A DNA stretch of 53,911 bases, from contig JAGWSB010000004.1 in the NCBI GenBank assembly GCA_028876375.1, forward strand, positions 1-53,911, in the 5' to 3' direction. Origin of the DNA: Chloroflexota bacterium (GTDB taxonomy: Bacteria; Chloroflexota; Limnocylindria; P2-11E). The notes below the pieces were generated by a model. That model was given only the letters and a program-made list of their open reading frames with translations. It did not search any database and was not told the origin of the DNA. How positions within the stretch are numbered: position 1 is the first letter of the stretch; each line of letters opens with the position of its first letter. Shown in pieces: positions 1 to 53,911 of the stretch. A program made the translations under genes and the position numbers.

Positions 1-66
1 CTCGCAGGCGGCGGTCAGGAGCGCGGCCGCGGCGATCGCGGCGAGGGGGCGGATGAAGATGCGCAT
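1..66 (-). CDS. Partial (5' end) putative lipoprotein, runs off the window
   Basis: ATG at 66 preceded by GAGGAG; translates MRIFIRPLAAIAAAALLTAACE, a signal peptide with lipobox LTAAC. Confidence 0.7.
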   Translation of the reverse strand, partial: MRIFIRPLAAIAAAALLTAACE

Positions 67-194
67 GCTTCTCTCCTCACTCCACCCCTCAGGCGCGAGG
101 CAGGATACGTCCCGGCGCCGGCCACCGGCGATCGACATCGGACAGACTTAGCCGACTGGCGTAGCGGCGTGATCCGGCTACAGTGGCGGCGGGG

Positions 195-1439
195 ATGAGA
201 CTTCTGCCGTTTGCGTCCCTGCCTGTCGCTGTCGCTCTTGTCGCGGCATGCGCGCCCGGCGCCGCGCCGGGCGGTGCTCCCGGCGGCGCTCAGACGGGCG
301 AGGACATCGTCATCGGCAGCCCGATGTCGCTCACCGGCTCCACCTCGAACGAGGGCAACCTCTCGAAGCAGGGGTACGACATGTGGCTCAGCTGGATCAA
401 CGACCAGGGCGGCATCACGGTCGGTGGCGTCAAGCACAAGGTGCAGATCAAGTACGAGGACGACCAGAGCAAGCCCGACCTCTCCGCCCAGCTCATGCAG
501 AAGCTGATCACGGAGGAGAAAGCGCAGTTCATCCTCGGCCCCTACGGAAGCCCGGCGACGGCATCCGACGCCGTGATCGCCGAGAAGAATCAGATCCCGA
601 TGGTCGAGGCGAACGGCGCCGCGCAGGCCATCTTCAACAAGGGATACAAGTACACCTTCGGCGTCCTCTCGCCCGCGAACAAGTACCTGACGGGCGTGAT
701 CGACATGGCGGCGACCCTTTCGCCCAAGCCGACGACGATCGCGATGCTTTCCGCGGACGACAACTTCTCCGTCGAGGTCGCGCAGGGCGTCGCGGACTAC
801 GCGGCGACCAAGGGGATGAAGGTCGCGTTCGACCAGAAGTACCCGAACGGGTCGACCGACGTCTCGAGCCTCGTCGCACAAGCGAAGGCGGCGAACCCGG
901 ACATCCTGATGAACTCCGGCCACCTCGCGGAGGCGATCGCGATCAACAAAGCGGCCAAGGACCTCGGGGTCAACGCCAAGATCCTCGCCTACTCGGTCGG
1001 GCCGTCGACCCCCCAGTTCATCAAGGCGCTCGGCAAGGATGCCGACTACGTGTACGACGGCTCGCAGTGGACCCCGCAGGTGAAGTACACGCCGGCCTTC
1101 TACCTCGGCGAGGCGGACTACGTGAAGGCGTACAAGACGATGTTCAAGACACAGGACGACCCCGACTACCACGTCGCCGAGTCGACCGCGGCGTGCCTAG
1201 CGCTCCAGAAGGCGATCGAGAACGCCGGGTCGCTCGATGCGCAGAAGGTGCGCGACGCGCTCGCGAAGCTCGACGTCACGACCTTCTTCGGTCAGATCAA
1301 GTTCGACAGCCGCGGCCTCAACATCTACAAGCCCATGGTCGTGGAGCAGATCCAGAATGGCCAGCACCACACGGTGTTCCCGCAGGACGTCGCGGACACC
1401 AAGCCCCAATACCCCACGCCTCCCTGGGCCCAGCGCTAG
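195..1439 (+). CDS. Branched-chain amino acid ABC transporter substrate-binding lipoprotein (LivK/LivJ-like)
   Basis: Lipobox LVAAC, type I periplasmic binding protein features (YEDDQSKP, ILGPYGS); first gene of a liv-type operon. Confidence 0.9.
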   Translation: MRLLPFASLPVAVALVAACAPGAAPGGAPGGAQTGEDIVIGSPMSLTGSTSNEGNLSKQGYDMWLSWINDQGGITVGGVKHKVQIKYEDDQSKPDLSAQLMQKLITEEKAQFILGPYGSPATASDAVIAEKNQIPMVEANGAAQAIFNKGYKYTFGVLSPANKYLTGVIDMAATLSPKPTTIAMLSADDNFSVEVAQGVADYAATKGMKVAFDQKYPNGSTDVSSLVAQAKAANPDILMNSGHLAEAIAINKAAKDLGVNAKILAYSVGPSTPQFIKALGKDADYVYDGSQWTPQVKYTPAFYLGEADYVKAYKTMFKTQDDPDYHVAESTAACLALQKAIENAGSLDAQKVRDALAKLDVTTFFGQIKFDSRGLNIYKPMVVEQIQNGQHHTVFPQDVADTKPQYPTPPWAQR

Positions 1440-1481
1440 CCCCTCCCCGCGCGCTCCCCGTGACCGCGGCGTGACGCATCC

Positions 1482-2345
1482 ATGAGCCTGCTCGCGCAGC
1501 AGCTCGTCCTGGCGATCCTCCTCGGCGGCGTGTACGTCGCCGTCGCCATCGGCTTCAGCCTGGTATGGGGGATCCTCAACATCATCAACCTCAGCCACGG
1601 CGCCTTCATCGTCGTCGGCGCGTACATCACGTGGACCCTCTTCGGACGGCTCGGCCTCGACCCATTCCTCTCACTGCCGATCGATGCCGCGGCGCTGTTC
1701 GCGCTCGGCTACCTCCTCCAGCGAGGGCTGATCAACCGCGTCATCCGCGCTCCCGTCTTCTTCACGCTCCTCCTCACTTTCGGGGTCAATCTCGCGATCG
1801 TGAATCTGCTCCTCGCCGTCTTCACCTCGGACTTCCGGTCGGTGACGCCGCCGTACGCGGGGAGCGGCATCGTCCTCGGCCCCGTCGTGATCCCCTCTAT
1901 CCGACTCGCCGCGTTCGCGATAGCGCTCCTCCTCGCGGCGCTGCTCTCGCTTCTCATGCGGCGGACGAGGATCGGGGCCGCCATCCAGGCCGTGGCATCG
2001 GACCGTGACGCCGCCCAGCTCGTCGGGATCGACCTCCGTCATACCTATGCCCTGACGTACGGGATCGGCGCCGCGTGCGCCGGCGTCGCCGGCGGTCTCC
2101 TCAGCACCGTGCAGGCGATCTCGCCGACCGCTGGGGAGCCTTACACGCTGCAGGCGTTCGTCGTCGTCGTCCTCGGCGGCCTCGGCAGCGTGACGGCGAC
2201 CGTCGTCGGCGGTCTCCTCTTCGGGCTCATCGAGGTCTTCGGACAGTCCGCGCCGGGCCTCGGCGCGGGATACGCGAACGCGATCGCGTTCGCGGTCCTC
2301 GTCATCGTGCTCATCGTCCGTCCGCAGGGGCTTCTCGGGCGATGA
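1482..2345 (+). CDS. livH: Branched-chain amino acid ABC transporter permease
   Basis: GFSLVWGILNIINLSHG and AFVVVVLGGLGS motifs, hydrophobic. Confidence 0.9.
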   Translation: MSLLAQQLVLAILLGGVYVAVAIGFSLVWGILNIINLSHGAFIVVGAYITWTLFGRLGLDPFLSLPIDAAALFALGYLLQRGLINRVIRAPVFFTLLLTFGVNLAIVNLLLAVFTSDFRSVTPPYAGSGIVLGPVVIPSIRLAAFAIALLLAALLSLLMRRTRIGAAIQAVASDRDAAQLVGIDLRHTYALTYGIGAACAGVAGGLLSTVQAISPTAGEPYTLQAFVVVVLGGLGSVTATVVGGLLFGLIEVFGQSAPGLGAGYANAIAFAVLVIVLIVRPQGLLGR

Positions 2346-3337
2346 GAAGCCGGGTGCTCGGCGTCGTCACCGTCGCGGCGGTGGCCCTCTTCACGCTGCT
2401 GCCTCTCACCACGACGGACCCGGCGCGGGCGATGGGACTCCCGGCGCTCCTCGACCGATCCCAGCTGCGCGGGCTCACGACGATCTCCATGTTCGTCGTG
2501 CTGACGTCGGCGTGGAACATCATCGGTGGGCTCGCCGGCTATCCGTCATTCGGCAACGTCGCGTTCTTCGGCCTGGGCGCCTACGCGACGGCGCTGCTGA
2601 CGGACCCCGACCACGGACATCTGCCCCTGGGCGTCGGGCTGCTCGCGTCGCCCCTCGTCCCGGCCGTCGTGGCCCTCGTCGTCGGCTTTCCGCTGCTGAG
2701 GCTGCGCGGCCACTACTTCTCGATCGCGACGCTGGGGACCGCGATCGCGTTCGGCGAGGTCATCAACAACATGGACTTCCTCGGCGGGGCGACGGGGCTC
2801 TTCCCGCCCATCATCCGGAGCGATCTGCTCTTCTACTACCTCATGTTCGGCGCCGCGGCGCTGACGGTGGGCGTGACGTGGTGGATCATGCGGAGCCGCC
2901 TCGGCCATGGCCTCGTCGCGATCCGAGAGAACGAGGAGGCGGCGGCCGTGCTCGGGGTCGACACGACGCGCTACAAGATCATCGCCTTCGTGGTCGCCGC
3001 CGCGCTGACCGGGCTGGCCGGCGGGGTCTTCGCCGGGTGGAACAGCTTCGTCAACCGCGACAACGTCTTCCCCGTCGACTACAGCGTCCAGATGATCCTC
3101 ATGGCCGTGATCGGCGGGTCCGGCACGATCAGCGGGCCGGTCGTGGGCGCCGTCGGCCTGGAGGCCCTGATACAGCTCCTCGCCGGAGGCAGCGGCGTCT
3201 ACACCCAGATCCTGCTCGGGGTGCTCCTCGCCGTGACCGTGATCTTCCTGCCGCGCGGGGTCATCGACTTCGTCATCGGCCGCAGCCGTCTCACCCTCGC
3301 GCACTTCCGCCGGTCGCTGCGCCAGACGAGCGTATGA
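2342..3337 (+). CDS. livM: Branched-chain amino acid ABC transporter permease
   Basis: WNIIGGLAGYPSFG, LRLRGHYFSIATL and AIRENEEAA motifs; ATGA overlap with livH. Confidence 0.9.
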   Translation: MRSRVLGVVTVAAVALFTLLPLTTTDPARAMGLPALLDRSQLRGLTTISMFVVLTSAWNIIGGLAGYPSFGNVAFFGLGAYATALLTDPDHGHLPLGVGLLASPLVPAVVALVVGFPLLRLRGHYFSIATLGTAIAFGEVINNMDFLGGATGLFPPIIRSDLLFYYLMFGAAALTVGVTWWIMRSRLGHGLVAIRENEEAAAVLGVDTTRYKIIAFVVAAALTGLAGGVFAGWNSFVNRDNVFPVDYSVQMILMAVIGGSGTISGPVVGAVGLEALIQLLAGGSGVYTQILLGVLLAVTVIFLPRGVIDFVIGRSRLTLAHFRRSLRQTSV

Positions 3338-4101
3338 GCGCGCCGCTGCTCGCGTTGAGCGCGGTCACGAAGCGCTTCGGCGGCGTGACCGCCCTCGACC
3401 ACGTCTCCTTCGACCTCGCCGAGGGCGAGCTCGTCGGCCTCATCGGACCGAACGGCGCGGGCAAGACGACCCTCCTCAACTGCCTCAGCCGCCTCTACCG
3501 GCTCGACGGCGGGAGCATCCGCTTCTCCGGGATGGACATAGCGAAGCTCGGCCGCCATGAGGTCGCTCGCCTCGGGGTCGGGCGCACCTTCCAGGTAGTG
3601 CGTCCCTTCCGTTCCATGACGGCGCGCGAGAACGTCGCCATCGGCGCGCTCTTCGGGAGCGACCGCGCCCGGCTTCCGCCGCGGGAAGCCTTCCGCGTCG
3701 CGGACGAGGTCATCGACCTCGTCGGTCTCGGCGGGCGCGGGCATCTCCTCGTCGACGAGCTGACCGTGCCGGACCGCCGCCATCTCGAGGTGGCGCGCGC
3801 GCTCGCGACGCGACCGCGACTGCTGCTCCTCGACGAGGTCATGGCCGGGCTCAACCCGTCGGAGGTCGCGGAGGCGCTCGAGGTCGTGAAGCGCATCCAC
3901 GCGAGCGGCATCGCCATCCTCGTGATCGAGCACGTCATGCAGGTGATCGTCGGGATCTGCCCGCGGGTCGTCGTGCTCCACTTCGGCAAGGTGCTCCTCG
4001 AGGGCGATCCCTCCACCGTGCTGAAGGACCCACGCGTCGTCGAGGCCTACCTCGGCGAGCGCTACGCGCGCCGGGTCCGGGGGTCGCGCGGCGATGGCTG
4101 A
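3334..4101 (+). CDS. livG: ABC transporter ATP-binding protein
   Basis: Walker A GPNGAGKT, RTFQ, LLLLDE; ATG at 3334 overlaps the livM stop. Confidence 0.9.
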   Translation: MSAPLLALSAVTKRFGGVTALDHVSFDLAEGELVGLIGPNGAGKTTLLNCLSRLYRLDGGSIRFSGMDIAKLGRHEVARLGVGRTFQVVRPFRSMTARENVAIGALFGSDRARLPPREAFRVADEVIDLVGLGGRGHLLVDELTVPDRRHLEVARALATRPRLLLLDEVMAGLNPSEVAEALEVVKRIHASGIAILVIEHVMQVIVGICPRVVVLHFGKVLLEGDPSTVLKDPRVVEAYLGERYARRVRGSRGDG

Positions 4102-4807
4102 GCCGCTCTTTTCCGTCCGCGGGGTCAAGGCCGGATACGGCGAGACCCTCGTGCTCCACGGCGTCGACCTCGACGTCGATACCGGCGAGCTCATCGCGCT
4201 CATCGGCGCGAACGGCGCGGGGAAGTCGACGCTCCTCGGCACCCTGTCCGGGCTCGTGCCTCCGGCGGCCGGGAGCGTTCGCCTCGCCGGGCGCGAGCTC
4301 GCGGGCGCGCGGCCCGAGGCGATCGTCGCCGCCGGGCTCGCGCACGTCCCGCAGGGGCGCCGCCTCTTCGGCGGGCTCACCGTGGAGCGGAACCTGCTGC
4401 TCGGCGCGTATCTGCGCCGCGACGCCGAGGTGCGCGCCGACGTCGAGCGCGTCGTCGGGTACTTCCCGGCGCTGCGCGACAAGCTCGGCCGTGACGCGGC
4501 CACGCTGTCGGGCGGGGAGCAGCAGATGGTCGCGATCGCGCGAGGCCTGATGGCTCGTCCCAAGGTCCTGATGATCGACGAGCCGTCGCTCGGCCTGGCG
4601 CCGAACCTCGTCGACCGCGTCATCGACGTCTGCGCCGAGATCAACAGGGCGGGAACGGCGATCCTGCTCGTCGAGCAGGACGTTCTCGTCGCCCTCGATT
4701 TCGCGCGGCGCGGATACGTCCTCGAGACGGGACGCATCGTGCTGACGGGCATGGCGGCCGAGCTGCGCAACGACGACCGCGTGCGTAAGGCGTACCTGGG
4801 GGTCTAG
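4094..4807 (+). CDS. livF: ABC transporter ATP-binding protein
   Basis: GANGAGKST, LSGGEQQM, DEPSLGLAP. Confidence 0.92.
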   Translation: MAEPLFSVRGVKAGYGETLVLHGVDLDVDTGELIALIGANGAGKSTLLGTLSGLVPPAAGSVRLAGRELAGARPEAIVAAGLAHVPQGRRLFGGLTVERNLLLGAYLRRDAEVRADVERVVGYFPALRDKLGRDAATLSGGEQQMVAIARGLMARPKVLMIDEPSLGLAPNLVDRVIDVCAEINRAGTAILLVEQDVLVALDFARRGYVLETGRIVLTGMAAELRNDDRVRKAYLGV

Positions 4808-5289
4808 CCGGCGCGGCGCGGCCTCTGCCTGCGGAGCTCGCGGCGCACCTTCGCCGCGGCGAGCCTTCGGCGCTCGTCGTCGGTCTCCGGCTCGAGCGGC
4901 GGGATGGGCGCGGGACGGCCCTCGCCGTCGATGGCGACGAACACGAGGTACGCGCTCGCGACGTGGACGACCTTCCCGGTCATCGTGTTCTCCGCCTCGA
5001 CGCGCACGCCGACCTCCATGCTCGTCCGGCCCACCTCGTTGACCCCCGCGCGCGCGGTGACGAGGTCGCCGACGTACACCGGCGCGAGGAAGGAGAGCTC
5101 GTCGATGCGCGCGGTCACGACGCGCGAGCGCGCGTGGCGCGCGGCCGCCGCGCCGGCGGCCTCGTCGATGAGCTTCATGATCTCGCCGCCGTGGACGTTG
5201 CCCCAGGGGTTCGCGTCGGAGGGGAGCATCGACTTGGCCATCACGGTGCGCGACGCAGAGGACGGCCGGGCGGCGAGCTGGTCGGTCAC
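4804..5289 (-). CDS. Acyl-CoA thioesterase (hotdog fold, YciA-like)
   Basis: PSDANPWGNVHGGEIMKLIDEA and GRTSMEVGV motifs. Confidence 0.9.
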   Translation of the reverse strand: MTDQLAARPSSASRTVMAKSMLPSDANPWGNVHGGEIMKLIDEAAGAAAARHARSRVVTARIDELSFLAPVYVGDLVTARAGVNEVGRTSMEVGVRVEAENTMTGKVVHVASAYLVFVAIDGEGRPAPIPPLEPETDDERRRLAAAKVRRELRRQRPRRAG

Positions 5290-5331
5290 CGTCCCCGAGC
5301 GTACGCCGGACGTCGGCTAGGCTGCGCGGCG

Positions 5332-5841
5332 ATGTCCGTCCTGTCGCGCGAGGAGCTCCGCGCCGCGCTGGCCGGCCATCCGCCGCTCGTCGAGGACGTC
5401 GACGTCGCGACGCAGCTCCAGCCGAACGGGGTCGACCTCCGCGCCGAGCGGATCCAGAAGCTGACGTCGCCGGCGCTCCTCGGCGTCGCCGACTCCATCC
5501 GCGAGCCGGCGGGGCGCGAGGACCTGAAGGCGGACGGCGACGGGTGGTGGGATCTCCATCAGGGCGCCTACGTCATCACCTACCGCGAGAAGGTGAACCT
5601 TCCGGCGGACCTCACCGCGCTCGTCTTCCCGCGCTCGAGCCTGCTCCGATCGGGCGTGACGCTGTACGGCGCCGTGTGGGACGCGGGCTACTCCGGCCGC
5701 GGCGAGGGCCTTCTCGCCGTCCTCAACGCGCGTGGCTATCGCCTCCAACGCGGCGCGCGCGTCGCGCAGCTCGTCTTCTTCCGCCTGTCCTCGGCCACGC
5801 AGAGCGGCTATGCCGGGCGCTACCAGGGAGAGAACGCCTAA
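5332..5841 (+). CDS. Trimeric dUTPase / dCTP deaminase family protein
   Basis: QLQPNGVDL, PRSSLLRSG, WDAGYSGRG, ARVAQLVF, YAGRYQGE; ATG at 5332 follows a TAGGCT -10. Confidence 0.85.
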   Translation: MSVLSREELRAALAGHPPLVEDVDVATQLQPNGVDLRAERIQKLTSPALLGVADSIREPAGREDLKADGDGWWDLHQGAYVITYREKVNLPADLTALVFPRSSLLRSGVTLYGAVWDAGYSGRGEGLLAVLNARGYRLQRGARVAQLVFFRLSSATQSGYAGRYQGENA

Positions 5842-6776
5842 GCCAGCGCCGGGACGACCTTCTCGGCGAACACGCGCAGGCACTCGCGGTCGTAGCCGTA
5901 GGGGAACACCGGGATCACGTACGCGACGCCGAGGCGCGCGAAGGCTCGCAGCGCTTCGGCGACCTCTTCCGGCGTCCCGACCGGGTGGCCGGCGCGGCGC
6001 GCGAGCCACTCCGCCGGGCTGATCTTCGCGCGGGCGGCGACGTCGCGGACGATCTCATCGAGGCGCGAGCGCGTCTCCGCGACGAGCACGGGACCGAAGT
6101 GGCTCCGGAGGATCGTCGCCGGATCGCGCTTCTCGCGCGCGCACGCGCGGTCGAGGCCGGCCATCGCGCTCGCGTAGCCGGCGGCTGTCGGGAAGCCGCC
6201 GACGTTGACGGCGTCGGCGTACCGCGCGACGAGCCGCAGCATCTGCGGCTTGGCGCCCGCGATCCACATCGGGAGCGGGCGCTGCACCGGCTTCGGCGAG
6301 CACTGCGCCGCGTCGATGCGGTAGTGGGCGCCGTGGTACGTCGCCTTGTCCTCCGTCCACATGCGGCGGCAGATCTCGATCGTGTCGGCGAGCTGGTCGA
6401 CGCGGACGCCGGGGGCGGGGAAGTCGTACCCGTACGCGCGGTACTCGAGCTCCTTCCATCCCGCGCCGATCCCGAAGTCGAGGCGCCCGCCCGACAGGAC
6501 ATCGACGCCGGCGGCGATCTTCGCCAAGAGCGCGGGATTCCGGTACGACTGGCAGGTGACGAGCGTTCCGAGGCGGATGCTCGTCGTGACCTGCGTGAGC
6601 GCGGCGAGGAGCGTCCAGGCTTCGAGGCAGCCGGTCGCGGCCGACGCGTCGTTCAGGAAGAGATGATCCGAGACCCAGACCGTCTCCGCGCCGAGTCGCT
6701 CCGCGTCGCGAGCGATCTCGCGCACCTCGTCGAAGGTGAACCCGAACTGCGGCTCGATCTGGATCCCGAAGCGCAT
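5838..6776 (-). CDS. LLM-class (probably F420-dependent) oxidoreductase
   Basis: VWVSDH, IRLGTLVT, YRNPALLAK, SGGRLDFGIGAGW motifs. Confidence 0.9.
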   Translation of the reverse strand: MRFGIQIEPQFGFTFDEVREIARDAERLGAETVWVSDHLFLNDASAATGCLEAWTLLAALTQVTTSIRLGTLVTCQSYRNPALLAKIAAGVDVLSGGRLDFGIGAGWKELEYRAYGYDFPAPGVRVDQLADTIEICRRMWTEDKATYHGAHYRIDAAQCSPKPVQRPLPMWIAGAKPQMLRLVARYADAVNVGGFPTAAGYASAMAGLDRACAREKRDPATILRSHFGPVLVAETRSRLDEIVRDVAARAKISPAEWLARRAGHPVGTPEEVAEALRAFARLGVAYVIPVFPYGYDRECLRVFAEKVVPALA

Positions 6777-6811
6777 GCCCGGGAGCGTAGACGGATATCG
6801 TTCGCGCGTCC

Positions 6812-8029
6812 GTGAAAGACGGAGGCCTGCGGCAGGCCGCTCTTCTCGGCGCCGTCCTCCTTCTCGTGCTGCTGCCGTCCAACGTGCCGGCGGGCGTCGT
6901 GCCGCTGCTGCAGCAGGAATGGTCGACGAGCGCGGCGCTCATGGGCGCGGTCGTCGGCGCGTACCAGCTCGGCTACGCCGTCGCCGTGCTCGTCGTCCTC
7001 CCGCTCACCGACCGCTTCTCCGCGCGGCGCGTCGTCCTCGCGTCCGTCGTGATCACGCTCGCCGCGAGCCTCGCCTTCGCGCTGCTCGCGCGCGATCCCG
7101 TCACGGCGATCGTCCTGCGCGTCATCGCCGGCGCGGGCCTCGCCGGCGCGTACATGCCCGGCGTGCGCATCGTCGCCGCCGCGGCCGATCCCGCGCGACG
7201 CGGACGCGCGGTCGGCCTCTACGTGTCGGCGTTCTATCTCGGCAGCTCGCTCTCGCTCCTGTTCACCGGCATCCTCCTCGGCCCGGTGGGCTGGCGCGGC
7301 GCGGCGCTCGCGCTCGCGTCCGCGACCGCGCTCGCGCTGGTCGTCACGCTCGCGACGCCGATCGCGACGGAGCGGCCCGCGGGCCGCGCACGCCTCGATC
7401 CGAGCGTCGTCCGCGAGCCGCGCCTGCTCGGCGCCGTCGTCGCTTACGCCGGCCACACCTGGGAGCTGTACGCGGCGCGCGGCTGGCTCGCGGCGTTCTT
7501 CGCCGTCGTGCTCGCCGCGCGCACCGGCTCTCCGCTCGAAGCCTCCGCGGTCGGGAGCCAGTGGGCGGCCGGCATGCTCGCCCTCGGCGTGCTCGGCGTG
7601 TCGCTGGGCGGGCTCGTCTCGGACCGCGCCGGCCGGCACGCGTCCGCGGCCGTCTTCGCGCTCGCGAGCGGCGTCCTCTCGATCGTGCTCGGGACGCTCG
7701 GCGCGGCGCCGTGGCCGGTCGTCGTCGCCGTCGGCTGCCTCCTCGGCCTTCTCATCTCGGCCGACTCAGCGATCTACTCGACGCTGGTGACCGAGACGGT
7801 GCCCGCCGAGCGGCTCGGATCGGCGCAGGCGATCCAGGCCTCCATCGGATTCCTCGCCGCGAGCGCGGCGCCGGCCGCGGCGGGGCTCGCGACGGACGTC
7901 GGGCTCGGCTGGCCGGGCGTGTTCGCGACTGCGGGCGCGGCGAGCATCCTCGCCGCCGTCGTCATGGCCGCTCAGATCCCGGGCAGGTCGAGGCCCTTCC
8001 GGCGCGCGAGGTCGAGCGCCTCCACGTAG
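6812..8029 (+). CDS. MFS transporter
   Basis: Many hydrophobic segments, [10 protein letters not shown] motif A-like, HTWELY; 3' end overlaps hutU. Confidence 0.85.
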
Positions 8030-9621
8030 CCCGCGTCGGCGTGGCGCATGACGCCGGTGCCCGGATCCGTCGTGAGGACGCGCCGCAGCTTTTCGCGCCC
8101 GAGCGGCGTCCCGTCGGCGACGGCGACCATGCCCGCGTGCAGCGAATAGCCGATGCCGACGCCGCCGCCGTGGTGCACGGACACCCACGTCGCGCCGGCG
8201 GCCGTGTTGACGAGCGCGTTGAGGATGGGCCAGTCCGCGATGGCGTCGCTGCCGTCGCGCATGCCCTCCGTCTCGCGGAACGGCGAGGCGACCGATCCCG
8301 AGTCGAGGTGGTCGCGGCCGATGACCATCGGCGCCGCGACCTTCCCCTTCTCGACGAGCTCGTCCATCGCGACGCCGAGCTCGGCGCGCTCGCCGTAGCC
8401 GAGCCAGCACACCCGGGCGGGCAGGCCCTGGAACGGGACGCGCTCGCGCGCGAGACGGATCCAGCGCACCAGGACGTCGTCGTGCGGGAAGAGCTCGAGC
8501 ACGAGGTCGTCGGTGCGCGCGATGTCTGCCGTGCTCCCGGACAGGGCGACCCAACGGAACGGTCCGCGGCCTTCGGCGAGCATCGGACGCAGGTACTCGA
8601 CGACGAAGCCGGGGTAGGCGAAGGCGTCCGCGAAGCCGCCCCGCTGCGCCATCGCGCGCAGGTTGTTGCCGTAGTCGAACGCGACCGCGCCGCGGCGCGC
8701 GAGAGCGACGATGGCCTCGCAGTGCCGCGCCATGCTCTCGAGCGAGCGGCGCACGTACGCGTCGGGGTCCGCGCGGCGGACGGGCTCGGGGTCCTCGACG
8801 CCGGCCGGGACGTATCCGTCGAGGGGGTCGTGCGCGCTCGTCTGGTCGGTCACGACGTCGACCGCGACCTTCCGGCGCACGATCTCCGGCAGCGCCTCGG
8901 CGGCGTTGGCCACGACCGCGATCGAGCGCGCGACGCGCGCGCGGCGGTAGCGCTCCACGCGCGCGAGCGCGTCGTCGAGCGAGGACGCGACCTCGTCGAC
9001 GAAGCCCTGCCGTCGCCGCCGCTCGACGCGCCGCGGGTCGACCTCGACGACGAGCGCCACGCCTTCGTTCATCGTGACGGCCATGGGCTGCGCGCCGCCC
9101 ATGCCCCCGAGGCCGGCGGTGACGACGAGGCGGCCGGCCAGCGTGCCGCCGAAGTGACGGCGCGCCACGGCGGCGAACGTCTCGTACGTGCCCTGGAGGA
9201 TGCCCTGGGTCCCGATGTAGATCCAGGAACCCGCGGTCATCTGCCCGTACATCGTCAGCCCCAGAGACTCGAGGCGGTGGAACTCGTCCCACGTCGCCCA
9301 GTGCGGGACCAGGAGCGCGTTCGCGATGAGCACGCGCGGCGCCCACTCATGCGTGCGGAAGACCCCGACGGGCTTCCCCGACTGCACCAGCAGCGTCTCG
9401 TCGGAGCGCAGGCGGCGCAGTGTGGCGAGGATGCGATCGAACGCGTCCCATGAACGCGCGGCGCGCCCCGTCCCGCCGTAGACGACGAGGTCCTCCGGCC
9501 GCTCGGCCACCTCGGGATCGAGGTTGTTCTGGATCATGCGGAACGCCGCCTCCTGCGGCCAGGCGGCGCAGTGCAGCTCGCTGCCGCGCGGGGCACGGAC
9601 CGCGCGGGGAACGGCGGTCAC
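7972..9621 (-). CDS. hutU: Urocanate hydratase
   Basis: [48 protein letters not shown]. Confidence 0.98.
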
Positions 9622-9646
9622 GGCGCCATTGTCGTCCCGCGCCCGG

Positions 9647-11176
9647 CTACTCGGCCGGGACCGACCTCTGCCGCACCGCGGCGGCGAGCACGTCGCGCGC
9701 GATCACGTCCGAGAGCGCGGCGATCTCCGGCGCGAGGGGGCGGTCCTCGTCGAGGGTGGGCGAGCCCTCGCGGATGAGGGCGCGCACCGTCTCGAGCGGC
9801 GCGGACGTCCGCATGCCGAGGAGGTCGAGGCCCTGCGCGGCACAGAGCGCCTCGATGGCGAGGATGTCGCGCACGTTGCGGACGACGGCCGCGAGCTTCT
9901 GCGCGGCGTGGACCCCCATGCTCACGTGGTCCTCCATCCCCGCGGACGTCGGGACCGACTGCATCGACGCGGGCAGCGCGCGCAGGCGATCCTCCGCTAC
10001 GAGGGCGGCGGCGGTGTACTGGGCGACCATGAACCCCGAGCTCGCTCCCGGGCGGCGCGTGAGGAACGGAGGCAGCCCCGAGGTGTGCCCGTTCGTCATG
10101 CGGTCGATGCGCGCTTCGGAGATCTCCCCCAGCTGCCCGACGGCGATGGTCGCGAGGTCGAGCGCGATCGAGACGGGCTGGCCGTGGAAGTTGCCGCCGG
10201 AGAGGACGCGCCCGTCCTCGGGGAAGACGAGCGGATTGTCCGTGACGGAGTCGATCTCGCGCTCGAGGACGCTCCGAACGTAGCCGAGGGCGTCGCGCGT
10301 GGCGCCGTGGACCTGCGGGATGCAGCGGATCGAGTACGGATCCTGGACGCGAGGGTCCCCGGTGCGGTGCGACTCGCGGATGGCGCTGCCCTCGACCAGC
10401 GCGCGCAGCGTCCGCGCGACGCTCTTCTGGCCGGGATGCGGGCGCGCCTCGTGGATCCGGGCGTCCCAGGCCTGATCCGTCGCGCGGAGGGCCTCCGCCG
10501 AGAGCGCCGCGATGATGTCGGCGGCCTCCGCGACGACCTCGGCGTCGTGCAGCGCGAGGCAGCCGATCGCCGTCATCACCTGCGTCCCGTTGATGAGGGC
10601 CAGGCCCTCCTTCGGCCCGAGCTGGATCGGCTTGAGGCCGGCGTGCTTCAGCGCCTCGGCCGCGGGCTTTCGCTTGCCGTCGTGGAACGCCTCGCCCTCG
10701 CCGATGAGGACGAGCGCCATGTGCGCGAGCGGCGCGAGGTCACCCGACGCGCCGACGCTCCCGTACATCGGCATGACCGGATGCACGCCGCGCCCGAGCA
10801 TGTCGACGAGGAGCTCCAGCGTCTCCTTGCGGACGCCCGACCTCCCCGCCGCGAGCGTGTTCGCCCGCAGCAGCATCGTCGCGCGCACGACGTCGACGGG
10901 GAGCGGGTCGCCCACGCCGACGGCGTGGCTGCGCACGAGGTCGCGCTGCAGCGTGCGCAGGTCCGCGGCGGGTATCTTCACCGTCGAGAGGTCGCCGAAG
11001 CCGGTGTTGATGCCGTAGATCGGCTCGTCGCCCCTGGCCAGCTCCTCGACGAGCTTTGCCGCCGCCTGGACCCTACCCTCGGCGCGGCGCTCGATGGCGA
11101 TGGCGACGTTCCCGCGCGCGACGCCGACGATCTCGGCGATCGTCAGATCCTGACCGGTGATGCGGATGGTGGTCAG
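9647..11176 (-). CDS. hutH: Histidine ammonia-lyase; probable CTG start at 11176
   Basis: MIO motif [26 protein letters not shown]. The frame stays open upstream of the tracked GTG through IYGINTGFG to [12 protein letters not shown] with no ATG/GTG/TTG. Confidence 0.93.
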
Positions 11177-11182
11177 GGGAGA

Positions 11183-11728
11183 CTACCGGGGGACTGCGCC
11201 CCCCGAGGACCCCCCGGGGACGCTCGTCCTGTACTCGGCGCTCATCTCCCGGTAGTGCTCCGACGCCGCATGCGTCCACCGCGAATCCTCGGGCCGCACG
11301 TCACGCGCGACACGGGCAGGCACGCCGACGACCATCTTCCGCTCGCCGACCTCCATGCCGGCGGGGAACACCGCGCCGGCGCCGACGAGACTTCCGCTTC
11401 CGACCTTGTTGAACCCGGTGAGGACGGACGCCGTCCCGATGAGGACGTTGTCGCCCACGACGCTCGAATGGACGATCGCGCCGTGTCCGATGGTGCAGTT
11501 CGCACCGATGATGGTGGGCGCGCCGTGATCGGTGTGGATGACGGAGTTGTCCTGGACGTTCGTCCCCGAGCCGATCCGCACGTACGACGTATCCGCGCGG
11601 ACCGTCACCCCGAACCAGATCGACGCGCCCGACGCGATCTCGACGTCGCCGATGATGCTCGCCGTCGGCGCGACCCACGCGTCGTCGGCGACCTTCGGCA
11701 TCTTCCCTTGATACGGATAGAGAGGCAC
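11183..11728 (-). CDS. Gamma carbonic anhydrase-like hexapeptide-repeat protein (YrdA/PaaY family)
   Basis: APTASIIGDVEI, TNVQDNSVIH, TIGHGAIVH, GVPARVAR; GTG at 11728 follows a TACCAT -10. Confidence 0.9.
   Translation of the reverse strand: MPLYPYQGKMPKVADDAWVAPTASIIGDVEIASGASIWFGVTVRADTSYVRIGSGTNVQDNSVIHTDHGAPTIIGANCTIGHGAIVHSSVVGDNVLIGTASVLTGFNKVGSGSLVGAGAVFPAGMEVGERKMVVGVPARVARDVRPEDSRWTHAASEHYREMSAEYRTSVPGGSSGGAVPR
11186..11219. repeat. Short GC-rich palindromic (REP-like) element in the 3' end of the gamma-CA gene
   Basis: ccgggggactgcgccccccgaggaccccccgggg forms hairpins and encodes a low-complexity tail PGGSSGGAVPR. Confidence 0.35.
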
Positions 11729-11744
11729 CGCGAGAATGGTATGG
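11729..11744. promoter_or_regulatory. Bidirectional promoter for two leaderless genes
   Basis: GAGAAT (+) and TACCAT (-) overlap and each lies 7 nt from a GTG start; only 16 bp separate the starts. Confidence 0.6.
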
Positions 11745-12866
<1,122 letters not shown>

Positions 12867-13601
12867 CGACCTCGGCGACGCCGGCGTCCAGGAGCTTCTT
12901 CCGCAGCCGCCCGACGTGCACGTCGACGAGGCGCGTGTCGCTGCCCGGCTCGTAGCCCCACACCGTCGTCAGCAGGTCGTCGCGCGTGAAGACGCGGCCC
13001 GGCTCGCCGGCGAGCGTGCGCAGCAGCTTGAACTCCGTCGGCGTGAGCGCGATGTGCCGCTCGCCCGCGATCGCCTGCACGCTGGCGAGGTCGACGACGA
13101 AGCGCCCGAACCGGAGCTGCGATCGCCCGTCGCCCAGCGGAGCGTGCCCGCGGCGCAGCAGCGCACCGACGCGCGCGAGGAGCTCGTCGTTGTCGAACGG
13201 CTTCCCGACGTAGTCGTCGGCTCCGATGCGCAGACCGACGACACGGTCGGGCGCGTCGCGCTTCGCCGAGAGGAAGAGGACGGGCACGTCGCTCTCGCGG
13301 CGCAGCTGCAGGCAGAGGCTGATGCCGTCGACGCTCGGCATGAGCACGTCGAGGATGACGAGGTCGGGCTGGACCGCGGTGAACGTCTCGATCGCCTTGC
13401 GCGAGTCCGTCACGAGGCGGGCCTCGTAGCCCTCCTCGCGGAGGAGCTCGCAGACCGCGGCGGCGATGGCCTCGTCATCGTCGACGACGAGGACCTTGGC
13501 CAGGGTCGTCGTTCGGTCGGGGCCTGTCGGCTGCGTCTCGATCATGCAACGGAGCCGTGAAGCAGGCTCCGTGCCGATCCAACGGCCGCCGGCTCAGCGC
13601 C

Positions 13602-13961
13602 CTACTTACGCTCCTCTTTGTTCGCGTCGGAGACGCAGTAGGCCGTGTCGGGGATGGCCTCCAGGCGCTCCTCGGGGATGGGCCCGCCGCACACGACGCA
13701 GCGTCCGTAGGCGCCGTCGTCCATGCGCCGGAGCGCGTCCTGGATGCGCCCGATGCGCGCCTCGATCAGCCGCTGCTGCGTCAGGTCGAGCTCGCGCGAC
13801 TCCGTCTCCGTCGCCGCGTCAGCGGGGTGCTGGTCGCGCAGCGACAGCTCTCCGCCGCTCTCCTGCTGGCCGATCGCGATGCGCTCGCGGACCAGGGCGA
13901 GAGAGCTCTCGGCGTCGCCGAGATCGTGCTCCAGCCGGCGGCGCTGTGCGGCCATCTCCAT
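13602..13961 (-). CDS. TraR/DksA family zinc-finger protein
   Basis: DQHPADAATET, YGRCVVCGGPIPEERLEAIP..YCVSD. Confidence 0.88.
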   Translation of the reverse strand: MEMAAQRRRLEHDLGDAESSLALVRERIAIGQQESGGELSLRDQHPADAATETESRELDLTQQRLIEARIGRIQDALRRMDDGAYGRCVVCGGPIPEERLEAIPDTAYCVSDANKEERK

Positions 13962-13981
13962 CGCTCACAATGGTGCCACCG

Positions 13982-14776
13982 ATGGCGACGCCCGCTCCTG
14001 CCCATCCGACGGATCACGGCCGTGCCGACCAGCCCTATCTCGACCGCGATTGGCTGGCGGCGCATCTTCAAGAGGAGAGACGCAGCGCGGACCTCCTCGG
14101 CGAGACGCGCGAGGCGCTCTTCGGCGCGCAGGACGGCATCGTCAGCATCTTGACGGTCGTCAGCACGCTGAGCGGCGCGACGTCCGACCACCACGTCGTG
14201 CTGCTCGGGGGCATCGCGACGACGATCGCCGAGATCTTCTCCATGGCGGCGGGCGAGTACATGGGATCGCGCTCGCAGCATCAGGTGTTCGAGGCGCAGA
14301 TCGCGCGGGAGCGCAAGGAGGTCGAGGAGCGCCCGGGTGAATCGCAGGCCGAGGTGGCGTTCATGCTCGAGGAGGAGGGCCTGCAGCGCGACCAGGCCGA
14401 GCGCGTCGCCGGCGTCCTCGCGACGAACAAGGACGTCCTCCTGCGGACGATGGTGGAGAAGGAGCTCGGGCTCTCGGCGGAGCCCGACGCCCACGCGCTG
14501 CGCGGCGCGCTCGTGCTGTCGGGCGCGCTCGGCGTCGCCGCGATGGTGCCGCTCCTGCCATACGTCTTCCTCGGCGTCCACACCGCGCTCCTCGTGTCGA
14601 TCGGCGGCTCCGCCCTGGTGCTGTTCCTCCTCGGCGTCGCGAAGTCGCGTTTCGTCGAGGCCGGCGGGATCCGCTCGGGCCTCGAGATCGTGCTCCTCGC
14701 CGCCGTCGCCGGCGGCGCGGGCTATCTCTTCGGCACCCTCCTCCCGGCCATCGTCAGGGCCGCGCCCGTCCCCTGA
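13982..14776 (+). CDS. VIT1/CCC1 family iron/manganese transporter
   Basis: FGAQDGIVS, FSMAAGEYM, MVEKELGL, C-terminal TM helices. Confidence 0.88.
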   Translation: MATPAPAHPTDHGRADQPYLDRDWLAAHLQEERRSADLLGETREALFGAQDGIVSILTVVSTLSGATSDHHVVLLGGIATTIAEIFSMAAGEYMGSRSQHQVFEAQIARERKEVEERPGESQAEVAFMLEEEGLQRDQAERVAGVLATNKDVLLRTMVEKELGLSAEPDAHALRGALVLSGALGVAAMVPLLPYVFLGVHTALLVSIGGSALVLFLLGVAKSRFVEAGGIRSGLEIVLLAAVAGGAGYLFGTLLPAIVRAAPVP

Positions 14777-14980
14777 TCGCGGGCGCGCCTCCGGCAGCTC
14801 CATCGAGGGCGCGCACGCGAGCGCGACGGGGCTCCGGTACGACGGCGGACGGGTCACCCGCAACATGGCCGACCAGGTGTCCGGGCAGGACCTCCTCGTT
14901 CCCGCGGTGCCGCAGTACCGCCCGCCGACGACGTAACGGCGCGACGCGCCTGGTCGTGACCGTGCCTCTAGCCTGAGGCG

Positions 14981-16000
14981 GTGCCGGGGCCGCACGTCCC
15001 CTTCCCGCCGCAAGAGGCCGAGCTCGTCGAGGAGATCCCTCTCGGCGAGAAGTGGCAGTACGAGCCGAAGTGGGACGGCTTCCGCGGCGTGCTCGAGAAC
15101 GACGGCGGCGAGCTCGCGCTGTGGAGCCGGAACGGCCGGCCGCTCCTGCGCTACTTCCCCGAGCTGCGGCCGCTCGGCGACCTTCTCCCGCCGCACTCCG
15201 CCCTCGACGGCGAGATCGTCATCGAGCGCGAGGGGCGGCTCGACTTCGACGCGATGCAGCTGCGGCTCCACCCGGCGGAGAGCCGCATCCGCAAGCTCGC
15301 CGCGGAGACGCCCTCGACGTACATCGCCTTCGACGTCCTGCTGTGGGCGGGTGACCCGATCCACGCGCGGCCGCTGCGCGAGCGCCGTGCCGCGTTGCTC
15401 GCGAAGGCGAAGGGCTTCCGCATCTCCCCGGCGTCGACGGACGTCGCGCAGGCGCGCGCGTGGCTCGCGCGTCTCGAGACGCTCGGCCTCGACGGCGTGA
15501 TCGCGAAGCGCCTGGACCTGGCGTACATGCCGGGCTCGCGCGAGGCGGTGCGGAAGGTGAAGAAGCACAAGACCGCGGACTGCGTGATCGTCGGCTACCG
15601 CACGAACGGCACGCGCATCGCGGTCCTCAACCTCGGGCTGTACCGGCCGGACGGGACGCTCGACTTCGCGGGGCACACCTCCGGGATCGCGGGTCCGTTG
15701 CAGCAGCGGCTGCAGGAGATGCTGCCGCCGCTCCGCGTCGAGGAGGAGACGACGACCGGACGCCACCCCGGCGGCGAGAGCCGCTGGTCGCGCGGGCGCG
15801 ACCTCGAGTGGACGCCGGTGCGCCCGGAGGTCGTGTGCGAGGTGCGTTACGACAAGGTCGAGGAGGACCGCTTCCGCCACGGCACGCGCTTCCTGCGCTT
15901 CCGGCCGGACAAGGATCCGAAGGACTGCACCTGGGAGCAGGTGCGCCCGCGCCGCCGCCGCGGCGACCCGACGCTCGAGGATCTGCTGGTGACCGCCTAG
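14981..16000 (+). CDS. ligC: ATP-dependent DNA ligase (LigC-type)
   Basis: YEPKWDGFR, LDGEIV, AFDVL, DGVIAKR, TADCVIVG, RFRPDKDP. Confidence 0.9.
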   Translation: MPGPHVPFPPQEAELVEEIPLGEKWQYEPKWDGFRGVLENDGGELALWSRNGRPLLRYFPELRPLGDLLPPHSALDGEIVIEREGRLDFDAMQLRLHPAESRIRKLAAETPSTYIAFDVLLWAGDPIHARPLRERRAALLAKAKGFRISPASTDVAQARAWLARLETLGLDGVIAKRLDLAYMPGSREAVRKVKKHKTADCVIVGYRTNGTRIAVLNLGLYRPDGTLDFAGHTSGIAGPLQQRLQEMLPPLRVEEETTTGRHPGGESRWSRGRDLEWTPVRPEVVCEVRYDKVEEDRFRHGTRFLRFRPDKDPKDCTWEQVRPRRRRGDPTLEDLLVTA

Positions 16001-16980
16001 TCGCGCCCCTCGCGCCTCTTCTTCTCTTCGTACTCCTTCCGCCAGTCGCGCGGCGGACCCGTGCGCGTCCGCGGCTTCGGGCCCTTCCCCGGCGGCTTGA
16101 TCCCGAGCTTCTCGAAGAGCGGCGCGATGCTGCGCTTGGCGCTCCACATGTCCGCGGTGAGATCTCCCGATCGGCGCACGCGCTCACGCATCGTCGTCAG
16201 CGTGAAGTCGGCGGGATCGACGTCCGCGACCTCGCGCCAGCGCAGAGGAGCGGAGCAGCGCGCGTCGCTGGTCGGGCGTACCGAATAGGCGGAAGCGATG
16301 GTCCGGTCGCGCGCGTTCTGGCCGTAGTCGACGAAGACGCCGGTCCGCTGGCGCACGGCCCACGTCGTCGTCGCGATCGTCGGCACCCTCTTCTCGACCT
16401 CTTTCGCCATCGCCTTGGCGAAGCGCCGCACTTCGGGGAACTCGAGGTCTCGCTCGATGGGGGCGAGGATGTGCATGCCCGTCGCGCCGGAGGTCTTGGG
16501 ATAGCTCGCGAGCCCCAGCTCGTCCATCACGTCCTTCACGACGAGGGCGATCTCGCGAACGTGCGGCCACTGACCCTCCGCGCTCGGATCGAGGTCGATG
16601 AGGAGGTAGTCGGGGCGCTCCACGTCGTCGATGCGCGAGTGCCAGGTGTGGATCTCGATGCAGCCGAGGTTGGCGAGCCAGGCGAGCGACGCGGGGCTGT
16701 CCAGGACCGGGAAGTCCGCGTTGCGCCCGCTCGGGAAGTGGATGCGGAAGGTCTCGAGCCAGGCCGGGTGCGGGACCGGCACGCGCTTCTGGTAGAAGAA
16801 GTCGCCGTCGACGCCGTTGGGGTAGCGCTTCATCTGCGCCGGGCGCTTGCGGACGTGGGGCAGGACGGCGTCCGCGAGATCGACGTAGTACTCGATCAGG
16901 TCGCCCTTGGTGAGCGCGCGGGCGGGGAAGAAGACCTTGTCCTGATTCGTGAGCGCGACGTCGTGACCGCCGATGCGCAT
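15997..16980 (-). CDS. Standalone LigD-type primase-polymerase (Prim-PolC-like)
   Basis: KRYPNGVDG, FYQKRVP, IDLDP, KTSGATGMH, VDYGQNARDRTIASAYSVRP. Confidence 0.9.
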   Translation of the reverse strand: MRIGGHDVALTNQDKVFFPARALTKGDLIEYYVDLADAVLPHVRKRPAQMKRYPNGVDGDFFYQKRVPVPHPAWLETFRIHFPSGRNADFPVLDSPASLAWLANLGCIEIHTWHSRIDDVERPDYLLIDLDPSAEGQWPHVREIALVVKDVMDELGLASYPKTSGATGMHILAPIERDLEFPEVRRFAKAMAKEVEKRVPTIATTTWAVRQRTGVFVDYGQNARDRTIASAYSVRPTSDARCSAPLRWREVADVDPADFTLTTMRERVRRSGDLTADMWSAKRSIAPLFEKLGIKPPGKGPKPRTRTGPPRDWRKEYEEKKRREGRD

Positions 16981-17001
16981 CCACGCAGTATCGGCGGCGC
17001 C

Positions 17002-17373
17002 CTACTGGACGTGCGCTTGGTGCGAGACCCCCTCGATGGTCCGCAGCAGCCCGTCGAACTCGAACGGCTTGTGCACGACCGCGTCGGCGCCACGGATGTG
17101 ATGGCGACCGGGCGGGATCGCGGCGGAGACCACGATCACCGGGATGCTCCGCGTCGCGGCGTTCGCGCGCATGTGCCGCAGCAGCGTGTAGCCGTCGACG
17201 TCCGGGAGCATCAGGTCGAGCAGGACGACGTCGGGCTCGCGCCGCAGCATGTCGACCGCTTCGTGCGCGTCGCGGGCGAGGAGGACCTCGTACCCCTCCG
17301 CCGCGAGGAAGCTCTGGTAGAGGTACGACAGGTCCGGGTCGTCCTCGATCGCGAGTATCCGTAGCGCGCTCAT
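17002..17373 (-). CDS. Single-domain response regulator receiver
   Basis: ILAIEDD, VLLDLMLPDVDG, KPF. Confidence 0.85.
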   Translation of the reverse strand: MSALRILAIEDDPDLSYLYQSFLAAEGYEVLLARDAHEAVDMLRREPDVVLLDLMLPDVDGYTLLRHMRANAATRSIPVIVVSAAIPPGRHHIRGADAVVHKPFEFDGLLRTIEGVSHQAHVQ

Positions 17374-17406
17374 GAGGCGGCTTCATGCCGCACTATCGGT
17401 GCCGCG

Positions 17407-18312
17407 CTAGCGGCAGGCTCGGAGCAGCTCCTCGACCCGATCGAGCGGCGGACGCTGCGGATCGGCGGACAAGGGCTGGACGCACACGTGATCCGCGCCG
17501 TTCCGTCGATGCGTCAAAACGCGGTCAACGATCCGTTCGAGCGGGCCCCAGGCGACGATCGCGTCGACGAGGCGGTCGCTCGGCGTCGCGATCTCTTCAT
17601 CCGACCAACCGAGCCGCCGCAGGTTGTTCGCGTAGTTGTCGAGCCGCGTGTAGCCGGACATGTGCGCCCGCGCGGTCTCCCGCGCGCGAGCGGGATCCGT
17701 CTCGAAGACGACCGCTTGCTCGACCGCGAGCACCGGGCCCTCGCCCAGGGTCTTGCGCGCGAGCGCGGTGTGCTCGACGGGGACGAAGTACGGGTGTGCG
17801 CCCGCGGCGCGTTCGCGCGCCAGCCGCAGCATCTGCGGCCCGAGCGCGGCGAGGACCCGCGGCGGCATCTGTGCCGGCTCGGGGCCGACGTACCGCGCGG
17901 CGTCCATCGCGTCGAGGTACTCGCGCATGCGTCCGATCGGCTTGTCGTACGTGCCGCCGGTGCGCCGGCGCACGACCGGGGCGTGGCTGATGCCGAGGCC
18001 GAGGACGAACCGGCCGGGGAACGCGTCGCCGAGGGCGCGCGCGCCGTTCTGCATCGCGACCGCGTCGCGGGCCCAGATGTTCGCGATGCCCGTCGCGAGG
18101 GGGATGCGCTCGGTCCACGAGAGCACCAGGGTGGCGTGGGCGAAGATGTCCTTGCTCATCCCGGTCTCGGCGATCCACAGCGCGCCCGCGCCCATCGCTT
18201 CGATGCGCCGCGCCGCGTCCCGCGCGTCGGCGCTGGTCATGCGATCGAGGGCGGACGTCCAGACGCCGACCGGGCCGATCCGCTCCGCGACCGCGCGTCC
18301 GGGATGCGCCAC
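17407..18312 (-). CDS. LLM-class F420-dependent oxidoreductase
   Basis: ATGIANIWARD, GRFVLGLGISH, LAALGPQML, GAHPYF; GTG at 18312 follows TACGCT. Confidence 0.88.
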   Translation of the reverse strand: MAHPGRAVAERIGPVGVWTSALDRMTSADARDAARRIEAMGAGALWIAETGMSKDIFAHATLVLSWTERIPLATGIANIWARDAVAMQNGARALGDAFPGRFVLGLGISHAPVVRRRTGGTYDKPIGRMREYLDAMDAARYVGPEPAQMPPRVLAALGPQMLRLARERAAGAHPYFVPVEHTALARKTLGEGPVLAVEQAVVFETDPARARETARAHMSGYTRLDNYANNLRRLGWSDEEIATPSDRLVDAIVAWGPLERIVDRVLTHRRNGADHVCVQPLSADPQRPPLDRVEELLRACR

Positions 18313-18383
18313 GCCGGAAGCGTATCCACCGCCGCGCAAAGAACGCACGTTCTACGAGCGCGCCGGGCTCGCAGCCGGAAGGG

Positions 18384-18665
18384 CTAGCGGCGGACGGTGT
18401 GGCCCCGCAGCGGGTCGAGCGCCTTGGCCCAGTCGACGAGACGGTCGATCGGCACGCCTCCGGTCGCGGTCCACTCGTGCCGATCGTCGTCGACCATTCC
18501 GTCGCAGTAGGCCCAGCGGCCGCGGTAGACGGTCAGCCCGCCGCGTCCGCCGCGCGACGGCGCCTCGCGATGCGCCACCCTCTCGCAGACCCAGTGCACC
18601 ACCGCGTCGGTGGGTCGCACGTGCGCGGCGCTCTCGTCGTGCCATAGCGGAGGCTGCACGCGCAT
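18384..18665 (-). CDS. Small hypothetical protein with C-x4-H...C...H motif
   Basis: SD GGAGGGAG, TGATG coupling with the upstream ORF, paralogous to 24480..24719. Confidence 0.7.
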   Translation of the reverse strand: MRVQPPLWHDESAAHVRPTDAVVHWVCERVAHREAPSRGGRGGLTVYRGRWAYCDGMVDDDRHEWTATGGVPIDRLVDWAKALDPLRGHTVRR

Positions 18666-18883
18666 CACTCCCTCCACAGCGAGCCCTGCGCCGGCTCGTC
18701 GTGCTCGGGCCAGAACGGATCGTCCGACAGCTTCACCGCGGTCTTCACGCGCGCCGGGTCGACGCGCACGCGGCCCTGCGGACCCTCGAGCTCGGCCGTG
18801 AGGATCCCCCCGCTATCGGCCCAGCAATGAACGAGGTCGCCCTCCGGCGTCCGGTACGTCCCCAGATCGACGGTCGTGTTCAT
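18665..18883 (-). CDS. Small hypothetical protein (72 aa)
   Basis: SD GGGGAG before ATG, globular composition (MNTTVDLGTYRTPEGDLVHCW...). Confidence 0.65.
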   Translation of the reverse strand: MNTTVDLGTYRTPEGDLVHCWADSGGILTAELEGPQGRVRVDPARVKTAVKLSDDPFWPEHDEPAQGSLWRE

Positions 18884-19081
18884 CGACCTGCTCCCCCGTG
18901 CGCGGACCGTCGTCCGCCCGATGCCGCGACTGCAAGTCTGACACCGAGCAGGACACCCAGGGCCCTCTCGCTCGGCGCCGATCGATCGTGCCGCGAGCGT
19001 TCCGCGAGTGTCACGCGTGAAGCGGTGTCGAGGCAAGAGGAAGGATGCGCGTGCGCGCGCGAGCGGCCGCCGAGGGAGCGG

Positions 19082-19942
19082 TCAGACCGCGTGCTGCGCG
19101 AGCGGCCGCGGCAGCGGCTCCTCCTTCTTGACGCGCTCGGCCGCGCGACCGATGAGCACCGCGCAGTGCGCGCCGGAGAGCACCTTGTCCGCGGTCGTCC
19201 CCTGTAGGAAGCCCTCCCCGATCCCTGTCCCGCGCGATCCCAGGACGATGAGATCCGCGCCCAGGCCCCTCGCGCGCTCGAGGATCCGGTCGGCGACGTC
19301 GCCGCGCTCGACGACGATGTGCGTCGTCCAGAGGGGCGGGAGCTGGCAGGCCGCGACGTGGAGCAGGTCCTGCGCGCGCGTCAGGTCGACGCGCGCGTCG
19401 GGCAGGACGTGCATGAGCACGACGTTGGTATCGCGGGGCAGCGGGAGGACGGCGAGCGTGGCGATCGCGGCACGGGAGTCGGGCGAGCCGTCGACGGCGA
19501 CGAGCACCCGCCGCGGCGCATGGCGGCGCTCGCGTACTACGAGGACGGGCAGCGGCGACGAGCGCGCCAGGCTGCGCGCGGTGCTTCCGAGGATCGCGCC
19601 GGCGATGAGCCCGCGCCCGCGCGATCCGAGGACGATGAGCTCCGAGCGCGTCGCGACGGCAGTGGTGAGGATCGCCCGTGCGGGCGAGCCTGCGCCGACG
19701 TGGACGTCCGCGTGGATGCCGCGCGCGCCGAGGTGCCGCGCCGCGAGGTCGGCGATCTCCGCGGCGGCGGTCTCCTCGACCAGCGGTGAGATCCCGCCGT
19801 CGCCGCCCAAAGCCGCCGGGCGAAGCGGGACCACGGTGAGCACGGTCACGGTGTCCGTCTCACGGCGGTGCGGCATGTCGCAGAGCATCTCGAGGGCGAC
19901 GTCCGCGGCGGCCGAGCCGTCCGTGGCAAAGAGGATCCGGAT
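19082..19942 (-). CDS. Tandem-domain universal stress protein; probable ATC start
   Basis: IRILFATDGS, LGSRGRG, LGST, VAVDGS; AAGGAG lies 7 nt before ATC; paralog 34659..35594 starts MRILFATDGS. Confidence 0.85.
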   Translation of the reverse strand: MRILFATDGSAAADVALEMLCDMPHRRETDTVTVLTVVPLRPAALGGDGGISPLVEETAAAEIADLAARHLGARGIHADVHVGAGSPARAILTTAVATRSELIVLGSRGRGLIAGAILGSTARSLARSSPLPVLVVRERRHAPRRVLVAVDGSPDSRAAIATLAVLPLPRDTNVVLMHVLPDARVDLTRAQDLLHVAACQLPPLWTTHIVVERGDVADRILERARGLGADLIVLGSRGTGIGEGFLQGTTADKVLSGAHCAVLIGRAAERVKKEEPLPRPLAQHAV

Positions 19943-20116
19943 AGTGCCGCTCCTTTTCCTGCTTCTGGCTTCATCGAGGGTGTGGCCCGGTCCGTCGGTC
20001 ACGCTAGGGGCATACGGACGCACATCGGATGGCGGAGCGCGGTCGTCGGCTGGGCCGATCGCGTGTGCGTGCGCGCAGGTCGCTGGCCGCGCGGTCTCCG
20101 TCCGGTCGCTTCCCGT

Positions 20117-20148
20117 TACCCGAAAGGCTCTATGGCCCGAGACGGCCC
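20117..20148. promoter_or_regulatory. Tandem DosR-box-like sites in the divergent usp/hsp20 promoter
   Basis: tacccgaaaggctc and gcccgagacggccc, followed by a TAGCGT -10. Confidence 0.5.
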
Positions 20149-20178
20149 TGGCTAGCGTCGGACCCCGGAGGTGGAGCC

Positions 20179-20616
20179 ATGACACTCGCTCGCTGGACCC
20201 CGCTACGCGACCTCATGTCCATGCGAGAGGCGATGGACAAGCTATTCGACGAGAGCCTCATCCCGCCGGCGTTCCTCACGATGGAGCACCGGACCTTCCC
20301 GGTCGACCTGTACGAGACCGCGGAGACGTACACGCTGAAGGCGTCCCTTCCGGGCATGGACCCGCTCAAGATCGGCGTCGAGGCGATGTCCGATGCGGTC
20401 ACCGTGAAGGGTGAGCTGGTCGAGGAGAAGGAGGAGAAGAAGGGTGCCGTCGTACGCCAGGAGCGCCGGTATGGGCGCTTCGAGCGCACCATCGGGCTGC
20501 CCGTGGCGATCGATCCGGCCAAGGTCGAGGCCACGTACGAGCACGGCGTGCTCACGCTCGTAATGCCGAAGTCACAGGTCGTGCGCCCGAAGAGCATCGA
20601 GGTGAAGGTCCGCTAG
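20179..20616 (+). CDS. Small heat shock protein (Hsp20/alpha-crystallin)
   Basis: PVDLYET, ERRYGRFERTIGLP, ATYEHGVLTLVMPK; SD GGAGG. Confidence 0.95.
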   Translation: MTLARWTPLRDLMSMREAMDKLFDESLIPPAFLTMEHRTFPVDLYETAETYTLKASLPGMDPLKIGVEAMSDAVTVKGELVEEKEEKKGAVVRQERRYGRFERTIGLPVAIDPAKVEATYEHGVLTLVMPKSQVVRPKSIEVKVR

Positions 20617-20628
20617 GACCAAAGTCAC
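20615..20628. promoter_or_regulatory. DosR-box-like palindrome
   Basis: aggaccaaagtcac resembles GGGAC-NWWN-GTCCC. Confidence 0.55.
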
Positions 20629-20707
20629 GGGGCGGTCGTGACCGGCCGGGCCGGGGATGATGCCAAGGACCCTCTGCATGCCCCCGGCCCGCCCCCACGA
20701 TGGGGGC

Positions 20708-21025
20708 ATGTCGGAGACGCCGAGCTGGCTCGACGGTCTGGTCGGTAACGTCCGCTGCGCCGCTTGCGGCCGTCTCTACGCCCGGAGCGACCTGCGGCCG
20801 GTCGGGCAACGCGACCAGCACTGGTTCGTCCGCTGCACCTGCAGCGCGTGCGGGAGCCAGGGCATCGCGGTCGTGATGGTGCAGGCCGCCGTGGTCCCCG
20901 CCCCAGCCGCGCCGACCCGTCCGGCCATCACCGTCGACGACGTGCTGAGCGCCCACGAGCTCCTCCGCGACTACAGCGGCAACGTGGACGGCCTCTTCGG
21001 CGCCGGGAGCTCGCGCACCCGCTAA
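20708..21025 (+). CDS. Small zinc-ribbon protein (CxxC...CxCxxC)
   Basis: CAAC and CTCSAC motifs, C-terminal ITVDDVLSAHELL; CACGAT -10 lies 6 nt before ATG. Confidence 0.75.
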   Translation: MSETPSWLDGLVGNVRCAACGRLYARSDLRPVGQRDQHWFVRCTCSACGSQGIAVVMVQAAVVPAPAAPTRPAITVDDVLSAHELLRDYSGNVDGLFGAGSSRTR

Positions 21026-21060
21026 AGGCGCGGCCCCGCACCGCGACGCATCATCGGCGC

Positions 21061-22047
21061 GTGCGCGCGATGGTCCTCGGTAGGGCCGGGACCCCGCTGG
21101 CGCCCCGCGAGCTCGCGGAGCCGCGCCCTGGCCCGGGCGAGATCCTCATCGCGGTGAGCGCCTGCGGCGTGTGCCGCACCGACCTGCATATCCGCGACGG
21201 CGAGCTGCCGCGCCCGTCGCTGCCGCTCGTGCCGGGGCACCAGGTCGTCGGTCGCGTCGTCGCCCGCGGCGACGAGGCGCGGCGCTTCGCGCCGGGCGTG
21301 CGCGTCGGCGTGCCGTGGCTGGGCGGGACCGACGGCAGCTGCGCGTACTGCCGGGGCGGACGGGAGAATCTCTGCCCCGGCGCCGTCTTCACCGGCTACA
21401 CGCGCGACGGTGGCTTCGCCGAGCTGTGCACCGCGAACGAGCGCTTCTGCTTCCCGCTCCCCGACGCGCTCGACGACGCGCACTCGGCGCCGCTCCTGTG
21501 CGCCGGCCTCATCGGCTACCGCGCGCTGCGGCTCGCCGGCGACGCGCCGCGCCTCGGCCTCTACGGCTACGGCTCCTCGGCGCACCTCGTCGCGCAGGTC
21601 GCGCGCGACCAGCCGCGCCGCATCTTCGCGTTCACCCGTCCGGGCGACGACGCCGGACAGCGCTTCGCCCGCGACACCGGATGCGACTGGGCCGGCGGAT
21701 CGGACGAGCGGCCGCCCGAGCCGCTCGACGCGGCCATCGTGTTCGCGCCTGTCGGCGCGCTCGTGCCGGCCGCGCTCCGCGCGCTCGCGCCGGGCGGCGT
21801 CGTCGTGTGCGCGGGGATCCGCATGAGCGACATCCCGTCGTTCCCCTACGAGCTGCTCTGGGAGGAGCGTCACATCCGATCGGTCGCGAACCTCACCCGC
21901 CGCGATGGCGAGGAGTTCCTCCCGCTCGCGGCGCGCCTCGGCCTGCGGCCGACCGTCGAGGTGTTCCCGCTCGCCGACGCGGAGGCCGCTCTCGCGGCGC
22001 TCCGCGCCGGCCGCATCACCGGATCGGCGGTGCTCCGCGTCAGCTGA
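21061..22047 (+). CDS. Zinc-dependent alcohol dehydrogenase family protein
   Basis: CGVCRTDLH, PGHQVVG, CAYC..GRENLC, APLLCAGLIGYRAL. Confidence 0.92.
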   Translation: MRAMVLGRAGTPLAPRELAEPRPGPGEILIAVSACGVCRTDLHIRDGELPRPSLPLVPGHQVVGRVVARGDEARRFAPGVRVGVPWLGGTDGSCAYCRGGRENLCPGAVFTGYTRDGGFAELCTANERFCFPLPDALDDAHSAPLLCAGLIGYRALRLAGDAPRLGLYGYGSSAHLVAQVARDQPRRIFAFTRPGDDAGQRFARDTGCDWAGGSDERPPEPLDAAIVFAPVGALVPAALRALAPGGVVVCAGIRMSDIPSFPYELLWEERHIRSVANLTRRDGEEFLPLAARLGLRPTVEVFPLADAEAALAALRAGRITGSAVLRVS

Positions 22048-22729
22048 TGCTGAGCATCGGGCCGGGCCGCACGCGCGGCGTCGCCACCCGCGCGCCGCGC
22101 GCCATGCGGAGCAGGTAGAAGAGCCAGATCGGGGTCGTCACGATCCCGCCCGTGAGCGCGTCCGCGATGCCGGGCACGAATACGTCGTCCGTATGCGGGA
22201 TCAGCCAGATGGACAGCGCTTGGTACACGCCGACGGGGAGAAGAACGATGGCCGAGAGCCCGAACACGAACGTGCCGAGCACGACGTAGGCGCGGTGGAG
22301 GGCCGACGTGTCGTCGTCGCCGCCGACCGCGCGCCGCCCGAGCTTGTGGCCGACGTAGAACAGCAGCCCGAACAGGCCCGTCGTCAGGCCGCCGATGAGG
22401 TCACCGGAGAGCCGCTGCTCGCTTTGATGCTGGTACTGCAGCGCCAGCTGTGCCGGCTCGGGGCACTGTCCCGGCGGGCAGGGTGTCACCAGCGGGGGAC
22501 GGCCGTAGGCCGTCTCGAGGCCGAAGGCGTTCCCCATGCCCCACGCCAGGAGCAGCGAGACGCCGACGGTGACCGTGATCACGCCGGCCAGAGAGGCGAG
22601 GTAGAGGTACAGGCGCAGCAGGCTCTGACCGGACAGGTCGACGCCCACCAGGTCGCGCCGGAAGATGAGCAGGAGCGCGAGGATGACCGTGCAGGTCACG
22701 CCGACCGCGACGAGGATGCCGATCGTCAT
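22040..22729 (-). CDS. Hypothetical membrane protein (several TM helices)
   Basis: Several hydrophobic segments, SD GGAGG, ATGA overlap with the upstream USP. Confidence 0.75.
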   Translation of the reverse strand: MTIGILVAVGVTCTVILALLLIFRRDLVGVDLSGQSLLRLYLYLASLAGVITVTVGVSLLLAWGMGNAFGLETAYGRPPLVTPCPPGQCPEPAQLALQYQHQSEQRLSGDLIGGLTTGLFGLLFYVGHKLGRRAVGGDDDTSALHRAYVVLGTFVFGLSAIVLLPVGVYQALSIWLIPHTDDVFVPGIADALTGGIVTTPIWLFYLLRMARGARVATPRVRPGPMLSIS

Positions 22730-23625
22730 GTGGACCACCTCCTGGAGGCTGTTCCCCGGACGACGAGGACCGAAGTGGGTGCGTGGGTGAGCACGCCGCG
22801 CGCGACGCTTCCGAGCGCGAGGCGGGCGAGGCCGGTGCGGCCGCGCGTGCCGACGACGATGAGGTCGGCGCCGGCGAGCCGCGCGCCGTCGATGATCGAG
22901 CTCACCGGCCCGCCGTCCATCGTGAGCGGCGTCGCCGAGAGCCCGCGCGCGGATAGGCGACGCGCGGCCTCTCGCGCGACTCGCTCGTGCGCCGCGCGCA
23001 TCTCGTCGATCATCTCCTGGTACGCGTCGGCGTCGACGGCACCCGTGCCGAACGGGTCGAGCATCGACGCGACCGTCGCGAGGTTGGCGACGCTCACCAC
23101 CGTCACGGCCGGCGCCGCCAGGAACGGCCACGTCGCGATGACCTCCTCGGCTTCGCGCGCGCAGTCGGATCCGTCCACGGCGAGGACCACGCCGCGGAGC
23201 GTGCTCGTCCGCGCGACCAGGACCGGGCACGGCGCGTGGTCGACGACCTCGGCCGAGACCGATCCGAGCAGCGCGGTGGCGATGGGACCGCGCCCGCGGC
23301 TGCCGACGACGATGACGTCGGCTTCCGTGCGGCACGCCTCTTCGACGATCGCGCTCGCGGGCCGGCCGAAGAGCAGCGTCGTCGCGATCTCGCGGCCGGG
23401 AGCGCGCAGCGCCTGCTGCGCGTCGGAGAGCTCGAGGTCGATGCCCTCGCGGATCCGCTCGTAGAGCGTCTCGTAGCGCGAGGCGTGCTCGTCGAGCATG
23501 CCGTCGATCGTCGGCGCGACGGCGAGGACCTGGATGCGGCTGGGCACGGGCCAGGCGATGGATGCGATGAGGGACTGCGCGCGAAGGGCGTCCGGCGACG
23601 CGTCGGTCGCGAAGAGGACCTTCAT
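22726..23625 (-). CDS. Tandem-domain universal stress protein
   Basis: KVLFATD, VVGSRGRG, LLGSVS, APCPVLV, GSVARGVLTHAP. Confidence 0.92.
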   Translation of the reverse strand: MKVLFATDASPDALRAQSLIASIAWPVPSRIQVLAVAPTIDGMLDEHASRYETLYERIREGIDLELSDAQQALRAPGREIATTLLFGRPASAIVEEACRTEADVIVVGSRGRGPIATALLGSVSAEVVDHAPCPVLVARTSTLRGVVLAVDGSDCAREAEEVIATWPFLAAPAVTVVSVANLATVASMLDPFGTGAVDADAYQEMIDEMRAAHERVAREAARRLSARGLSATPLTMDGGPVSSIIDGARLAGADLIVVGTRGRTGLARLALGSVARGVLTHAPTSVLVVRGTASRRWST

Positions 23626-23661
23626 GCCGCGGATGCTCGCCCCGGGCGCCTCGCGCTCCGA

Positions 23662-23737
23662 GGGGCATTCGGCTCATGGCCCGATGGGATCGGCGACACC
23701 GTTCGGGGGGTCGACCGACGGTACCGCCGAACGGCCC
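23662..23737. promoter_or_regulatory. DosR-box-like sites in a divergent promoter
   Basis: ggggcattcggctc (23662-23675) and ccgccgaacggccc (23724-23737). Confidence 0.5.
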
Positions 23738-23772
23738 TAGGTGCGGTCGCGGCGCGCTCGCACCATCGGAGC

Positions 23773-24453
23773 GTGACCCTCATCGCGCGCTCGGCCCTTC
23801 GTCGCGGCCCTCGCCCCGCTCGTGCGCGTCCCGCGCTCCCCATGCCCCGCGAGCTGCTCGACGCGACGAGCGAGGCCGACATCGTCAGCATCCCCGCGCG
23901 CTCGGTGATCGCGATCGACGGCGAAGGCGAGCCCGGGAGCGAGCGGTTCCAGCGGGCGCTGCGCGCGGCGTACGGCATCGCGGTCACGCTCAAGCTCGCG
24001 CGCAAGCGCGAGCGGCGCGACGACTTCGCGATCGGCCCGCTCGAGGGACGCTGGTGGTCGGATCAGATCCTCCCGTGCTCGCTCGCGCCGCGCCACGCCT
24101 GGCGCTGGACGCTCCGCATGGCCGTCCCGCGCGACGTCACCAAGAGGGACCTCTCCCGCGCGGTCGCGGCGGTGACGGCGAAGCGCGGAGGAGCGCTCGA
24201 GAAGAGCGAGGACGCGCGGCGCGTGCGCCTCGATCGCCTTCCGCGGCAGCGCGTCGGCCGCATCCTGCACGTCGGCCCGTACGCGACGGAGAGCGCGAGC
24301 CTGGCGAAGGTGCGTGACGAGATCGAGCGCCACGGACTGTCGTGCGCCGACCGTCACGCGGAGGTCTATCTCGGCGACCCGCGTCGCGCTCGGCCGGACC
24401 GCCTGCGTACCGTTCTTCTCCGCGAGCTCGCGGAGGAAGGCCCTCCGTCCTAG
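23773..24453 (+). CDS. GyrI-like small-molecule-binding domain protein
   Basis: IDGEGEP, PLEGRWW, ILHVGPY, HAEVYLGDPRR..P.RLRTVL; GTG follows CACCAT. Confidence 0.8.
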   Translation: MTLIARSALRRGPRPARARPALPMPRELLDATSEADIVSIPARSVIAIDGEGEPGSERFQRALRAAYGIAVTLKLARKRERRDDFAIGPLEGRWWSDQILPCSLAPRHAWRWTLRMAVPRDVTKRDLSRAVAAVTAKRGGALEKSEDARRVRLDRLPRQRVGRILHVGPYATESASLAKVRDEIERHGLSCADRHAEVYLGDPRRARPDRLRTVLLRELAEEGPPS

Positions 24454-24479
24454 CGACCGGATCCGGGGAGGCGATCCTC

Positions 24480-24719
24480 ATGGGCATCGACGTCAAGATC
24501 CACTTCGTCTGCGTGCGCGGGTCCCATCACCGCCATGCGAGCGTAGCGGTGGGCTTGTGCGAGCACCTCGGCTGCCCCGCGTTCTGCCCCGCCGGCGACG
24601 TCGGCGAGCACGACTGGGTGGTGACGTCGACCGACCTCGCGACGCTCGCGCGACTCGGCTACGTCGTGAGCCGTGATCCGGCGGAGCGCGACGAGGGGCA
24701 GGTCCTGATCAAGGTGTGA
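24480..24719 (+). CDS. Small hypothetical protein with C-x4-H...C...H motif
   Basis: SD GGGGAGG, paralogous to 18384..18665. Confidence 0.7.
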   Translation: MGIDVKIHFVCVRGSHHRHASVAVGLCEHLGCPAFCPAGDVGEHDWVVTSTDLATLARLGYVVSRDPAERDEGQVLIKV

Positions 24720-24792
24720 CGTCGCGACGCCGCTGGGGCGTCGCCGCGATGGGGAGCGCGAGCGCGCGACCCACCGAAGGGGCCTCCCTTCG

Positions 24793-25272
24793 CTACACCG
24801 GCATGGGTGCGACGCCGAGGTCGGCGAGGCGCGGCTTCTCGATCCGCGCGAAGTCCTCGTAGCGCATGCTCATCGTCGTCGTGTGCGTCCCCAGGCGGAA
24901 CGAGATCAGCTCGTTCTTCGCGAGCGTGTCGTCCATCACGGCGGAGAGCCCGTACAGATGCCCGAACGGCGGCATCGCGCCCGCGTCGCAATCCGCGAAG
25001 CGCCCCGCGAACTCGTCTTCGCTCGCGAGCCGGACGTGCTTCGCCTGGATGACGGCGCGCAGCCTTTCGAAGCTGAGCTTCTCCGACGCCGGCAGGACGA
25101 CCATGCGCATCTCGCCGTCGGCGACGACCATGACCACCTTCGCGAAGGCGCGCCCCTTCACGTGCTCGGTCCCCGCGACCTCCTGGGCCGTGAACGCGAG
25201 CGGGTGCTCGCGCACCTCGAACTCGACGTTGCTCTCGCGTAGATAGGCCTCGATCCGCTCCCTGCACTTCAC
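24793..25272 (-). CDS. YbaK/ProX family aminoacyl-tRNA deacylase
   Basis: FAKVVMV, F.DC..GAMPPFGHLYG, GTH; GTG at 25272 with SD GGAGG. Confidence 0.88.
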   Translation of the reverse strand: MKCRERIEAYLRESNVEFEVREHPLAFTAQEVAGTEHVKGRAFAKVVMVVADGEMRMVVLPASEKLSFERLRAVIQAKHVRLASEDEFAGRFADCDAGAMPPFGHLYGLSAVMDDTLAKNELISFRLGTHTTTMSMRYEDFARIEKPRLADLGVAPMPV

Positions 25273-25393
25273 GTCCGGCACCTCCGCGTATCGCATCCGG
25301 AGGCCGACGCTAGGAGGCGCGGAAGCGCGCCGTCACGGCTGTACGGACGATCGTGGGGGCGTCCTTGCGCACGTGGCGTGAGGCCGTACGCGA

Positions 25394-25577
25394 TCGGGGC
25401 ATGCAAAGCCCCGAGCGATCCGCGTCCGCTTCGGGATGGTGTCTGGACCTTCCCATCCCGTTCGGTGGGACCGACCCTTCGTGCCGCCACGTCGGGTCGT
25501 TCTTGATGCCGTCCCCAAGGCCGATCGCTTTGATGGGATCTCCGTTCGATCGGTCTCTCTGCGGATCCCTCGGGAGC
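25394..25577 (-). ncRNA. Candidate structured ncRNA (end-paired rod, 6S-like)
   Basis: -10 TACGGT 6 nt upstream; 5' GCTCCCGAGGGATCCGC pairs with 3' GCGGATCGCTCGGGGC (15 bp); inner stems TCCCATC/GATGGGA, GGGAC/GTCCC, CGACCC/GGGTCG; no credible ORF. Confidence 0.55.
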
Positions 25578-25620
25578 AGCGTCACCGTATCCGCGCCTCG
25601 CCTGCCACGACAGGTCGGAG

Positions 25621-25648
25621 GGGACCTTTCCCGCGCGACCAACGTCCC
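25621..25648. promoter_or_regulatory. Tandem DosR-box-like sites upstream of the ncRNA candidate
   Basis: gggacctttcccgc and gcgaccaacgtccc. Confidence 0.55.
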
Positions 25649-25849
25649 GCGTCGTCGGTGCGGAGCGATCGGGCCAGCCGCAGAACGTCGCCCTGACGTG
25701 CGACGGACGGTCGCCGATCACGTGTCCGGCGGGCCTAGGACGGGCATGGGCGGCGGCACAGGCTCGTCCTCGATCGCCGGCGGGGAGACCACGAAGGTCA
25801 CGGGGGAGCCGAGCGCTCGCCGTGCCGCCCGCGGCTCGGAGGTGACGAG

Positions 25850-26743
25850 GTGAAGGTGCTGCTCGCGACGGATGGGATGCCGTGCTCCCGGCCGGCCGAG
25901 GACCTCGTCGCGACCATCCTCTGGCCGCGCGGCAGCGCGATCGACGTCATGACGGCCGTGCGTCCCCTCGAGACCCCCGGCGCGATCGCGCCCGCGATGC
26001 GCGGCGCGATGCTGCGCACGTCGAAGCTGCCGGCGGAGGAGCACCTGCGGAAGCTGGCGGAGCGCATCGCGGCGCCCGGGCGTGTCGTGCGCACGGTCGC
26101 CGCGATCGGGCGGCCGGCGACCGCCATCGTCGAGGAGGCCGACCGCCTGCGGTGCGACCTTCTCGTCATGGGCAGCCGCGGACGCGGCACGTTCGCGTCG
26201 TCGCTCCTCGGATCGGTCGCCGCCGAGGTCGCGTTCCACGCCCCGTGTCCGGTGCTCGTCGCGCGCACCGCCCGCTGGGGGCGTGTCCTGTTCGCCGAGG
26301 ACGGATCGGCCGAGGCCAGCGGGGCCGCCGCGCTCCTCGCGACGTGGCCCATCTTCCAGGGACTGACGACGCGCGTCGTCAGCGTGGCGCCCATCGACGG
26401 CGGCCTGTCGGTCCCCGTCCCGGCGGGACCGGTCCGTCACGCGAACGCGAGCGAGCCGTTCGCGACCGCCGTCGACGCGGTGCGGACGGCATGGGCGGAT
26501 CTCGCGCGCGACCGTGCGCTCGAGCTCGAGCGGAGCGGGCTGCACGCGCGCGAGGACCCGCAGGTCGGCGACCCCGCCCGCGAGATCGTGAACGCGGCGG
26601 TGCGCTCGGAGACCGACGTCATCGTCATGGGCTCGCGCGGCAGGACCGGCCTCGAGCGGCTGCTCCTCGGGAGCGTCGCGCGGAACGTCCTCACCCACGC
26701 GCCGTGCTCGGTGCTCGTCGTGCGCCACGGGGTGGTGAGCTGA
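25850..26743 (+). CDS. Tandem-domain universal stress protein
   Basis: KVLLATDG, MGSRGRG, LLGSVA, APCPVLV, GSVARNVLTHAPCSVLVVR. Confidence 0.92.
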   Translation: MKVLLATDGMPCSRPAEDLVATILWPRGSAIDVMTAVRPLETPGAIAPAMRGAMLRTSKLPAEEHLRKLAERIAAPGRVVRTVAAIGRPATAIVEEADRLRCDLLVMGSRGRGTFASSLLGSVAAEVAFHAPCPVLVARTARWGRVLFAEDGSAEASGAAALLATWPIFQGLTTRVVSVAPIDGGLSVPVPAGPVRHANASEPFATAVDAVRTAWADLARDRALELERSGLHAREDPQVGDPAREIVNAAVRSETDVIVMGSRGRTGLERLLLGSVARNVLTHAPCSVLVVRHGVVS

Positions 26744-27201
26744 TGGGCACGTCGACGACGACGCGCCCCGCCGCCGCACGCGCTCGGGGCGGATGCCTCA
26801 GCGACGAGCTCTGCGCCGAGCACAAGGAGCTCGCGCGTCAGCTCGAGCTCTTCGACGCGGTCGCCGAGAAGACGGAGGCGGCGTCGACGACCGTGCTGCG
26901 ACGGGAGGTCGACCGCGCGTACGTCCTCCTCTCCGAGCGGCTCCTGCCGCATGCTCGGGCCGAGCACGAGCTCCGCACGCGGCTGGCGTCGCGCGACCAC
27001 CGTCACATCCGCGAGGCGGAGGACCGGCGCGAGGTCGAGCGCCTCACGGCACGGCTCGCGGAGCGTCGCGCGGCGCTCGCGCGGATCGGCGACGCGGCCA
27101 CCCGGCGCGAGATCCGGCACCTCCTCTACGAGATCCACGCGCTCACGCGCCTCCACTTCGCCGACGAGCTCCTCTCTCATCGGGACGACGAGGGCCGCTG
27201 A
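26743..27201 (+). CDS. Hemerythrin-like (HHE) domain protein, degenerate
   Basis: EHKEL, LPHARAEH and LHFADE motifs in a helical protein; TGATG coupling. Confidence 0.7.
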   Translation: MGTSTTTRPAAARARGGCLSDELCAEHKELARQLELFDAVAEKTEAASTTVLRREVDRAYVLLSERLLPHARAEHELRTRLASRDHRHIREAEDRREVERLTARLAERRAALARIGDAATRREIRHLLYEIHALTRLHFADELLSHRDDEGR

Positions 27202-27202
27202 C

Positions 27203-28366
27203 CTGGACGTCGCGTTCGTCGGCAGCTACGTGCCGCGGCGCTGCGGCATCGCCACGTTCACCGCCGACACGGTCGCCGCGGTACGCGCGGCGGACGCGTC
27301 GGCGCGGTGCTCCGTCATCGCCATCGACGAGCCGGGCGCGCGCCGCCCGTACGGCGAGGCGGTCGTCGGTCGCATCGTCCAGGGCGAAGCGGCCTCGTAC
27401 CGCGCCGCCGCCGCGGCGATCAACGCGTCGGGCGTCGACGTCGTCAACGTCCAGCACGAGTTCGGGCTGTACGGCGTCCACCGCGGCGGCGTCTTCGTGG
27501 ACCACCTCGTCGCGTTCCTGCGAGAGCTGCGCCGCCCGGTCGTCACGACGCTCCACACGGTCCTCACGCACCCGGAGGATCGGATGCGGGACAGCGTCCG
27601 CGAGATCGTCGCGCTCAGCACCGAGACCGTCGTCATGGTCGGGACGGCGGCGGACCTCCTGCGCGACACGTACGGGATCACCGGGCGCGTCCATGTGATC
27701 CCCCACGGGACGCCCGCGGTGGGCAGCTTCGGCCGGCCGCGGTCGAAAGAGGAGCTCGGCCTGGGCGGACGCACCGTCCTCTGCACGTTCGGCCTGGTCG
27801 ATCGCCGCAAGGGCCTCGAGTACGCGATAGCGGCGCTGCCGCGCGTCGTCGCGCGGCACCCCGACGCGCTGTACCTCGTCGTCGGGCAGACCCACCCCGA
27901 CGTCGTCCGCCGCGAGGGCGAGTGGTACCGCGAGCGCCTGCGCGAGCTCATGAGCCGCCTCGAGCTCTCCGAACACGTGCGCTTCGTCGACCGCTACCTG
28001 ACGCAGCGCGAGATCGTCGACCACCTCGCCGCGACGGACGTTTACGTGACGCCGTACCTCGACCCCGACCAGATCACGAGCGGGACGCTCGCGTACGCCA
28101 TGGGCGCGGGGAAGGCGATCGTGTCGACGCCGTACCTGCACGCGCGCGAGGCGCTCGCCGACGGCCGCGGCTTGCTCGTGCCGTTCCGCAGCGCGGAGGC
28201 CATCGGCGACGCGGTCAATGCGCTCCTCGCCGATGACGATTGGCGCGAGAGCGTCGGGCGCGGGGTCGCGGCGTACAGCGCCGGCACGGCATGGCCCATC
28301 GTCGGCGCGCTCGTTCTCGACCTTCTGCGCTCCGTCGCGGCGTCGTCGGCGCTGACCCCGGCGTGA
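27203..28366 (+). CDS. Glycosyltransferase family 4; probable CTG start
   Basis: LDVAFVGSYVPRRCGIATFT, VQHEFGLYG, GQTHP, QITSGTLAYA. Confidence 0.88.
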   Translation: MDVAFVGSYVPRRCGIATFTADTVAAVRAADASARCSVIAIDEPGARRPYGEAVVGRIVQGEAASYRAAAAAINASGVDVVNVQHEFGLYGVHRGGVFVDHLVAFLRELRRPVVTTLHTVLTHPEDRMRDSVREIVALSTETVVMVGTAADLLRDTYGITGRVHVIPHGTPAVGSFGRPRSKEELGLGGRTVLCTFGLVDRRKGLEYAIAALPRVVARHPDALYLVVGQTHPDVVRREGEWYRERLRELMSRLELSEHVRFVDRYLTQREIVDHLAATDVYVTPYLDPDQITSGTLAYAMGAGKAIVSTPYLHAREALADGRGLLVPFRSAEAIGDAVNALLADDDWRESVGRGVAAYSAGTAWPIVGALVLDLLRSVAASSALTPA

Positions 28367-29562
28367 AGCTCGCGGCGCGCGTCGGGCGAGGGCCGCTCAT
28401 CCGGCCCGCCGACGTCCTGCCCTCGCTCCCCGAGCTGGAGGTCGTCTCCGTGTTCAATCCCGCCGCGGCGCGCGTCGGCGACGAGATCGTCCTCCTCCTC
28501 CGCGTCAGCGAGCGACCGCGGTCCGACGTGGCGCCGCCCGCGGGCGCCGTCACGCTCGAGCTGGGCGGGCCGCGCCTCGTCGCGCGGCCACTCCCGCCCG
28601 GTCTGCGCGCGGAAGACGTCGTCGGCATGACCTTCCTCGACGTCCAAGCGCGGCCGCCGCGCGTCGCGGTCGGCTACGTCCGGCGCGACACGCCCGGCCT
28701 CGACCTCAGCGATCGACGGACCATCCGCTTCAAGGGCGGCGTGTCGCTCACCGGCAGCGAGGACTACCTCTCGCAGATGTCGCACCTCCGCGTCGCGCGC
28801 AGCCGGGACGGCGTCCACTTCTCCGTCGACCGCGGTCCCGCGCTCACGCCGTCGTACCTGCTCGAGGAGTACGGCATCGAGGACCCGCGCGCCGCGCGGA
28901 TCGACGGCGCGTGGCACGTCACCTACGTCTCGGTGAGCCGGCTCGGCATCACGACGAGCCTCGCGACGACGCGCGACTTCGTGGCCTTCGAGCGCCGCGG
29001 CGTCGTCCTCCACCCCGACCAGAAGGACGTCGTGCTGTTCCCCGAGCGCTTCGGCGGCCGCTACGCCGCTCTCACGCGGCCGATGCCGCAGTCGTTCGCG
29101 CGCGTCTTCGGCATCTGGATCGCGTTCTCGACCGACCTCGTCTCGTGGGGCGACCACCGCCCGCTCGCGCTTCCGCGCCCCGGGTGCTGGGACTCGGCCC
29201 GCACCGGCGCGGGCAGCGTTCCTTTCCGCACGCCGCGCGGGTGGCTCGAGCTGTACCACGGCGTCGACCACGATTCGCGCTATGCGATGGGCGCGCTCCT
29301 TCTCGACGGCGCGGACCCGCGCCGGGTCATCGCGCGGTCGCCGGAGCCGATCCTCGTCCCGCAGGAGCCTTTCGAGCGCGAGGGCGTGAACGCGGACACG
29401 ATCTTCGCCTGCGGGCACGTTCCGCTCGACGACCACGGCGGGAAGGTGCGCGTGTACTACGGCGCGGCCGATTCGGTCGTCGGCGCCGCCGACGTCGACG
29501 TCACCGCGGTCCTGGCGCACCTCGAGCCGGTCCCCGACGCCGAGCAGCTCGCGCTGTGCTAG
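28363..29562 (+). CDS. GH130-family glycoside hydrolase/phosphorylase
   Basis: VFNPAA, YGIEDPR, KDVVLFPE, LYHGV, YYGAAD. Confidence 0.88.
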   Translation: MKLAARVGRGPLIRPADVLPSLPELEVVSVFNPAAARVGDEIVLLLRVSERPRSDVAPPAGAVTLELGGPRLVARPLPPGLRAEDVVGMTFLDVQARPPRVAVGYVRRDTPGLDLSDRRTIRFKGGVSLTGSEDYLSQMSHLRVARSRDGVHFSVDRGPALTPSYLLEEYGIEDPRAARIDGAWHVTYVSVSRLGITTSLATTRDFVAFERRGVVLHPDQKDVVLFPERFGGRYAALTRPMPQSFARVFGIWIAFSTDLVSWGDHRPLALPRPGCWDSARTGAGSVPFRTPRGWLELYHGVDHDSRYAMGALLLDGADPRRVIARSPEPILVPQEPFEREGVNADTIFACGHVPLDDHGGKVRVYYGAADSVVGAADVDVTAVLAHLEPVPDAEQLALC

Positions 29563-29627
29563 CCGCCGTGCTGCGCCAGCTCGCGCGCTCGTCCCCTACT
29601 GCATCGCGCGGCGTGGCGGCGGAGCCG

Positions 29628-32057
29628 CTAGTGAGCCGATCCGTCGGTGCGCAGCGCCGCCCGCGCGTGCTCGGCGAGGCGCGTCGCGTACTCCTCGAGC
29701 CGCGCGCGCACGCGCGCGTGGATCGTGCCGGCGGGATACGTGCCGTCCGCCTGGAGGACGCCGGCGGGCACGCCGGTGAGCAGCTCGATCCCCTCGTCGA
29801 CGTCGTCGATGGCCCAGACGTGGAAGCGGCCCGCGGCGACCGCGGCGACGACCTCGTCGTCGAGCATGAGGTGGCGCATGTTCGTCCGCGGGACGACGAC
29901 GCCCTGATCGCCGCTGAGACCGGCCGCTTTGCAGACGGCGAAGTGCCCCTCGATCTTCTCGTTGACGCCGCCGATGGCCTGGACGACGCCGCGCTGGTCG
30001 ACGGATCCGGTGACCGCGATCCCCTGGCGGATGGGGGCGTCGGCGAGGCTCGAGAGGATGGCGTAGAGCTCCGCGCTCGAGGCGCTGTCGCCCTCGACGC
30101 CCGAGTAGCTCTGCTCGAAGGTGAGCCGCGCGGAGAGCGCGAGCGGATGTGAGCCGCCGTACTTGCCGAGAAGGTATCCCGCGAGGATGAGCACGCCCTT
30201 GCTGTGCGTCGGCCCCGAGAGCTCGACCTCGCGCTCGATGTCGACGACGCCGTCGAGGCCCGGTCCGGTGCGTGCCGTGATACGCGACGGCCGCGCGAAC
30301 GCGTAGTCGATGAGGTCGAACACCGAAAGTCCGTTCACCTGCCCGGCGACCGCCGCGGTCGTCTCCACGCGGATCGTGCCCTCCTCGATCATCCGCTGCA
30401 GCTCCTGTTCGAGGAGGTCGCTGCGGTGGCGGCGTGCCGCGACGGCCGCGCTCACGTCCTCGGCGCGCACAGTGGCCGCGCCGGCGCGCTTTGCGACGAC
30501 GGCGGCCTCGACGACGATGTCCTCGATCTGGCTGAAGCGCGCCGCGAGGCGCGAGCGGTGCGACACGAGCCGCGCGCCCTCTTCGACGATCCGCGCCACG
30601 GCCGCGGCCGAGAACGCGATGAGCTTGCGCTCCTTCACCGTCTTGGCGATGAACGCGGCGTACGTCCGCAGGCCTTCGGGGGTGCGGTCCATGAACGGCG
30701 TGAATTCGGCCTTGATCTTGAACAGCTTCGCGAACTCTTCGTCGAAGCGGCGGAGGAGCGAGTACGTGAGGAGGTCCCCGATGATCACCACGCGCGCGCG
30801 GAGCGGGACGGGCGCGGGCTTGAGCGTCGCGGTCGGGACGCCGAGGAGCTGGTCGATGGGGTTCTCGATGCGCACCTCGCGGTCGCGGAGGGCGCGCTTC
30901 AGCCCCTCGTACGAGTACGGGCTGGTGAGGAGGTCACGGGCCTGGATCACGAGGAAGCCGCCGTTGGCGCGGTGGAGCGCGCCCGGCCGGATGTAGCGGA
31001 AGTCGGTCTGCATCACCCCGAGCGTGGCGCGGTAGTCGACGCGGCCGACGAGGTTCGCGTACGTCGGGTTGGGCTCGGACACGACGGGAGCGCCGTCGCT
31101 CGCGTCGCTCGCGACGAGCACGTTCGCGCCGTAGCGCGTCCACGCGCGCGGTCCGGCGAAGATCTGCTGCGCCTCGGCGTCGTCCGCCTGGCGGAACTCG
31201 TCGAGGTGCTCGACGATGTCCTCGCGGATCGCGTCGAGGTGGCGCACGATGGCCGGCTGCTTCTCGTACTTCGCGCGCAGAGCGTCGATGACGTGCCCGA
31301 CGGCGAAGAGCGCCACCTCACGGTCGACGGCGTGGACGGCCTCGTGCGCCTCGCGGTCGAGCTGCCGCAGCGTCCGCACCGCGCCGTCGACCTTGTCGCG
31401 CAGCTCCGCCGAGGCCGATGCGATGCGCATCTTCCGTTCGTCCGACAGCAGCGCGAACGCGTCCGGCCCGATCGGCTTGCCGTCGACGAGCGGGACGGTG
31501 AGGATCCCCATCGGCGTCTGCTCGATCCCGAAGCCGAGCGCGTTCGCCTGCCGCTTGAGGTCCTCGACGAGGGCGTCCCGCGTCTCGGAGACCTTGCGCA
31601 GGCCCTCCGCCTTGCGGCGCTCGTACTCCGGGCCGTCGAAGAGCTTCGGGATGTCGGTGCGGCAGCGCGCGATGAGCTCGTCGAGGTCGGCGGCGAGCTC
31701 GCGGCCCTTCCCGGCCGGCAGCTCCACGGCGATGGGACGGTACGGATCATCGAAGCTGTGGAGGTAGCACCAGTCGGAGGCCGCCGGCCGCGCGGCGGCG
31801 GCCCGGCCGAGGAGGTCGAGGACCGCGGTGTTCCGTCCGGTCCCGGCCGGGCCCGCCACGTACACGTTGTGGTCGGGGTCGTCGATGTCCAGGCCGAGCT
31901 CGATCGCGTCGATGGCGCGCTGCTGGCCCCTGACCCCCTCGAGCGGCGGAACGTCGTCGGTCGAGCGGAAGCCGAGCGCGGCGGGGTCGCAGCGCCAGCG
32001 CAGGTCGTCCGGCCGGAGCGGCACCGGAGCCGACGAGACCGGGAGCGCGATGCTCAT
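29628..32057 (-). CDS. Lon-like (LonC/LonB-type) protease with AAA-like domain
   Basis: GQQRAI, PGALHRANGG, catalytic GDSASSAE and GGVNEKIEG (Ser-Lys dyad). Confidence 0.9.
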   Translation of the reverse strand: MSIALPVSSAPVPLRPDDLRWRCDPAALGFRSTDDVPPLEGVRGQQRAIDAIELGLDIDDPDHNVYVAGPAGTGRNTAVLDLLGRAAAARPAASDWCYLHSFDDPYRPIAVELPAGKGRELAADLDELIARCRTDIPKLFDGPEYERRKAEGLRKVSETRDALVEDLKRQANALGFGIEQTPMGILTVPLVDGKPIGPDAFALLSDERKMRIASASAELRDKVDGAVRTLRQLDREAHEAVHAVDREVALFAVGHVIDALRAKYEKQPAIVRHLDAIREDIVEHLDEFRQADDAEAQQIFAGPRAWTRYGANVLVASDASDGAPVVSEPNPTYANLVGRVDYRATLGVMQTDFRYIRPGALHRANGGFLVIQARDLLTSPYSYEGLKRALRDREVRIENPIDQLLGVPTATLKPAPVPLRARVVIIGDLLTYSLLRRFDEEFAKLFKIKAEFTPFMDRTPEGLRTYAAFIAKTVKERKLIAFSAAAVARIVEEGARLVSHRSRLAARFSQIEDIVVEAAVVAKRAGAATVRAEDVSAAVAARRHRSDLLEQELQRMIEEGTIRVETTAAVAGQVNGLSVFDLIDYAFARPSRITARTGPGLDGVVDIEREVELSGPTHSKGVLILAGYLLGKYGGSHPLALSARLTFEQSYSGVEGDSASSAELYAILSSLADAPIRQGIAVTGSVDQRGVVQAIGGVNEKIEGHFAVCKAAGLSGDQGVVVPRTNMRHLMLDDEVVAAVAAGRFHVWAIDDVDEGIELLTGVPAGVLQADGTYPAGTIHARVRARLEEYATRLAEHARAALRTDGSAH

Positions 32058-32151
32058 CGACCGGACCGTACGTCGCGCCGCCGCGGCGGACGTTGGCCGA
32101 AGGGCACCTCGCCGCGGATGATCCGGCGCCCCGCCTCGGGCCCATCGGCGG

Positions 32152-34662
32152 TCATGCGATGAGCCCGCCCATCACGCGCCGCTTCACCACCTCGACGACG
32201 CCGAGGTAGGTGAGGGCCGCGGCCGCGAGGAAAGCGAAGTAGGCCGCGGGCAGCGCGACGAACCCGAGGACCGCCGCGGCCGGCGTGAACGGCAGGACGA
32301 TCCCGGCCGCCACGACGCCGACGGCGCTGACGGCGAGGGGCAGGCTGGGCCGGCTGCGCCACGGATCGCCGGCGGTACGGATGACGAAGATGACGAGGGT
32401 CTGCGTCGCCAGCGATTCGACGAACCAGCCGGTCTGGAAGAGCGGCGGCGAGGCATCGAGAAAGGTGAGCAGGACGACGAAGGTGAGGAGGTCGTAGGCC
32501 GAGCTGATGGGCCCGATGAGGATCATGAAGCGCTGGATCATGCGGATGTCCCAGCGCCGCGGCTTTCGCGTGAAGGTCACGTCGACGTTGTCGGTGGGGA
32601 TGGTGATCTGCGCCAGGTCGTAGAGGAAGTTGTTGAGGAGGATCTGGCGGGGGAGCATCGGCAGGAACGGCAGGAACACCGAGGCGGCGGCCATGCTGAG
32701 CATGTTCCCGAAGTTCGAGCTCGTGCCCATGAGCAGGTACTTCACGACGTTGCCGAAGGCCTTGCGCCCGTCGATCACGCCCTCGTGGATGACGTCGAGC
32801 CGACCTTCGTGGAGGATCACCGACGCGGCGTCGCGCGCGACGTCGACGCCGTCCGTCACCGAGACGCCCACGTCGGCGATGTGGAGCGACGGCGCGTCGT
32901 TCACGCCGTCACCGAGGTATCCGACGACGTGCCCGCGTCGCTTCAGGGCGAGGAGGATGCGGCTCTTCTGCTCCGGCGAGACGCGCGCGAAGACGGCCGT
33001 GCGCTCCGCGAGCGCGCCGAGCGCGGCGTCGCTCACGCGCGCGAGGTCGCTGCCGAGGACGATCGCGCCGGGATCCATCCCGATCGCCTCGCAGACGTGG
33101 CGCGCGACGCGCTCGTTGTCCCCCGTCAGCACCTTGAACTCGATCCCGTCGCGGCGCAGGGATGCGAGCACGGCGCCGACGCCCTCGAGCGGCGGATCGA
33201 GGAAGGCGACGAATCCCGCGAGCGACAGGGCCGTCTCGTCCTCCGGTCCGTAGCGCGCTTGCAGCGGCACGGGCCGCGCCGCGACGGCGAGCACGCGGCA
33301 GCCATCGCCGCTCAGCCGCTCGAACACCGCCAGCGCGCGGGCGCGCTCCGACGCGCCGAGCGGCGCGTCTCCCTCGCCCGCCGACGTGCAGACCTCGAGC
33401 ACGCCTTCGGGAGCGCCCTTCGTCACGAGGAGGCGCTGCGCGCCGCGCGCGACGATCACCGAGAGGCGCCGGCGCACGAAGTCGAACGGGACCTCGTCCA
33501 CCTTCGTCCACCCCGCCTCCGCCGCCTCGCGGTCGAGGATGGCCGCGTCGAGGGGGCTGCGCACGCCGGTCTGGAACGCGCTGTTGAGCGCGGCGAGGCG
33601 CAACGCGTCGCGGCTCGGGTCCCCGAACGGGCCGAGCGAGCGGTCCACGCGCATCTCGCCCGTCGTCAGCGTGTTCGTCTTGTCGCTGCAGAGGATGTCC
33701 ATGCTTCCGAAGTTCTCGATCGCGGAGAGGTCCTTGACGATGACGCCGCGCTTGGCCATGCGGAGCGCGCCCGCGCCGAGCGTGACCGTCGTGATCATCG
33801 GCAGGAACTCCGGCGTGAGCCCGACCGCGAGCGCGATGCCGAAGAGCAGTGACTCGAAGGGGTCGTGCCGCGCGACGATCCCGACGAGCACGACGAAGAG
33901 GACGAGGAAGAAGATCGTCCGCATGATGAGAAGCCCGAAGAGCCGTGCGCCGCGCTCGAACTCCGTCTCGGGCGGTCGCGCCGCGAGCTGGCGAGACACG
34001 TCGCCGAAGATCGTCCCTCTTCCGGTGCGCACGACGACGGCCGTCGCCGTGCCGCTGAGGACGGAGGTCCCGAGGAACACCATGTCCTCGCGCTCCGCGA
34101 GGGGCACGTCCGGAGGCGCGTCCGGCCTCGCCTCTTTCTCTACCGGCAGCGACTCGCCCGTGAGGGCCGCCTGCTGTACGTGGAGATCGCGCTCGTCGAG
34201 GATCCGCGCGTCGGCGGGGACGAGGTCCCCGGCGCCGAGCCGGATGACGTCGCCCGGGACGAGGTCGCGCTGCGGGACCTCGGACCATGCCCCGTCGCGC
34301 AGCACCGTGGCCGTGGGAGCGACGAGGCCGCGCAGCTCCTCGGCGGCGCGCTCGGACCGATAGGTCTGCACCAGCGTGAGCGCGCCGCTGAGCACGACCA
34401 TCGAGGCGATGATCGTCGCGTTCGCGGCGTCGCCGAGGGCCGCGGAGACGACGCACGCGGCGAGGAGGATGAGCACGAGCGGGCTCGCCGCGAAAGCGAG
34501 CATGCGCCGGGCGAGCTGTGACGCCGGTCGTGCGATCGGCTCGTTCGGGCCGACGCGGCGCAGGCGCCCCGACGCCTCCGCCTCGCCGAGCCCGCCCGCG
34601 CCGGTCGCGAGCGCGCCGAGCAGATCGCCGACGCTCAGCCGGTCGAGGTCGCCGGCGGTCAC
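32152..34662 (-). CDS. mgtA: Magnesium-translocating P-type ATPase
   Basis: TGES, AVGLTPEFLP, DKTNTLT (variant phosphorylation motif), GDGVND, SSNFGNMLS, FQTGWFVESL. Confidence 0.9.
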   Translation of the reverse strand: MTAGDLDRLSVGDLLGALATGAGGLGEAEASGRLRRVGPNEPIARPASQLARRMLAFAASPLVLILLAACVVSAALGDAANATIIASMVVLSGALTLVQTYRSERAAEELRGLVAPTATVLRDGAWSEVPQRDLVPGDVIRLGAGDLVPADARILDERDLHVQQAALTGESLPVEKEARPDAPPDVPLAEREDMVFLGTSVLSGTATAVVVRTGRGTIFGDVSRQLAARPPETEFERGARLFGLLIMRTIFFLVLFVVLVGIVARHDPFESLLFGIALAVGLTPEFLPMITTVTLGAGALRMAKRGVIVKDLSAIENFGSMDILCSDKTNTLTTGEMRVDRSLGPFGDPSRDALRLAALNSAFQTGVRSPLDAAILDREAAEAGWTKVDEVPFDFVRRRLSVIVARGAQRLLVTKGAPEGVLEVCTSAGEGDAPLGASERARALAVFERLSGDGCRVLAVAARPVPLQARYGPEDETALSLAGFVAFLDPPLEGVGAVLASLRRDGIEFKVLTGDNERVARHVCEAIGMDPGAIVLGSDLARVSDAALGALAERTAVFARVSPEQKSRILLALKRRGHVVGYLGDGVNDAPSLHIADVGVSVTDGVDVARDAASVILHEGRLDVIHEGVIDGRKAFGNVVKYLLMGTSSNFGNMLSMAAASVFLPFLPMLPRQILLNNFLYDLAQITIPTDNVDVTFTRKPRRWDIRMIQRFMILIGPISSAYDLLTFVVLLTFLDASPPLFQTGWFVESLATQTLVIFVIRTAGDPWRSRPSLPLAVSAVGVVAAGIVLPFTPAAAVLGFVALPAAYFAFLAAAALTYLGVVEVVKRRVMGGLIA

Positions 34663-35594
34663 GCCACCCCGGCCGGCACTCCTTCGCGCCGCGGCCTCGC
34701 TTTCGCGCTCACGCGCTCCGGCGCGCGAGCGACGAGGACCGCGCAGTGCGCGTTCTCCAGCAGCTCGTCGGTCGTGCTCCCCTGGAGGAAGCCCTCGCCG
34801 CGCAGCGAGCGCCCGCGGGCGCCGATCACGACGAGGTCGCTGCCGCTGCCCGCGGCGACCTCGAGGATCCGCTCCGCGGGACGTCCGCGTTCGAGCTCCA
34901 TGCGCACCTGCACTCCCTCCGGGAGCAGCTTCCCCGCGCGCGACAGGATGTCGAGCGCGTCCTCGCGGTCGCAGCGCTCGACCGTCGCCTGCAGCTGCTC
35001 GGCCGACGCGTCGCCGTGCGCCGTGGGCGTCGCGCGCTCCGGAAGGACGTGGAGCAGCGTGACCTCGAGATGCTTGGGAAGGGGGAGCGCCGCGAGCGTG
35101 CGGACCGCGACGTACGCGTCATCGGATCCGTCCGCCGCGACGAGGATGCGGCGCGGCGCCTCGCGGCGCTCGCGAGCGACGAGCACGGGGATCGGTGAAT
35201 GCCGCGACACCGCTCGCGCGGTGCTCCCGAGCACCAGCGCGGCGATCCTCCCCAGCCCGCGCGAGCCCATGACGATCACGCCGGCGCCCTCGGACCGCGC
35301 CACCTCGATGATGGTCTGGGCGACGGAGCCTTCATCGATGCGCGCCTTCGTCGGCACGCCCTTGGCGCCGACCTTCTCGCGGACCGTGCTCGCGAGCCGG
35401 CGCGCGGCCGCGGTCTCCTCCTCCGCGATCTCCGCGAAGTACATGCCCGTGCCGTCGATGCCGACCCCGGTGTAGCTGTGGACCGGCACCGCGAGGACCG
35501 TGACGTGATCGGAAGCGCGCAGCGGGAGCGCGAGGAGCATGTCGAGGGCGACGTCCGCCGTGGCGGACCCGTCGGTCGCGAACAGGATGCGCAT
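34659..35594 (-). CDS. Tandem-domain universal stress protein
   Basis: MRILFATDGS, MGSRGLG, LGSTA, AHCAVLV; SD TAAGGAGG. Confidence 0.92.
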   Translation of the reverse strand: MRILFATDGSATADVALDMLLALPLRASDHVTVLAVPVHSYTGVGIDGTGMYFAEIAEEETAAARRLASTVREKVGAKGVPTKARIDEGSVAQTIIEVARSEGAGVIVMGSRGLGRIAALVLGSTARAVSRHSPIPVLVARERREAPRRILVAADGSDDAYVAVRTLAALPLPKHLEVTLLHVLPERATPTAHGDASAEQLQATVERCDREDALDILSRAGKLLPEGVQVRMELERGRPAERILEVAAGSGSDLVVIGARGRSLRGEGFLQGSTTDELLENAHCAVLVARAPERVSAKARPRREGVPAGVA

Positions 35595-35606
35595 ATCAGG
35601 GCCTCC

Positions 35607-35774
35607 TTAGCTGGTCGCGGGTGCCGCGGACCTCCGTGGGACGCCCGCTGGTGTCGGCCCATTCCCCCCGCCAACGCACGCGTGAACGACGTTCAAGAGA
35701 CCACCGGCGAGCAGCAGTCCGAAGCCGACGATGTTCGCGCGGTGGATCCGTCTGGCGACGCCCTGCGGCGTCAT
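35607..35774 (-). CDS. Putative small membrane protein (55 aa)
   Basis: MTPQGVARRIHRANIVGFGLLLAGGLLNVVHAC...; ATGA overlap with the upstream sORF; stop overlaps the USP SD. Confidence 0.45.
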   Translation of the reverse strand: MTPQGVARRIHRANIVGFGLLLAGGLLNVVHACVGGGNGPTPAGVPRRSAAPATS

Positions 35775-35905
35775 GCCCGCCGGGAGAAGCGGCTGCCGCT
35801 GGCGCGGAGGAAGAGTCGCGCGGTGAAGCGGCCGATCGCCGCCGCGCCGACGCTCAGCCCCGCCAGGAGGACCACCCAGCCCATGAGGCTCCAATCGAGC
35901 GGCAC
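35771..35905 (-). CDS. Putative small membrane protein (44 aa)
   Basis: MPLDWSLMGWVVLLAGLSVGAAAIGRFTARLFLRASGSRFSRRA; GACCAT -10 lies 6 nt before GTG; one TM plus a basic tail. Confidence 0.55.
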   Translation of the reverse strand: MPLDWSLMGWVVLLAGLSVGAAAIGRFTARLFLRASGSRFSRRA

Positions 35906-35941
35906 GTGGGGATGGTCGGTCGCGGAGGCTCGGAGGAGACA

Positions 35942-36055
35942 GGGCCGAAGGTCCCCCGGGCGCTGGTCGAGAGGGCCCCCGCGGACTGGGGTCGGGTCCC
36001 GCCACTTCGGGCCTCGGGGCTCTGTCGCAGGGGTACTCCGACGCGCGAAAGTCCT
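35942..36055. promoter_or_regulatory. DosR-box-like sites in a divergent promoter
   Basis: Near-perfect gggccgaaggtccc (35942-35955) and cgcgcgaaagtcct (36042-36055). Confidence 0.6.
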
Positions 36056-36116
36056 CCCCGGACGGGCTCACCAGAGGGACCGCCCAGAGCGCAGGATCAC
36101 GAGAGGAGTGATCTCG

Positions 36117-36689
36117 ATGGCACGAGTGACCGTCGTCCAGGAACCCCCCTTCTCCCGCTTCGTCTTCAACGACACGCGCATGGCGCCGGTCTGGCTCCTC
36201 GCCCGCCTCTACGTCGGGTGGGCGTGGCTGGACGCGGGCCTGCACAAGCTCCAGGACCCCGCCTGGACCGTCACCGGGACGGCCCTCAAGGCGTTCTGGA
36301 CCAGCGCGGTGAAGCTGCCGCCCGACGTTCCGAGGGCGGCCATCACGTACGACTGGTACCGCAGCTTCCTTCGGTTCCTGCTCGACGCGGGAACGTACAC
36401 GTGGTTCGCGAAGCTCGTCGCGTTCGGCGAGTTCATGGTCGGCCTCGCGCTGATGATCGGGTTCTTCACCGGCTTCGCGGCGCTCGTCGGCGCGTTCATG
36501 AACATGAACTTCATGCTCGCGGGCAGCTCGAGCACCAACCCCGTGCTGCTCGTGATCGCCGTGCTGATCCTCATGGCCTGGAAGGTCGCGGGGATCATCG
36601 GCGTGGACCGCGTGCTGCTCCCGGCCCTGGGGACGCCCTGGAGGCCGGTGCAGGCTCCGAAGCTGAGGACCGTTCACGCGACAACGTGA
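36117..36689 (+). CDS. DoxX/DoxD (thiosulfate:quinone oxidoreductase-like) membrane protein
   Basis: RLYVGWAWLDAGLHK, GEFMVGLALMIG, MNMNFMLAGSSSTNP; SD GAGGAG. Confidence 0.85.
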   Translation: MARVTVVQEPPFSRFVFNDTRMAPVWLLARLYVGWAWLDAGLHKLQDPAWTVTGTALKAFWTSAVKLPPDVPRAAITYDWYRSFLRFLLDAGTYTWFAKLVAFGEFMVGLALMIGFFTGFAALVGAFMNMNFMLAGSSSTNPVLLVIAVLILMAWKVAGIIGVDRVLLPALGTPWRPVQAPKLRTVHATT

Positions 36690-37075
36690 CCCCATCCCCT
36701 CCTCCTCGCGCTGGTGACGAGAGGGGCGATCCCCACCGCCCCTCCCGTCACCGTTCTCCTCGGGCGGTGGTCATCGCCCACGATCCGCAGATCCGCGAAG
36801 GCTGGGCGCGCTCGCTCGAGGCGACCGGCATGCAGGTGGCGCGGTGCCCCGGGCCGTCCCCGACGTGTCCCCTCGTCCGCGGCGAGGACCACTGCGCGCT
36901 GCTCGACGAGAGCGGCCTCGCCCTGTACCACGAGGGCGTCCTCGGCCCCGACCTCGTCGCGAGGCTCAGCGCGGCGCACACGAGCGCGATGGCCGTGGCG
37001 ACGAAGGATCGCCATCGCGCCGACGGCGGGCACGAGCCGGCCATGTCCCACGTCATCGCCTCCCCGGCCCCCTAG
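36686..37075 (+). CDS. Hypothetical protein, degenerate receiver-like with CPGP..CPL..C motif
   Basis: GTGA overlap with doxX; AVVIAHD...QVARCPGPSPTCPLVRGEDHCALL. Confidence 0.6.
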   Translation: MTPSPPPRAGDERGDPHRPSRHRSPRAVVIAHDPQIREGWARSLEATGMQVARCPGPSPTCPLVRGEDHCALLDESGLALYHEGVLGPDLVARLSAAHTSAMAVATKDRHRADGGHEPAMSHVIASPAP

Positions 37076-37148
37076 AGCCGCGCAGCGCCTTCGCGCCGAT
37101 CCCTCACCCCGGGGCCCGGCCGCCGACGGGCGGTGAGACCATTAGCGC

Positions 37149-38591
37149 GTGATGGAAAGGGAGAGACGGGTGATCCCGCGCCGCATCGAGATCGCGGCGC
37201 TGGTCCTGCCGTCCGCGCTCTTCGCCGGCCTCGCCCTCGTGGACTTCGCCCTCCTCGAGCCCTACCTGCCGCCCGGCATCTCGCACCTCGTGTTCTTCGC
37301 GCTCGGCGTCGCCGGCGTCGCGGCCTTCTCCTACGTCATCTTCGACCGCATCCGTGACCTCCAGATGCGCGAGATCGAGCAGCGGCGTCGGCAGGCGGAG
37401 CTCGCGGACGCGCTCGACCGCCGGGGGCGGCAGCTCCAGGCGCTGAACGAGGCCGGCCTCACCCTGTCCGCCGAGCTCGAGAGCGCGTCGGTGCTGCAGA
37501 AGATCGTCGACCTCGCGCGCGTCGTCGGCGGGTCGAGATACGCGGCGCTCGGCATGTTCAACGAGAACGGCGAGGTCGTGCAGTTCCTCACCTCGGGCAT
37601 CTCCCCGGAGGGGCGCACGAAGATCGGCCCGCTCCCGCGCGGCCGCGGGCTCCTCGGGCTCCTCCAGGACGAGCAGCGCCCCATCCGGCTGCGGTCGATC
37701 GCCGACCATCCGGCGTCGGTCGGGTTCCCTCCGAACCATCCGCCCATGGCGAGCTTCCTCGGTGTGCCCATCCTGTGGCGCGGCCGTTCGGTCGGGAACC
37801 TCTATCTCACGGAGAAGATCGGCGCCGAGGAGTTCTCCAGCGAGGACGAAGAGGCGCTGCTGACGCTGGCCGCCCAGGCGGCGATCGCGATCGAGAACGC
37901 GCGGCTCTACGAGCAGGTCGGACGCATCTCCGTTCTCGAGGAGCGGCAACGCATCGGGATGGATCTCCACGACGGCGCGATGCAGTCGCTGTACGGCGTG
38001 GGCCTCCTCCTCGAGGATGCCGCGGAGCGCACGCCGACGGGCGAGGCGCGCAGCCCCATCGACCGCGCGGTCGAGCTCCTCAACGGCACCATCGCCGACA
38101 TGCGCCGCTACGTGATGGGTCTGCGCCCCATCCGAGGCGCGGAGCGTCCGCTCTCCGAGTCGCTGCCGACGCTCGCCAAGGCGGTCGGCGACCAGGCCCG
38201 GCTCGACGTGCGCGTCGACGTCGACCCCGACGCGGAGCGCGACCTCGACCCCGAGCAGCGCGAGGCGATGTTCTACGTCGCCGCGGACGCGCTCACGAAC
38301 GTCGCGCGCCACGCGCGCGCCACGCGCGCGAACATCCGATTCCTGCGCCGTGACGGATCGGCGGTGCTCGAGGTCCAGGACGACGGCGTCGGGTTCGATC
38401 CGGCCGTCCGCGCGCCCGGACTCGGGCTCCGCAACATGCGCGAGCGGGCGTTCGTCGCGGGCGGGCGCTTCGAGGTGGGATCCGTCCCCGGCACCGGCAC
38501 GACCGTGCGGCTCGAGCTGCCGCTCGAGGGCCCCGAGGCGGCCGTCGGCACGGCCCGGATGCGCACGGGCGAGAATACGAGCGTCAGATGA
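37149..38591 (+). CDS. DosS/DosT-like GAF sensor histidine kinase (HisKA_3), membrane-anchored
   Basis: Two N-terminal TM helices; GAF with HPASVGFPPNHPPMASFLGVP; ERQRIGMDLHD; DDGVGF, GLGLRNMRERA. Confidence 0.9.
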   Translation: MMERERRVIPRRIEIAALVLPSALFAGLALVDFALLEPYLPPGISHLVFFALGVAGVAAFSYVIFDRIRDLQMREIEQRRRQAELADALDRRGRQLQALNEAGLTLSAELESASVLQKIVDLARVVGGSRYAALGMFNENGEVVQFLTSGISPEGRTKIGPLPRGRGLLGLLQDEQRPIRLRSIADHPASVGFPPNHPPMASFLGVPILWRGRSVGNLYLTEKIGAEEFSSEDEEALLTLAAQAAIAIENARLYEQVGRISVLEERQRIGMDLHDGAMQSLYGVGLLLEDAAERTPTGEARSPIDRAVELLNGTIADMRRYVMGLRPIRGAERPLSESLPTLAKAVGDQARLDVRVDVDPDAERDLDPEQREAMFYVAADALTNVARHARATRANIRFLRRDGSAVLEVQDDGVGFDPAVRAPGLGLRNMRERAFVAGGRFEVGSVPGTGTTVRLELPLEGPEAAVGTARMRTGENTSVR

Positions 38592-39238
38592 GCGAGGAGA
38601 AGCCGATCCGGGTCCTGGTCGTCGACGACCACGAGGTCGTGCGCGAAGGTCTGCGCACGCTCATCGGCAAGCAGAAGGGCATGACCATCGTCGGCGAGGC
38701 CGCCTCGGCGAAGGAAGCGATCGAGACCGCGGCGCGCGCCCGTCCCGACGTCATCGTCATGGACGTCCGGCTCCCCGACGGCAGCGGCATCGAGGCCTGC
38801 CGCGCGATCCGCGAGGCGCGCCCGGGGACCGGCGTGATCATGCTCACCTCGTACGCCGACGACGATGCGCTCTTCGCCGCGATCCTCGCGGGCGCCGCCG
38901 GCTACCTGCTCAAGGACGCGAAGGGGAACACGGTCGTCGAGGCGATCACCGCGGTCGCCGAGGGCCGCTCGCTCCTCGACCCGACCGTCACCGGCAAGGT
39001 CCTCGAGCGCGTGCGCAAGGGCCCCGAGGAGGACCCCGGCCTCGCGTCGCTCACCGACCAGGAGCGCAAGGTGCTCGAGCACGTCGCCGAGGGGAAGACC
39101 AACCGCGAGATCGGCGAGATCATGTTCCTGTCTGAAAAGACCGTGAAGAACTACGTCAGCCGCATCTTGGACAAGCTCGGCCTCGCGCGCCGGGCCGAGG
39201 CGGCGGCGTACATGGCGAAGCGCCGGCCCAAGTACTAG
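38588..39238 (+). CDS. DosR/DevR-like NarL-family response regulator
   Basis: VDDHEVVREG, MDVRLPDGSGIE, LTDQER, FLSEKTVKNYVSRIL. Confidence 0.92.
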   Translation: MSEEKPIRVLVVDDHEVVREGLRTLIGKQKGMTIVGEAASAKEAIETAARARPDVIVMDVRLPDGSGIEACRAIREARPGTGVIMLTSYADDDALFAAILAGAAGYLLKDAKGNTVVEAITAVAEGRSLLDPTVTGKVLERVRKGPEEDPGLASLTDQERKVLEHVAEGKTNREIGEIMFLSEKTVKNYVSRILDKLGLARRAEAAAYMAKRRPKY

Positions 39239-39273
39239 GCCCCGCGACGGCGGCCTTCTCGAGCGCGCCACCT

Positions 39274-39307
39274 GGGACGAACAGCCCTACCCGGTCCCAA
39301 GGGTCCC
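39274..39307. promoter_or_regulatory. DosR-box-like sites upstream of the second regulator
   Basis: gggacgaacagccc and gtcccaagggtccc. Confidence 0.55.
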
Positions 39308-39367
39308 TTCGAACAGGGGCCGCTCGGTAGTGTCCGGTCCGCACCTCCGGACGCCACTCTGCGGAAC

Positions 39368-40066
39368 ATGCAGACGGCAACAACGCAATCACCTGTCCAG
39401 TCAACGTCGACCTCTGAGGTCAAGCGGCCCGTGCGCATCCTCCTCTGCGACGACCACGAGGTCGTGCGCGAGGGGCTGCGGACCCTCTTGGCCGGCCGGT
39501 CGGACATGCGTGTGGTCGCCGAGGCGGGCACCGCGGCGGACGCCATCGAGGCGGCCGCGCGAGAGACGCCGGACGTCGTGATCATGGACGTCCGCCTCCC
39601 CGACGGGAGCGGGGTCGAGGCCTGCCGCGCCATCCGTGAGATCCTTCCGGCGACGCGCGTGATCATGCTCACGTCGTACCCCGACGACGAGGCGCTCTAC
39701 GCCTCGATCGTGGCCGGCGCCTCCGGCTACCTCCTCAAGCAGACGCGCGCACGCGCGCTCGTCGAGGCCATCGAGACCGTGTCGCGGGGCCGCGCCCTGC
39801 TCGATCCGGACGTCACCGCGCGCGTCCTCGAGCGCGTCCGCAAGGGCCGCGCCGACGAGGACCCCGCGCTGGGGGCGCTGACCGACCAGGAGCGCCGCGT
39901 GCTCGAGCAGCTCGCCACCGGCAAGACGAACCGCGAGATCGGCGAGGCGCTGTTCCTCTCCGAGAAGACGGTGAAGAACTACGTCAGCCGGATCCTCGAG
40001 AAGCTCGGCCTGCACCGCCGCGCCGAGGCCGCCGCGTTCGCCGCGCGCCGAGGGATGAGCTCCTAG
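39368..40066 (+). CDS. Second DosR/DevR-like response regulator
   Basis: Close paralog of 38588..39238 with the same recognition helix FLSEKTVKNYVSRIL. Confidence 0.92.
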   Translation: MQTATTQSPVQSTSTSEVKRPVRILLCDDHEVVREGLRTLLAGRSDMRVVAEAGTAADAIEAAARETPDVVIMDVRLPDGSGVEACRAIREILPATRVIMLTSYPDDEALYASIVAGASGYLLKQTRARALVEAIETVSRGRALLDPDVTARVLERVRKGRADEDPALGALTDQERRVLEQLATGKTNREIGEALFLSEKTVKNYVSRILEKLGLHRRAEAAAFAARRGMSS

Positions 40067-40365
40067 CGGACCTCGCGTAGCCCATCCGGTCGAGCGTGCT
40101 TCGTCGCACCGCCGTGTGCGGTGCGTGATGCGTCCGGCCTAGACGTCATGCCGTCCGGCCTCATCGGCCTGCCGTACATCCCGAGCCCGATCGCGCGGGA
40201 TGCATCTGATCGGCCCACGTGCCCGTGCCGGACGGCATCGACGATGTCCCGACAGTCCCCACGGCGAGTCGCCACATGTCCCTGCTCACTGTCCCATCCG
40301 TACCGCCCGGAACGATCCGAATGCCGCTTCAGCGACGAGGGGCCTAGGCCGGATGCTCCGACCGT

Positions 40366-41157
40366 ATGGCGGATCAGGCGAAGTCCACCGGACCACGCGA
40401 AGCATCCCGTCGTCGTCTACTGAGTGCCTTTGTAGCCGGTGGGGTGGGTCTTGCGGCTGTCCCGCTGGTGCCGATCGCCTTCCCGCAAGCGGAAGCCGCG
40501 ACGCCTCCGAAGAAGAAGCGGCAGTGGGCGATGGTCATCGACCTTCGCCGCTGCGACGGCTGCAAGAAGTGCACCGAGGCGTGCCAGACCACGCACGATC
40601 TGCCTCAGACCTTCGAGTGGATCAAGGTCTTCGAGGTCCAGGACAAGCAGGGCGGCTCGTACTTCATGCCGCGTCCGTGCATGCACTGCGAGAACGCGCC
40701 GTGCCTCCGCGTCTGCCCCGTCGCCGCGACTTTCAAGACGGACGAGGGCGTCATCCTCGTCGACCAGAGCCGCTGCATCGGCTGCCGCATGTGCATGGCG
40801 GCATGCCCCTACGGCGCGCGCTACTTCAACTTCGCTGACCCGCCGAAGCCCCCGAGCCCGTTCGCGCAGCCGACGCCCGAGCATCCCGTCCCGCAGATCA
40901 AGGGCACCGTCGGCAAGTGCATGCTGTGCGTCCACAACACCGTCGACGGCAAGCTCCCCGCGTGCGTCAGCGCGTGCGGGATGCAGGCGCTGTGGATCGG
41001 CGACCTCGTCGAGGACGTCGCGACGAACGGGACCGACACCGTCCGCTTGTCGTCGCTCCTCAAGGACAACGACGCCTTCCGCTACAAGGAAGAGCTCGGC
41101 ACGAGCCCGCGCGTCTATTACATCGCCGGCCACGGCCAGGCGCTGCAGGGCGCGTGA
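40366..41157 (+). CDS. Tat-exported 4x[4Fe-4S] electron transfer subunit (NrfC/DsrO/QrcC-like)
   Basis: SRRRLL Tat signal; CDGCKKCTEAC, CMHCENAPCLRVCP, CIGCRMCMAACP, KCMLC...PACVSAC. Confidence 0.92.
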   Translation: MADQAKSTGPREASRRRLLSAFVAGGVGLAAVPLVPIAFPQAEAATPPKKKRQWAMVIDLRRCDGCKKCTEACQTTHDLPQTFEWIKVFEVQDKQGGSYFMPRPCMHCENAPCLRVCPVAATFKTDEGVILVDQSRCIGCRMCMAACPYGARYFNFADPPKPPSPFAQPTPEHPVPQIKGTVGKCMLCVHNTVDGKLPACVSACGMQALWIGDLVEDVATNGTDTVRLSSLLKDNDAFRYKEELGTSPRVYYIAGHGQALQGA

Positions 41158-42524
41158 TGGATCGACGGACGCGCGGCCTCTACATCGAGCGCGCCGTTTG
41201 GCCCATCGGCCGCGGCGACCGCAACTTCTGGATCGCCGTCGCCGTGCTCGGCGCTGTCGTCGCCGCGGGCGTCTACGCCTGGATCTACCAAGTCCAGCGC
41301 GGGCTGTGGGTGACCGGCCTCAACCAGAAGGTCTCGTGGGGCTTCTACATCATCAACTGCGTCTTCTTCATCGGCATCAGCTACGGCGGCGCGATGACGA
41401 GCGCGATCCTCCGGCTGACGAACGCCAAGTGGCGCGCCCCGCTCACGAGGATCGCGGAGGCGACGGCGGTCGCGGCTCTCCTGGTCGGGGCGGTCTACCC
41501 GATCGTCGACCTCGGCCGCCCCGACCGCTTCGTCAACATCATCCGCTACGCCCAGATCGGATCCCCGATCGTGTGGGACGTCACCGCGATCACGACGTAC
41601 ATGATCGCCAGCTTCGTATTTCTCTACCTGCCGCTCATCCCCGACCTGGCCGTCGCGCGTGAGGCGCTCAGCCTGTCGCACCGCCGGGAAGCGAAGCTCC
41701 TCGCGCCCGTCTACCGCTTCCTCTCCCTCGGCTGGCGCGGGCGCCCCGCGCAGGAGCGTGCGCTCGCACGCGGGGTCGGGATCATGGCCGTGCTCATCAT
41801 CCCGCTCGCGGTCTCCGTGCACTCCGTGCTCGCGTGGCTCTTCGCCGTGACCGTCCGCGCCGAGTGGCACAGCACGATCTTCGCGCCGCTCTTCGTCCTC
41901 GGGGCGATGTTCTCGGGGGTCGCGGCCGTGATCGTCGTCATCGCGGCCTTCCGCAAGGTCTACGGCCTGCAGCGGTTCATCGAGGCGAAGCACTTCCGGT
42001 ACCTGTCGTATCTGCTCATCGCCCTCGGCGCCGCCTACATCTACTTCATGGTCAGCGAGTACATCACCGACGGGTACGTCTTCGAGGAGTCGACGACGCC
42101 GGTCATGGAAGCGCTCTTCACCGGCCCGTTCGCCATCGCGTTCTGGGCCTTCAGCATCGGCGGGCTGCTGCTCCCCATCGTCATCGCCGCTCTGCCGGGC
42201 CGCTTCCCGATCGCCCGCGCCGTCGGAGCGTCGGGCCTGGTCATCGCCGGGATGTGGCTGAAGCGCTTCCTCATCGTCGTGCCCGGCATGGCCGAGCCGA
42301 TCATGCCGTGGGACTGGGGCCGCTACTCACCCTCGTGGGTGGAGGTCACGATCACGCTCGGATCGGCGGCGGCGATCCCGCTCATGCTCATCCTCTTCTT
42401 CCGCTTCTTCCCGGTCATGTCGGTCCACGAGCTCGACGAGGTCGAGGGCCGCTACGAGCCGGCGCACGCGCCCCTCGCTCCCGGATACGCACCGCTGTAC
42501 GCGGGTGGAGGCGGAGATGACTAG
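41157..42524 (+). CDS. NrfD/PsrC-family quinol-interacting membrane subunit (DsrP/QrcD/ActC-like)
   Basis: WGFYIINCVFFIGIS, RIAEA, DLGRPDR, SPIVWD, SVHSV, W.STIFAP.F, YSPSWVE. Confidence 0.92.
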   Translation: MDRRTRGLYIERAVWPIGRGDRNFWIAVAVLGAVVAAGVYAWIYQVQRGLWVTGLNQKVSWGFYIINCVFFIGISYGGAMTSAILRLTNAKWRAPLTRIAEATAVAALLVGAVYPIVDLGRPDRFVNIIRYAQIGSPIVWDVTAITTYMIASFVFLYLPLIPDLAVAREALSLSHRREAKLLAPVYRFLSLGWRGRPAQERALARGVGIMAVLIIPLAVSVHSVLAWLFAVTVRAEWHSTIFAPLFVLGAMFSGVAAVIVVIAAFRKVYGLQRFIEAKHFRYLSYLLIALGAAYIYFMVSEYITDGYVFEESTTPVMEALFTGPFAIAFWAFSIGGLLLPIVIAALPGRFPIARAVGASGLVIAGMWLKRFLIVVPGMAEPIMPWDWGRYSPSWVEVTITLGSAAAIPLMLILFFRFFPVMSVHELDEVEGRYEPAHAPLAPGYAPLYAGGGGDD

Positions 42525-43203
42525 GGGCCTGCGCGTCCTCATCGCGGTACTCGCCCTCGTGGCCGCGACGGTGGTCCTCCAGCTCGACCTCCGGGGGCTG
42601 CTCCCAGGGCAAGTGCGCCTCGAGGCACCCAACACCATGCTCATGTCACCGCCGTCGAGCGGTCAGGGCGCGCCCGGTGGCGTGAGCGCTCAGCGTCCGG
42701 CCGCCGCGGCGGCGCCGAACGCCGCGCGCGTGCAGCTCCGGACGAGCGCGGCGGCCAGCGCGCCCGACGGGTACGTGCTGGCGGCGAGCGTCGCTACACC
42801 GGACGGGCGCCCCGCCGCGGGAGCGACCGTGACCTTCTACGAGGTGGTCGACCTCCTCGGCTCCCGCGAGATGCTCATCGACTCGGCGACGAGCGATGGA
42901 CGAGGGAACGCGTCCGTGGTGTACCTCCCCGCGCGCGCCGGCAGCCACGAGATCGTCGCGCGCTCGACCGGGATCGCCAAGGCGGCGTCGGGCGAGGCCC
43001 GTTCGACCCTCGAGGCGACCGTCACCGCCAAGGCGTATGCGCCAGAGACGCCCTCGATCTCGGCGTTCTACAACGCGGTGCCCTACGGGGTCGGTCTGGT
43101 CGTCCTCGCGGTCTGGCTCCTCATCGCGTTCGCGCTCCTCGGCACGGCTCGCGGCGTCGTTCGCGGCGCACGCAGAGAAGAAGAGAAGGGGGTCATCGCA
43201 TGA
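42517..43203 (+). CDS. Hypothetical membrane-anchored Ig-like domain protein
   Basis: N- and C-terminal TM helices flanking a beta-rich domain (SDGRGNASV, GSHEIVAR). Confidence 0.75.
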   Translation: MTRGLRVLIAVLALVAATVVLQLDLRGLLPGQVRLEAPNTMLMSPPSSGQGAPGGVSAQRPAAAAAPNAARVQLRTSAAASAPDGYVLAASVATPDGRPAAGATVTFYEVVDLLGSREMLIDSATSDGRGNASVVYLPARAGSHEIVARSTGIAKAASGEARSTLEATVTAKAYAPETPSISAFYNAVPYGVGLVVLAVWLLIAFALLGTARGVVRGARREEEKGVIA

Positions 43204-43820
43204 CCAAGCTGGTCCTCCGCGTCCTCGCGTCCGGCGTCGCGCTCGTCCTGGTCGCGGCGTCCTGCGGTGCATCGACCGGCGAAGGCGCACCCGCGGCACC
43301 CGCGGCGAGCGCAGCCCCGGCGACGCAGGCGCAGGCTGCGACCGCCGCGGCACCCGCCCAGCCCCAGTTCCTCGTCGTGATGGGCGACACGATCCGCGGG
43401 AACCTCGGCCTCAACAAGACCGAGATACTCACGACCGCACCCGGCATCCACTGCACCCAGCAGAACCGCTTCCCGCAGGGGGGCCGCATCGTCTGGCGAA
43501 TGAAGGTCATGGACCCTGCGACGGGCAAGTACATGGACAACAAGCAGATCGCGTCGTTCACGATCACCTACCCCGACGGTAAGACCGACAAGCTCGCGTA
43601 CGGCGGACACGGCGGGACCAAGGAGAAGCCGGCCGACATGCTCTGGGCCGTTGGCTACACGGTCCCGAACGACTACCCGACCGGGCTCTTCCCGGTGAAG
43701 ATCGTCGCGACGGATCTCGAGGGACGCACCGGCACCTTCGACCAGTTCAAGGTCGACATCGCGCAGCTCACGATCGTCCCGAAGGGCATGGACTACCCCG
43801 AGAGCCACGAAGCGAAGTAG
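43200..43820 (+). CDS. Hypothetical lipoprotein, beta-sandwich
   Basis: Lipobox VAASC, Ala/Pro linker, HCTQQNRF..IVWRMKV..YGGH..DYPTG; ATGA coupling. Confidence 0.82.
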   Translation: MTKLVLRVLASGVALVLVAASCGASTGEGAPAAPAASAAPATQAQAATAAAPAQPQFLVVMGDTIRGNLGLNKTEILTTAPGIHCTQQNRFPQGGRIVWRMKVMDPATGKYMDNKQIASFTITYPDGKTDKLAYGGHGGTKEKPADMLWAVGYTVPNDYPTGLFPVKIVATDLEGRTGTFDQFKVDIAQLTIVPKGMDYPESHEAK

Positions 43821-43845
43821 GCGAGCGGCCACGCGTTGAGGAGCA

Positions 43846-43879
43846 GGGGGCGTCGTGGTCAGGGGACCGCGACGCCCCC
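43846..43879 (+). terminator. Strong intergenic hairpin (terminator or mRNA stabiliser)
   Basis: 15-bp stem gggggcgtcgtggtc/gaccgcgacgccccc with a 4-nt loop; no U-tract. Confidence 0.5.
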
Positions 43880-43898
43880 ATGCGAAAGGAATGCATCG

Positions 43899-45404
43899 AT
43901 GCGACTGACAAGGATCCTTGCGCTCAACGCGCTCGTCGGAGCGGCGCTGGTGGGCGCGGCCTGCGGCCAGTCCGGACCGAGCGCCTCGCGGTCACCCGCG
44001 ACGGCGCAGCCGTCCAAGGCCGCCGGCCCGGCGACGGCGGCGCCCGGCGCCGCGGCGTCCCAGCAGGCCATGGACGTCACCGGCAAGTTCACGCTCCAGC
44101 CCGCGCACGGCCCGTGGGACACCAAGGTGACCGCGACCGCCGTGGGGCTCAAGCCGGCGACCGCGTACGACCTCGTGTGGACCGGCGCCAAGGTGCAGTG
44201 GAAGCTCTCGGATGACCGGAGCAAGTACCTCGGACGCGACTACACGACGACGAAGCAGGTGCTGCGGACGATCACGACCGATGCGGCCGGCTCCTTCGTC
44301 GCCACGTTCCCCGTCCCGCAGGGCTTCGGCTATGGGCACGACGTCCAGGTGGTCGACAAGGAGAACGTGATCCGGAACAAGAGCCTCTTCGACGTCGACA
44401 TGGTGACGACCATCACTCCGACCAGCGGACCGGTCGGCACGCCGATCACCGTCGAGGTCAAGGGCATCGGCTACCAGTCGTACCAGAACAGCTTCCAGCT
44501 CGACTACGACAACGCGTACACGGGATGGATCTCGTCCGTCACGACGGACGGCTACGCGAAGCTCGTCATCCCCGCGACCGGCGGGGTGGGCGCGCACTAC
44601 ATCACGATCGGGCACAGCGAGTTCGGCGCGCCGTATCTCAACCCGCAGCAGCAGCCCGTCGTCGCGTCGCGCCCCTTCCCGCACATCGCGTTCACCATCA
44701 CTCCCGGCGACGGCGTCGTCCCGCCTCCGGCGGCGCAGCAGGGCTTGCCGCAGATGGCCGCGAGGCCGGTGGACAAGGGCATCTGGACGTCACCCGCGGG
44801 CGCGACGGTCGGCACGCCCGCGACGCTCGAGGCGAAGGCGCTGCCCGCCGGCAGCGACGTGGAGATCCTCTGGACGACGCAGGTCGGGAACCGCTCGGTG
44901 ACGGGATTCGAGGAGCGCACGAGCACGCTCGGCAAGACGCGCACCGACGCGAACGGCGCCTTCAGCTGGTCCTTCGCGGTCCCCGACGACCTCGGCGGGT
45001 ACCACACCGTCAGCGCGAAGATCGGCGATGCCGTCGTCGCGAAGACGCAGCTCTACATCCTCGCGAGCGCACTTCCGCTCAACGTCGACCGCGGTCCATC
45101 AGGCACGACGACGACGGTGCATCTCAAGGGTGTCGGCTGGACGGAGACCGAGCAGATCTACCACCTCGTGTACGACAACGCGTTCGCGGGATACACCTGC
45201 GCGTTCCAGAGCAAGGGCGACATCACGGTGAACCTCACCGTGTCCGGCGCTCCGGGGTGGCACTTCATCGACATGTACCCGGGGATCTTCCAGGGCACCG
45301 AGACGCGGCCCGCCAACTACAAGATGCCGCAGCTCACCGCGCTCGACGACCACCCCGGTGAGAAGCTTCCGGTCTTCCGCTTCGCCTTCTTCGTGACGCA
45401 ATGA
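43899..45404 (+). CDS. Hypothetical lipoprotein with four Ig-like modules (ABAB internal repeat)
   Basis: Lipobox VGAAC; repeated GPxxT module starts, TDAxGxF...H and YDNA.....G.H segments. Confidence 0.85.
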   Translation: MRLTRILALNALVGAALVGAACGQSGPSASRSPATAQPSKAAGPATAAPGAAASQQAMDVTGKFTLQPAHGPWDTKVTATAVGLKPATAYDLVWTGAKVQWKLSDDRSKYLGRDYTTTKQVLRTITTDAAGSFVATFPVPQGFGYGHDVQVVDKENVIRNKSLFDVDMVTTITPTSGPVGTPITVEVKGIGYQSYQNSFQLDYDNAYTGWISSVTTDGYAKLVIPATGGVGAHYITIGHSEFGAPYLNPQQQPVVASRPFPHIAFTITPGDGVVPPPAAQQGLPQMAARPVDKGIWTSPAGATVGTPATLEAKALPAGSDVEILWTTQVGNRSVTGFEERTSTLGKTRTDANGAFSWSFAVPDDLGGYHTVSAKIGDAVVAKTQLYILASALPLNVDRGPSGTTTTVHLKGVGWTETEQIYHLVYDNAFAGYTCAFQSKGDITVNLTVSGAPGWHFIDMYPGIFQGTETRPANYKMPQLTALDDHPGEKLPVFRFAFFVTQ

Positions 45405-45410
45405 AAAGGA

Positions 45411-45445
45411 GCCGGTCCGCGCTCGAGCGAGGGGCGCGGATCGGC
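45411..45445 (+). terminator. Hairpin after the operon end
   Basis: gccggtccgcgc/gcgcggatcggc stem just after the stop codon. Confidence 0.4.
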
Positions 45446-45576
45446 ACCACCCTTTCGCGTGGGACCGCTCCGCCGATGTGCCCGATCGCAGGGGCCGTAT
45501 GCAGGATGCCCTCGGGCCTGATAGCGCTACCGAGCACGCCGACCGCCGCGTACCGTCGGTCGCCGGAGGAATAGAG

Positions 45577-46221
45577 GTGGCAGTACACGTTCCGGCGCTT
45601 CCGCGTCCCGACGTCTGGCACCGGCGCTTCGGCCCGACGCTGGCGCTCCTCCTCGTGCTCGTTCCCTTCGCCGCCATCCTCACGGTGGCCGCGCTCTCGG
45701 CGGCGCCCGCGGACGAGACCGACGTCGCGGTCACCCTCAACGACACCGCCGCGCTCGTCGACTCCCATGCCGAGGCGATGCTCACCGTGGGGCAGCGCAT
45801 CACCGCCGCGGCGCAGGCGTCGAGCGCTTCCGACCGCCTCTCGTGGATCGCCTACGGGCAGCACATGGTCTCGGACGGCAAGGACCTGCAGGGCCTGGCT
45901 TCGCGCATGCGAGACGACGCCGTCGTCGCCGCGGAGGACCCGCTGCACAGCGGACGCAACGTCGCCGTCAGCGCGCTGCAAGCGCGCTGGGAGCAGCTGA
46001 AGGCCGACGGCCAGACGACGGCGACGCACGGTCGCGTCATGCAATCGATCACTCAGGACATGGCGCCCGCCATCTCGAGCGGCATCGTCAGCGCCGCGGA
46101 CGCGAAGAAGCTCCAGGACGCATCGACCGGGATGGTCGACGCGGGCGAGCGCATCGTGAGCGCGGCGAACGTCCTCCTCGCGTCGACGGATCAGATGCAG
46201 CGCTGGATGGGCAACCCCTAG
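45577..46221 (+). CDS. Hypothetical membrane-anchored helical protein with His/Met motifs
   Basis: SD GGAGG, N-terminal TM, all-alpha character, SHAEAM / GQHM / THGRVM. Confidence 0.75.
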   Translation: MAVHVPALPRPDVWHRRFGPTLALLLVLVPFAAILTVAALSAAPADETDVAVTLNDTAALVDSHAEAMLTVGQRITAAAQASSASDRLSWIAYGQHMVSDGKDLQGLASRMRDDAVVAAEDPLHSGRNVAVSALQARWEQLKADGQTTATHGRVMQSITQDMAPAISSGIVSAADAKKLQDASTGMVDAGERIVSAANVLLASTDQMQRWMGNP

Positions 46222-46352
46222 AGCATCCCCAGCGCCGCGGCATCACTCCGCGAACGAGCTGACGAGGCGTTTGCCTCGCCCGGCCGACCGACGGCGGGCC
46301 CGGCGTGTCCCGCCACGTCCCGAACGTAGGAGGGCAGCCCGCGGCGCCACAG

Positions 46353-46405
46353 AGCCCGAACGACCCCGGGTAGGGGGCGGGACGGCCCTGGGGGACCGAC
46401 GATCC
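46353..46405. promoter_or_regulatory. Three DosR-box-like sites upstream of the PCYCGC gene
   Basis: agcccgaacgaccc, gggcgggacggccc, gggaccgacgatcc. Confidence 0.5.
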
Positions 46406-46424
46406 GAGCGCGGACTATCCGCCC

Positions 46425-46892
46425 GTGCGCCGCCGCGCTTTCCTCTTCCTCGGGGCGAGCTCCCTCTCCACGGCCTGCATCCGCGCGTTGCGCACCCCCA
46501 CCGCATGGCAGTCGCAGTCGGCGCCGCCGGCGTCGAAGATGGCCGCCAACCCCAGCGCCGGGATGTGGCCGGACGCGCTGGGGGCGACGCCGGCGGCGAC
46601 GCAGGAGGCGTACAAGTGGGCCGCCGTGAACCGGGCCACTCTCCGCTACATCCCCTGCTACTGCGGCTGCGCGGGTATCGGCCACAAGGACAACTTCGAC
46701 TGCTACGTCAGCGAGATCCGCGACGGCGGCTGGCTGGTGCTCTCCGACCACGCCCTGGGCTGACGCACATGCGTGGACATCACGCGTGACGTGATGACGA
46801 GCCTCCCGACGCAGAGCCTCAAGGACATCCGAGCCGCCATCGATGCCAAGTACTCCGGCGTCGGGCGCGGGACGCCCACCATCCTCCCTTAG
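46425..46892 (+). CDS. PCYCGC-motif lipoprotein, predicted selenoprotein (UGA 46761-46763 = Sec, UxxC)
   Basis: RRR..STAC signal, YIPCYCGC...H..N.DCY. After TGA the frame continues RTCVDI...SLKDIRAAIDAKY..TP, matching the family C-terminus. Confidence 0.85.
46778..46796 (+). promoter_or_regulatory. Candidate bacterial SECIS hairpin
   Basis: catcacg-cgtga-cgtgatg stem-loop beginning 15 nt after the UGA, with G/GU in the apical loop. Confidence 0.6.
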
Positions 46893-46911
46893 GAAGGCGC
46901 TCACTAAAGGT

Positions 46912-46961
46912 GTCCCAAAAGGTCCGGGCCGGAAGGCCCATAGGGTTGCGCCGTAGGTCCC
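46912..46961. promoter_or_regulatory. DosR-box-like sites upstream of the regulator-bcr operon
   Basis: gtcccaaaaggtcc, gggccggaaggccc (46926-46939), gcgccgtaggtccc. Confidence 0.6.
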
Positions 46962-46999
46962 TGTTCGCCGCCAAGCGGCGCCGACACTGTTCGGACAAG

Positions 47000-48073
47000 A
47001 TGGCCGCGCAGCACGACGGTGGACCGGTCCTGGTCGCTGAGGACGATCTCGAGCTCCTCGGCAAGCTCCGCGAGGCGCTACGCGCCGAAGACCTTCTCGT
47101 CGTCGCCTCCCGCAGCGTGCGCGCCGCGGTCGAGGCCGGCGCGTTCCACCGCCCCGCCGTCGTCGTCGTCGACCTCGGCATGGACGGCGGCCGCGGCTGG
47201 GAGCTGCTCCACGCCATGGGCAGCCGCCCCGGCACCGCGGTGCTCGCGCTCGACCGGCGCGGCGACCAGCTGGTGCGGCGTGGCGCGTTCTCCGCGGGTG
47301 CCGCCGACGTCGCCGGGCCACCGCTCGATGCGGCCGAGATCGCGGCGCGCGCGCGGTCGCTGTACCGCCGCGAACGCGGCGACGGCGACCCGGGTCCGGT
47401 GCTCCGACACCGCGACCTCGTGCTCGACGTTCCGCTCCACGAGGTGCGCGTCGGCGGTCGGCCGACCACGCTCACGCCGCAGCAGTTCGCCATCCTCCGC
47501 GCGCTCCTCGAGGCCCGCGGGGCAACGCTGCACCGCTCCCAGCTGCTCGCGCGCATCGCGGCCGTCGACGACGAGCCGCCCTCGGAGCGCGCGGTCGACC
47601 TCCACGTCTCGCGTCTGCGCCGCCGCCTCGGAGTGGGCAAGGACCACCACCGCTACATCGAGGCGGTGTACGGCATCGGCTACCGCTTGGCCGCGACGGA
47701 TGCGCCTGCCGCGCTCCCGTCCGACGTCGCGAACAGCGTTCTCGACGCGGTGACCGAAGGCGTCCTGGTGGTCGATCCGAGCATGCGCATCCGGGCCGCC
47801 AATCGCGCCGCGATGCGCACGCTCGAGCGCGAGGATCTGGTCGGCAGGCCGTGCGAAGAGGTCATGGGCTGCCGCACGCCGGAGGGGAACACGATCACCG
47901 GTCCGACGTGTCTCGGACGCGCCGTCCTCGCCGGAGGCGGAGCGATCCCGCGCGTGCCGATGTGCGTGCGATCGAACGGCTCCTTCATCGACGTCGACCT
48001 CTCGCACACCGCCGTGCACGTCGACGGCGGCAACACCCTGTTGGCCATCGAGGTCCGGCACAAGCCCGACTGA
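47000..48073 (+). CDS. Hybrid regulator: atypical receiver + OmpR-type winged HTH + Cys-rich PAS
   Basis: VLVAEDD...VVDLGM; ERAVDLHVSRLRRRL, YGIGYRL; LDAVTEGVLVVD..ANRAA..GRPCEEVMGC. Confidence 0.85.
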   Translation: MAAQHDGGPVLVAEDDLELLGKLREALRAEDLLVVASRSVRAAVEAGAFHRPAVVVVDLGMDGGRGWELLHAMGSRPGTAVLALDRRGDQLVRRGAFSAGAADVAGPPLDAAEIAARARSLYRRERGDGDPGPVLRHRDLVLDVPLHEVRVGGRPTTLTPQQFAILRALLEARGATLHRSQLLARIAAVDDEPPSERAVDLHVSRLRRRLGVGKDHHRYIEAVYGIGYRLAATDAPAALPSDVANSVLDAVTEGVLVVDPSMRIRAANRAAMRTLEREDLVGRPCEEVMGCRTPEGNTITGPTCLGRAVLAGGGAIPRVPMCVRSNGSFIDVDLSHTAVHVDGGNTLLAIEVRHKPD

Positions 48074-48109
48074 CATCGAACGGACGATCTTCGTCCGTAC
48101 GGTGCGCGC

Positions 48110-48544
48110 ATGGCCGCATCCGGTACCCAGCTCCGACCGAGATCGCTGACCGTCGCTGACGCGGAAGCACTGGCCGCGCTTTCGCTGAAGCTGGGCGGAA
48201 GCGAGACGGTCGCGCAGTGGGTGGCCTTCTTCGGGCGTCCCCACGCCATCGCCGTCGGGTCGATCGCCGACGGCCACATCGTCGGGTACGCCGCCGGAGA
48301 GGTCCGCACCGGGTTCGGCCTGCCGAAGCCGGTCGCCTGGGTCGAGGCGTTCGGGATCGATCTCGAATACCGCGGCGCAGGTCTGGGCCGCACCCTCCTC
48401 GGCGAGCTCCTCCGTCGAGCCGCCACGCTCGGTGCGGCCCACATCTACACGCTCGTGCCCGTGCACGACCGCGTTCTCGCGCCCTTCTTCCGGCAGCTCG
48501 GCTTCCGCGACGAACCGCTCAGTTGTTTGGGGTGTTCGCTATGA
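48110..48544 (+). CDS. GNAT acetyltransferase (BadL-like)
   Basis: VGYAAGEVR, YRGAGLGRTLL acetyl-CoA loop, FFRQLGF; coupled to bcrC. Confidence 0.8.
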   Translation: MAASGTQLRPRSLTVADAEALAALSLKLGGSETVAQWVAFFGRPHAIAVGSIADGHIVGYAAGEVRTGFGLPKPVAWVEAFGIDLEYRGAGLGRTLLGELLRRAATLGAAHIYTLVPVHDRVLAPFFRQLGFRDEPLSCLGCSL

Positions 48545-49701
48545 CGATGACCTTCGAGAGCTACCGCGACGTCATCGAGGATCGTGAGTACCCGACCGTG
48601 CGCGAGTGGCGCGATCGGACCGGCGGCAAGGTGATCGGGTGCTTCCCCGTGTACGCGCCCGTCGAGGTGCCGTACAGCCTGGGGATGCTCCCGATCGGCC
48701 TCTTCGGCGGCGGCAACCGCGTGGAGATCGCCAACGCCGACTCACGGTTCCAGTCGTTCATCTGCTCGATCGTGAAGAGCACGCTCGAGCTCGGCTTCAT
48801 CGGCAAGCTCGACGTCCTCGACGGCCTGATGTTCCACTCCATCTGCGACCCGGCCCGGAACCTGGCGAGCGTGATGGGGCGGAACTTCCCGCAGCGGCCG
48901 GCGGTGTTCGTCCACCTGCCGCAGAACTTCCAGTCCCCCTTGGCCGCGCAGTACATGGCGACCGAGCTGCGGCGCGCCGCGGACGAGCTCGGCGCGATCG
49001 CCGGCCGCAAGGCCCGCGACGAGGACCTCGCCGCGGCGATCGTGGCGTACGACAAGGTGCGCGAGCTCCAGCGGCGCCTCTACGCTCTCCGCAGCTCCTC
49101 GCCGGAGCGCATCTCGACGAGCGAGCTGTACACGCTCTCGCGCCTCGCGACCCTCATGGATCCCAAGGACGTCGCCCCCATCCTCGAGGCGGCGCTCGCC
49201 GGCGCGATCAAGAGGACGGAGCGCCCCAAGGACCGCATCCGCGTCGTCCTCGCCGGATCCTTCTGCGAGCAGCCACCGCTCGAGCTCATCGAGAGCCTCG
49301 AGCAGGCCGGCTGCTACATCGTCGACGACGACTTCCTGCTCGGTTGGCGCACGCAGCGTCACCCGATCGAGGTGAACGGCGATCCTTTCCTCGCGCTCGG
49401 GAACGCGTACGTGAACGATTCACACCACCTGAGCCCCAAGCACGACCTGCGCAAGCCGCGAGCGGCGGGGCTCATCGAGAGCGCCAAGGCGAACCGCGCG
49501 GACGCGGTCATCTTCCTCGGCGCGAAGTTCTGCGAGCCCGGCCTGTTCGACTACGCGCTCTATCGGAAGGCACTCGAGACGAGCTCGATCCCGCATCTCA
49601 TGCTCGAGTTCGAAGAGAAGATGTGGCTGTACGACCGCATCCGCAGCGAGGTCGAGACGTTCGTCGAGTCGATGCTGTTTGCGGAGGCGAAAGCGTCATG
49701 A
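48541..49701 (+). CDS. bcrC: Class I benzoyl-CoA reductase subunit C (HgdB family)
   Basis: [52 protein letters not shown]. Confidence 0.85.
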
Positions 49702-51029
49702 CGCCAGCAACGACCGCGACACCGACGAAGAAGCCCGCGGCGGACGCCAAGCCCGCCGCGCCGGCGATCAAGTACCAGGGCACCGTCCACGAGCTGCAGA
49801 AGCAGCTCATGAGCAAGTACTACGCGGACCTCACGAGCATCGCCGAGGGCGGCCCCGGGCGGAGCGCGCAGCTCCTCATCGCGGGCAACCCGGTCGAGGT
49901 CCTCCGCACGTTCGACATGATCCCCGTGTTCCCCGAGATCAACGCGCTCCAGCTCGCCGTGCGCAAGAACTCGCTCCCGCTCATCCAGAAGGCCGAGGAG
50001 CTCGGGTACTCCACCGACAACTGCGCCTACGTGAAGGCCGACATCGGCATGTGGGAGAACGGCGGCAAGACGCCGTTCGCCACCATCCCCAAGCCCGACG
50101 TCCTCGTCTGCAACTACGTCGGGTGCAACGTCTACCTCAACTGGTTCGAGCATCTCGCCGAGAAGGTCGGGTCGCCGGCCATCAACATCGACATCCCGTT
50201 CATGCGGACGAAGGACGGCCAGCCCGCGGAGGGCGACGTAGAGTACGTCGTCGCGCAGCTCAAGGAGCTCGTGAAGCTCCTCGAGAAGGTCACCGGGATG
50301 CCGTTCGACGAGGACAAGTTCGTCAAGATCGTGGAGCGCTCCTCGCGCGTCGGCCAGCTGTGGTCGCAGATCCGCGACCTCACGAAGAAGCGCCCGACGC
50401 CGTACGACGCGTACTTCGACTCGGTCACGATGATGGCGCCGCTCTACTGCCTCCGCGGCACGGAGGAGGCCGTCGACTTCTTCGAGCGGACGCTCGAGGA
50501 GATGACGGCGAAGGTCGAGCGCGGCGAAGGCGCGCTCCCCGACGGGGAGAAGTTCCGCATCGTCATCGAGGGCCCGCCGCCGTGGCCCTTCCTGCGCGTC
50601 TTCCGCGACATGTTCAGCCGCTGGGGCGCGGTCGCGGTCGCCTCGACGTACGCGACGGTCGGCGGCATCTGGGAGTTCGGGTTCCATCACGACCCCGCGC
50701 ACCCGTTCGAGAGCGTGGCCAAGCACATGATCGAGGCCAACCTCTGCAACCGCTCGATGCTCCAGCGGTACGACCAGATCTGGCGGTACGCGCAGGAGTG
50801 GAGCGCCGACGCGCTCGTCATCCACTCCGTCAAGAGCTGCCGCCTCTTCTCCGCGGGGCAGGGCGACATGCGCGAGCACTTCGTGCACGACCGCGACCTG
50901 CCGACGCTGCTCATCGAGTCGGACCTCGAGGACCCGCGCTACTTCTCGCAGGCGCAGCTGCGCAACCGCATCGACGCGTTCTTCGAGGCGCTGGAGCAGA
51001 GGCGCATCACCGGAGGGAAAGCGGCATGA
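49698..51029 (+). CDS. bcrB: Class I benzoyl-CoA reductase subunit B (HgdA family)
   Basis: [55 protein letters not shown]. Confidence 0.87.
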
Positions 51030-51838
51030 GCGAAGGGATGAGATACAGCGCGGGCGTCGACGTCGGGTCGACGCAGACCAAGGCGGTCATCCTCGACGAG
51101 ACGGGCGCCATCGTCGCGCGCGCCCTCACCGACACCGGGGCGTACCTCGTGCGCGCCGCGGAGCGCGCCTACGAGCAGGCGCTCCAGTCGGCGGGGGTCC
51201 ATCGCGAGCAGGTCGGCTACGTCATCGGCACCGGGTACGGCCGGTTCAACGTCGCGTTCGGCGACGCGCAGGTCACGGAGATCGGCTGTCACGCCAAGGG
51301 GGCGTGGTCGATCTTCCCGAACACGCGGACCGTCATCGACATCGGCGGCCAGGACACGAAGGCCATCGCCGTCTCCGACCGCGGCGAGGTGCTCGACTTC
51401 GCGATGAACGACAAGTGCGCCGCCGGGAGCGGGCGGTTCCTCACCAACTCGGCCGAAGCGTGCGGCATGGACGTGTCGCAGATGGGGGAGAAGTCCCTCA
51501 CCGCGAAGAATCCGGTGCGCCTGTCCACCGTGTGCACCGTCTTCGTCGAGTCGGACATCCTCTCGTACATGGCCCAGGGCAAGAAGATCGACGACATCCT
51601 CGCCGGCGTCCACTCCGCCATCGCGTCCCGCACCGTCGCCCTCGTGCGCCGCGTCGGCTCCAAGGAAGAGGTCACCTTCACCGGCGGCGTCTCGCGGAAC
51701 ATCGGCATGCGGCAGGCGATCGAGGAGAAGCTCGGCGTCAAGATCAACGCGAGCGGCGATTCCCACTACACGGGCGCCATCGGCGCCGCGGTCTTCGCGC
51801 TCGAGCGCATGAAGGCCGCGCCCGCCGCGGTGGCATAG
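51026..51838 (+). CDS. Benzoyl-CoA reductase ATPase/activase subunit (BcrA/BzdQ/HgdC family)
   Basis: [50 protein letters not shown]. Confidence 0.88.
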
Positions 51839-51847
51839 GAGGGCGGA

Positions 51848-52654
51848 ATGAGCCTCATCGCAGGGGTCGACATGGGAGCGCGCAGCGCCAAGGCGGTCGT
51901 CATCGACCGCAGCGGCGTCATGCGCGGGAACGCGATCGGCCGGATGCGTCCGGACTTCGAGGGCCTCGCGAGCGAGGTCGTCGACAAGGCGGTCGCCATG
52001 GCGGGGGCCAAGCGGAGCGACGTCGACTACGTCGCGACGACCGGCCTCGGCCGCTACAACGTGAGCTTCCGCGACATCCAGATCACCGACATCACGACCG
52101 TCGCGCGCGGCGCGGCGCACCTCTTCCCGAACACGCGCTGCGTCATCGACATCGGCGCCCAGAGCACGCGCGCGATCCGCATCCTCGAGGGCGGCCGGGT
52201 CAAGGAGTTCCGCTCCAACGACAAATGCGCCGCCGGCGCCGGCGGGTTCGCCGAGCGGACCGCGCGGTACCTCGAGGTCAAGCTCGACGACCTCGGCGCT
52301 CTCTCCGAGCACGCCGAGTCGGCGCAGGAGATCTCCTCGGTGTGCGCCGTCTTCGCCGAGTCCGAGATCATCAACCTCGTCACGGCGGGGCACTCCGTCG
52401 AGAACATCATCCGCGGCGTCCACAACTCGCTCGGCCAGCGCGCGCAGCAGCTGCTCAAGCGCGTCGGGATCGAGCCGGAGATCACGTTCGTCGGCGGGAT
52501 GGCGAAGCAGAGCGGCATGGTCAAGGCGCTCGAGGCGGCGCTCGGCATGCAGGTGAACGTCGCCGCCGACCCCGACCTCGTCGCGGCGCTCGGCGCCGCG
52601 CTCCTCGGCCTGCAGCGCTCGACGCGCGCCGGCGAGGAGAGGAGGGCCGCATGA
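51848..52654 (+). CDS. Second benzoyl-CoA reductase ATPase subunit (BcrD/BzdP family)
   Basis: GVDMGA, ATTGLGR, ARGA, DIGAQ, NDKCAAGAG, CAVFAESE. Confidence 0.85.
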   Translation: MSLIAGVDMGARSAKAVVIDRSGVMRGNAIGRMRPDFEGLASEVVDKAVAMAGAKRSDVDYVATTGLGRYNVSFRDIQITDITTVARGAAHLFPNTRCVIDIGAQSTRAIRILEGGRVKEFRSNDKCAAGAGGFAERTARYLEVKLDDLGALSEHAESAQEISSVCAVFAESEIINLVTAGHSVENIIRGVHNSLGQRAQQLLKRVGIEPEITFVGGMAKQSGMVKALEAALGMQVNVAADPDLVAALGAALLGLQRSTRAGEERRAA

Positions 52655-53619
52655 GCGTCATCGCTCCGCGCGCGCCGAGCGAGCTCGGCTTCAAGGACGT
52701 CATCTACAAGAAGGACGGCTGGGTCGCGACGGTGATGATCGACCGTCCCGAGGCCTACAACTCGTACACCGTCTCGACCCTCAGGGAGATCGCGGAGGCG
52801 TTCAAGGACATCTCGCGCGACGACCACATCGCGGTCGGCGTCCTCACCGGGGCCGGGGACACGGCCTTCTGCACCGGCGGCGACGTCAAGGAGTACGCCT
52901 CCGAGTACACGCAGCGGCCGCGCGACTACTGGAAGTACATGACCTACTTCATCGACGCGATCGACGCGATCAAGAACTGCGGCAAGCCGACGATCGCGCG
53001 CGTCAACGGGATGGCCGTCGGCGGCGGCAACGAGATGAACTCCGCGTGCGACCTCGCCATCGCGGCCGAGCACGCGCGCTTCAAGCAGGTCGGCGTGCAG
53101 GTCGGGAGCGTCGCGGCCGGAGGCGCCACGCAGTGGCTGCCCATCATCATCGGGGACCGTCGCGCGCGCGAGATGCTCATGACCTGCGAGTTCATCGACG
53201 CCAAGACCGCCCTCGACTGGGGCCTCGTCAACCAGGTCGTGCCCAAGGAGCAGCTCGACGACGCGGTCGCCAAGCTCGCGGCGAAGCTCGTCGATACCTT
53301 CCCCGAGTGCATGCGCTACACGAAGACGCAGGCGAACTTCTGGAAGGACTTCGTGTGGTCGATGACCGGACCCCACGCGAAGGACTGGCTGTCGCTCCAC
53401 TTCGCGGCGCTCGAGCCGTACGAAGGAATGACGGCCTTCACCCAGAAGCGCAAGGCCGACCGCGTCGGGATCCGCGAGCGCGCGGCGTCCGGCGGATCGA
53501 GCGAGTTCGTCTGGGGCCCCAACGCCCGCACCTGCCCCAAGTGCAAGGCCGAGGGTCTTCCCGCGGCCTTCGCCTTCTGCGGCAAGTGCGGCGCCGCGCT
53601 TCCGGCGAACGGAGGGTGA
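52651..53619 (+). CDS. Crotonase-family ring-opening hydrolase, 6-oxocyclohex-1-ene-1-carbonyl-CoA hydrolase-like (Oah/BamA), with C-terminal Zn ribbon
   Basis: YNSYT, AFCTGGDVKEYA..Y..RP.DY.KYM, RVNGM.VGGG.E, FPEC; terminal CPKC...FCGKC. Confidence 0.78.
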   Translation: MSVIAPRAPSELGFKDVIYKKDGWVATVMIDRPEAYNSYTVSTLREIAEAFKDISRDDHIAVGVLTGAGDTAFCTGGDVKEYASEYTQRPRDYWKYMTYFIDAIDAIKNCGKPTIARVNGMAVGGGNEMNSACDLAIAAEHARFKQVGVQVGSVAAGGATQWLPIIIGDRRAREMLMTCEFIDAKTALDWGLVNQVVPKEQLDDAVAKLAAKLVDTFPECMRYTKTQANFWKDFVWSMTGPHAKDWLSLHFAALEPYEGMTAFTQKRKADRVGIRERAASGGSSEFVWGPNARTCPKCKAEGLPAAFAFCGKCGAALPANGG

Positions 53620-53623
53620 GGGC

Positions 53624-53911
53624 ATGACCCTCACCGCTCCGGCCCCCGTGGCCCAGCGTGAGCTGGAGGGCCGCGTCGCCATCGTCACCGGCGGGTCGAA
53701 GGGGATCGGTCAGGCCATCGTCCGGGAGCTCGCGGCGCGTGGAGCCGACATCGTCTTCACCTACCGCTCGGACGACGACGGGGCCCGCTCCACGATCGCC
53801 TCCGTCGACGGCGCGGGGCGGCGGGCCGTCGCCCAGCGGGCCGACATGCGGGAGGCGGGCGCCGCCGCGCACGTCGCGCAGGCGGCGAAGGACATCTTCG
53901 GCCGCCTCGAC
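53624..53911 (+). CDS. Partial short-chain dehydrogenase/reductase
   Basis: LEGRVAIVTGGSKGIG Rossmann motif, FGRLD; truncated by the window end. Confidence 0.88.
   Translation, partial: MTLTAPAPVAQRELEGRVAIVTGGSKGIGQAIVRELAARGADIVFTYRSDDDGARSTIASVDGAGRRAVAQRADMREAGAAAHVAQAAKDIFGRLD

Follow-up and report, generated by a model that had tools for sequence, protein, structure and literature searches.

A probable DosS/DosR-type signalling system and its predicted regulon in a Limnocylindria-like Chloroflexota genome

In Mycobacterium tuberculosis, ctpF is a target of DosR, and DrrS/MTS1338 is a DosR-regulated small RNA. The known class I (ATP-dependent) benzoyl-CoA reductase (BCR) and MbdONQP systems are under Fnr-type or BzdR/BadR-type regulators. 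The boxes of M. tuberculosis DevR are tandem and helically phased, at -42.5 and -63.5, with the half-site G4G5G6A7C8T9 (PMC3177182). For OsdK-OsdR of Streptomyces coelicolor, the portion of the source at hand (PMC5069765) gives the consensus AGGGCCGATCGGCCCT, clustered USP genes, an autoregulated regulator gene, and predicted targets that include nitrate reductase and developmental genes; an aryl-CoA reductase is not mentioned among the targets in that portion. No paper combining 'DosR' and 'benzoyl-CoA' was found in the literature searched.

The locus described here lies in a window of 53,911 nucleotides, the whole stretch of DNA that was analyzed, from the Limnocylindria-like Chloroflexota MAG of a soil/groundwater bacterium (72% G+C, 90% complete, 7.3% of the DNA non-coding by our own gene calls). 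An actinobacterial host was ruled out; the phylum is Chloroflexota. The locus resembles the M. tuberculosis DevS/DosT-DevR system in its haem-type GAF-A domain and HisKA_3 kinase core, in its REC+GerE regulators with an identical recognition helix, and in the USP, HSP20 and P-type ATPase genes clustered around it. It also shares a GGGNC-type palindrome, tandem helically phased boxes and apparent autoregulation with that system (PMC3177182). It differs in having one GAF domain instead of two, a hydrophobic kinase N-terminus, two or three paralogous regulators, and G+C-richer boxes spaced by 22–23 bp rather than 21 bp. A BCR-like operon, a structured RNA and NrfCD modules are among its predicted targets, unlike in M. 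tuberculosis. The high-GC form of the box is that of OsdR, whose system, in contrast to ours, is actinobacterial.

Signalling proteins and stress genes

Besides a DevS/DosT-like kinase and two DevR-like regulators, the window carries four tandem-USP genes and genes for an HSP20, a Lon-like protease and a P-type ATPase. Assignments are from Pfam unless stated otherwise.

19082..20002, minus strand: tandem USP gene USP1, divergent from HSP20 (two Usp stretches, E 7.5e-47)
20233..20616, plus strand: HSP20/alpha-crystallin gene (HSP20, E 7.5e-19)
22726..23625, minus strand: tandem USP gene USP2 (Usp, E 2.9e-45)
25850..26743, plus strand: tandem USP gene USP3; next come an unknown ORF and the genes for a GT1 glycosyltransferase and a GH130 phosphorylase
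29628..35594, minus strand: USP4-ATPase-Lon unit, with the Lon-like protease (29628-32057), P-type cation ATPase (32152-34662) and USP4 (34659-35594)
36126..39238, plus strand: DoxX-kinase operon (Pfam and PDB matches)
36126-36689, plus strand: DoxX
36767-37075, plus strand: unknown ORF
37170-38591, plus strand: DevS/DosT-like kinase, GAF-HisKA_3-HATPase
38588-39238, plus strand: DevR-like regulator RR1, REC+GerE, overlapping the kinase gene by 4 bp
39431-40066, plus strand: DevR-like regulator RR2, REC+GerE
40366-41157, plus strand: NrfC-like Fe-S protein with a twin-arginine leader (Pfam, NCBIfam)
41154-42524, plus strand: NrfD-like membrane subunit (Pfam, NCBIfam)
46425..46892, plus strand: PCYCGC-family protein, candidate selenoprotein with an in-frame TGA at codon 113

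The best matches of the kinase GAF domain are the DosT/DevS GAF-A structures 2vzw and 2w3d (E ~1e-37). The histidine of an HPPM stretch and a tyrosine 22 residues further on are both conserved with respect to these domains, and we take the two residues to be the haem ligands. With a single GAF domain and a hydrophobic N-terminus, signalling by this kinase may differ from that of DevS/DosT. The best PDB match of RR1 is M. tuberculosis DevR (3c3w, E 3e-58), and the recognition helix EKTVKNYVSR is identical in the two proteins. The same helix occurs in RR2 and in a third paralogue on contig C28 (C28_56422-57111), and is absent from five other NarL-type regulators of the genome. RR2 is 90–100% identical across the genus and is present in 47 of 61 family genomes. 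The DoxX-ORF-kinase-RR1 order is kept at four other loci (L001, L003, L004 and L006). At the level of sequence, these matches support a DosS/DosR-like two-component system, in agreement with the DosS-like kinase and two DosR-like regulators named in a preliminary description of this DNA.

The USP4, ATPase and Lon genes overlap or follow one another at short distances, and their order is kept in L001, making a single operon likely. The HSP20 gene is the only one found in the genome.

The benzoyl-CoA reductase-like operon

The right end of the window carries an operon headed by a response regulator.

47000..48073, plus strand: response regulator, REC + OmpR-type DNA-binding + PAS, first gene of the operon
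48110-48544, plus strand: GNAT
48532-49701, plus strand: BcrC-like subunit (best NCBIfam model benz_CoA_red_C, below cut-off)
49698-51029, plus strand: BcrB-like subunit (best NCBIfam model benz_CoA_red_B, below cut-off)
51038-51838 and 51848-52654, plus strand: two BcrA/D-type ATPases
52651-53619, plus strand: BadI/Oah-like crotonase
53624-53911, plus strand: SDR, cut by the window end

The gene order is the same in L005, where the operon directly follows RR2. As in class I BcrCBAD/BadDEFG and MbdONQP, the gene set comprises two HGD-D subunits and two different BcrAD-type ATPases; it matches these enzymes best, by family model and by structure, and crotonase and SDR genes lie downstream. Unlike in the class I enzymes, the subunits fall below equivalog cut-offs, and the predicted control is by DosR-type boxes rather than by Fnr-type or BzdR/BadR-type regulators.

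The four subunits could instead form another member of the BCR/2-hydroxyacyl-CoA dehydratase radical family acting on a different substrate, in which case the label 'aromatic-ring reduction' would be wrong. We consider this unlikely. None of the four subunits reaches its NCBIfam equivalog cut-off for BCR (300 bits for BcrC where 421 are required, 304 for BcrB where 487 are), the HadB/HadC dehydratase models also match (177–215 bits), and the best structural relative, subunit MbdO (9g87, E 2.9e-79, 270 bits), belongs to a reductase of 3-methylbenzoyl-CoA. However, the subunits score closer to BcrB/BcrC and MbdO than to dehydratases (189 bits in the PDB search), there are two different ATPase subunits and not one activator gene, the neighbors are BadI/Oah-like and SDR genes, and two benzoate-CoA ligase equivalogs score above cut-off in the genome.

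Palindromic boxes and their conservation

The motif GGGNC-N4-GNCCC represents a genuine tandem box of the DevR-like type. Of its 96 strict matches in the genome, 29 lie outside called genes, against the 7.3% of DNA that is non-coding, whereas 15 control palindromes of the same composition have 5–14% of their matches there, an approximately fourfold enrichment. Non-coding matches favor A/T at the center and A/C at position 4 (43 of 58, versus 56 of 134 for coding ones), and the central A/T preference is confined to non-coding matches. Around the 43 non-coding sites with a PWM score of at least 11, 10 of the 17 secondary boxes counted at distances of 10–45 bp fall at 22–23 bp; the same count on coding sites gives no peak at this spacing. 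The genome's top-scoring boxes adjoin a mixture of genes (IleRS, Lgt, PEPCK, RadA, NuoA, FTR1, ribosomal protein S1 and a LigB dioxygenase), which would reflect a broad regulon, a motif common to several regulators, or some non-functional sites.

The preliminary description was right about the class of motif and less so about individual sites. Scored on the 8 specified bases, its 19 coordinates include two perfect matches (35942 and 46926) and six with 7 of 8 bases (23662, 25635, 39274, 46375, 46392 and 46948); the others match 6 (20615, 23724, 25621, 39294 and 46353) or only 4–5 (20117, 20135, 36042, 46405, 46912 and 46961). Enrichment over the GC-rich background exists genome-wide in non-coding DNA and not across the window as a whole, where 4 strict matches were found against 3.41 expected and 64 one-mismatch matches against 92. 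Between 18384 and 53911, however, there are 7 of the genome's 79 non-coding sites with a PWM score of at least 9 (1.5 expected, P 8e-4). The first 18 kb, in which the preliminary description noticed no palindromes, have no such non-coding site, but a strict match lies at 14987, where an ATP-dependent DNA ligase gene is called to start.

The main boxes and the RNA element are as follows, given without strand.

23662-23675 and 23724-23737: two moderate boxes (PWM 9.8 and 9.0) between USP2 and a GyrI-like gene
25395..25595: structured RNA element, from conservation and covariation
25635-25648: box (PWM 11.6), 40 nt past the RNA and 202 bp upstream of USP3
35942-35955: primary box, matching perfectly (PWM 14.1), in the gap that separates the USP-ATPase unit from the DoxX-kinase operon
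39274-39287: box (PWM 12.3), 144 bp upstream of RR2, with a weak partner 20 bp off
46926-46939 and 46948-46961: tandem boxes 22 bp apart, the first perfect (PWM 12.9 and 11.0)

The primary box, with a weak partner 22 bp away at 35964, forms an invariant island in a seven-genome alignment (A1) of 52% mean identity. Its equivalents in L002-L006 score 10.6–16.5, and the one in L001 is degraded. Boxes at the same place as that of RR2 occur in L001 (10.8) and L005 (9.6). The 23662 box is 37 bp upstream of USP2, and in L004 a box (11.5) precedes a USP2-like gene by 38 bp.

The tandem boxes at 46926-46961 lie 39–74 bp before the OmpR/PAS gene and are conserved in L001 and L005. The succession of OmpR/PAS, GNAT and BcrC-like genes is found at 17 of 17 loci (L126-L142) from four genera, with 44–92% identity of the response regulator; among these relatives, which are not independent samples, the box scores at least 8.6 at 16 loci and at least 11 at 14, and starts 51–54 bp before the start codon at 12. 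The only locus reported without a box is L132 (unpublished genome G111). Control promoters reached a score of 11 in 0 of 28 cases for HSP20 and 4 of 28 for COX2, and neither box is conserved beyond the genus. The tie between boxes and a benzoyl-CoA reductase-like operon, already suspected in the earlier reading, is the best-supported part of that reading, as judged from comparison of sequences.

The ncRNA claimed earlier is also confirmed, as a covarying, multi-branched RNA of ~200 nt adjoining a box. It is 85% and 80% conserved in two congeners with diverged flanks, and its model (R1) matches 71 of 92 family genomes. Pairing reaches 84.9%, against 36–48% with the partners slid; compensatory changes are seen in 36 of the 61 pairs. 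At 10 of 14 related loci the RNA is accompanied by a box at +15 to +40 from it. The arrangement recalls DrrS/MTS1338, but no sequence relationship to it and no match in an Rfam search were found for the element.

Other proposed cargo fared less well. The HSP20 upstream region has no box with a score of at least 7, the site at 20615 sits at the 3' end of that gene, and homologous loci have a box of at least 9 in just 2 of 28 cases; upstream of USP1 there is only a weak box-like sequence, with poor matches at 20117 and 20135. These two assignments are not upheld. The NrfCD pair, which is DsrO/DsrP-like with scores below the NCBIfam cut-offs, likewise has no box of at least 7 in the 299-bp gap after RR2, although 11 of 18 orthologous loci have boxes of at least 9.4. 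The candidate selenoprotein is a plausible one: with TGA read-through, the PF13798 score rises from 54 to 82.4 bits and the match runs to the end of the profile (39-153 of 153), and two tRNA-Sec calls were made in the genome, which also encodes SelB and SelD. Its membership in the regulon is less convincing, the upstream boxes being weak (8.1 and 7.3).

Reading of the predicted regulon

We consider a DosS/DosR-type system with its own regulon moderately probable. A DosRS-like system could also govern a regulon for stress or dormancy in general; its signal may be NO, CO or redox state instead of oxygen, or it may act by repression. Hypoxia would then not 'switch on' the BCR-like operon. We regard this as rather improbable. 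The conserved core of USPs, ATPase and protease is typical dormancy cargo, boxes in the genus precede the aerobic functions COX2, NuoA and cydA (282 bp), NarG was not found in the 90%-complete genome, and the sign of regulation is not readable from sequence. Against it, an oxygen-labile ATP-dependent reductase is useful only when oxygen is scarce, and the proximal box at 51–54 bp in BCR-type loci, given a short leader, fits the activating -42.5 position of DevR (PMC3177182).

It is more doubtful still that real boxes are read by another protein, either the OmpR/PAS regulator, acting at the promoter of its own gene, or some other NarL-family paralogue, which would leave the BCR-like operon outside the control of the DosS-like kinase. 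Candidates exist in the third paralogue with the same helix and in at least five other NarL-type regulators, many unrelated genes adjoin the top-scoring boxes, and one BCR-bearing genome (G035) has the box with no DosR-like regulator at E 1e-60 among the 50 of 84 candidates scored. However, OmpR-type domains usually read direct repeats, and the boxes are palindromes. The palindrome is also found ahead of the kinase operon and of USP genes, with no OmpR/PAS gene nearby, and another genome (G017) has tandem boxes before NrfC and a DosR-like regulator but no OmpR/PAS match. RR1 and RR2 moreover share their recognition helix with DevR, which has the half-site G4G5G6A7C8T9 (PMC3177182). Functionless chance products of a 72% G+C genome, for which the window-wide counts at or below expectation might speak, are hardly credible and are contradicted by the non-coding enrichment, the spacing peak confined to non-coding DNA, and box positions conserved across genera with negative control promoters.

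In the favored DosS/DosR-type reading, a probably membrane-anchored kinase with one DevS/DosT-type, presumably haem-binding GAF domain would sense O2, NO, CO or redox state and phosphorylate its co-operonic RR1, and probably RR2 and the C28 paralogue. The phosphorylated regulators would bind GGG(A/C)C-G-WW-C-G(T/G)CCC palindromes, often in tandem at 22–23 bp. Predicted direct targets are the kinase operon (autoregulation), RR2, the USP-ATPase-Lon unit, two other USP genes, the structured-RNA unit, and the OmpR/PAS-headed operon of GNAT, four-subunit ATP-dependent aryl-CoA (benzoyl-CoA) reductase-like enzyme, ring-hydrolase-like crotonase and SDR. The OmpR/PAS protein may contribute a further level of control, possibly one specific to the substrate. 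The core idea of the preliminary description stands, while low-oxygen induction, the sign of regulation and its 'aerobe-to-anaerobe switch' are what we infer. With the predicted binding at the BCR-like operon, low oxygen would therefore license an oxygen-sensitive ring-reducing pathway. The conserved boxes before stress genes, a structured RNA and a ring-reductase operon suggest that low oxygen turns on anaerobic aromatic breakdown in this bacterium.

Gene content and the DosS/DosR-type system

The genome to which the window belongs as a complete contig (C107, 53,911 bp) comprises 2.6 Mb in 134 contigs, is 90% complete and has a G+C content of ~72%. For its kinase gene, the nearest relatives in public data belong to metagenome-assembled genomes with the labels Chloroflexi/Chloroflexota or Candidatus Limnocylindria bacterium (70–92% protein identity), which means that the organism is no actinobacterium. 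All 13 sequencing runs listed for the window consist of metagenomic DNA, sampled from mine drainage, soil or groundwater. Given two COX2 genes, a cytochrome bd oxidase and no NarG found in a genome search, the organism looks like an aerobe or microaerobe. Gene calling relied on a codon-usage model that had been trained on this genome, and annotation used Pfam and NCBIfam. The main features of the 18–54 kb region are as follows.

19082–20002, minus strand: USP gene with two USP domains (Pfam)
20233–20616: HSP20, the only one found in the genome
22726–23625, minus strand: USP gene with two USP domains (Pfam)
25850–26743, plus strand: USP gene with two USP domains (Pfam)
32152–34662: P-type ATPase, after which comes a Lon-like protease (29628–32057)
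34659–35594, minus strand: USP gene with two USP domains (Pfam)
Ahead of 37170: DoxX, then an unknown ORF
37170–38591: GAF-HisKA_3-HATPase kinase (Pfam)
38588–39238: response regulator RR1 (REC-GerE), whose start overlaps the kinase end by 4 bp
39431–40066: response regulator RR2 (REC-GerE)
40366–42524: NrfC/NrfD-like pair, then secreted proteins of unknown family
46425–46892: PCYCGC-family gene
47000–48073: OmpR-type regulator with a C-terminal PAS domain
Downstream of 47000–48073: GNAT, two HGD-D subunits, two BcrAD-type ATPases, crotonase and SDR (truncated by the contig end)
Within 18–54 kb: Zn-dependent alcohol dehydrogenase

The four USP genes are all that a search could find in the genome.

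Residues 107–250 of the kinase (473 aa) match the DosT/DevS GAF-A structures 2vzw, 2y8h and 2w3d with E-values of 6e-38 to 6e-36. The histidine of an HPPM motif and the tyrosine of an LYLT motif 22 residues further on, both kept in the printed alignments to these structures, are presumably the haem ligands (proximal His and distal Tyr). The kinase shares with DevS and DosT the GAF-A-type domain and a core of HisKA_3 (PF07730) and HATPase_c (PF02518). However, DevS and DosT are soluble and contain two tandem GAF domains (GAF-A and GAF-B), whereas the single GAF domain here (residues 106–242 in Pfam) is directly followed by HisKA_3, at residue 258, and the N-terminal 60 residues include two hydrophobic stretches that resemble membrane helices, as judged from the sequence. 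We regard the protein as a putative haem sensor of the DevS/DosT type.

RR1 consists of a REC domain and a GerE/LuxR helix-turn-helix domain (Pfam). Its best PDB match is M. tuberculosis DevR (3c3w, E-value 3.3e-58), with VraR and NarL ranking behind, and its recognition helix, EKTVKNYVSR, is identical to that of 3c3w in the alignment. Besides RR1, only RR2 and a third paralogue, encoded on contig C28, have this helix; it is absent from the five other NarL-type regulators of the genome. The preliminary description had reported a DosS-like kinase and two DosR-like regulators; the Pfam domains, the PDB matches to GAF-A and DevR and the DevR-identical helix agree with this. DosR-like regulators occur in 47 of the 61 family genomes; of the 15 sampled genomes with the operon resembling a benzoyl-CoA reductase (BCR-like operon), 14 have one. 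These tallies count the unpublished genomes G096, G111, G012 and G073. RR2 is unusually conserved, with 100% identity in the relative's locus L001 (186 aligned residues) and in genome G004 (all 211 residues), and with 90–96% identity across the genus compared to 56–93% for the adjoining genes.

A DosR-type palindrome and its distribution

The preliminary description had ascribed to the region a set of GGGNC-N4-GNCCC palindromes. Counted over the window, this motif is not enriched (four strict matches found versus 3.4 expected; 64 versus 92 for the one-mismatch form), but the motif class is real when the whole genome is considered: 29 of the 96 strict matches lie outside genes, where non-coding DNA accounts for 7.3% of the genome and where only 5–14% of the matches to 15 control palindromes of like form and G+C are found. 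The non-coding matches favour A or C at position 4, and A or T occupies the two central positions in 43 of 58 cases, versus 56 of 134 in coding matches. The resulting consensus, GGG(A/C)C-G-WW-C-G(T/G)CCC, is essentially that given for Streptomyces OsdR, AGGGCCGATCGGCCCT (PMC5069765). Its half-site is the one contacted by the C-terminal domain of DevR, G4G5G6A7C8T9 (PMC3177182).

A fixed weight matrix (PWM) was derived from the 29 strict non-coding matches. As it is partly circular for strict sites, we place weight on one-mismatch sites, spacing, conservation and controls. One-mismatch sites with a PWM score of at least 11 are non-coding in 30% of cases. Of 17 counts of secondary sites (at least 5) at 10–45 bp from the 43 non-coding primary sites (PWM at least 11), 10 fall at a spacing of 22 or 23 bp, a peak that is absent around coding sites; 15 tandem pairs are present genome-wide. 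In M. tuberculosis, every DevR promoter has at least two boxes, arranged in tandem and in helical phase (−42.5 and −63.5), and a strong primary box brings DevR to poorly conserved secondary ones (PMC3177182). Tandem, helically phased GGGNC-type boxes upstream of predicted targets, including the regulators' own operon, are a DevR trait also seen here, although the spacing of 22–23 bp differs from the 21 bp reported for M. tuberculosis (PMC3177182). De novo searches by expectation maximization (EM) were less informative: confined to the intergenic regions of the window, EM yielded only weak motifs (~10 bits), and run genome-wide it drifted to a generic CGATCG palindrome and was discarded.

Non-coding boxes in the window (start position, PWM score)
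23662, 9.8
23724, 9.0
25635, 11.6
35942, 14.1
39274, 12.3
46926, 12.9
46948, 11.0

These seven sites are among the 79 non-coding sites of the genome with a PWM score of at least 9, in 1.9% of its non-coding DNA (expected 1.5, P = 8e-4); the first 18 kb of the window has none. The earlier remark that no such sites were noticed before ~18 kb holds for non-coding sites at this threshold and fails for a strict match at 14987–15000 (PWM 11.9), which coincides with the called start of a gene for an ATP-dependent DNA ligase, a short way downstream of a VIT1-family gene. A second VIT1 gene, at 60884 of contig C28, has tandem boxes, and its orthologues at two loci (L237 and L240) adjoin a unit of box and structured RNA. 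While the motif class and its clustering in the region hold, the sites listed in the preliminary description were mostly over-called: of the eight specified bases, all are matched at two of its 19 coordinates, seven at six, six at five, and only four or five at the remaining six. The sites at 20117, 20135, 20615, 36042, 46353, 46405, 46912 and 46961 are unsupported. Weak secondary boxes are plausible at 39294 and 35964, at distances of 20 and 22 bp from the respective primary boxes. A small ORF of ~38 codons (35765–35882, minus strand) with a hydrophobic N-terminus separates the 35942 box from the USP-ATPase unit, but was not reported by the gene caller; it can also be read in L001 and appears conserved, by eye only. 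In sum, the class of motif, its arrangement in tandem and its concentration in the region are real.

Conservation was assessed in six relatives with the kinase locus (L001–L006). The box ahead of the DoxX-kinase operon forms an invariant island in an alignment of 52% mean identity, scoring 10.6–16.5 in five relatives; it is degraded in L001, the closest. The RR2 box is also present in L001 and L005. The tandem pair ahead of the OmpR/PAS gene is kept in L001 (scores 9.9 and 12.3) and L005 (5.2 and 12.1), 22 bp apart in each, and in L005 the operon of OmpR/PAS, GNAT, BcrCBAD, crotonase and SDR genes immediately follows RR2.

Boxes also occur near other genes. Of 18 loci with NrfC orthologues (at least 65% identity), 11 have a box of at least 9.4; leaving out the unpublished genome G111 (L159) makes this 10 of 17. 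Those lacking one are the NrfC gene of the window, L145, L149 and four others. In a second group of NrfC paralogues, boxes are present in four of four loci. A COX2-cytochrome c fusion gene has tandem boxes (14.2 and 11.0, with a spacing of 22 bp) ahead of it in this genome (contig C46, 5972–6011; L204) and in one congener (G004, L205), though most of the other family genomes lack them. Boxes are also found near NuoA, cydA, PEPCK and a malic enzyme-PTA gene. These sites hint that the boxes may touch respiration and central metabolism in this genus.

The aryl-CoA reductase-like operon

The OmpR/PAS regulator has an unusual domain order (REC, an OmpR-type winged helix, C-terminal PAS) and heads the BCR-like operon in 17 genomes. 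Its orthologues occur in 17 of 151 genomes of the class, all from one family and four genera, with 44–92% identity across the 17 loci (L126–L142), and GNAT and BcrC-like genes are downstream in all of them. A box of at least 8.6 is found within 300 bp upstream in 16 of the 17 loci, and one of at least 11 in 14. The sole locus without a box, L132, is from G111, and leaving this genome out gives 16 of 16 at the threshold of 8.6. The box starts 51–54 bp ahead of the estimated start codon in 12 loci, and a partner box lies 22–23 bp away in seven. Control homologues, scanned alike and counted without the unpublished loci L199, L203, L223 and L227 (two per set), had a box of at least 9 in two of 28 loci and of at least 11 in none for HSP20, and in seven and four of 28, respectively, for COX2. 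HSP20 and COX2 had been candidates for further regulon members; beyond the genus they acted as negative controls.

A scan of 45300–48700 found no sigma-70 promoter, and its single terminator-like match, at 46425, is inside a gene start. Two benzoate-CoA ligases scoring above cut-off are encoded elsewhere in the genome, with no non-coding box nearby.

The gene set, with two HGD-D subunits (PF06050) and two distinct BcrAD/BadFG ATPases (PF01869), has the class I layout. The NCBIfam scores are all below the equivalog cut-offs (C, 300 versus 421 bits; B, 304 versus 487; A, 195 versus 578; D, 177 versus 313), and the enzyme is therefore classified as BCR-like rather than as an equivalog. The best models, benz_CoA_red_C and benz_CoA_red_B, nevertheless score above the dehydratase models (304 bits for BcrB versus 215 for HadB). 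The best solved relative is MbdO, a 3-methylbenzoyl-CoA reductase subunit (E-value 3e-79), ahead of 2-hydroxyisocaproyl-CoA dehydratase (270 bits versus 189 for the HadB structure). Two different ATPase subunits, a BadI/Oah-like crotonase, the SDR and the benzoate-CoA ligases fit a pathway of aryl-CoA reduction.

Control of this putatively O2-sensitive ring-reductase-like operon by a DosR-type system is strongly supported at the level of the conserved cis-element, while the binding protein, the signal, the direction of regulation and the substrate are predictions. The OmpR/PAS protein might add a second tier of control that responds to a ligand.

A structured RNA, a selenoprotein candidate and implications

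The 553-bp gap at 25297–25849 contains a ~200-nt element (25395–25595) that is conserved in two congeners, with diverged flanks. A covariance model built from three copies has matches in 71 of 92 family genomes (a tally that includes the unpublished genomes G111, G155, G073 and G012). The copies form a strong class, in ~14 genomes, and a weaker class of ~210 nt, in nearly all; a second copy in this genome (contig C134, 751–958; L254) belongs to the latter. In five relatives, the near-universal copy is flanked by a sigma-factor-like gene on one side and a gene for a UvrD helicase on the other. Across 20 aligned copies, 84.9% of cells are paired, versus 36–48% when the partners are slid; compensatory changes occur in 36 of 61 pairs, and the covariation score is 0.266, versus at most 0.096 in the slid controls. 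The ncRNA of the preliminary description thus proved to be a covarying structured element next to a box. It has no Rfam match, either at the gathering score or at E-values up to 1, and a search for 6S RNA (RF00013) found none in the genome at E-values up to 10. The sole Rfam match in the window, to asX1 (43775–43883, E-value 0.42), lies elsewhere and is at chance level.

In the strong class, 10 of 14 loci have a box that begins 15–40 nt past one end of the RNA (a tandem pair in two of them), and in 12 of 14 the gene on the opposite side is oriented away from the box. The box position and gene direction suggest the order box-RNA-gene, and the RNA of the window would then be transcribed on the minus strand, towards a YbaK-like gene. 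Tests of strandedness (G-U versus A-C counts and RNAalifold on both strands) conflict, and the model-fitted alignment is biased to the plus strand. A riboswitch is not obvious, since the adjoining genes vary (YbaK-like, PFOR-like, histidine kinase, TusA, BON-domain protein, sigma factor and UvrD).

The PCYCGC-family (PF13798) gene at 46425–46892 contains an in-frame TGA at codon 113, in a G-U-R-T-C context. Reading through it raises the Pfam score from 54 to 82.4 bits and extends the profile coverage from 39–106 to 39–153 of 153 positions. The genome has two tRNA-Sec calls, and its SelB and SelD exceed the cut-offs with 345 and 337 bits; the SelD is itself TGA-containing. As to a SECIS element, an 8-bp centroid hairpin starts a few nucleotides past the TGA, with a fold z-score (0.36) that is not statistically distinctive. 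The gene is a candidate for a new selenoprotein form of an uncharacterised family; the boxes upstream of it are weak, and it is absent from the closest relative, L001.

Taken as a whole, the data allow a tentative reading, which we hold at somewhat less than even confidence: in aerobic soil and groundwater Limnocylindria-like Chloroflexota, a membrane-bound DosS-type haem sensor with a single GAF domain and DevR-type regulators would directly permit expression of an operon for an ATP-dependent aryl-CoA ring reductase, through a tandem box of conserved position and a nested OmpR/PAS regulator, and would drive an undescribed family of ~200-nt RNAs. The promoter at 46926–47000 and the sensor domain are defined and can be tested in vitro, and the structured RNA family beside the boxes offers RNA biology a lead of its own.

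Nearly all work on the DosS/DosR system concerns its role as the dormancy switch in mycobacteria and related actinobacteria. A literature search did not find DosR together with benzoyl-CoA, and found it with Chloroflexi only incidentally. A conserved DosR-type box ahead of a class-I-like aryl-CoA reductase operon would widen both the known range and the cargo of this regulator family and would reveal how soil Chloroflexota, which are abundant and uncultured, control the timing of a pathway sensitive to O2. If the reading is true, the actinobacterial 'dormancy' regulon would be one branch of an older Terrabacteria hypoxia circuit, whose Chloroflexota branch turns catabolism to anaerobic aromatic degradation.

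Follow-up and report, generated by a model that had tools for sequence, protein, structure and literature searches.

The stretch of DNA analysed here (the window) spans 53,911 nucleotides from a member of the Limnocylindria, which are abundant, essentially uncultured Chloroflexota of freshwater and soil. It carries an island of dormancy-type genes, with four universal stress protein (USP) genes, Hsp20, a P-type ATPase, a ferredoxin, and genes for a DevS-like sensor kinase and a DevR-like response regulator (Table 1). The kinase and regulator genes adjoin (37149-39238), as in a cognate DevS/DosT-DevR pair. The best PDB matches of the kinase GAF domain are 2VZW (6.6e-38) and the DevS entries 2Y8H and 2W3D, while the regulator matches Mycobacterium tuberculosis DevR (3C3W) with E 3.3e-58 and 199.7 bits against 156 bits for the runner-up VraR, its segment EKTVKNYVSR being identical to the aligned DevR segment.

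Between a YbaK-like gene and a divergent USP gene lies a minus-strand element, which is best explained as a small RNA gene that stands on its own and is the stress-island member of a paralogous, so far uncatalogued sRNA family. The YbaK-like gene follows on the same strand, about 108 nt downstream of the RNA; in the genus relative G006 its homologue is divergent from the RNA, which has no same-strand gene downstream there, so the link between the two is not fixed. Neighbour genes of the family RNAs vary from lineage to lineage, which supports a free-standing gene. The DosR-core-like box upstream of the element may just as well act on the divergent USP gene, at a distance of 202 nt.

Table 1. 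Features of the small RNA locus and of the regulatory gene pair in the same island
Feature	Position	Strand	Evidence or remark
Predicted sRNA of about 174 nt, short DosR-box type paralog	25404..25577	-	covariance model matches
P1, 5' strand GCUCCCGAGGGAUCCGC	25561..25577	-	pairs with 25408-25423
P1, 3' strand, followed by UUUG (25407-25404)	25408..25423	-	pairing with P1 5' strand
P2 hairpin with signature 13-nt loop GAGAUCCCAUCAA at 25530-25542	25517..25557	-	covariation, helix 3
P3 arm: GGGAC/GUCCC, CGACCC/GGGUCG, inner CGUG/CACG hairpin	25467..25515	-	helices 5-7
P4 arm: CCG/CGG and CGGGAUGG/CCAUCCCG hairpin	25426..25465	-	covariation, helix 9
Alternative 3' hairpin CUCGGGGC-UUUGCAU-GCCCCGA	25392..25415	-	overlaps P1 3' strand
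-10-like hexamer TACGGT, no -35 TTG element	25584..25589	-	6 nt upstream of G25577
Second, irregular box GGGAAAGGTCCC	25621..25632	-	2-nt instead of 4-nt spacer
DosR-core-like box GGGACGTTGGTCGC	25635..25648	-	one mismatch to GGGAC-N4-GTCCC
YbaK-like aminoacyl-tRNA editing-domain gene	24793..25296	-	Pfam tRNA_edit, E 2.4e-22
Divergent tandem universal stress protein gene	25850..26743	+	Pfam Usp, E 1e-47, two stretches
DevS-like GAF-HisKA_3 sensor kinase gene	37149..38591	+	Pfam
DevR/DosR-like NarL-family response regulator gene	38588..39238	+	best PDB match 3C3W

Strand, fold and covariation of the element

That the element is a real sRNA belonging to a new family is very probable. Covariance models score the window copy at 218.7 bits (model R1) and 167.8 bits (model R2, built on 31 sequences), and across three members of the genus the core of the element is kept while the flanks have diverged. 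A 184-nt fold reaches -86.9 kcal/mol (z -3.52, with 0 of 200 shuffles equalling or beating the native sequence) and a 176-nt fold reaches z -5.25, so that the comparison with shuffled sequence proposed in the first-pass annotation comes out in favour of the element (z -3.5 to -5.3). The plus strand folds just as stably (z -5.43), and the strand is thus not deducible from folding energy alone. It is indicated instead by the wobble pairs of the closing stem P1, where a conserved G.U pair occurs in 26/30 sequences of a first set and 45/45 of a second, and U.G pairs are also present; read on the other strand these would be A.C juxtapositions, which places the RNA on the minus strand, where the promoters and U-rich tails of the family also lie. 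An RNA transcribed from the plus strand was rejected on the same wobble pairs and tails, and on the disruption in G006 of its specific long-range helix. As had been noted before, there is no credible open reading frame: those overlapping the element have no Pfam match and fail a GC3/GC2 coding filter, and relatives show indels of 1, 2 and 3 nt.

The conserved fold is a four-way junction formed by a long closing P1 stem and three hairpin arms. P1 is paired in 99.7% of cases over 30 distinct sequences, the P2 helix shows both-sided changes in 9/11 pairs and the P4 helix in 8/8, and a G-C to A-U compensation is found in P4 of G006. For the set of 31 sequences pairing holds in 93.0% of cells and falls to 48.4% or less once the partners are slid, and 34/54 pairs show double changes, a number reached by none of 500 shuffles; among 46 loci from a pattern scan of public genome contigs the corresponding values are 91.1%, at most 48.0% and 26/51 pairs, all of these pair counts resting on alignments fitted to the covariance model and so biased towards it. 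At the genus level, with three sequences only, 6/54 pairs are compensated. For the small members MAFFT with RNAalifold yielded no useful consensus, and covariance model alignments were taken instead. The collection of homologues thus shows helices kept by compensatory changes both within the genus and across genera.

Several pairings read from the window alone recur in this fold, namely that of the 5' 17 nt (25577-25561 with 25423-25408) and the stems GGGAC/GTCCC (25515-25511 with 25471-25467) and CGACCC/GGGTCG (25499-25494 with 25477-25472). The predicted 3' hairpin UCGGGGC/GCCCCGA (25415-25392) is likewise present, in the window copy and in the genus member G004, and is found neither in G006 nor in other genera. 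In contrast, the long-range UCCCAUC/GAUGGGA stem, on which a rod with a central bubble had been proposed, has its full 7-bp partner in just 3/31 family members and is broken without compensation in the two closest relatives; covariation favours local hairpins, and with them the junction of P1 and three arms, over the rod. A pseudoknot between the loop and P4 was also considered and was rejected, as its pairing is not conserved.

Family membership and promoter types

The window copy is a diverged paralog within an uncatalogued sRNA family whose members measure 78-199 nt and share a near-invariant P1 with the conserved G.U, a short U-rich tail, and one to three hairpins capped by the 13-nt loop GAGAUYRCAUCAA, in which 11/13 positions are invariant. 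Five or more T within 10 nt mark the tract after P1 in 39/84 canonical and 8/16 short copies. The loop motif occurs in all family members examined and, in the window's own genome, is confined to three family RNAs, the housekeeping paralogs carrying one and three loops. The window copy has the family P1 (CCCGARGGG.../...CUYCGGG) with its G.U, a single intact loop in P2 and the UUUG tail; in its P3 arm the second loop motif is truncated (GGCAUCAAG) and the third loop degenerate, the region showing a 12-nt deletion relative to the 193-nt type. Part of the loop can pair with itself (GAU/AUC), and G.A/A.A juxtapositions lie on either side, an arrangement suggestive of a structured loop.

Of 151 genomes of the class, under records labelled Ca. 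Limnocylindria or Chloroflexota, 102 contain the RNA, as against 0/134 other Chloroflexota genomes searched. A model tuned to the long form detects it in 22/44 and 30/50 genomes of two sister families, and a reduced-genome family of the class is negative (0/6). Within the taxonomic family of the window genome it is present in 77/92 genomes and in 20/20 of the high-quality ones, and among pattern-selected public loci 46/80 are family RNAs, 43 of these 46 labelled Chloroflexi, Chloroflexota, Chloroflexia or Limnocylindria. Sister families hold members of 78-122 nt, and also of 157-163 nt, in one to three copies per genome, and two family RNAs have been found in tandem, each with its own promoter. 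The 193-nt paralog lies directly upstream of an ECF sigma/anti-sigma pair in 21/23 loci. Occurrence is patchy for the 174-186-nt paralog type, to which the window copy belongs (17/92 genomes, 4/9 genera). Two look-alike loop strings elsewhere, on C1 and C97, fall in no Rfam RNA, which gives no sign of rRNA mimicry, and no link to the replication origin emerged: in three genomes the sRNA genes share a contig with dnaA and lie 432-823 kb from it, and in the window's genome dnaA is on a different contig.

None of the 4227 models of Rfam 15, Ms1, raiA, Y RNA-like RNAs and riboswitches included, matches the element; the matches obtained are at chance level (E 0.14-5.4), belong to unrelated models and do not cover it. 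The 6S model RF00013 gave no match in the window at its gathering threshold, none in 25200-25800 at E<=10 and none in the window's genome at E<=1. The suggestion of a new non-coding RNA class, made as an alternative in the first-pass annotation, is thereby borne out, the element being a discrete structured non-coding RNA with no Rfam 15 counterpart. No paper on Limnocylindria non-coding RNA was found, and a search on structured RNA motifs of Chloroflexi returned general motif-discovery papers only, the motifs of which are, to our knowledge, deposited in Rfam. The present analysis adds a well-supported structured RNA family in more than 100 genomes, marked by strong covariation, by a 13-nt loop that does not vary and by the conserved G.U.

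Two distinct conserved promoter architectures occur within the family. Canonical copies have DnaA-box-like motifs ahead of a -35/-10 promoter in 84/84 cases, against 0/16 for the short type, and a TTGnnn-N16-19-TAnnnT promoter is recognised in 66/84 canonical and 0/16 short-type copies. Short-type copies of several genera carry boxes of the type GGGAC-N4-GTCCC, the core of the DosR box consensus, in 11/16 cases against 8/64 control windows, and at fixed positions, -50 to -53 and -73/-74. In the window the -10 hexamer TACGGT and a G at the predicted +1, 25577, are present as described. Both GGGA...TCCC-type boxes that had been called between 25621 and 25648 also exist, and the distal one, at -74 from P1, occupies the position of box A in the other short-type copies; the proximal one, however, has an irregular spacer, misses the -50 to -53 position kept in the family and has no conserved counterpart in G004.

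The control by DosR proposed in the first-pass annotation is made plausible by these boxes at fixed distances and by an island that holds USPs, Hsp20, the DevS-like kinase and the DevR/DosR-like regulator. A USP gene lies inside the locus of about 3 kb in 8/15 other short-type copies, and a DevR-like gene lies on the same contig, 3-16 kb off, in 5/17 holder genomes. DevR orthologues occur in 65/92 genomes, 16/17 holders as against 49/75 non-holders, an association that is weak because such orthologues are common in the taxonomic family and the genomes are related. The plausibility does not extend to a regulon signal across the genome: the window's genome contains 13 perfect GGGAC-N4-GTCCC sites, no commoner than scrambled palindromes, and although 9/13 fall outside crude ORF calls, they stand beside unrelated genes (an MFS transporter, hydrolase/S1, LigB, a tRNA synthetase, GAF-GGDEF) which are not of dormancy type, so that a genome-wide DosR regulon is not demonstrated. 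Other island promoters have weak boxes only. Judged from such sequence features, DosR-type control of the window copy is on balance probable, and the conjunction of a real new-family sRNA with this control is held at the same slightly favourable level.

Proposed mode of action and its rivals

Under the proposed scheme the DevS-like haem-GAF kinase and the DevR/DosR-like regulator, encoded 12-13 kb away, would activate a promoter with a -10 and no -35 through the box at 25635-25648. Transcription would start near G25577 and give an RNA of about 174 nt with predicted ends, which would adopt the four-way junction, P1 and the short U tract ending and protecting the transcript. The RNA may then work in trans through the 13-nt P2 loop and the P1 helix with its G.U, preferably with loop and P1 as binding sites for a conserved protein that the RNA would titrate or scaffold. 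Transcription of the housekeeping paralogs would depend on promoters of sigma-70 type with DnaA-box-like motifs alongside, and the island copy would supply, or compete with, the same activity in DosR-type low-oxygen or redox stress. Trans action through loop-protein binding is a tentative proposal, somewhat less probable than its negation; the candidate partners TROVE/Ro60, CsrA, Hfq and RRM_1 were not found in the window's genome (89.8% complete). As the family is small, modular and sequence-invariant at key sites, partner fishing and structural work with synthetic RNA are feasible.

A more speculative extension, which must be considered unlikely, is that of a class-wide riboregulator wired to growth and dormancy switches, with DnaA-controlled housekeeping copies and a DosR-activated paralog. 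Here the DnaA-box arrays abutting the -35 of housekeeping copies would mean direct DnaA control, the reduced-loop paralog would be switched on in low oxygen, and both types would engage one conserved partner via the invariant loop and the G.U-marked P1. In that case the state of replication initiation would be linked through the family to dormancy entry, which would be an RNA layer in the control of cell cycle and dormancy of a kind not known to have been described in bacteria. The literature matches listed for DnaA box and small RNA include no DnaA-regulated sRNA, and we know of no DnaA-controlled sRNA.

The RNA could alternatively be a cis-acting leader or attenuator, P1 and the U tract forming a conditional terminator and a loop-binding factor setting read-through into the downstream gene. 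Same-strand ORFs do start 5-223 nt after the RNA in 13/16 short-type copies, some of them within 5-18 nt and with a Shine-Dalgarno sequence, canonical copies often precede a same-strand gene (ECF sigma, PNP-type phosphorylase, arrestin-like), and the alternative hairpin of the window copy competes with the P1 3' strand. However, the downstream genes are mutually unrelated (YbaK-like, HisKA kinase, PFOR, BON, TusA, DksA-like or unknown), what follows the RNA in G006 and in the 81-nt copies is a convergent gene or no gene at all, the alternative hairpin is limited to two genus members, and tandem family RNAs each carry their own promoter, all of which leaves a leader function rather improbable. 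Similarly doubtful is a base-pairing sRNA in which the invariant loop would serve as a seed, possibly a kissing loop, for mRNA targets. An exposed apical loop present in one to three copies per RNA would suit this role, and in many lineages lacking Hfq base-pairing sRNAs need no such chaperone; yet no complement of the loop exists elsewhere in the window's genome on either strand, and RNAduplex comparison of five loop segments with 1892 crude predicted translation-start regions gave no shared target, the top matches being driven by GC-rich flanks.

Much less probable is a decaying duplicate, the window copy being a non-functional remnant of a 193-nt gene beside a USP promoter. The loss of 12 nt of loop 2, the degenerate third loop, the patchy occurrence of the paralog type and an adjacent USP reduced in G004 to a 30-aa fragment match would fit decay, but compensatory changes preserve all four helices, and copies of this paralog type share a promoter architecture of their own, conserved at fixed spacing. 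The polymerase decoy, an RNA that mimics open promoter DNA and sequesters holoenzyme in hypoxia as 6S or Ms1 would, is the least probable reading and finds hardly any room: the comparable length, the long closing stem, the place in a stress island, the ECF sigma neighbour of the 193-nt paralog and the scarcity of 6S itself (Rfam 6S matches in 0/16 class genomes and none in the window's genome, against 35/151 in the phylum, which leaves 6S function in the class unaccounted for) are outweighed by the lack of any Rfam match on the element at E<=10 or on canonical copies at E<=1, by a covariation-supported junction with hairpin arms in place of a rod whose founding pairing is not conserved, by sister-family members of 78-122 nt with one or two hairpins, too small for such an architecture, and by several copies per genome.

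Comparison with known small RNAs

The element can be compared with several known types of small RNA. 6S RNA is defined by an extended rod of closing stem, large central bubble and terminal stem. The 174-199-nt members resemble 6S (RF00013) and Ms1 in length, in ends paired in a long closing stem, and as non-coding, stress-associated RNAs with their own promoter; they differ in having no covariance model match and in the four-way junction, and the family presents small members in one to three copies per genome in place of one gene of about 180-200 nt across the lineage.

CsrB/RsmY/RsmZ-type sRNAs are multi-hairpin RNAs that titrate proteins. The family is similar in displaying one invariant loop motif on one to three hairpins, with a terminator-like stem at the end, and the variable number of these hairpins is compatible with multivalent protein binding. 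In contrast to the CsrB/Rsm type, however, the loop is GAGAUYRCAUCAA and not a GGA motif, the GG(A) after the loop is variable, the hairpins are enclosed by the conserved P1, and the Pfam CsrA domain is among those not found in the window's genome. 6C and LhrC are multi-loop base-pairing sRNAs. The family is like them in repeating conserved apical loops along a small stable RNA, and Hfq was not found in its lineage; its loops, however, are no anti-SD seeds rich in C/U, and the searches gave no conserved target.

CcnA is a cell-cycle-regulated Caulobacter ncRNA which is reported to be controlled by CtrA and to base-pair with mRNAs (bioRxiv 10.1101/756452). It has no homology to the present family, whose DnaA link is suggested by motifs and concerns the canonical paralogs, not the window copy; common to both would be a promoter that ties an ncRNA to the replication or cell-cycle machinery, here through the DnaA-box-like motifs. 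DrrS (MTS1338) is a DosR-regulated sRNA of Mycobacterium tuberculosis (PMC5360333). The window RNA belongs to another phylum, nothing in Rfam matches it and no sequence or structure relation to DrrS was detected, its DosR link is read from conserved boxes and context, and it is a paralog of housekeeping sRNAs with a different promoter type. Like DrrS, it nonetheless appears to be under a DosR-type regulator and lies beside genes of dormancy-regulon type. If confirmed, the occurrence outside Actinobacteria of a DosR-type island that has an sRNA of its own would mean that this stress module, together with its RNA component, is older or more mobile than thought.

The element at the window locus and its fold

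The tract flagged in the first-pass annotation sits in a 553-bp intergenic gap, between a YbaK-like gene and a divergent tandem universal-stress-protein (USP) gene. The proposed TACGGT and the G at 25577 are both present in the sequence, the 5' segment pairs with its distal partner as claimed, and the stems GGGAC/GUCCC and CGACCC/GGGUCG as well as the 3' hairpin were found again. The absence of a credible ORF is likewise borne out, overlapping ORFs being without a Pfam family and rejected by a basic GC3/GC2 filter for coding sequence, which does pick up the genes on either side. The minus-strand RNA (184 nt) has a folding energy of -86.9 kcal/mol (z -3.52) and is more stable than all 200 shuffles, the comparison proposed at the outset, and a 176-nt version reaches z -5.25; the plus strand folds equally well (z -5.43), so that energy does not give the strand.

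Features of the RNA locus and of the surrounding island, in window positions
Feature	Position	Strand	Remarks
YbaK-like aminoacyl-tRNA-editing gene	24793-25296	minus	Pfam tRNA_edit, 2.4e-22; one border of gap
3' hairpin	25415-25392
Predicted sRNA, ~174 nt	25404-25577	minus
P1, long closing stem	25577-25561 with 25423-25408	minus
Intact apical loop, in P2	25530-25542	minus
TACGGT	25589-25584	minus
Second box	25621-25632
Box at -74 from P1	25635-25648		one mismatch
Tandem USP gene	25850-26743	plus	Pfam Usp, 1e-47; other border of gap; island
Three further tandem USP genes	19082-20185, 22726-23625, 34659-35594		island
Hsp20, zinc alcohol dehydrogenase, P-type cation ATPase, Lon-like protease, ferredoxin			further island genes
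GAF-HisKA_3 kinase	37149-38591		closest matches of its GAF domain: 2VZW and DevS entries, E ~1e-37
NarL-type regulator	38588-39238		directly after kinase; DevR-like

BLAST of the tract against 60 relatives matched two members of its own genus, with identities of 93% and 80%. The three-way alignment keeps a core of ~165 nt with both flanks diverged and indels of 1, 2 and 3 nt, and its RNAalifold consensus consists of P1 and three hairpin arms (P2-P4), with six compensated pairs already among these sequences. The long-range helix UCCCAUC/GAUGGGA, the source of an earlier picture of a rod with a bubble, is not borne out: it is broken and uncompensated in both relatives, a full 7-bp equivalent occurs in just 3/31 family members, and GAUGGGA instead pairs locally, in a helix with double changes at 8/8 pairs. 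Collection of homologues revealed helices kept by double changes. In alignments A6 (31 sequences) and A8 (46 loci from a pattern scan), both fitted to the model with a bias in its favour, 93.0% and 91.1% of cells are paired (at most 48.4% and 48.0% with slid partners), and 34 of 54 and 26 of 51 pairs, respectively, are changed on both sides; 0/500 shuffles match the observed value in either case. One P1 pair is G.U in 26/30 sequences of A6 and 45/45 of A8, and the pair beside it is often U.G. Because these would be A.C mismatches on the other strand, and because of the promoters and tails, the RNA is placed on the window's minus strand.

Anatomy and distribution of the family

Common to all members are a P1 of near-fixed sequence (5' CCCGARGGG... 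with ...CUYCGGG 3') followed by a brief U-rich stretch, and one to three hairpins with the 13-nt apical loop GAGAUYRCAUCAA, in which 11 of 13 positions are invariant across the class while all stems covary. On inspection, each of the smallest members (78-81 nt) is a single long hairpin in which P1 leads through some irregular pairs to a stem of 5-6 bp and the loop; in the 193-nt form the loop occurs three times. In the window type, 12 nt of the second loop are deleted and the third is degenerate in this genus, leaving the window copy with one intact loop. The window's own genome holds five occurrences of the loop motif, all within three family RNAs.

A covariance model from three sequences (R1) matched 77/92 genomes of the taxonomic family, including all 20 high-quality ones. 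Its matches are of two kinds: one gene of 192-199 nt in most matching genomes, and a short type of 170-186 nt to which the window copy belongs, counted from match coordinates as 19 copies in 17 genomes of 4/9 genera. The own genome carries a 193-nt copy (C134:756-948) and, ~130 nt upstream in the same orientation, a 99-nt copy. A model from 31 sequences (R2) matched 102/151 genomes of the whole class: 48/49 in the own family, the one genome of a sister family in the same order, and 22/44 and 30/50 in two further families, where matches span just 78-122 nt, a few 157-163 nt; a family with ~1.1-Mb genomes gave 0/6. Among Chloroflexota outside the class R2 matched 0/134 genomes, in a phylum-wide sample where 9/16 same-class genomes match. 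Some of the genomes counted are flagged as unpublished (G012, G036, G080 and G099 for R1, also G291 and G309 for R2, and G069 and G100 in the DevR-orthologue survey below); two such genomes supply rows to A6 and the promoter tallies, and no conclusion rests on them alone.

A pattern scan over 185,579 species genomes gave at least 120 stretches, of which 80 were tested with R2; 46 of these 80 were confirmed among the matches listed. Among the confirmed listed loci, 43 bear the label Chloroflexi, Chloroflexota, Chloroflexia or Ca. Limnocylindria(les), and three lie on short contigs with labels of other phyla. The latter (L108, L120 and L121, on public contigs 2-24 kb long that are assigned to Deferrimicrobiaceae, Sulfomarinibacteraceae and Gemmatimonadota) are probably Limnocylindria contigs in wrong bins. 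Weak R2 matches (35-37 bits, ~178 nt) at G010:C6:169439-169616 and G030:C3:100385-100564 lie 6 and 20 kb from the DevR orthologue of the respective genome, and possibly represent additional island paralogs of greater divergence, in a fifth genome set.

Rfam 15 returned no match for the window at gathering threshold, for the element at E<=10, or for the canonical own-genome copies and four sister-family representatives at E<=1, and literature searches on Limnocylindria ncRNAs, Chloroflexi structured RNAs, and DnaA box plus small RNA found nothing on this family. The element is a member of a new RNA family of familiar general kind, in line with the initial suggestion of a new ncRNA class. The Rfam 6S model matched 35/151 Chloroflexota genomes overall, 0/16 of the class and none in the own genome.

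Two promoter architectures

Two promoter architectures occur within this conserved family of structured RNA genes, whose members are free-standing. Among 84 distinct canonical members (the 193-nt type and smaller ones), 66 show TTGnnn-N16-19-TAnnnT, with its end 7-9 nt ahead of P1. Each of the 84 carries upstream, in one orientation, one or more motifs that differ at no more than two positions from TGTGGATAA, the reverse complement of the DnaA-box consensus; 68 have one within one mismatch and 69 have two or more, and control windows of the same loci yield 16/321 and 7/321 at two and one mismatches. The position of the motif is constant, -55 relative to P1 in 82 cases, and 48 have another at -85. 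Such promoter sequences suggest that canonical copies are DnaA-controlled sRNAs. Arrays of the motif abut the -35 of every canonical promoter (own genome C134:750-1300, L041; loci L022-L167), and the C134 locus is the own genome's densest cluster of the looser box form. Strict boxes (at most one mismatch) occur 61 times in that genome, most densely as three boxes 21 nt apart directly after the dnaA ORF (7261-8655): TTATCCACA, TTTTCCACA and TTGTCCACA, minus strand, C124:8690-8739 (L208), likely oriC or the dnaN promoter. The sRNA genes do not adjoin dnaA; in three genomes where both share a contig, 432, 744 and 823 kb separate them.

Neighbours vary by lineage, with MoaA and a PNP-type phosphorylase in one, convergent UPRTase and a phosphatase in another, and an arrestin-like gene in a third; within the own family, 20/23 loci have a PcrA/UvrD helicase gene in divergent orientation and 21/23 have an ECF sigma/anti-sigma pair downstream. 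Gene order at the 193-nt loci L022-L155 is helicase, small sRNA, 193-nt sRNA, ECF sigma and RskA-type anti-sigma (20-21/23 loci). In the own genome the place of the sigma operon is taken by an ORF at the contig start, whose N-terminus resembles that of an IS1595-type transposase.

Of the 19 short-type copies, 16 were examined; these have neither a DnaA-like box nor a -35/-10 promoter upstream (0/16 each), and 11 have a GGGAC-N4-GTCCC-type box (at most two mismatches), as against 8/64 control windows, fixed at -50 to -53 and -73/-74 from P1. Two GGGA...TCCC-type boxes had been described at the window copy; both are present, and the one at -74 stands, but the second has the wrong spacer and position and is not kept in the 93%-identical relative. 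To our knowledge, a division of paralogs into those with DnaA-box and those with DosR-box promoters has not been described before.

The window contains a dormancy-regulon-like island (12811-41157), whose gene content is similar to that of the mycobacterial DosR regulon, and all five tblastn USP matches in the own genome lie on its contig. The best solved relative of its regulator is M. tuberculosis DevR (3C3W, E 3.3e-58, 199.7 bits), followed by VraR (156 bits); the segment EKTVKNYVSR is identical to the aligned one of DevR and includes chain positions 179, 182 and 183, the base-contacting lysines and asparagine. A second NarL-type regulator (39368-40066) is 68% identical. At the island edge lie a LigD-type ATP-dependent ligase and primase-polymerase of NHEJ-type repair (14981-16980), adjoining a stand-alone receiver domain and a DksA-type zinc-finger gene (13602-13961). 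Among the genomes compared, 8/15 other short-type copies have a USP gene, one a fragment, within the ~3-kb locus, and 5 of the 17 genomes with a short-type copy (holders) have a DevR orthologue on the same contig, 3-16 kb off. Such orthologues occur in 65/92 genomes, in 16/17 holders versus 49/75 non-holders, these genomes being related and not independent. A firm regulon claim is weakened because DevR orthologues are this common, perfect boxes are not over-represented across the own genome, the genes beside them are not dormancy genes, and other island promoters have no more than weak boxes.

Possible action of the RNA

Transcription of the window copy would begin at about G25577, driven by a DevR-like activator, and the RNA would end at the P1/U tract and act via the invariant loop and P1 with its G.U pair. 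The action tentatively favoured is protein binding, be it titration or scaffolding, because the loop is nearly invariant and partly self-complementary, it occurs in one to three copies, and no complementary sequence was found on either strand of the own genome, nor a target shared by the five loops in a duplex scan of translation-start regions. Among partner candidates, TROVE, CsrA, Hfq and RRM proteins were not found in that genome (89.8% complete). It is possible that the RNA serves as a cis-attenuator of the downstream gene, a same-strand ORF beginning 5-223 nt downstream of 13/16 short-type copies, but these ORFs encode unrelated proteins and some family copies have no such gene. The 6S-like decoy first proposed fails at every point open to test: in Rfam match, in fold, and in conservation across the lineage as one gene of roughly 180-200 nt.

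The nearest known systems, DrrS as a DosR-regulated sRNA (PMC5360333), multi-hairpin sponge RNAs and cell-cycle ncRNAs, offer no more than functional analogies.

Follow-up and report, generated by a model that had tools for sequence, protein, structure and literature searches.

A conserved NrfC-NrfD operon with a pair of uncharacterised surface proteins in a Chloroflexota genome, a candidate quinol-linked redox module

Respiratory systems can supply the same periplasmic enzyme with electrons in more than one way. In Nrf systems, either NrfCD or NrfH acts as the quinol dehydrogenase for one periplasmic enzyme, while alternative complex III (ACIII) reduces auracyanin or cytochrome c. Here, we describe an operon of five genes (p1 to p5) in a 53,911-nucleotide contig stretch (the window) of a metagenome-assembled genome (MAG, completeness 89.8%) of a Chloroflexota bacterium of the class Limnocylindria. 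In this operon a quinone-linked FeS membrane module is joined to a surface pair that is found elsewhere beside a different quinol dehydrogenase. The conserved operon points to an undescribed respiratory-type enzyme, and we put the chances at about even that p1-p5 form a quinol-linked electron-transfer module which feeds a new extracytoplasmic redox pair, p4-p5.

The operon comprises five co-directional open reading frames (ORFs) on the forward strand between positions 40366 and 45404. The first, p1 (40366..41157), encodes a Tat-signal 4x[4Fe-4S] protein of the NrfC/PsrB/DsrO type, and p2 (41157..42524) an NrfD-family integral membrane subunit with about 10 TM segments that would interact with quinone or quinol. 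The product of p3 (42517..43203) is predicted to be bitopic, with an N-terminal TM segment, an extracytoplasmic Ig-like domain and a C-terminal TM segment. A 206-aa putative lipoprotein with a single beta-sandwich and no family is encoded by p4 (43200..43820), and a 501-aa putative lipoprotein with four Ig/MG-like beta-sandwich domains by p5 (43899..45404). The overlaps within p1-p4 are 1, 8 and 4 nt, and the junction sequences indicate translational coupling from p1 to p4. The most likely start of p2 is the ATG at 41157, in a TGATG overlap with p1, and that of p3 the ATG at 42517, which overlaps the p2 stop by 8 nt; p4 starts at 43200 in an ATGA overlap. For p5 the most likely start is the ATG at 43899, 78 nt past p4 and preceded by AAGGA, which gives 501 aa, the same length as an identical database protein. 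The original prediction, four coupled genes followed by a lipoprotein of about 500 aa, thus agrees with the five ORFs and their overlaps. It had also noted that the module lacks a molybdopterin, hydrogenase or CxxCH subunit, and motif and profile searches bear this out: the CxxCH motif is absent from all five translations, no molybdopterin match occurs on the contig of the operon, and NiFe-hydrogenase models have 0 matches in the whole MAG. The two PF00384 molybdopterin matches in the MAG are both on contig C37, where FeS/NrfD genes of their own adjoin them, so that the molybdopterin and NiFe-hydrogenase searches of the MAG found no unassigned catalytic subunit. The description of the system as free of cytochrome c holds for this operon but not for the MAG, whose contigs C6 and C24 carry candidate c-type cytochromes, namely ORFs with eight CxxCH motifs. 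Further cupredoxin-like matches are found on C11 and C89.

The first two genes fit the pattern of known quinone-linked modules. p1 matches Pfam Fer4_11 (65 bits) as well as further Fer4 models and has 16 Cys; a pattern search matched three of its four ferredoxin-type groups, and the fourth, CMHCENAPCLRVCP, was read from the translation. A twin-arginine stretch (SRRRLLS) precedes a hydrophobic segment at residues 21-39, and with its four Cys groups and Tat signal p1 has the predicted features of an NrfC/PsrB-type periplasmic polyferredoxin. p2 matches Pfam NrfD (PF03916) with 130.5 bits (cut-off 25.8), has about 10 hydrophobic segments and is assigned by its sequence to the NrfD family. Among the named NCBIfam families, p1 scores marginally above the cut-off for DsrO (207.3 bits, cut-off 200) and below those for TtrB (150 vs 416), QrcC (141 vs 400) and NrfC (132.7 vs 377.6). 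The best named match of p2 is DsrP, at 119.7 bits far below the cut-off of 350, and the QrcD score was 55 (cut-off 570). The genes flanking p1-p2 are a response regulator and p3-p5. Several complexes were considered as the identity of the operon and rejected: DsrMKJOP, as the DsrP cut-off is missed and the operon does not encode DsrJ (trihaem), DsrK or DsrM; NrfABCD, as NrfC scores below its cut-off and the operon holds no CxxCH ORF; a Psr/Ttr/Phs molybdoenzyme, as the operon has no molybdopterin subunit; and Qrc or ACIII, as QrcC and QrcD fall below their cut-offs and the operon carries no haem or molybdopterin-like gene.

The third gene appears to belong to this core. p3 has hydrophobic segments at residues 11-29 and 195-213, and its only Pfam matches are Ig-like ones below threshold (CarboxypepD_reg, 23.4 bits; Big_1, 22 bits). 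In two genomes NrfD and p3 form one uninterrupted ORF, namely in a paralogous copy on contig C57 of this MAG and in a genome of the same genus (L028; L050 is this contig again). At 35 additional places, spread over 34 loci that include several contigs twice, NrfD is likewise followed by a p3-type Ig gene, and a p3-homologous Ig-like gene also stands behind NrfD in operons that encode cytochromes and cupredoxins, of the type found on contig C28. Since p3 is fused to NrfD in a paralogue and present in the cytochrome/cupredoxin operons, its sequence relations assign it to the NrfCD core as a third subunit and not as a client. The NrfC-NrfD-p3 core module is new in this analysis.

The arrangement of p1-p5 exceeds chance, as it is present in a second full copy in the same genome and its order is kept in 8 of the 10 related loci that were inspected. 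The second copy, on C57, is diverged, with identities of 71, 60, 48, 43 and 50% for p1, p2, p3, p4 and p5, and several Chloroflexota families have the five genes in this order. In a 301-genome sample of the phylum, four of the 14 loci closest by NrfD (L111, L113, L114, L115) carry a divergent p4-p5 pair downstream of NrfC-NrfD, with p5 at 32-35% identity; a p3-like match lies between NrfC-NrfD and p4-p5 in L111, L114 and L115 and was undetected in L113. Co-occurrence of the lipoproteins with nrfCD elsewhere, set beforehand as the test on which the original prediction could fail, is thus found within Chloroflexota. In five other Chloroflexota loci (L053, L056, L061, L063, L066), NrfCD is absent and p4-p5 follow a kinase, a regulator or both. 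A third paralogous operon in the MAG, on C28, encodes in order a cupredoxin, NrfC, NrfD, an Ig-like protein, cytochrome c and a di-cupredoxin (all Pfam-verified), and NrfC-NrfD-p3-like-cytochrome c is also found in L117, L120 and L123, with a cupredoxin-like match in L120 only. To judge from these gene orders, the position of p4-p5 in C28-type operons is filled by a membrane cytochrome c, joined in two of them by cupredoxins.

As a pair, p4-p5 occur widely, at 196 loci. When the 58 species-representative loci with at least 4 kb of upstream sequence are considered, NrfC and NrfD lie upstream of p4-p5 in 19, while in 32 neither NrfCD nor NapC stands beside the pair. p4-p5 thus appear to be an autonomous pair that is alone in most proteobacterial loci, where no other conserved neighbour was found, and their frequent occurrence without an NrfCD or NapC neighbour implies that the pair can function without an adjacent gene for a dedicated quinol dehydrogenase. 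In seven alphaproteobacterial loci, a NapC/NirT protein (PF03264, 219.9 bits, four CxxCH) is encoded directly upstream of p4-p5. All seven are alphaproteobacterial MAGs with similar NapC sequences and may represent one evolutionary event. One Acidimicrobiaceae locus has the order NrfC, NrfD, a protein combining TM, cytochrome c and EB_dh domains, p4 and p5, and in another locus (L072) an extra copy of p4 adjoins a monohaem cytochrome c. The NapC/NirT genes directly upstream of the pair in seven loci, together with the cytochrome c and cupredoxins of the paralogous operons, support p4-p5 as redox clients. The idea that the lipoproteins are the partners of NrfCD is partly supported: it gains from the NapC/NirT placement and from the carriers in the p4-p5 position, and it needs amending in that p3 falls to the core and the pair is often alone.

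Neither p4 nor p5 resembles a described redox protein. p4 has no Pfam family at E<=0.1 and no NCBIfam family; its AlphaFold2 model is a beta-sandwich (pLDDT 79.7) with generic Ig-like Foldseek matches only (TM <=0.40). For p5, the only Pfam match is TIG, below threshold, and the AlphaFold2 model has four beta-sandwich domains (pLDDT 88.2, pTM 0.83), which arose by internal duplication, as seen from an internal repeat; the best Foldseek matches are alpha-2-macroglobulin/C3 MG arrays (TMq <=0.19). PDB profile searches with p4 and p5 gave no relative, neither was found fused to a redox domain, and neither has a CxxCH, Fe-S pattern or cupredoxin ligand set among recognised cofactor motifs. Cupredoxins were rejected for both on the lack of a Pfam match, whereas the C28 cupredoxins match SoxE and Copper-bind, and for p4 also as its invariant possible ligands are C85 and H137 only, with no invariant Met. 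Bacterial lipoproteins carry a signal peptide that ends in a lipobox Cys, and such a Cys was read from the translations after the hydrophobic segments of p4 (LVAAS-C) and p5 (LVGAA-C), so that both are predicted lipoproteins, in keeping with an extracytoplasmic redox role. The lipobox Cys is kept in only 14 of 49 p4 and 28 of 74 p5 sequences, and the proteobacterial homologues that were read have N-terminal hydrophobic leaders without it. Apart from the lipobox, p4 and p5 have exactly one invariant Cys each. C85, H137 and W149 of p4 are identical in all 49 sequences; in p5, over 100 positions reach >=93% conservation (74 sequences), with H233, H369, H455 and C434 identical in 74/74 and H147 and H485 in 73/74. 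This level of conservation is enzyme-like. Four p5 His at GxH positions sit at equivalent places of the internal repeat, and the GxH His could be structural. ESMFold2 predictions, made with our own alignments and covering the p4-p5 pair and not NrfC, gave a median ipSAE of 0.56 (best of three controls, 0.00), with at least 46% of contacts in common between runs and a partner pLDDT of at least 72. In the benchmark for such predictions, 58 of 80 solved complexes reached the mark, as did 2 of 110 mismatched pairs, and those that reached it with an ipSAE of 0.60 or less comprised only 7 of the 80 solved complexes and both of the passing mismatches; at this level, the model hints that p4 and p5 bind each other.

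Upstream of the operon lie genes for a membrane sensor histidine kinase (37149..38591, forward strand; Pfam GAF_2 61.5, HisKA_3 44.9 and HATPase_c 41.7 bits) and for two paralogous response regulators of the NarL/LuxR class, at 38588..39238 (Response_reg 101, GerE 68 bits) and 39368..40066 (Response_reg 95.5, GerE 70.2 bits), both on the forward strand. The kinase has two to three N-terminal hydrophobic segments, one GAF domain and HisKA_3, and reaches no NCBIfam equivalog (best match MctS, 117 bits, cut-off 700); the best NCBIfam matches of the regulators, MadR and NarL, are likewise under their cut-offs. Related loci also have a kinase orthologue upstream of the module, and the second regulator is conserved at 91-96% in L023, L026 and L029. 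Judged by gene order and domain content, the GAF kinase and the two NarL-class regulators probably control the operon. What hints at the proposed induction at low O2, of the kind controlled by DevS/DosT-DevR hypoxia sensors, is limited to the GAF and NarL-class make-up of the kinase and regulators and to the USP genes nearby. Downstream, two forward-strand genes appear to be variable accessories: p6 (45478..46221), for a membrane-anchored protein with one hydrophobic segment and no family, has a homologue adjoining the module in L022 and L023 only (L035 and L042 are the same two contigs), and a gene for a PCYCGC-domain protein (46425..46763; Pfam PCYCGC, 54 bits) has counterparts near the module in L024, L034, L040 and L044 (L024 and L044 are one contig). 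A P-type cation ATPase is encoded 5 kb upstream of the module. By eye, a candidate ChrA-like permease adjoins p5 in 5 of 80 loci, cupredoxin-like and multicopper-oxidase-like ORFs were recognised within about 6 kb of some Limnocylindria loci (four loci each), and L034 has a candidate NirK-like ORF within about 6 kb. Near-identical DNA occurs in runs of two studies that carry the labels mine drainage metagenome and soil metagenome, labels that may include the source sample and hence are not independent.

Starting from the observed gene content, conserved order, NrfD-p3 fusion, alternative partners and residue conservation, we propose that the operon encodes a modular, quinone-pool-linked electron transfer system at the outer surface of the cytoplasmic membrane. 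p2 would exchange electrons with menaquinol/menaquinone, and the Tat-exported p1 would pass them along four [4Fe-4S] clusters, a cluster content predicted from its sequence, with the bitopic, Ig-like p3 as structural third subunit of the membrane core. p4 and p5 would form a heteromer that accepts electrons from the core or donates them to it, either as a new terminal oxidoreductase or as a new carrier; we infer its physical contact with NrfC, as well as any direction of electron flow, cofactor or substrate. The likeliest metal or haem ligands or redox-active thiols would be C85 and H137 of p4 and C434 with five or six His of p5, the evidence for metal binding being the invariance of these Cys and His residues only.

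A non-redox role in the envelope for p4-p5, and perhaps for p3, is rather unlikely; the proteins would then serve, for instance, as a scaffold, as a binding or protective pair or as a helper of the two-component sensor, and would only share a transcript with an NrfCD whose real partners, for example cupredoxins or the multihaem cytochrome candidates, are encoded elsewhere. p3, p4 and p5 are indeed plain Ig-like sandwiches without a cofactor motif, the pair is alone in 32 of 58 loci and follows a kinase or regulator without NrfCD in five Chloroflexota loci, and the MAG offers partners in its eight-CxxCH ORFs (C6, C24) and cupredoxin-like matches (C11, C89). Yet mere co-transcription sits poorly with the translational coupling of p1 to p4, with a gene order shared by two paralogues (43-71% identity) and by remote Chloroflexota families (p5 identity 32-35%), and with a p5 conservation far above that of a typical scaffold; moreover, an unrelated NapC/NirT has independently been placed directly upstream of p4-p5, and the sister operons hold bona fide electron carriers in the same position.

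Two further readings were considered. We think it improbable that the system acts on an extracellular metal or oxyanion (copper, chromate or similar, by reduction or sequestration) instead of conserving energy, with p4-p5 binding the ion via His/Cys/Asp and conserved Arg/Lys and electrons from NrfCD or NapC detoxifying it. The invariant His-Asp pairs, Cys and Arg/Lys of p5 would suit such a role, as would the PCYCGC protein here and at other loci, the P-type ATPase, the ChrA-like permease, the copper-type ORFs recognised by eye and the mine drainage and soil runs; however, none of the neighbours is a constant feature of the family, p4 and p5 match no known metal-binding family, and the habitat labels are not independent. 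This reading also overlaps with the electron-transfer module that we prefer, as it still has a quinol-fed extracytoplasmic redox pair. Very unlikely, in our view, is a sulfur or thiol system akin to DsrOP, in which p4 Cys85 and p5 Cys434 carry or exchange persulfide or disulfide and are quinone-linked via NrfCD. The two-protein Ig-like carrier SoxYZ has one active Cys, and DsrJ, SoxAX and TsdA have His/Cys-ligated haems; together with the DsrO and DsrP scores and the one invariant Cys that p4 and p5 each have outside the lipobox, these precedents count for it. The DsrP score is, however, far under its cut-off, the operon has no DsrM, DsrK or DsrJ gene, no sulfur-metabolism gene is a conserved neighbour, and the carriers of the sister operons, cytochrome c and cupredoxin, are of an aerobic type.

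Compared with known systems, the proposed electron-transfer module shares with DsrOP of DsrMKJOP the Tat-type periplasmic 4x[4Fe-4S] protein and the NrfD-family subunit, and DsrO and DsrP are its best-scoring named families, but it has p3, p4 and p5, all without CxxCH, instead of adjacent DsrM, DsrK and DsrJ. With PsrABC/TtrABC/Phs it has in common an FeS subunit (TtrB is the second-best match of p1) and an NrfD-type anchor, while a molybdopterin subunit is missing from the operon and none is unassigned in the MAG. ACIII (ActABCDEF) and Qrc likewise combine NrfD-type, FeS and small single- or double-span subunits and deliver electrons to periplasmic carriers, and the C28 sister operon, which encodes cytochrome c and cupredoxins, looks like a minimal quinol:carrier oxidoreductase; in contrast to ACIII, the operon lacks the pentahaem ActA, the molybdopterin-like ActB1 domain and a second NrfD-like subunit. 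In the seven relatives' loci, NapC/NirT and p4-p5 form a three-gene unit in the usual layout of a NapC/NirT/CymA protein and its client, a likeness limited to proteobacterial relatives, as NapC is homologous to nothing in the window. Unlike NrfABCD, the operon encodes no NrfA or NrfB pentahaem cytochrome, its client being the Ig-like pair p4-p5; as in NrfABCD and NrfHA, this client would be served, depending on the lineage, by an NrfCD-type protein or by a tetrahaem protein of the NapC/NirT/NrfH type.

Five genes, all on the plus strand, lie within 40366-45404 of the window, which is one contig (C107) of a metagenome-assembled genome (MAG) of 2.6 Mb in 134 contigs, 89.8% complete and with a G+C content of ~68-74%; the nearest protein and locus relatives of the window are labelled Candidatus Limnocylindria or Chloroflexota. 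The first gene, p1, encodes a Tat-signal polyferredoxin of the NrfC type (Pfam Fer4_11, 65 bits) with 16 cysteines in four ferredoxin-type groups, and p2 an NrfD-family membrane protein (130.5 bits vs. a cut-off of 25.8) with ~10 hydrophobic segments. The product of p3 has a hydrophobic segment at both ends and a weakly Ig-like middle, p4 (206 aa) is without Pfam or NCBIfam family, and the sole Pfam match of p5 is a sub-threshold one to TIG. The genes p1 and p2 meet in a TGATG overlap, p2 and p3 overlap by 8 nt (p3 starting at ATG 42517), p3 and p4 share an ATGA, and p5, separated from p4 by 78 nt that include AAGGA, most likely has its start codon at ATG 43899, which yields a protein of 501 aa, the length of an identical database protein. 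The CxxCH motif is absent from all five translations. Reading frames, families and this absence bear out the original prediction of an NrfC/NrfD module followed by surface proteins, start-codon details excepted. Near-identical DNA to 40366-45404 (0.84-0.95 of sampled words) is present in runs labelled mine drainage and soil metagenome; these come from two studies, the source sample may be among them, and no RNA run is among those listed.

The same five genes recur. A tblastn search of the MAG detected a second complete copy on contig C57 (15000-20159, minus strand; locus L127), with 71, 60, 48, 43, and 50% identity for p1 to p5, and a third NrfC/NrfD pair on contig C28 with 52 and 42% identity. 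All five genes are found in the same order in eight of ten loci fetched from relatives, a count that, like others across loci, overstates independence because related genomes are kin; of the other two, L027 contains NrfC, NrfD and a p5 of 34% identity, and L030 p5 fragments only. Given the second copy and the order kept in relatives, the arrangement is not a product of chance. When 41 close genomes were searched, p5 was found in 11 of 24 genomes of family f1 by raw tally; two of the 12 matching genomes (G001 and G003, E ~5e-4) match over signal/linker residues 18-85 only and are not counted as p5. A search of 16 genomes from the remaining families of the class gave no p5. Both on C57 and on one same-genus contig (fetched as both L028 and L050), NrfD and p3 form one uninterrupted ORF of 692-693 aa (692 aa on C57) in which Pfam detects the NrfD domain, and NrfD has a p3-type gene behind it at another 35 sites, spread over 34 loci, some of which are the same contigs fetched twice. 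Judged by sequence, p3 is a predicted member of the NrfCD membrane core. The C57 copy has no adjoining two-component system; an AhpD/CMD-like ORF, identified by eye, lies upstream of it. ORFs of fetched loci were called by GC3-filtered scripts, and ChrA-like, NirK-like, NnrS-like, and multicopper-oxidase-like neighbours were named by eye.

The original prediction allowed that a cognate catalytic subunit encoded at a distance might explain the module, and none is evident in the 89.8%-complete MAG. Both molybdopterin matches are on contig C37, each beside its own FeS/NrfD genes, and NiFe hydrogenase was not found in the MAG; two ORFs with eight CxxCH each lie elsewhere in it. The end of contig C86 (15557-17615) and the start of C37 (1-4577) encode an identical NrfD sequence, so these contigs overlap, and when joined they read NrfC, NrfD and an ORF of 1211 aa whose molybdopterin match is weak (41.5 bits). 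Because this NrfC-NrfD pair spans the overlapping ends, the six NrfD matches in the MAG represent five loci. Further along C37 (22296-27983), a molybdopterin ORF with one in-frame TGA precedes genes for an FeS protein and an NrfD-family protein; the TGA possibly encodes selenocysteine and the ORF is possibly formate-dehydrogenase-like, and the layout resembles that of FqoABC as named in PMC8076601. A description of the five-gene module was not found in the literature searched, and paper supplements may list orphan NrfCD modules.

The third NrfC/NrfD operon of the MAG (C28, ~43590-48480, minus strand; L126:591-5475) comprises six tightly coupled, Pfam-verified genes, encoding in order a sulfocyanin/cupredoxin lipoprotein, NrfC, NrfD, an Ig-like bitopic protein, a membrane-anchored monohaem cytochrome c, and a di-cupredoxin. 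Four of the five gene junctions are overlaps, three of them of 4 nt, and the Ig-like protein exceeds the cut-offs of both Big_3_5 (41.6 bits) and Big_1 (40.3 bits). NrfD relatives (E<=1e-40) occur in 105 of 301 Chloroflexota genomes of an even sample, of which the 14 closest NrfD loci were fetched and compared. Four of these 14 (L111, L113, L114, and L115) contain NrfC and NrfD with p4 and p5 behind them (p5 identity 32-35%), and a p3-like match lies between NrfD and p4 in three of them, none being detected in L113. In another three (L117, L120, and L123), cytochrome c comes after NrfC, NrfD and a p3-like gene, with a cupredoxin-like match in L120 only, while three (L112, L116, and L119) are partial owing to a contig end or a different order, and none of p3, p4, and p5 was seen in the remaining four (L118, L121, L122, and L124). 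Both operon types are found together in one sampled genome (G064), as they are in this MAG. Since both types of client stand behind the same core, p4-p5 holds the operon position of classical electron carriers in the sister operons. Its gene content makes the C28 operon a candidate for a minimal quinol:cytochrome c/cupredoxin oxidoreductase.

AlphaFold2 models of p4 (pLDDT 79.7) and p5 (pLDDT 88.2, pTM 0.83) are confident outside signal/linker regions and show p4 as one beta-sandwich and p5 as four, derived from duplication of a two-domain unit. Foldseek searches of the PDB returned generic Ig-like matches only for p4 (best E 2.4e-4, TM <=0.40), macroglobulin arrays only for p5 (TMq <=0.19) and a cofactor-binding fold for neither, and PDB profile searches with the p4 and p5 alignments gave no match under E 0.08. 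The nearest ESM Atlas clusters to both are annotated 'hypothetical protein'; a row at 0.81 relating p4 to FixH/YtkA is at chance level and was discarded, as was homology between p4 and p5, for which hhalign aligned signal and linker regions alone. Longer p5 relatives contain no telling domain, one having a sub-threshold Cu_amine_oxidN1 match (22.4 vs. 24.2), and longer p4 relatives were not found, which is weak evidence. Five residues (C85, H137, W149, P160, and G162) are invariant in 49 p4 sequences, and p5 shows conservation of at least 93% at more than 100 positions across 74 sequences, among them H147, H233, H239, H369, H455, H485, C434, several Asp/Arg/Lys, and six Trp. The lipobox cysteine is present in 14 of the 49 p4 and 28 of the 74 p5 sequences, a partial distribution that would fit proteins anchored by lipid in monoderms but free in the periplasm of diderms. 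Two-chain ESMFold2 predictions of p5 (55-501) with p4 (52-206) gave a median ipSAE of 0.56, compared with 0.00 for the best control, with at least 46% of contacts common between runs and a partner pLDDT of at least 72. In calibration, pairs that pass with 0.60 or less prove wrong more often than right, except where binding is likely beforehand, as the conserved adjacency of the two genes makes it here, and the models thus hint that p4 and p5 may bind each other.

Public data contain hundreds of relatives of the p4-p5 pair, with 226 representative clusters at E<=1e-30; the labels that these relatives carry are Chloroflexota, Alphaproteobacteria, Burkholderiales, Gemmatimonas, Acidimicrobiaceae, and Deinococcus. 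A pattern scan with one genome per species confirmed 196 p5 loci, the best 80 of which were used for locus analysis. Among these best 80, p4 is directly upstream of p5 in 66 of the 72 loci with at least 700 nt upstream, and 58 loci, those in which the upstream sequence reaches 4 kb or more, divide into 19 with NrfC and NrfD, 7 with a NapC/NirT gene and 32 with neither. By title, the 19 are mostly Limnocylindria/Chloroflexota, with one Acidimicrobiaceae and one Saccharimonadales (probably mis-binned). The NapC/NirT genes, which encode four CxxCH (PF03264, 219.9 bits), have the same orientation as p4 and stop ~50-250 nt ahead of it; the seven loci come without exception from alphaproteobacterial MAGs, and a single event may account for them all. 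When the ORFs around the pair in the best 80 loci were clustered, no further conserved partner emerged in the proteobacterial ones. Further putative redox proteins adjoin the pair in single loci: in L069 (Acidimicrobiaceae) a 588-aa ORF that combines a membrane anchor with a cytochrome c and an EB_dh domain (47.8 bits) lies between NrfD and p4, an extra p4 copy in L072 adjoins a monohaem cytochrome c, and L061 encodes a lipoprotein with a C-terminal CxxCH and without Pfam match. The cultured Deinococcus sp. D7000 encodes the pair on plasmid p_2 as two 'hypothetical proteins' (L125, CP058536.1:101931-103913), with a p5 of 37% identity and no quinol dehydrogenase nearby. A ChrA-like permease, named by eye, directly adjoins p5 in five loci (L047, L060, L065, L070, and L081), in four of which p4 was undetected. 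Contigs labelled Saccharimonadales, Acidiferrales, and Firmicutes contain p5 at 74-75% (L043 and L046) and 46% (L054) identity, and these labels are probably binning errors rather than true hosts.

Upstream of the module in the window are genes for a membrane GAF/HisKA_3 kinase and two NarL-class regulators, which reached no named NCBIfam family. Their orthologues accompany the module in many relatives as well as some cytochrome-type sister operons, and in five Chloroflexota loci they occur with p4-p5 without NrfCD. The induction at low O2 put forward in the original prediction is accordingly a conjecture by analogy. Further upstream are two genes for tandem-domain universal stress proteins (25739-26743 and 34659-35606), a LonB/LonC-like protease gene (29628-32171) and a P-type cation ATPase gene (32152-35118); an ORF at ~36.1-36.7 kb considered as DoxX matched no Pfam family. 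Downstream, directly after the PCYCGC gene, an OmpR-type response regulator (46910-48073) combines receiver, Trans_reg_C and C-terminal PAS domains, the last being an unusual fusion. It is followed by two HGD-D family genes (48541-51029 and beyond) of the 2-hydroxyacyl-CoA dehydratase/benzoyl-CoA reductase type, at ~220 bits each, and by an ORF that by eye is activator-ATPase-like, together suggesting an anaerobic radical dehydratase or reductase system. In one Chloroflexota MAG (L034:9648-13001) the genes downstream of the module encode a PCYCGC protein and, after it, an NnrS-like polytopic protein and a protein like the copper nitrite reductase NirK, the last two named by eye; a link to denitrification was rejected for the MAG studied here, in which tblastn found no NirK.

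The best reading of the NrfC-NrfD-p3 core is an electron-transfer module of the NrfCD kind that is linked to the quinone pool, with p4-p5 as most likely its redox client, to go by gene order and conservation. The operon position shared with cytochrome c and cupredoxins, the independent capture by NapC/NirT and the enzyme-like conservation all argue for this role, in which the invariant cysteines and histidines could ligate a metal or non-covalent haem or act as redox thiols. Two points speak against it: known cofactor motifs are missing from the pair, and in most proteobacterial loci it is without an adjoining dedicated donor gene, an arrangement compatible with general periplasmic carriers and equally with a pair that has no redox function. 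We consider the chances about even that the operon encodes a quinol-linked module feeding p4-p5 as a new extracytoplasmic redox protein pair.

A more specific version of the redox client, put forward tentatively and with the balance somewhat against it, would make p4-p5 an unrecognised extracytoplasmic oxidoreductase family or a new kind of electron carrier built from Ig-like sandwiches only, its redox centre formed by the invariant Cys/His, possibly at the p4-p5 interface. In the monoderm Chloroflexota a new three-subunit quinol dehydrogenase, NrfC-NrfD-Ig, would feed the pair from the quinone pool, as NapC/NirT would in Alphaproteobacteria, and the same core with cytochrome c and cupredoxins would serve these abundant soil bacteria as a minimal analogue, in function, of complex III. 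The meeting of two unrelated quinol dehydrogenases on one pair makes a concrete, testable case that soil bacteria of wide distribution carry out a respiratory or detoxifying reaction as yet undescribed, and the sister operons likewise point to a minimal quinol:cytochrome c/cupredoxin oxidoreductase of Chloroflexota that has yet to be described.

Among characterized systems, p1 scores barely above the DsrO model (207.3 vs. 200), but p2 is below that of DsrP (119.7 vs. 350), and since p2 fails DsrP and the DsrMKJ genes are absent, the module does not count as a Dsr complex. Scores on the NrfC, TtrB, QrcC, and QrcD models all remain far under the respective cut-offs. NrfCD-type modules are the standard wiring of periplasmic redox enzymes to the quinone pool. 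In every well-studied case known to us the partner is a haem, molybdenum or nickel-iron protein, while the putative partner here is a protein pair without family, solved relative or known cofactor motif.

What the first reader, a model, noticed from the sequence alone, without database searches (positions are those of the whole stretch)
46425..46892. Hidden selenoprotein: PCYCGC lipoprotein with UxxC and a SECIS-like hairpin
Seen: the ORF track stops at TGA 46761, but the frame continues 42 codons (DHALG-U-RTCVDITRDVM...SLKDIRAAIDAKYSGVGRGTPTILP) to TAG 46892. A 7-bp hairpin with a G-containing loop follows the UGA. Established: PCYCGC proteins have H-x3-CxxC at this position and end with IR..ID.KY; Sec variants of CYCxC-type proteins have been predicted; function is unknown. 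Inference: a Tat-like exported selenolipoprotein under DosR-like control, between the NrfCD module and the bcr operon.
Basis: partly seen in the sequence, partly recalled or inferred. Interest (0 to 1): 0.75.

Follow-up and report, generated by a model that had tools for sequence, protein, structure and literature searches.

The report
Selenocysteine-containing PCYCGC lipoprotein gene
The stop codon that seems to end this small exported-protein gene is really a selenocysteine codon, so this is a mis-annotated member of an already catalogued selenoprotein family; its neighbours in related genomes suggest it helps mature copper- and haem-containing respiratory proteins.

Summary
The ORF 46425-46763 ends at TGA 46761-63, and the frame runs 42 more codons to TAG 46890-92.

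- **Cys/Sec pair:** the TGA aligns with an invariant Cys, the first Cys of H-x3-CxxC. 104 of 104 database homologs that reach it have Cys; 16 more are cut exactly there.
- **SECIS:** a 17-nt hairpin (AUCACG/CGUGA/CGUGAU) starts 15 nt after the TGA. It is kept in 29 of 29 Sec-form genes from 12 families of the phylum, with compensatory changes. 35 Cys forms do not keep it.
- **Machinery:** the genome holds tRNA-Sec, selA, selB and a Sec-containing selD. TGA is otherwise an ordinary stop.
- **Assembly:** contigs from three studies carry the same TGA.

This is not a new kind. PF13798 "CYCXC/OS_HP4, UxxC" is already listed as a selenoprotein family. This Chloroflexota lipoprotein clade scores below NCBI's model cut-off, and RefSeq truncates the Thermomicrobium roseum ortholog at the TGA.

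Function is inferred from neighbours only: CcdA/TlpA/CcmH/CcsA, CuA cupredoxins, multicopper oxidase and NosZ. They suggest an outward-facing selenol/thiol redox or Cu(I)-handling protein. DosR-like control was not shown.

The parts
46425..46892 (+). Complete selenoprotein gene, 155 codons: GTG start, Sec codon 113, TAG stop. PF13798 PCYCGC family.
   Evidence: The Pfam PF13798 match (82.4 bits, cut-off 25) spans residues 44-155 and profile positions 39-153 of 153, so it runs through the TGA to the end of the profile.
46425..46478 (+). Signal peptide with a twin-arginine-like n-region (M-RRRAFLF) and a lipobox ending at Cys18 (LSTA-C).
   Evidence: Read from the sequence. C18 is at least 90% conserved among 121 sequences. 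RR plus lipobox occurs in 23 of 26 Sec forms (crude regex; no predictor run).
46653..46670 (+). PCYCGC motif (P77 C78 Y79 C80 G81 C82).
   Evidence: Invariant in 120 of 120 homologs.
46761..46763 (+). UGA read as selenocysteine (U113). It is the first residue of the UxxC motif (U113-R-T-C116, 46761-46772), four residues after the invariant H109.
   Evidence: It aligns with Cys in 104 of 104 full-length homologs. TGA stands at the same column in 28 of 28 Sec-form genes. It is unchanged in contigs of 4 runs from 3 studies. In the AF2 model it sits directly before helix 114-126.
46778..46796 (+). SECIS hairpin. The stem is 46779-84 with 46790-95, plus C46778-G46796. The loop CGUGA is 46785-89. 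There are 21 nt between the UGA and the loop. It lies inside codons 119-124 (I-T-R-D-V-M).
   Evidence: 165 of 168 cells paired, and 3 of 6 pairs carry compensatory changes. Synonymous divergence drops to 0.098 in these codons against about 0.6 elsewhere. It meets the bSECIS constraints quoted.
46890..46892 (+). True stop codon (TAG).
   Evidence: Relatives end at the same place (...TPxP).
46910..48073 (+). Context: an OmpR-type response regulator with a C-terminal PAS domain. It starts 18 nt after the TAG and is probably co-transcribed.
   Evidence: Pfam Response_reg, Trans_reg_C and PAS. The homologous gene follows the PCYCGC gene in two same-genus relatives (L024, L029). No terminator lies between them.
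40366..46221 (+). Context: NrfC-like 4Fe-4S protein (40366-41157), NrfD (40917-42524) and four exported or unknown proteins (42505-43203, 43200-43820, 43836-45404, 45478-46221), all on the same strand upstream.
   Evidence: Pfam; no family found for the four unknowns. The NrfCD plus three-unknown block lies next to the PCYCGC gene in 4 of 21 loci (window, L054, L055, L056).

Best explanation
**What is shown.** The gene at 46425-46892 encodes a 155-residue selenoprotein of the PCYCGC family (Pfam PF13798). UGA 46761-63 is decoded as selenocysteine by the genome's own SelA, SelB, SelD and tRNA-Sec system. Decoding is directed by a compact 17-19-nt SECIS hairpin that starts 15 nt after the UGA and is embedded in the codons for I-T-R-D-V-M.

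Sec replaces the first Cys of the family's only CxxC motif (H-x3-U-x2-C), which sits at the N-terminal cap of a helix.

**What is inferred.**
- From motifs: the protein is exported by a twin-arginine-type lipoprotein signal and anchored on the outer face of the membrane.
- From gene neighbourhoods (my odds about 0.4-0.45): its U/CxxC pair acts there as a selenol/thiol-disulfide redox centre, possibly also handling Cu(I). It would work within or beside the CcdA-to-TlpA/ResA reducing pathway that keeps the cysteine ligands of apo-cytochromes c and apo-cuproproteins (CuA cupredoxins, NosZ, multicopper oxidase) ready for cofactor insertion.
- The four other invariant Cys (C78, C80, C82, C93) and two His probably hold a structural or redox metal.
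For: **Sec decoding**
1. The Pfam match runs through the TGA to the end of the profile.
2. 104 of 104 full-length homologs have Cys at the UGA column. 16 of 120 gene calls stop exactly one residue before it.
3. The TGA recurs in 16 of 27 matches among 61 relatives and in 16 of 49 matches among 401 genomes of the phylum, spread over 12 families.
4. The hairpin was counted on 29 Sec forms: 98.2% of cells pair, 3 of 6 pairs carry compensatory changes (A-U to G-C twice, G-C to C-G), and 0 of 500 shuffles reach this. The loop is CGUGA in 25 of 29, CGGGA in 2 and UGGAU in 1, always with G at position 2. On 35 Cys forms pairing is 67.6%, no better than shuffles.
5. Synonymous divergence is 0.098 in the hairpin codons. 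It is 0.61 upstream and 0.62 downstream, and the downstream pN/pS (0.67) resembles the upstream value (0.60).
6. The hairpin meets all four published bSECIS constraints: loop 5 nt, stem 6-7 bp, G in loop position 2, spacing 21 nt, MFE -7.7.
7. The genome has tRNA-Sec (75.5 bits; anticodon tca), selA (524 bits), selB (345 bits) and selD (337 bits, itself with Sec at CAG-U-GAK).
8. TGA is a normal stop for 9 of 14 neighbouring genes.
9. Contigs from 4 runs in 3 studies show no difference at the TGA.
10. Four other Sec-form carriers all have tRNA-Sec and selB.

**Function**
- G305: CcdA > PCYCGC(U) > TlpA-like > CcsA > multihaem cytochrome c.
- G391: PCYCGC(U) > TlpA-like > CcsA > multihaem cytochrome c.
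- G251: CcdA > TlpA-like > CcmH > PCYCGC(U) > cupredoxin/Fer4_5 > COX2-cytochrome c.
- G001 (same genus): PCYCGC(U) > NosZ > NosD.
- G037: PCYCGC(U) > P-type ATPase.
- Genus g3 Cys forms: a multicopper oxidase ends 2-3 nt before the PCYCGC start.
- At least 17 Cys-form loci: PCYCGC > 172-aa CuA-type cupredoxin > NapH-like Fer4_5 protein.
- On an Exiguobacterium plasmid the gene sits inside a copper/metal island.
- In the AF2 model (pLDDT 84.4) U113 directly precedes helix 114-126.
Against: **Sec decoding**
- No experimental evidence of selenium incorporation exists, and no RNA run was found.
- The single-sequence fold is not more stable than shuffles (z = 0.36).
- In this one sequence a competing 8-bp hairpin dominates the centroid. 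It is not conserved (71.4% paired, 412 of 500 shuffles as high).

**Function**
- The window's own genome (89.8% complete) shows none of the informative partners beside the gene.
- No NosZ and no PF07732 multicopper oxidase were found anywhere in it.
- Its local context, NrfCD plus unknown exported proteins and an OmpR-PAS regulator, says little.
- Many loci are close kin, so neighbourhood counts overstate independent support.
- Only 148 of 330 Cys-locus ORFs were scanned against Pfam.
- No solved fold matches. Foldseek found nothing at E <= 0.001. The best VIA Z was 4.4, with CcmH at Z 3.6, within noise.
- Redox catalysis and metal binding cannot be told apart from sequence.
- The Priestia and Thermomicrobium plasmid contexts show no metal or redox genes.
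Confidence: 0.85

Rival explanations
1. Nonsense pseudogene, or a genuinely short protein. Translation stops at TGA 46761 and gives a 112-residue lipoprotein that lacks the CxxC motif and the last two helices. The downstream open frame would be a remnant.
For: Gene callers make this call: 16 of 120 database homologs end there. RefSeq annotates the Thermomicrobium roseum ortholog this way. TGA is the commonest ordinary stop nearby.
Against: The same TGA is kept in 28 of 28 aligned Sec-form genes from 12 families. The frame beyond it stays open and evolves like the upstream domain (downstream pN/pS 0.67, upstream 0.60). The Pfam profile continues to its last position. A pseudogene would not keep a covarying hairpin with suppressed synonymous change. 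All carriers tested have Sec machinery.
Confidence: 0.03
2. Sequencing or assembly error: the true codon is TGC or TGT (Cys).
For: The window comes from a metagenome-type assembly of 134 contigs. Only contigs, not raw reads, could be laid.
Against: Contigs of 4 runs from 3 studies cover 46761-63 with no difference. They do differ at three other places, so they are not copies of one assembly. The TGA recurs in 28 other genomes, including a finished plasmid record, NC_011961.1.
Confidence: 0.01
3. The UGA is read through, but not (or not only) as selenocysteine. Examples are near-cognate Trp or Cys insertion, or Cys-tRNA-Sec when selenium is scarce.
For: No selenium-incorporation data exist. Insertion of Cys at Sec codons by the Sec machinery under selenium limitation is known from other systems; this is recalled, not checked here.
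Against: The hairpin fits the SelB-type bSECIS model. It co-occurs strictly with TGA and is lost in Cys forms. The complete Sec pathway is present, including a Sec-containing SelD. There is no genome-wide TGA reassignment.
Confidence: 0.04
4. Functional rival: the protein is chiefly a metallochaperone or metal buffer rather than a redox catalyst. Cu(I) is the most likely metal. Sec/Cys113, Cys116 and His109 would serve as ligands that hand copper to CuA cupredoxins, NosZ or multicopper oxidases.
For: The commonest neighbours are copper proteins. A CuA-type cupredoxin lies in 20 of 61 loci and a multicopper oxidase in 11 of 61. NosZ-NosD follow the gene in a same-genus relative. SCO1/SenC, CDF and P-type ATPase genes are also nearby. 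The gene lies in a copper island on pEYLC1.1. UxxC also occurs in catalogued metal-binding selenoproteins (review table).
Against: Three unrelated Sec-form loci place the gene inside cytochrome c maturation and thiol-reduction clusters that have no copper gene directly adjacent. No copper enzyme of these kinds was found in the window's own genome. No known copper-chaperone fold matched.
Confidence: 0.3
5. Functional rival: the neighbourhood signal is coincidental, and the protein serves an unrelated extracytoplasmic role. One example is iron uptake, as suggested by a neighbouring Fe3+ binding protein in Parageobacillus. Another is a role linked to the NrfCD-type module in this window.
For: The PCYCGC lipoprotein of P. 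thermoglucosidasius lies next to an Fe3+ binding protein (PMC13068155, passage read). In this window and 3 relatives the gene follows an NrfCD block with unknown exported proteins. Two plasmid contexts are uninformative.
Against: Copper, haem and thiol-redox partners recur across at least five unrelated contexts. That is more than expected for genes each present a few times per genome; this is my estimate, not a formal test.
Confidence: 0.2

Closest known systems
CYCXC family (seleno)protein / 'hypothetical protein OS_HP4' (NCBIfam NF041379; listed under PF13798 with motif UxxC and one Sec in the 2026 selenoproteome review, PMC13188914)
   Same: It has the same Pfam family, the same C-Y-C-x-C motif and the same kind of Sec site. 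The only CxxC in the domain is UxxC, and NF041379 aligns across it (residues 58-143 to model positions 13-89). The function of both is unknown.
   Different: It scores 45 bits against a cut-off of 90. 0 of 401 genomes of this phylum reach the cut-off (scores 38-84). These are longer Tat-type lipoproteins. I saw only the review tables. OS_HP4 is not named in the main text of either Zhang & Gladyshev paper I searched, and supplements are closed, so I could not compare sequences or taxa.
'PCYCGC motif-containing (lipo)protein' as annotated in RefSeq. Examples are WP_012642643.1 of Thermomicrobium roseum DSM 5159 (NC_011961.1) and the Cys forms on Priestia, Bacillus and Exiguobacterium plasmids.
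   Same: Same family and lipoprotein architecture. The T. roseum gene has the same TGA, the same 15-nt spacer and the identical hairpin CAUCACG-CGUGA-CGUGAUG.
   Different: The RefSeq T. roseum CDS ends at the TGA (573004-573321), so its Sec and C-terminal 45 residues are not annotated. The Bacillota proteins are Cys forms.
E. coli fdhF-type bacterial SECIS and the bSECISearch consensus model
   Same: It is a stem-loop directly downstream of the UGA inside the coding region, with an apical loop carrying G(U) in its first two positions. Spacing (21 nt), loop (5 nt), stem (6-7 bp) and energy (-7.7 kcal/mol) all lie within the model's limits.
   Different: It is very short and almost invariant in sequence across a whole phylum. 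It has no bulged U (recalled feature of fdhF). It is built from a stretch (I-T-x-D-V-M) that is already about two-thirds self-complementary in Cys forms.
Extracytoplasmic thiol-reduction components of cytochrome c and CuA maturation: CcdA, TlpA/ResA/CcmG and CcmH
   Same: It is membrane-anchored and outward-facing, with a CxxC at a helix N-terminus. It is encoded between or beside CcdA, TlpA-like, CcmH and CcsA genes in three Sec-form loci. This is what it may work like.
   Different: There is no sequence or significant fold similarity. CcmH (2hl7) scores only Z 3.6, within noise. It has four extra invariant Cys. Membership is not claimed.

Membership tests
Bacterial selenoprotein gene (SelB/SECIS-dependent UGA decoding) | In-frame UGA aligned with Cys in homologs (Cys/Sec pair) | tested here: met
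   104 of 104 full-length homologs have Cys at the column; 16 of 120 are cut there. Cys forms among relatives align C with U.
Bacterial selenoprotein gene (SelB/SECIS-dependent UGA decoding) | bSECIS element: 3-9 nt loop, 4-16 bp stem, G in the first two loop positions, 16-37 nt from UGA to loop, MFE <= -7.5 kcal/mol (constraints quoted from PMC13188914, Fig. 2 legend) | tested here: met
   The loop is CGUGA (5 nt, G at position 2 followed by U), the stem 6-7 bp, the spacing 21 nt and the 19-mer -7.7 kcal/mol. The 19-mer alone reaches -7.5 in 17 of 29 Sec forms, and the 48 nt from the UGA in 29 of 29. bSECISearch itself was not run.
Bacterial selenoprotein gene (SelB/SECIS-dependent UGA decoding) | TGA-containing orthologs in other organisms, with the element conserved | tested here: met
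   16 of 27 matches in relatives and 16 of 49 in the phylum sample. The hairpin is kept with compensatory changes in 29 of 29.
Bacterial selenoprotein gene (SelB/SECIS-dependent UGA decoding) | Sec machinery in the same genome (tRNA-Sec, SelA, SelB, SelD) | tested here: met
   All four score over their curated cut-offs.
Bacterial selenoprotein gene (SelB/SECIS-dependent UGA decoding) | Selenium shown in the protein | not testable with these tools
   This needs 75Se labelling or mass spectrometry. No RNA or proteome data were available.
Pfam PF13798 (PCYCGC) | Score over the gathering threshold, with the PCYCGC motif | tested here: met
   82.4 bits against a cut-off of 25; the motif is at residues 77-82.
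NCBIfam NF041379, CYCXC family (seleno)protein (equivalog) | Score over the curated cut-off of 90 bits | tested here: not met
   45 bits. The T. roseum ortholog scores 55 bits. 0 of 401 phylum genomes exceed the cut-off. It is therefore a relative of this equivalog, not a member.
Tat-exported bacterial lipoprotein | Twin-arginine motif in the n-region, a hydrophobic core, and a lipobox with invariant Cys | tested here: inconclusive
   The motifs are visible (RRRAFLF...LSTAC). C18 is at least 90% conserved. RR plus lipobox occurs in 23 of 26 Sec forms. No TAT_signal family matched at E <= 1 and no dedicated predictor was available.
CcmH / thioredoxin-like thiol-disulfide oxidoreductases | Shared fold or sequence family | tested here: inconclusive
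   CcmH 2hl7_A gave Z 3.6 over 70 residues, among unrelated helical hits of similar Z. Foldseek found nothing at E <= 0.001. The PDB profile search had a best E of 0.13.

The most novel reading that the evidence does not exclude
PCYCGC (seleno)lipoproteins may be a so-far unrecognised component of extracytoplasmic metalloprotein maturation. They would be a new, non-thioredoxin fold whose helix-capping U/CxxC receives electrons from the CcdA-TlpA pathway. With them it would reduce the Cys ligands of apo-CuA cupredoxins, NosZ, multicopper oxidases and apocytochromes c, or load them with Cu(I). The Sec forms would be higher-reactivity versions, exported already folded by the Tat pathway. That would assign a function to a widespread domain of unknown function. 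It would also add a selenoprotein to cytochrome and copper-centre biogenesis.
Probability: 0.35. Interest if true: 0.6.

Novelty: new member of a known kind. Interest (0 to 1): 0.4.

Why it matters
For annotation, one third of PF13798 genes in the phylum sample (16 of 49 matches) are Sec forms. Gene callers cut them at the UGA, and even the RefSeq record of a cultured type strain (T. roseum) does so. NCBI's selenoprotein-aware model does not reach them. A subfamily model plus the near-invariant 17-nt SECIS would fix many records.

For biology, the family has no known function. The recurrent placement next to CcdA/TlpA/CcmH/CcsA genes and copper enzymes gives a concrete hypothesis, testable in cultivable, non-pathogenic hosts.

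The Sec-versus-Cys contrast over one short coding palindrome is also a clean natural example of how a SECIS can arise from existing codons.

Tried and rejected
- **Single-sequence folding** gave no signal (z = 0.36). It favoured a competing 8-bp hairpin (46768-75 with 46781-88) that is not conserved.
- **Fold and structure searches** gave nothing usable. Foldseek on PDB found nothing at E <= 0.001. VIA wide had a best Z of 4.4, a designed Zn dimer, with MerR/CueR and CcmH at Z 3.4-3.7. The PDB profile search had a best E of 0.13.
A natural Cys-form homolog gave no usable hit.
- **Expression:** no RNA holder was listed among 10 runs.
- **Promoter and terminator scan** of 46100-47100 found no promoter-like site. 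It found one terminator-like match inside the start of the gene, at the level shuffles give.
- **Copper partners in the window's own genome:** NosZ (protein query) and PF07732 were not found in the 89.8%-complete genome. A multicopper-oxidase protein query also found nothing.
- **My GC-position gene-calling heuristic** mis-called known genes. I replaced it with stop-to-stop ORFs filtered by codon-position GC, so the neighbour tallies are lower bounds and include spurious ORFs.
- **Origin of the name OS_HP4:** I had recalled the GOS paper. The review cites its ref. 60, Zhang & Gladyshev 2007. Neither that paper's main text nor the GOS paper's names OS_HP4, and supplements are closed.
- **Literature:** searches for 'PCYCGC' (2 papers, neither about selenium) and 'Thermomicrobium' plus 'selenoprotein' (2 papers, titles and abstracts unrelated) found no description of this clade.
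- **Complex prediction** was not used, because the window has no candidate partner.
Full report
**1. The observation**

A GTG at 46425 opens a frame that meets TGA at 46761-46763 after 112 codons. The frame then continues for 42 codons to TAG 46890-46892.

Read with TGA as U, the product is 155 residues. It begins M-RRRAFLFLGASSLSTA-C18, carries P77-C-Y-C-G-C82, C93 and H109, then U113-R-T-C116, and ends ...IRAAIDAKYSGVGRGTPTILP.

Pfam PF13798 (PCYCGC) matches at 82.4 bits (cut-off 25). The match covers residues 44-155 and profile positions 39-153 of 153. The family domain therefore runs straight through the TGA to its own end.

**2. Is the UGA a Sec codon?**

(a) *Cys/Sec pair.* I aligned 120 database homologs. 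Of these, 104 reach the column of U113, and all 104 have Cys there and Cys at +3. The other 16, which are the closest relatives, end exactly one residue before it. That is what a gene caller produces at an in-frame TGA.

(b) *Recurrence.* A six-frame search of 61 related genomes found 27 matches in 24 genomes. Sixteen have one in-frame TGA, ten have none and one has a TAG. Translations show U aligned with C (DHALG-U-RTC against PHATG-C-GVC). In 401 genomes sampled across the phylum, PF13798 matched 49 times in 45 genomes. Sixteen matches have one TGA, spread over 12 families; one has a TAA, one weak match a TAG, and 31 have none.

(c) *Machinery.* The window's genome (2.6 Mb, 134 contigs, 89.8% complete) has all four components:
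- tRNA-Sec at 75.5 bits (cut-off 47), and ARAGORN calls a tca anticodon;
- selA at 524 bits and selB at 345 bits, side by side;
- selD at 337 bits, with its own in-frame TGA at the canonical CAG-U-GAK site.

Four other Sec-form carriers that I tested all have tRNA-Sec and selB over cut-off. That agrees, but I did not check it.

(d) *No recoding of TGA in general.* Nine of 14 neighbouring genes end in TGA.

(e) *Not an assembly error.* Contigs of four runs from three studies cover the codon without change. They differ from the window at 46496, 46633 and 46889. These are contigs, not raw reads.

**3. The SECIS**

Fifteen nucleotides after the UGA lies AUCACG-CGUGA-CGUGAU (46779-46795). In this gene C46778-G46796 extends the stem to 7 bp.

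On 29 Sec-form genes the six pairs form in 165 of 168 cells (98.2%). The 29 are the window's own gene, 13 relatives, 14 from the wider phylum and NC_011961.1. I left out G036 as unpublished, and the partial second copy G026:C339, which I did not fetch.

Three of the six pairs carry compensatory changes: A-U to G-C at two positions and G-C to C-G at one. No shuffle of 500 reaches the observed pairing or covariation, and sliding the partner by 1-3 columns destroys the pairing. The loop always has G at its second position.

The same columns in 35 Cys-form genes pair in 67.6% of cells, no better than shuffles (181 of 500), and the loop varies.

Across 28 Sec forms the proportion of synonymous differences is:
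- 0.61 upstream of the UGA;
- 0.56 in the five codons after it;
- 0.098 in the six hairpin codons;
- 0.62 downstream.

The downstream non-synonymous to synonymous ratio (0.67) is like the upstream one (0.60). These p-distances are near saturation, so the ratios are only comparative.

The element meets the four constraints of the published bacterial SECIS model as quoted in the 2026 review (Fig. 2 legend). Here the loop is 5 nt, the stem 6-7 bp, G is in the first two loop positions, the spacing is 21 nt and the energy -7.7 kcal/mol.

Two cautions apply. The fold of this one sequence is not more stable than shuffles. A competing 8-bp pairing seen in its centroid is not conserved.

**4. What is already known**

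NCBIfam has a model called 'CYCXC family (seleno)protein' (NF041379, OS_HP4). The window's protein hits it at 45 bits, under the cut-off of 90.

[quoted passage not shown] A 2022 review lists OS_HP4 with UxxC.

The domain has only one CxxC, so this is the same Sec site.

What is not covered is this clade. No genome of 401 in the phylum reaches the NF041379 cut-off (scores 38-84).

The RefSeq record of Thermomicrobium roseum DSM 5159 (NC_011961.1) annotates WP_012642643.1 only up to the TGA. The frame continues (...TFG-U-GICIDITRDVMRL...) with the identical spacer and hairpin.

Handle G214, whose match has the same coordinates as that record, has tRNA-Sec and selB.

I found no paper describing these Chloroflexota forms. 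Supplementary lists that might contain them are closed.

**5. What it may do**

The family has no assigned function. The only paper discussing a member calls it a lipoprotein of unknown function next to an Fe3+ binding protein.

AlphaFold2 gives a confident compact model: pLDDT 84.4, pTM 0.73, with residues 40-145 mostly above 95. In it U113 directly precedes helix 114-126. No solved structure matches above noise.

I therefore used gene neighbourhoods in 61 loci: the window, 20 relatives and 40 from the phylum.

Sec-form loci:
- G305: CcdA > gene > TlpA-like thioredoxin > CcsA > 870-aa multihaem cytochrome c.
- G391: gene > TlpA-like > CcsA > multihaem cytochrome c.
- G251: CcdA > TlpA-like > CcmH > gene > cupredoxin/Fer4_5 > COX2-cytochrome c fusion.
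- G001 (same genus as the window): gene > NosZ > NosD.
- G037: gene > P-type ATPase.

Cys-form loci:
- In genus g3 a two-domain multicopper oxidase ends 2-3 nt before the gene's start.
- At least 17 loci, mostly of one family, have gene > 172-aa CuA-type cupredoxin > 445-aa NapH-like Fer4_5 membrane protein.

Pfam tallies of ORFs within 3.5 kb:
- Sec loci (148 of 149 ORFs, 26 loci): cytochrome c 4-5, AhpC-TSA/Redoxin 4-5, DsbD 3, cation efflux 3, SCO1 2, CcsA 2, multicopper oxidase 2.
- The first 16 Cys loci (148 of 330 ORFs; the rest not scanned): COX2 8, multicopper oxidase 5-6, cytochrome c 6, Fer4_5 6.

On an Exiguobacterium plasmid the Cys form sits among CopD, DsbA, a P-type ATPase, a copper-binding four-helix protein and a multicopper oxidase.

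Many of these loci are kin, so the independent cases number perhaps five to seven.

Against the idea, the window's own locus has none of these partners. Its genome showed no NosZ or multicopper oxidase, and two plasmid contexts are uninformative.

My reading, at about 0.4-0.45: this is an outward-facing, membrane-anchored selenol/thiol redox protein, perhaps also handling Cu(I). It would work with the CcdA-TlpA pathway in the maturation of haem c and copper centres. A pure copper-chaperone role is the main rival.

**6. Side claims**

'bcr' is only one possible reading of those families.

A GAF-HisKA_3 kinase and a NarL-type regulator lie 6-9 kb upstream. Similar pairs occur within 7 kb in 11-12 of 21 related loci. 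Nothing shows that they control this gene.

The nearest regulator is the OmpR-PAS gene 18 nt downstream. It is conserved there in two same-genus relatives.

**7. Verdict**

This is a real, mis-called selenoprotein gene (about 0.93). It is a new member, and arguably a new subfamily, of a known selenoprotein family. It comes with a well-supported SECIS and a first functional lead for the family.

It is useful for annotation and offers a testable hypothesis, but it would not surprise a specialist in kind.

Noticed in passing
G000:C28:88193-89119 (locus L019), minus strand: The genome's selD has an in-frame TGA at the canonical active-site position (…STCAG-U-GAKLGP…). It is followed by a different, GC-rich hairpin (GGCGCAG-GUC-CUGCGCC) about 26 nt downstream. 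SelD is therefore itself a selenoprotein here, and this organism's SECIS elements are not uniform.
   Followed up: partly
L063 (NC_011961.1, Thermomicrobium roseum DSM 5159 megaplasmid) 5911-6369: The RefSeq CDS WP_012642643.1 stops at the Sec codon. The true gene continues for about 45 more codons to a second TGA. A cultured type strain thus carries an unannotated selenoprotein.
   Followed up: yes
L080-L096, L099 (Cys-form loci of the phylum); e.g. L081:5016-7156: A conserved three-gene set: PCYCGC lipoprotein, a 172-aa CuA-type cupredoxin (matching CoxB and the NosZ C-terminus) and a 445-aa NapH/MauN-like Fer4_5 membrane protein. In L101 and L103-L105 the Fer4_5 gene lies directly upstream instead. 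The set looks like an undescribed copper or electron-transfer module.
   Followed up: partly
window 40366-46221: An NrfC-like ferredoxin and NrfD are followed by four exported or unknown proteins (232, 206, 522 and 247 aa) with no Pfam or NCBIfam family. The NrfCD plus three-unknown block is conserved next to the PCYCGC gene in three other genomes (L054, L055, L056). This may be a quinol-linked complex with an unknown catalytic subunit.
   Followed up: partly
L043 (G001, same genus) 7567-12280: A nos cluster (NosZ with propeller plus CuA domain, then NosD) starts about 150 nt after the Sec-form PCYCGC gene. No NosZ was found in the window's own genome.
   Followed up: partly
N-termini of 59 PCYCGC genes: All 23 Sec forms that have a lipobox also have an RR (Tat-like) n-region. 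The large group of Cys forms from family f11 has K-rich Sec-type lipoprotein signals. This may be lineage rather than function: Cys forms of the window's own family also have RR. It was scored only with a crude pattern.
   Followed up: partly
alignment A5, columns 25-41 (Cys forms): The codons for I-T-x-D-V-M are already about two-thirds self-complementary in Cys forms. The SECIS may therefore have arisen with few changes from an existing coding palindrome.
   Followed up: partly
L057 (G010:C6:166008-166364) and G100:C1:3091455-3091817: Two family members carry an in-frame TAG or TAA instead of TGA. The G010 copy breaks off early. These are probable pseudogenes or mis-starts, not Sec forms.
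   Followed up: no
L052:5751-6386, L047:7540-8166 and 8 other loci: A conserved membrane protein of about 200 aa, with no Pfam or NCBIfam match, lies just downstream of the PCYCGC gene in 10 of 61 loci. To my eye it resembles DoxX-type proteins; that is recall, not a test. The window has a DoxX-domain ORF at 35199-36689.
   Followed up: partly
window 46300-47000 in runs X2, X4, X6, X8: Near-identical copies of this locus occur in mine-drainage and soil metagenome assemblies from three studies. They carry three single-base differences: 46496 and 46889 are synonymous, and 46633 gives R70Q.
   Followed up: yes
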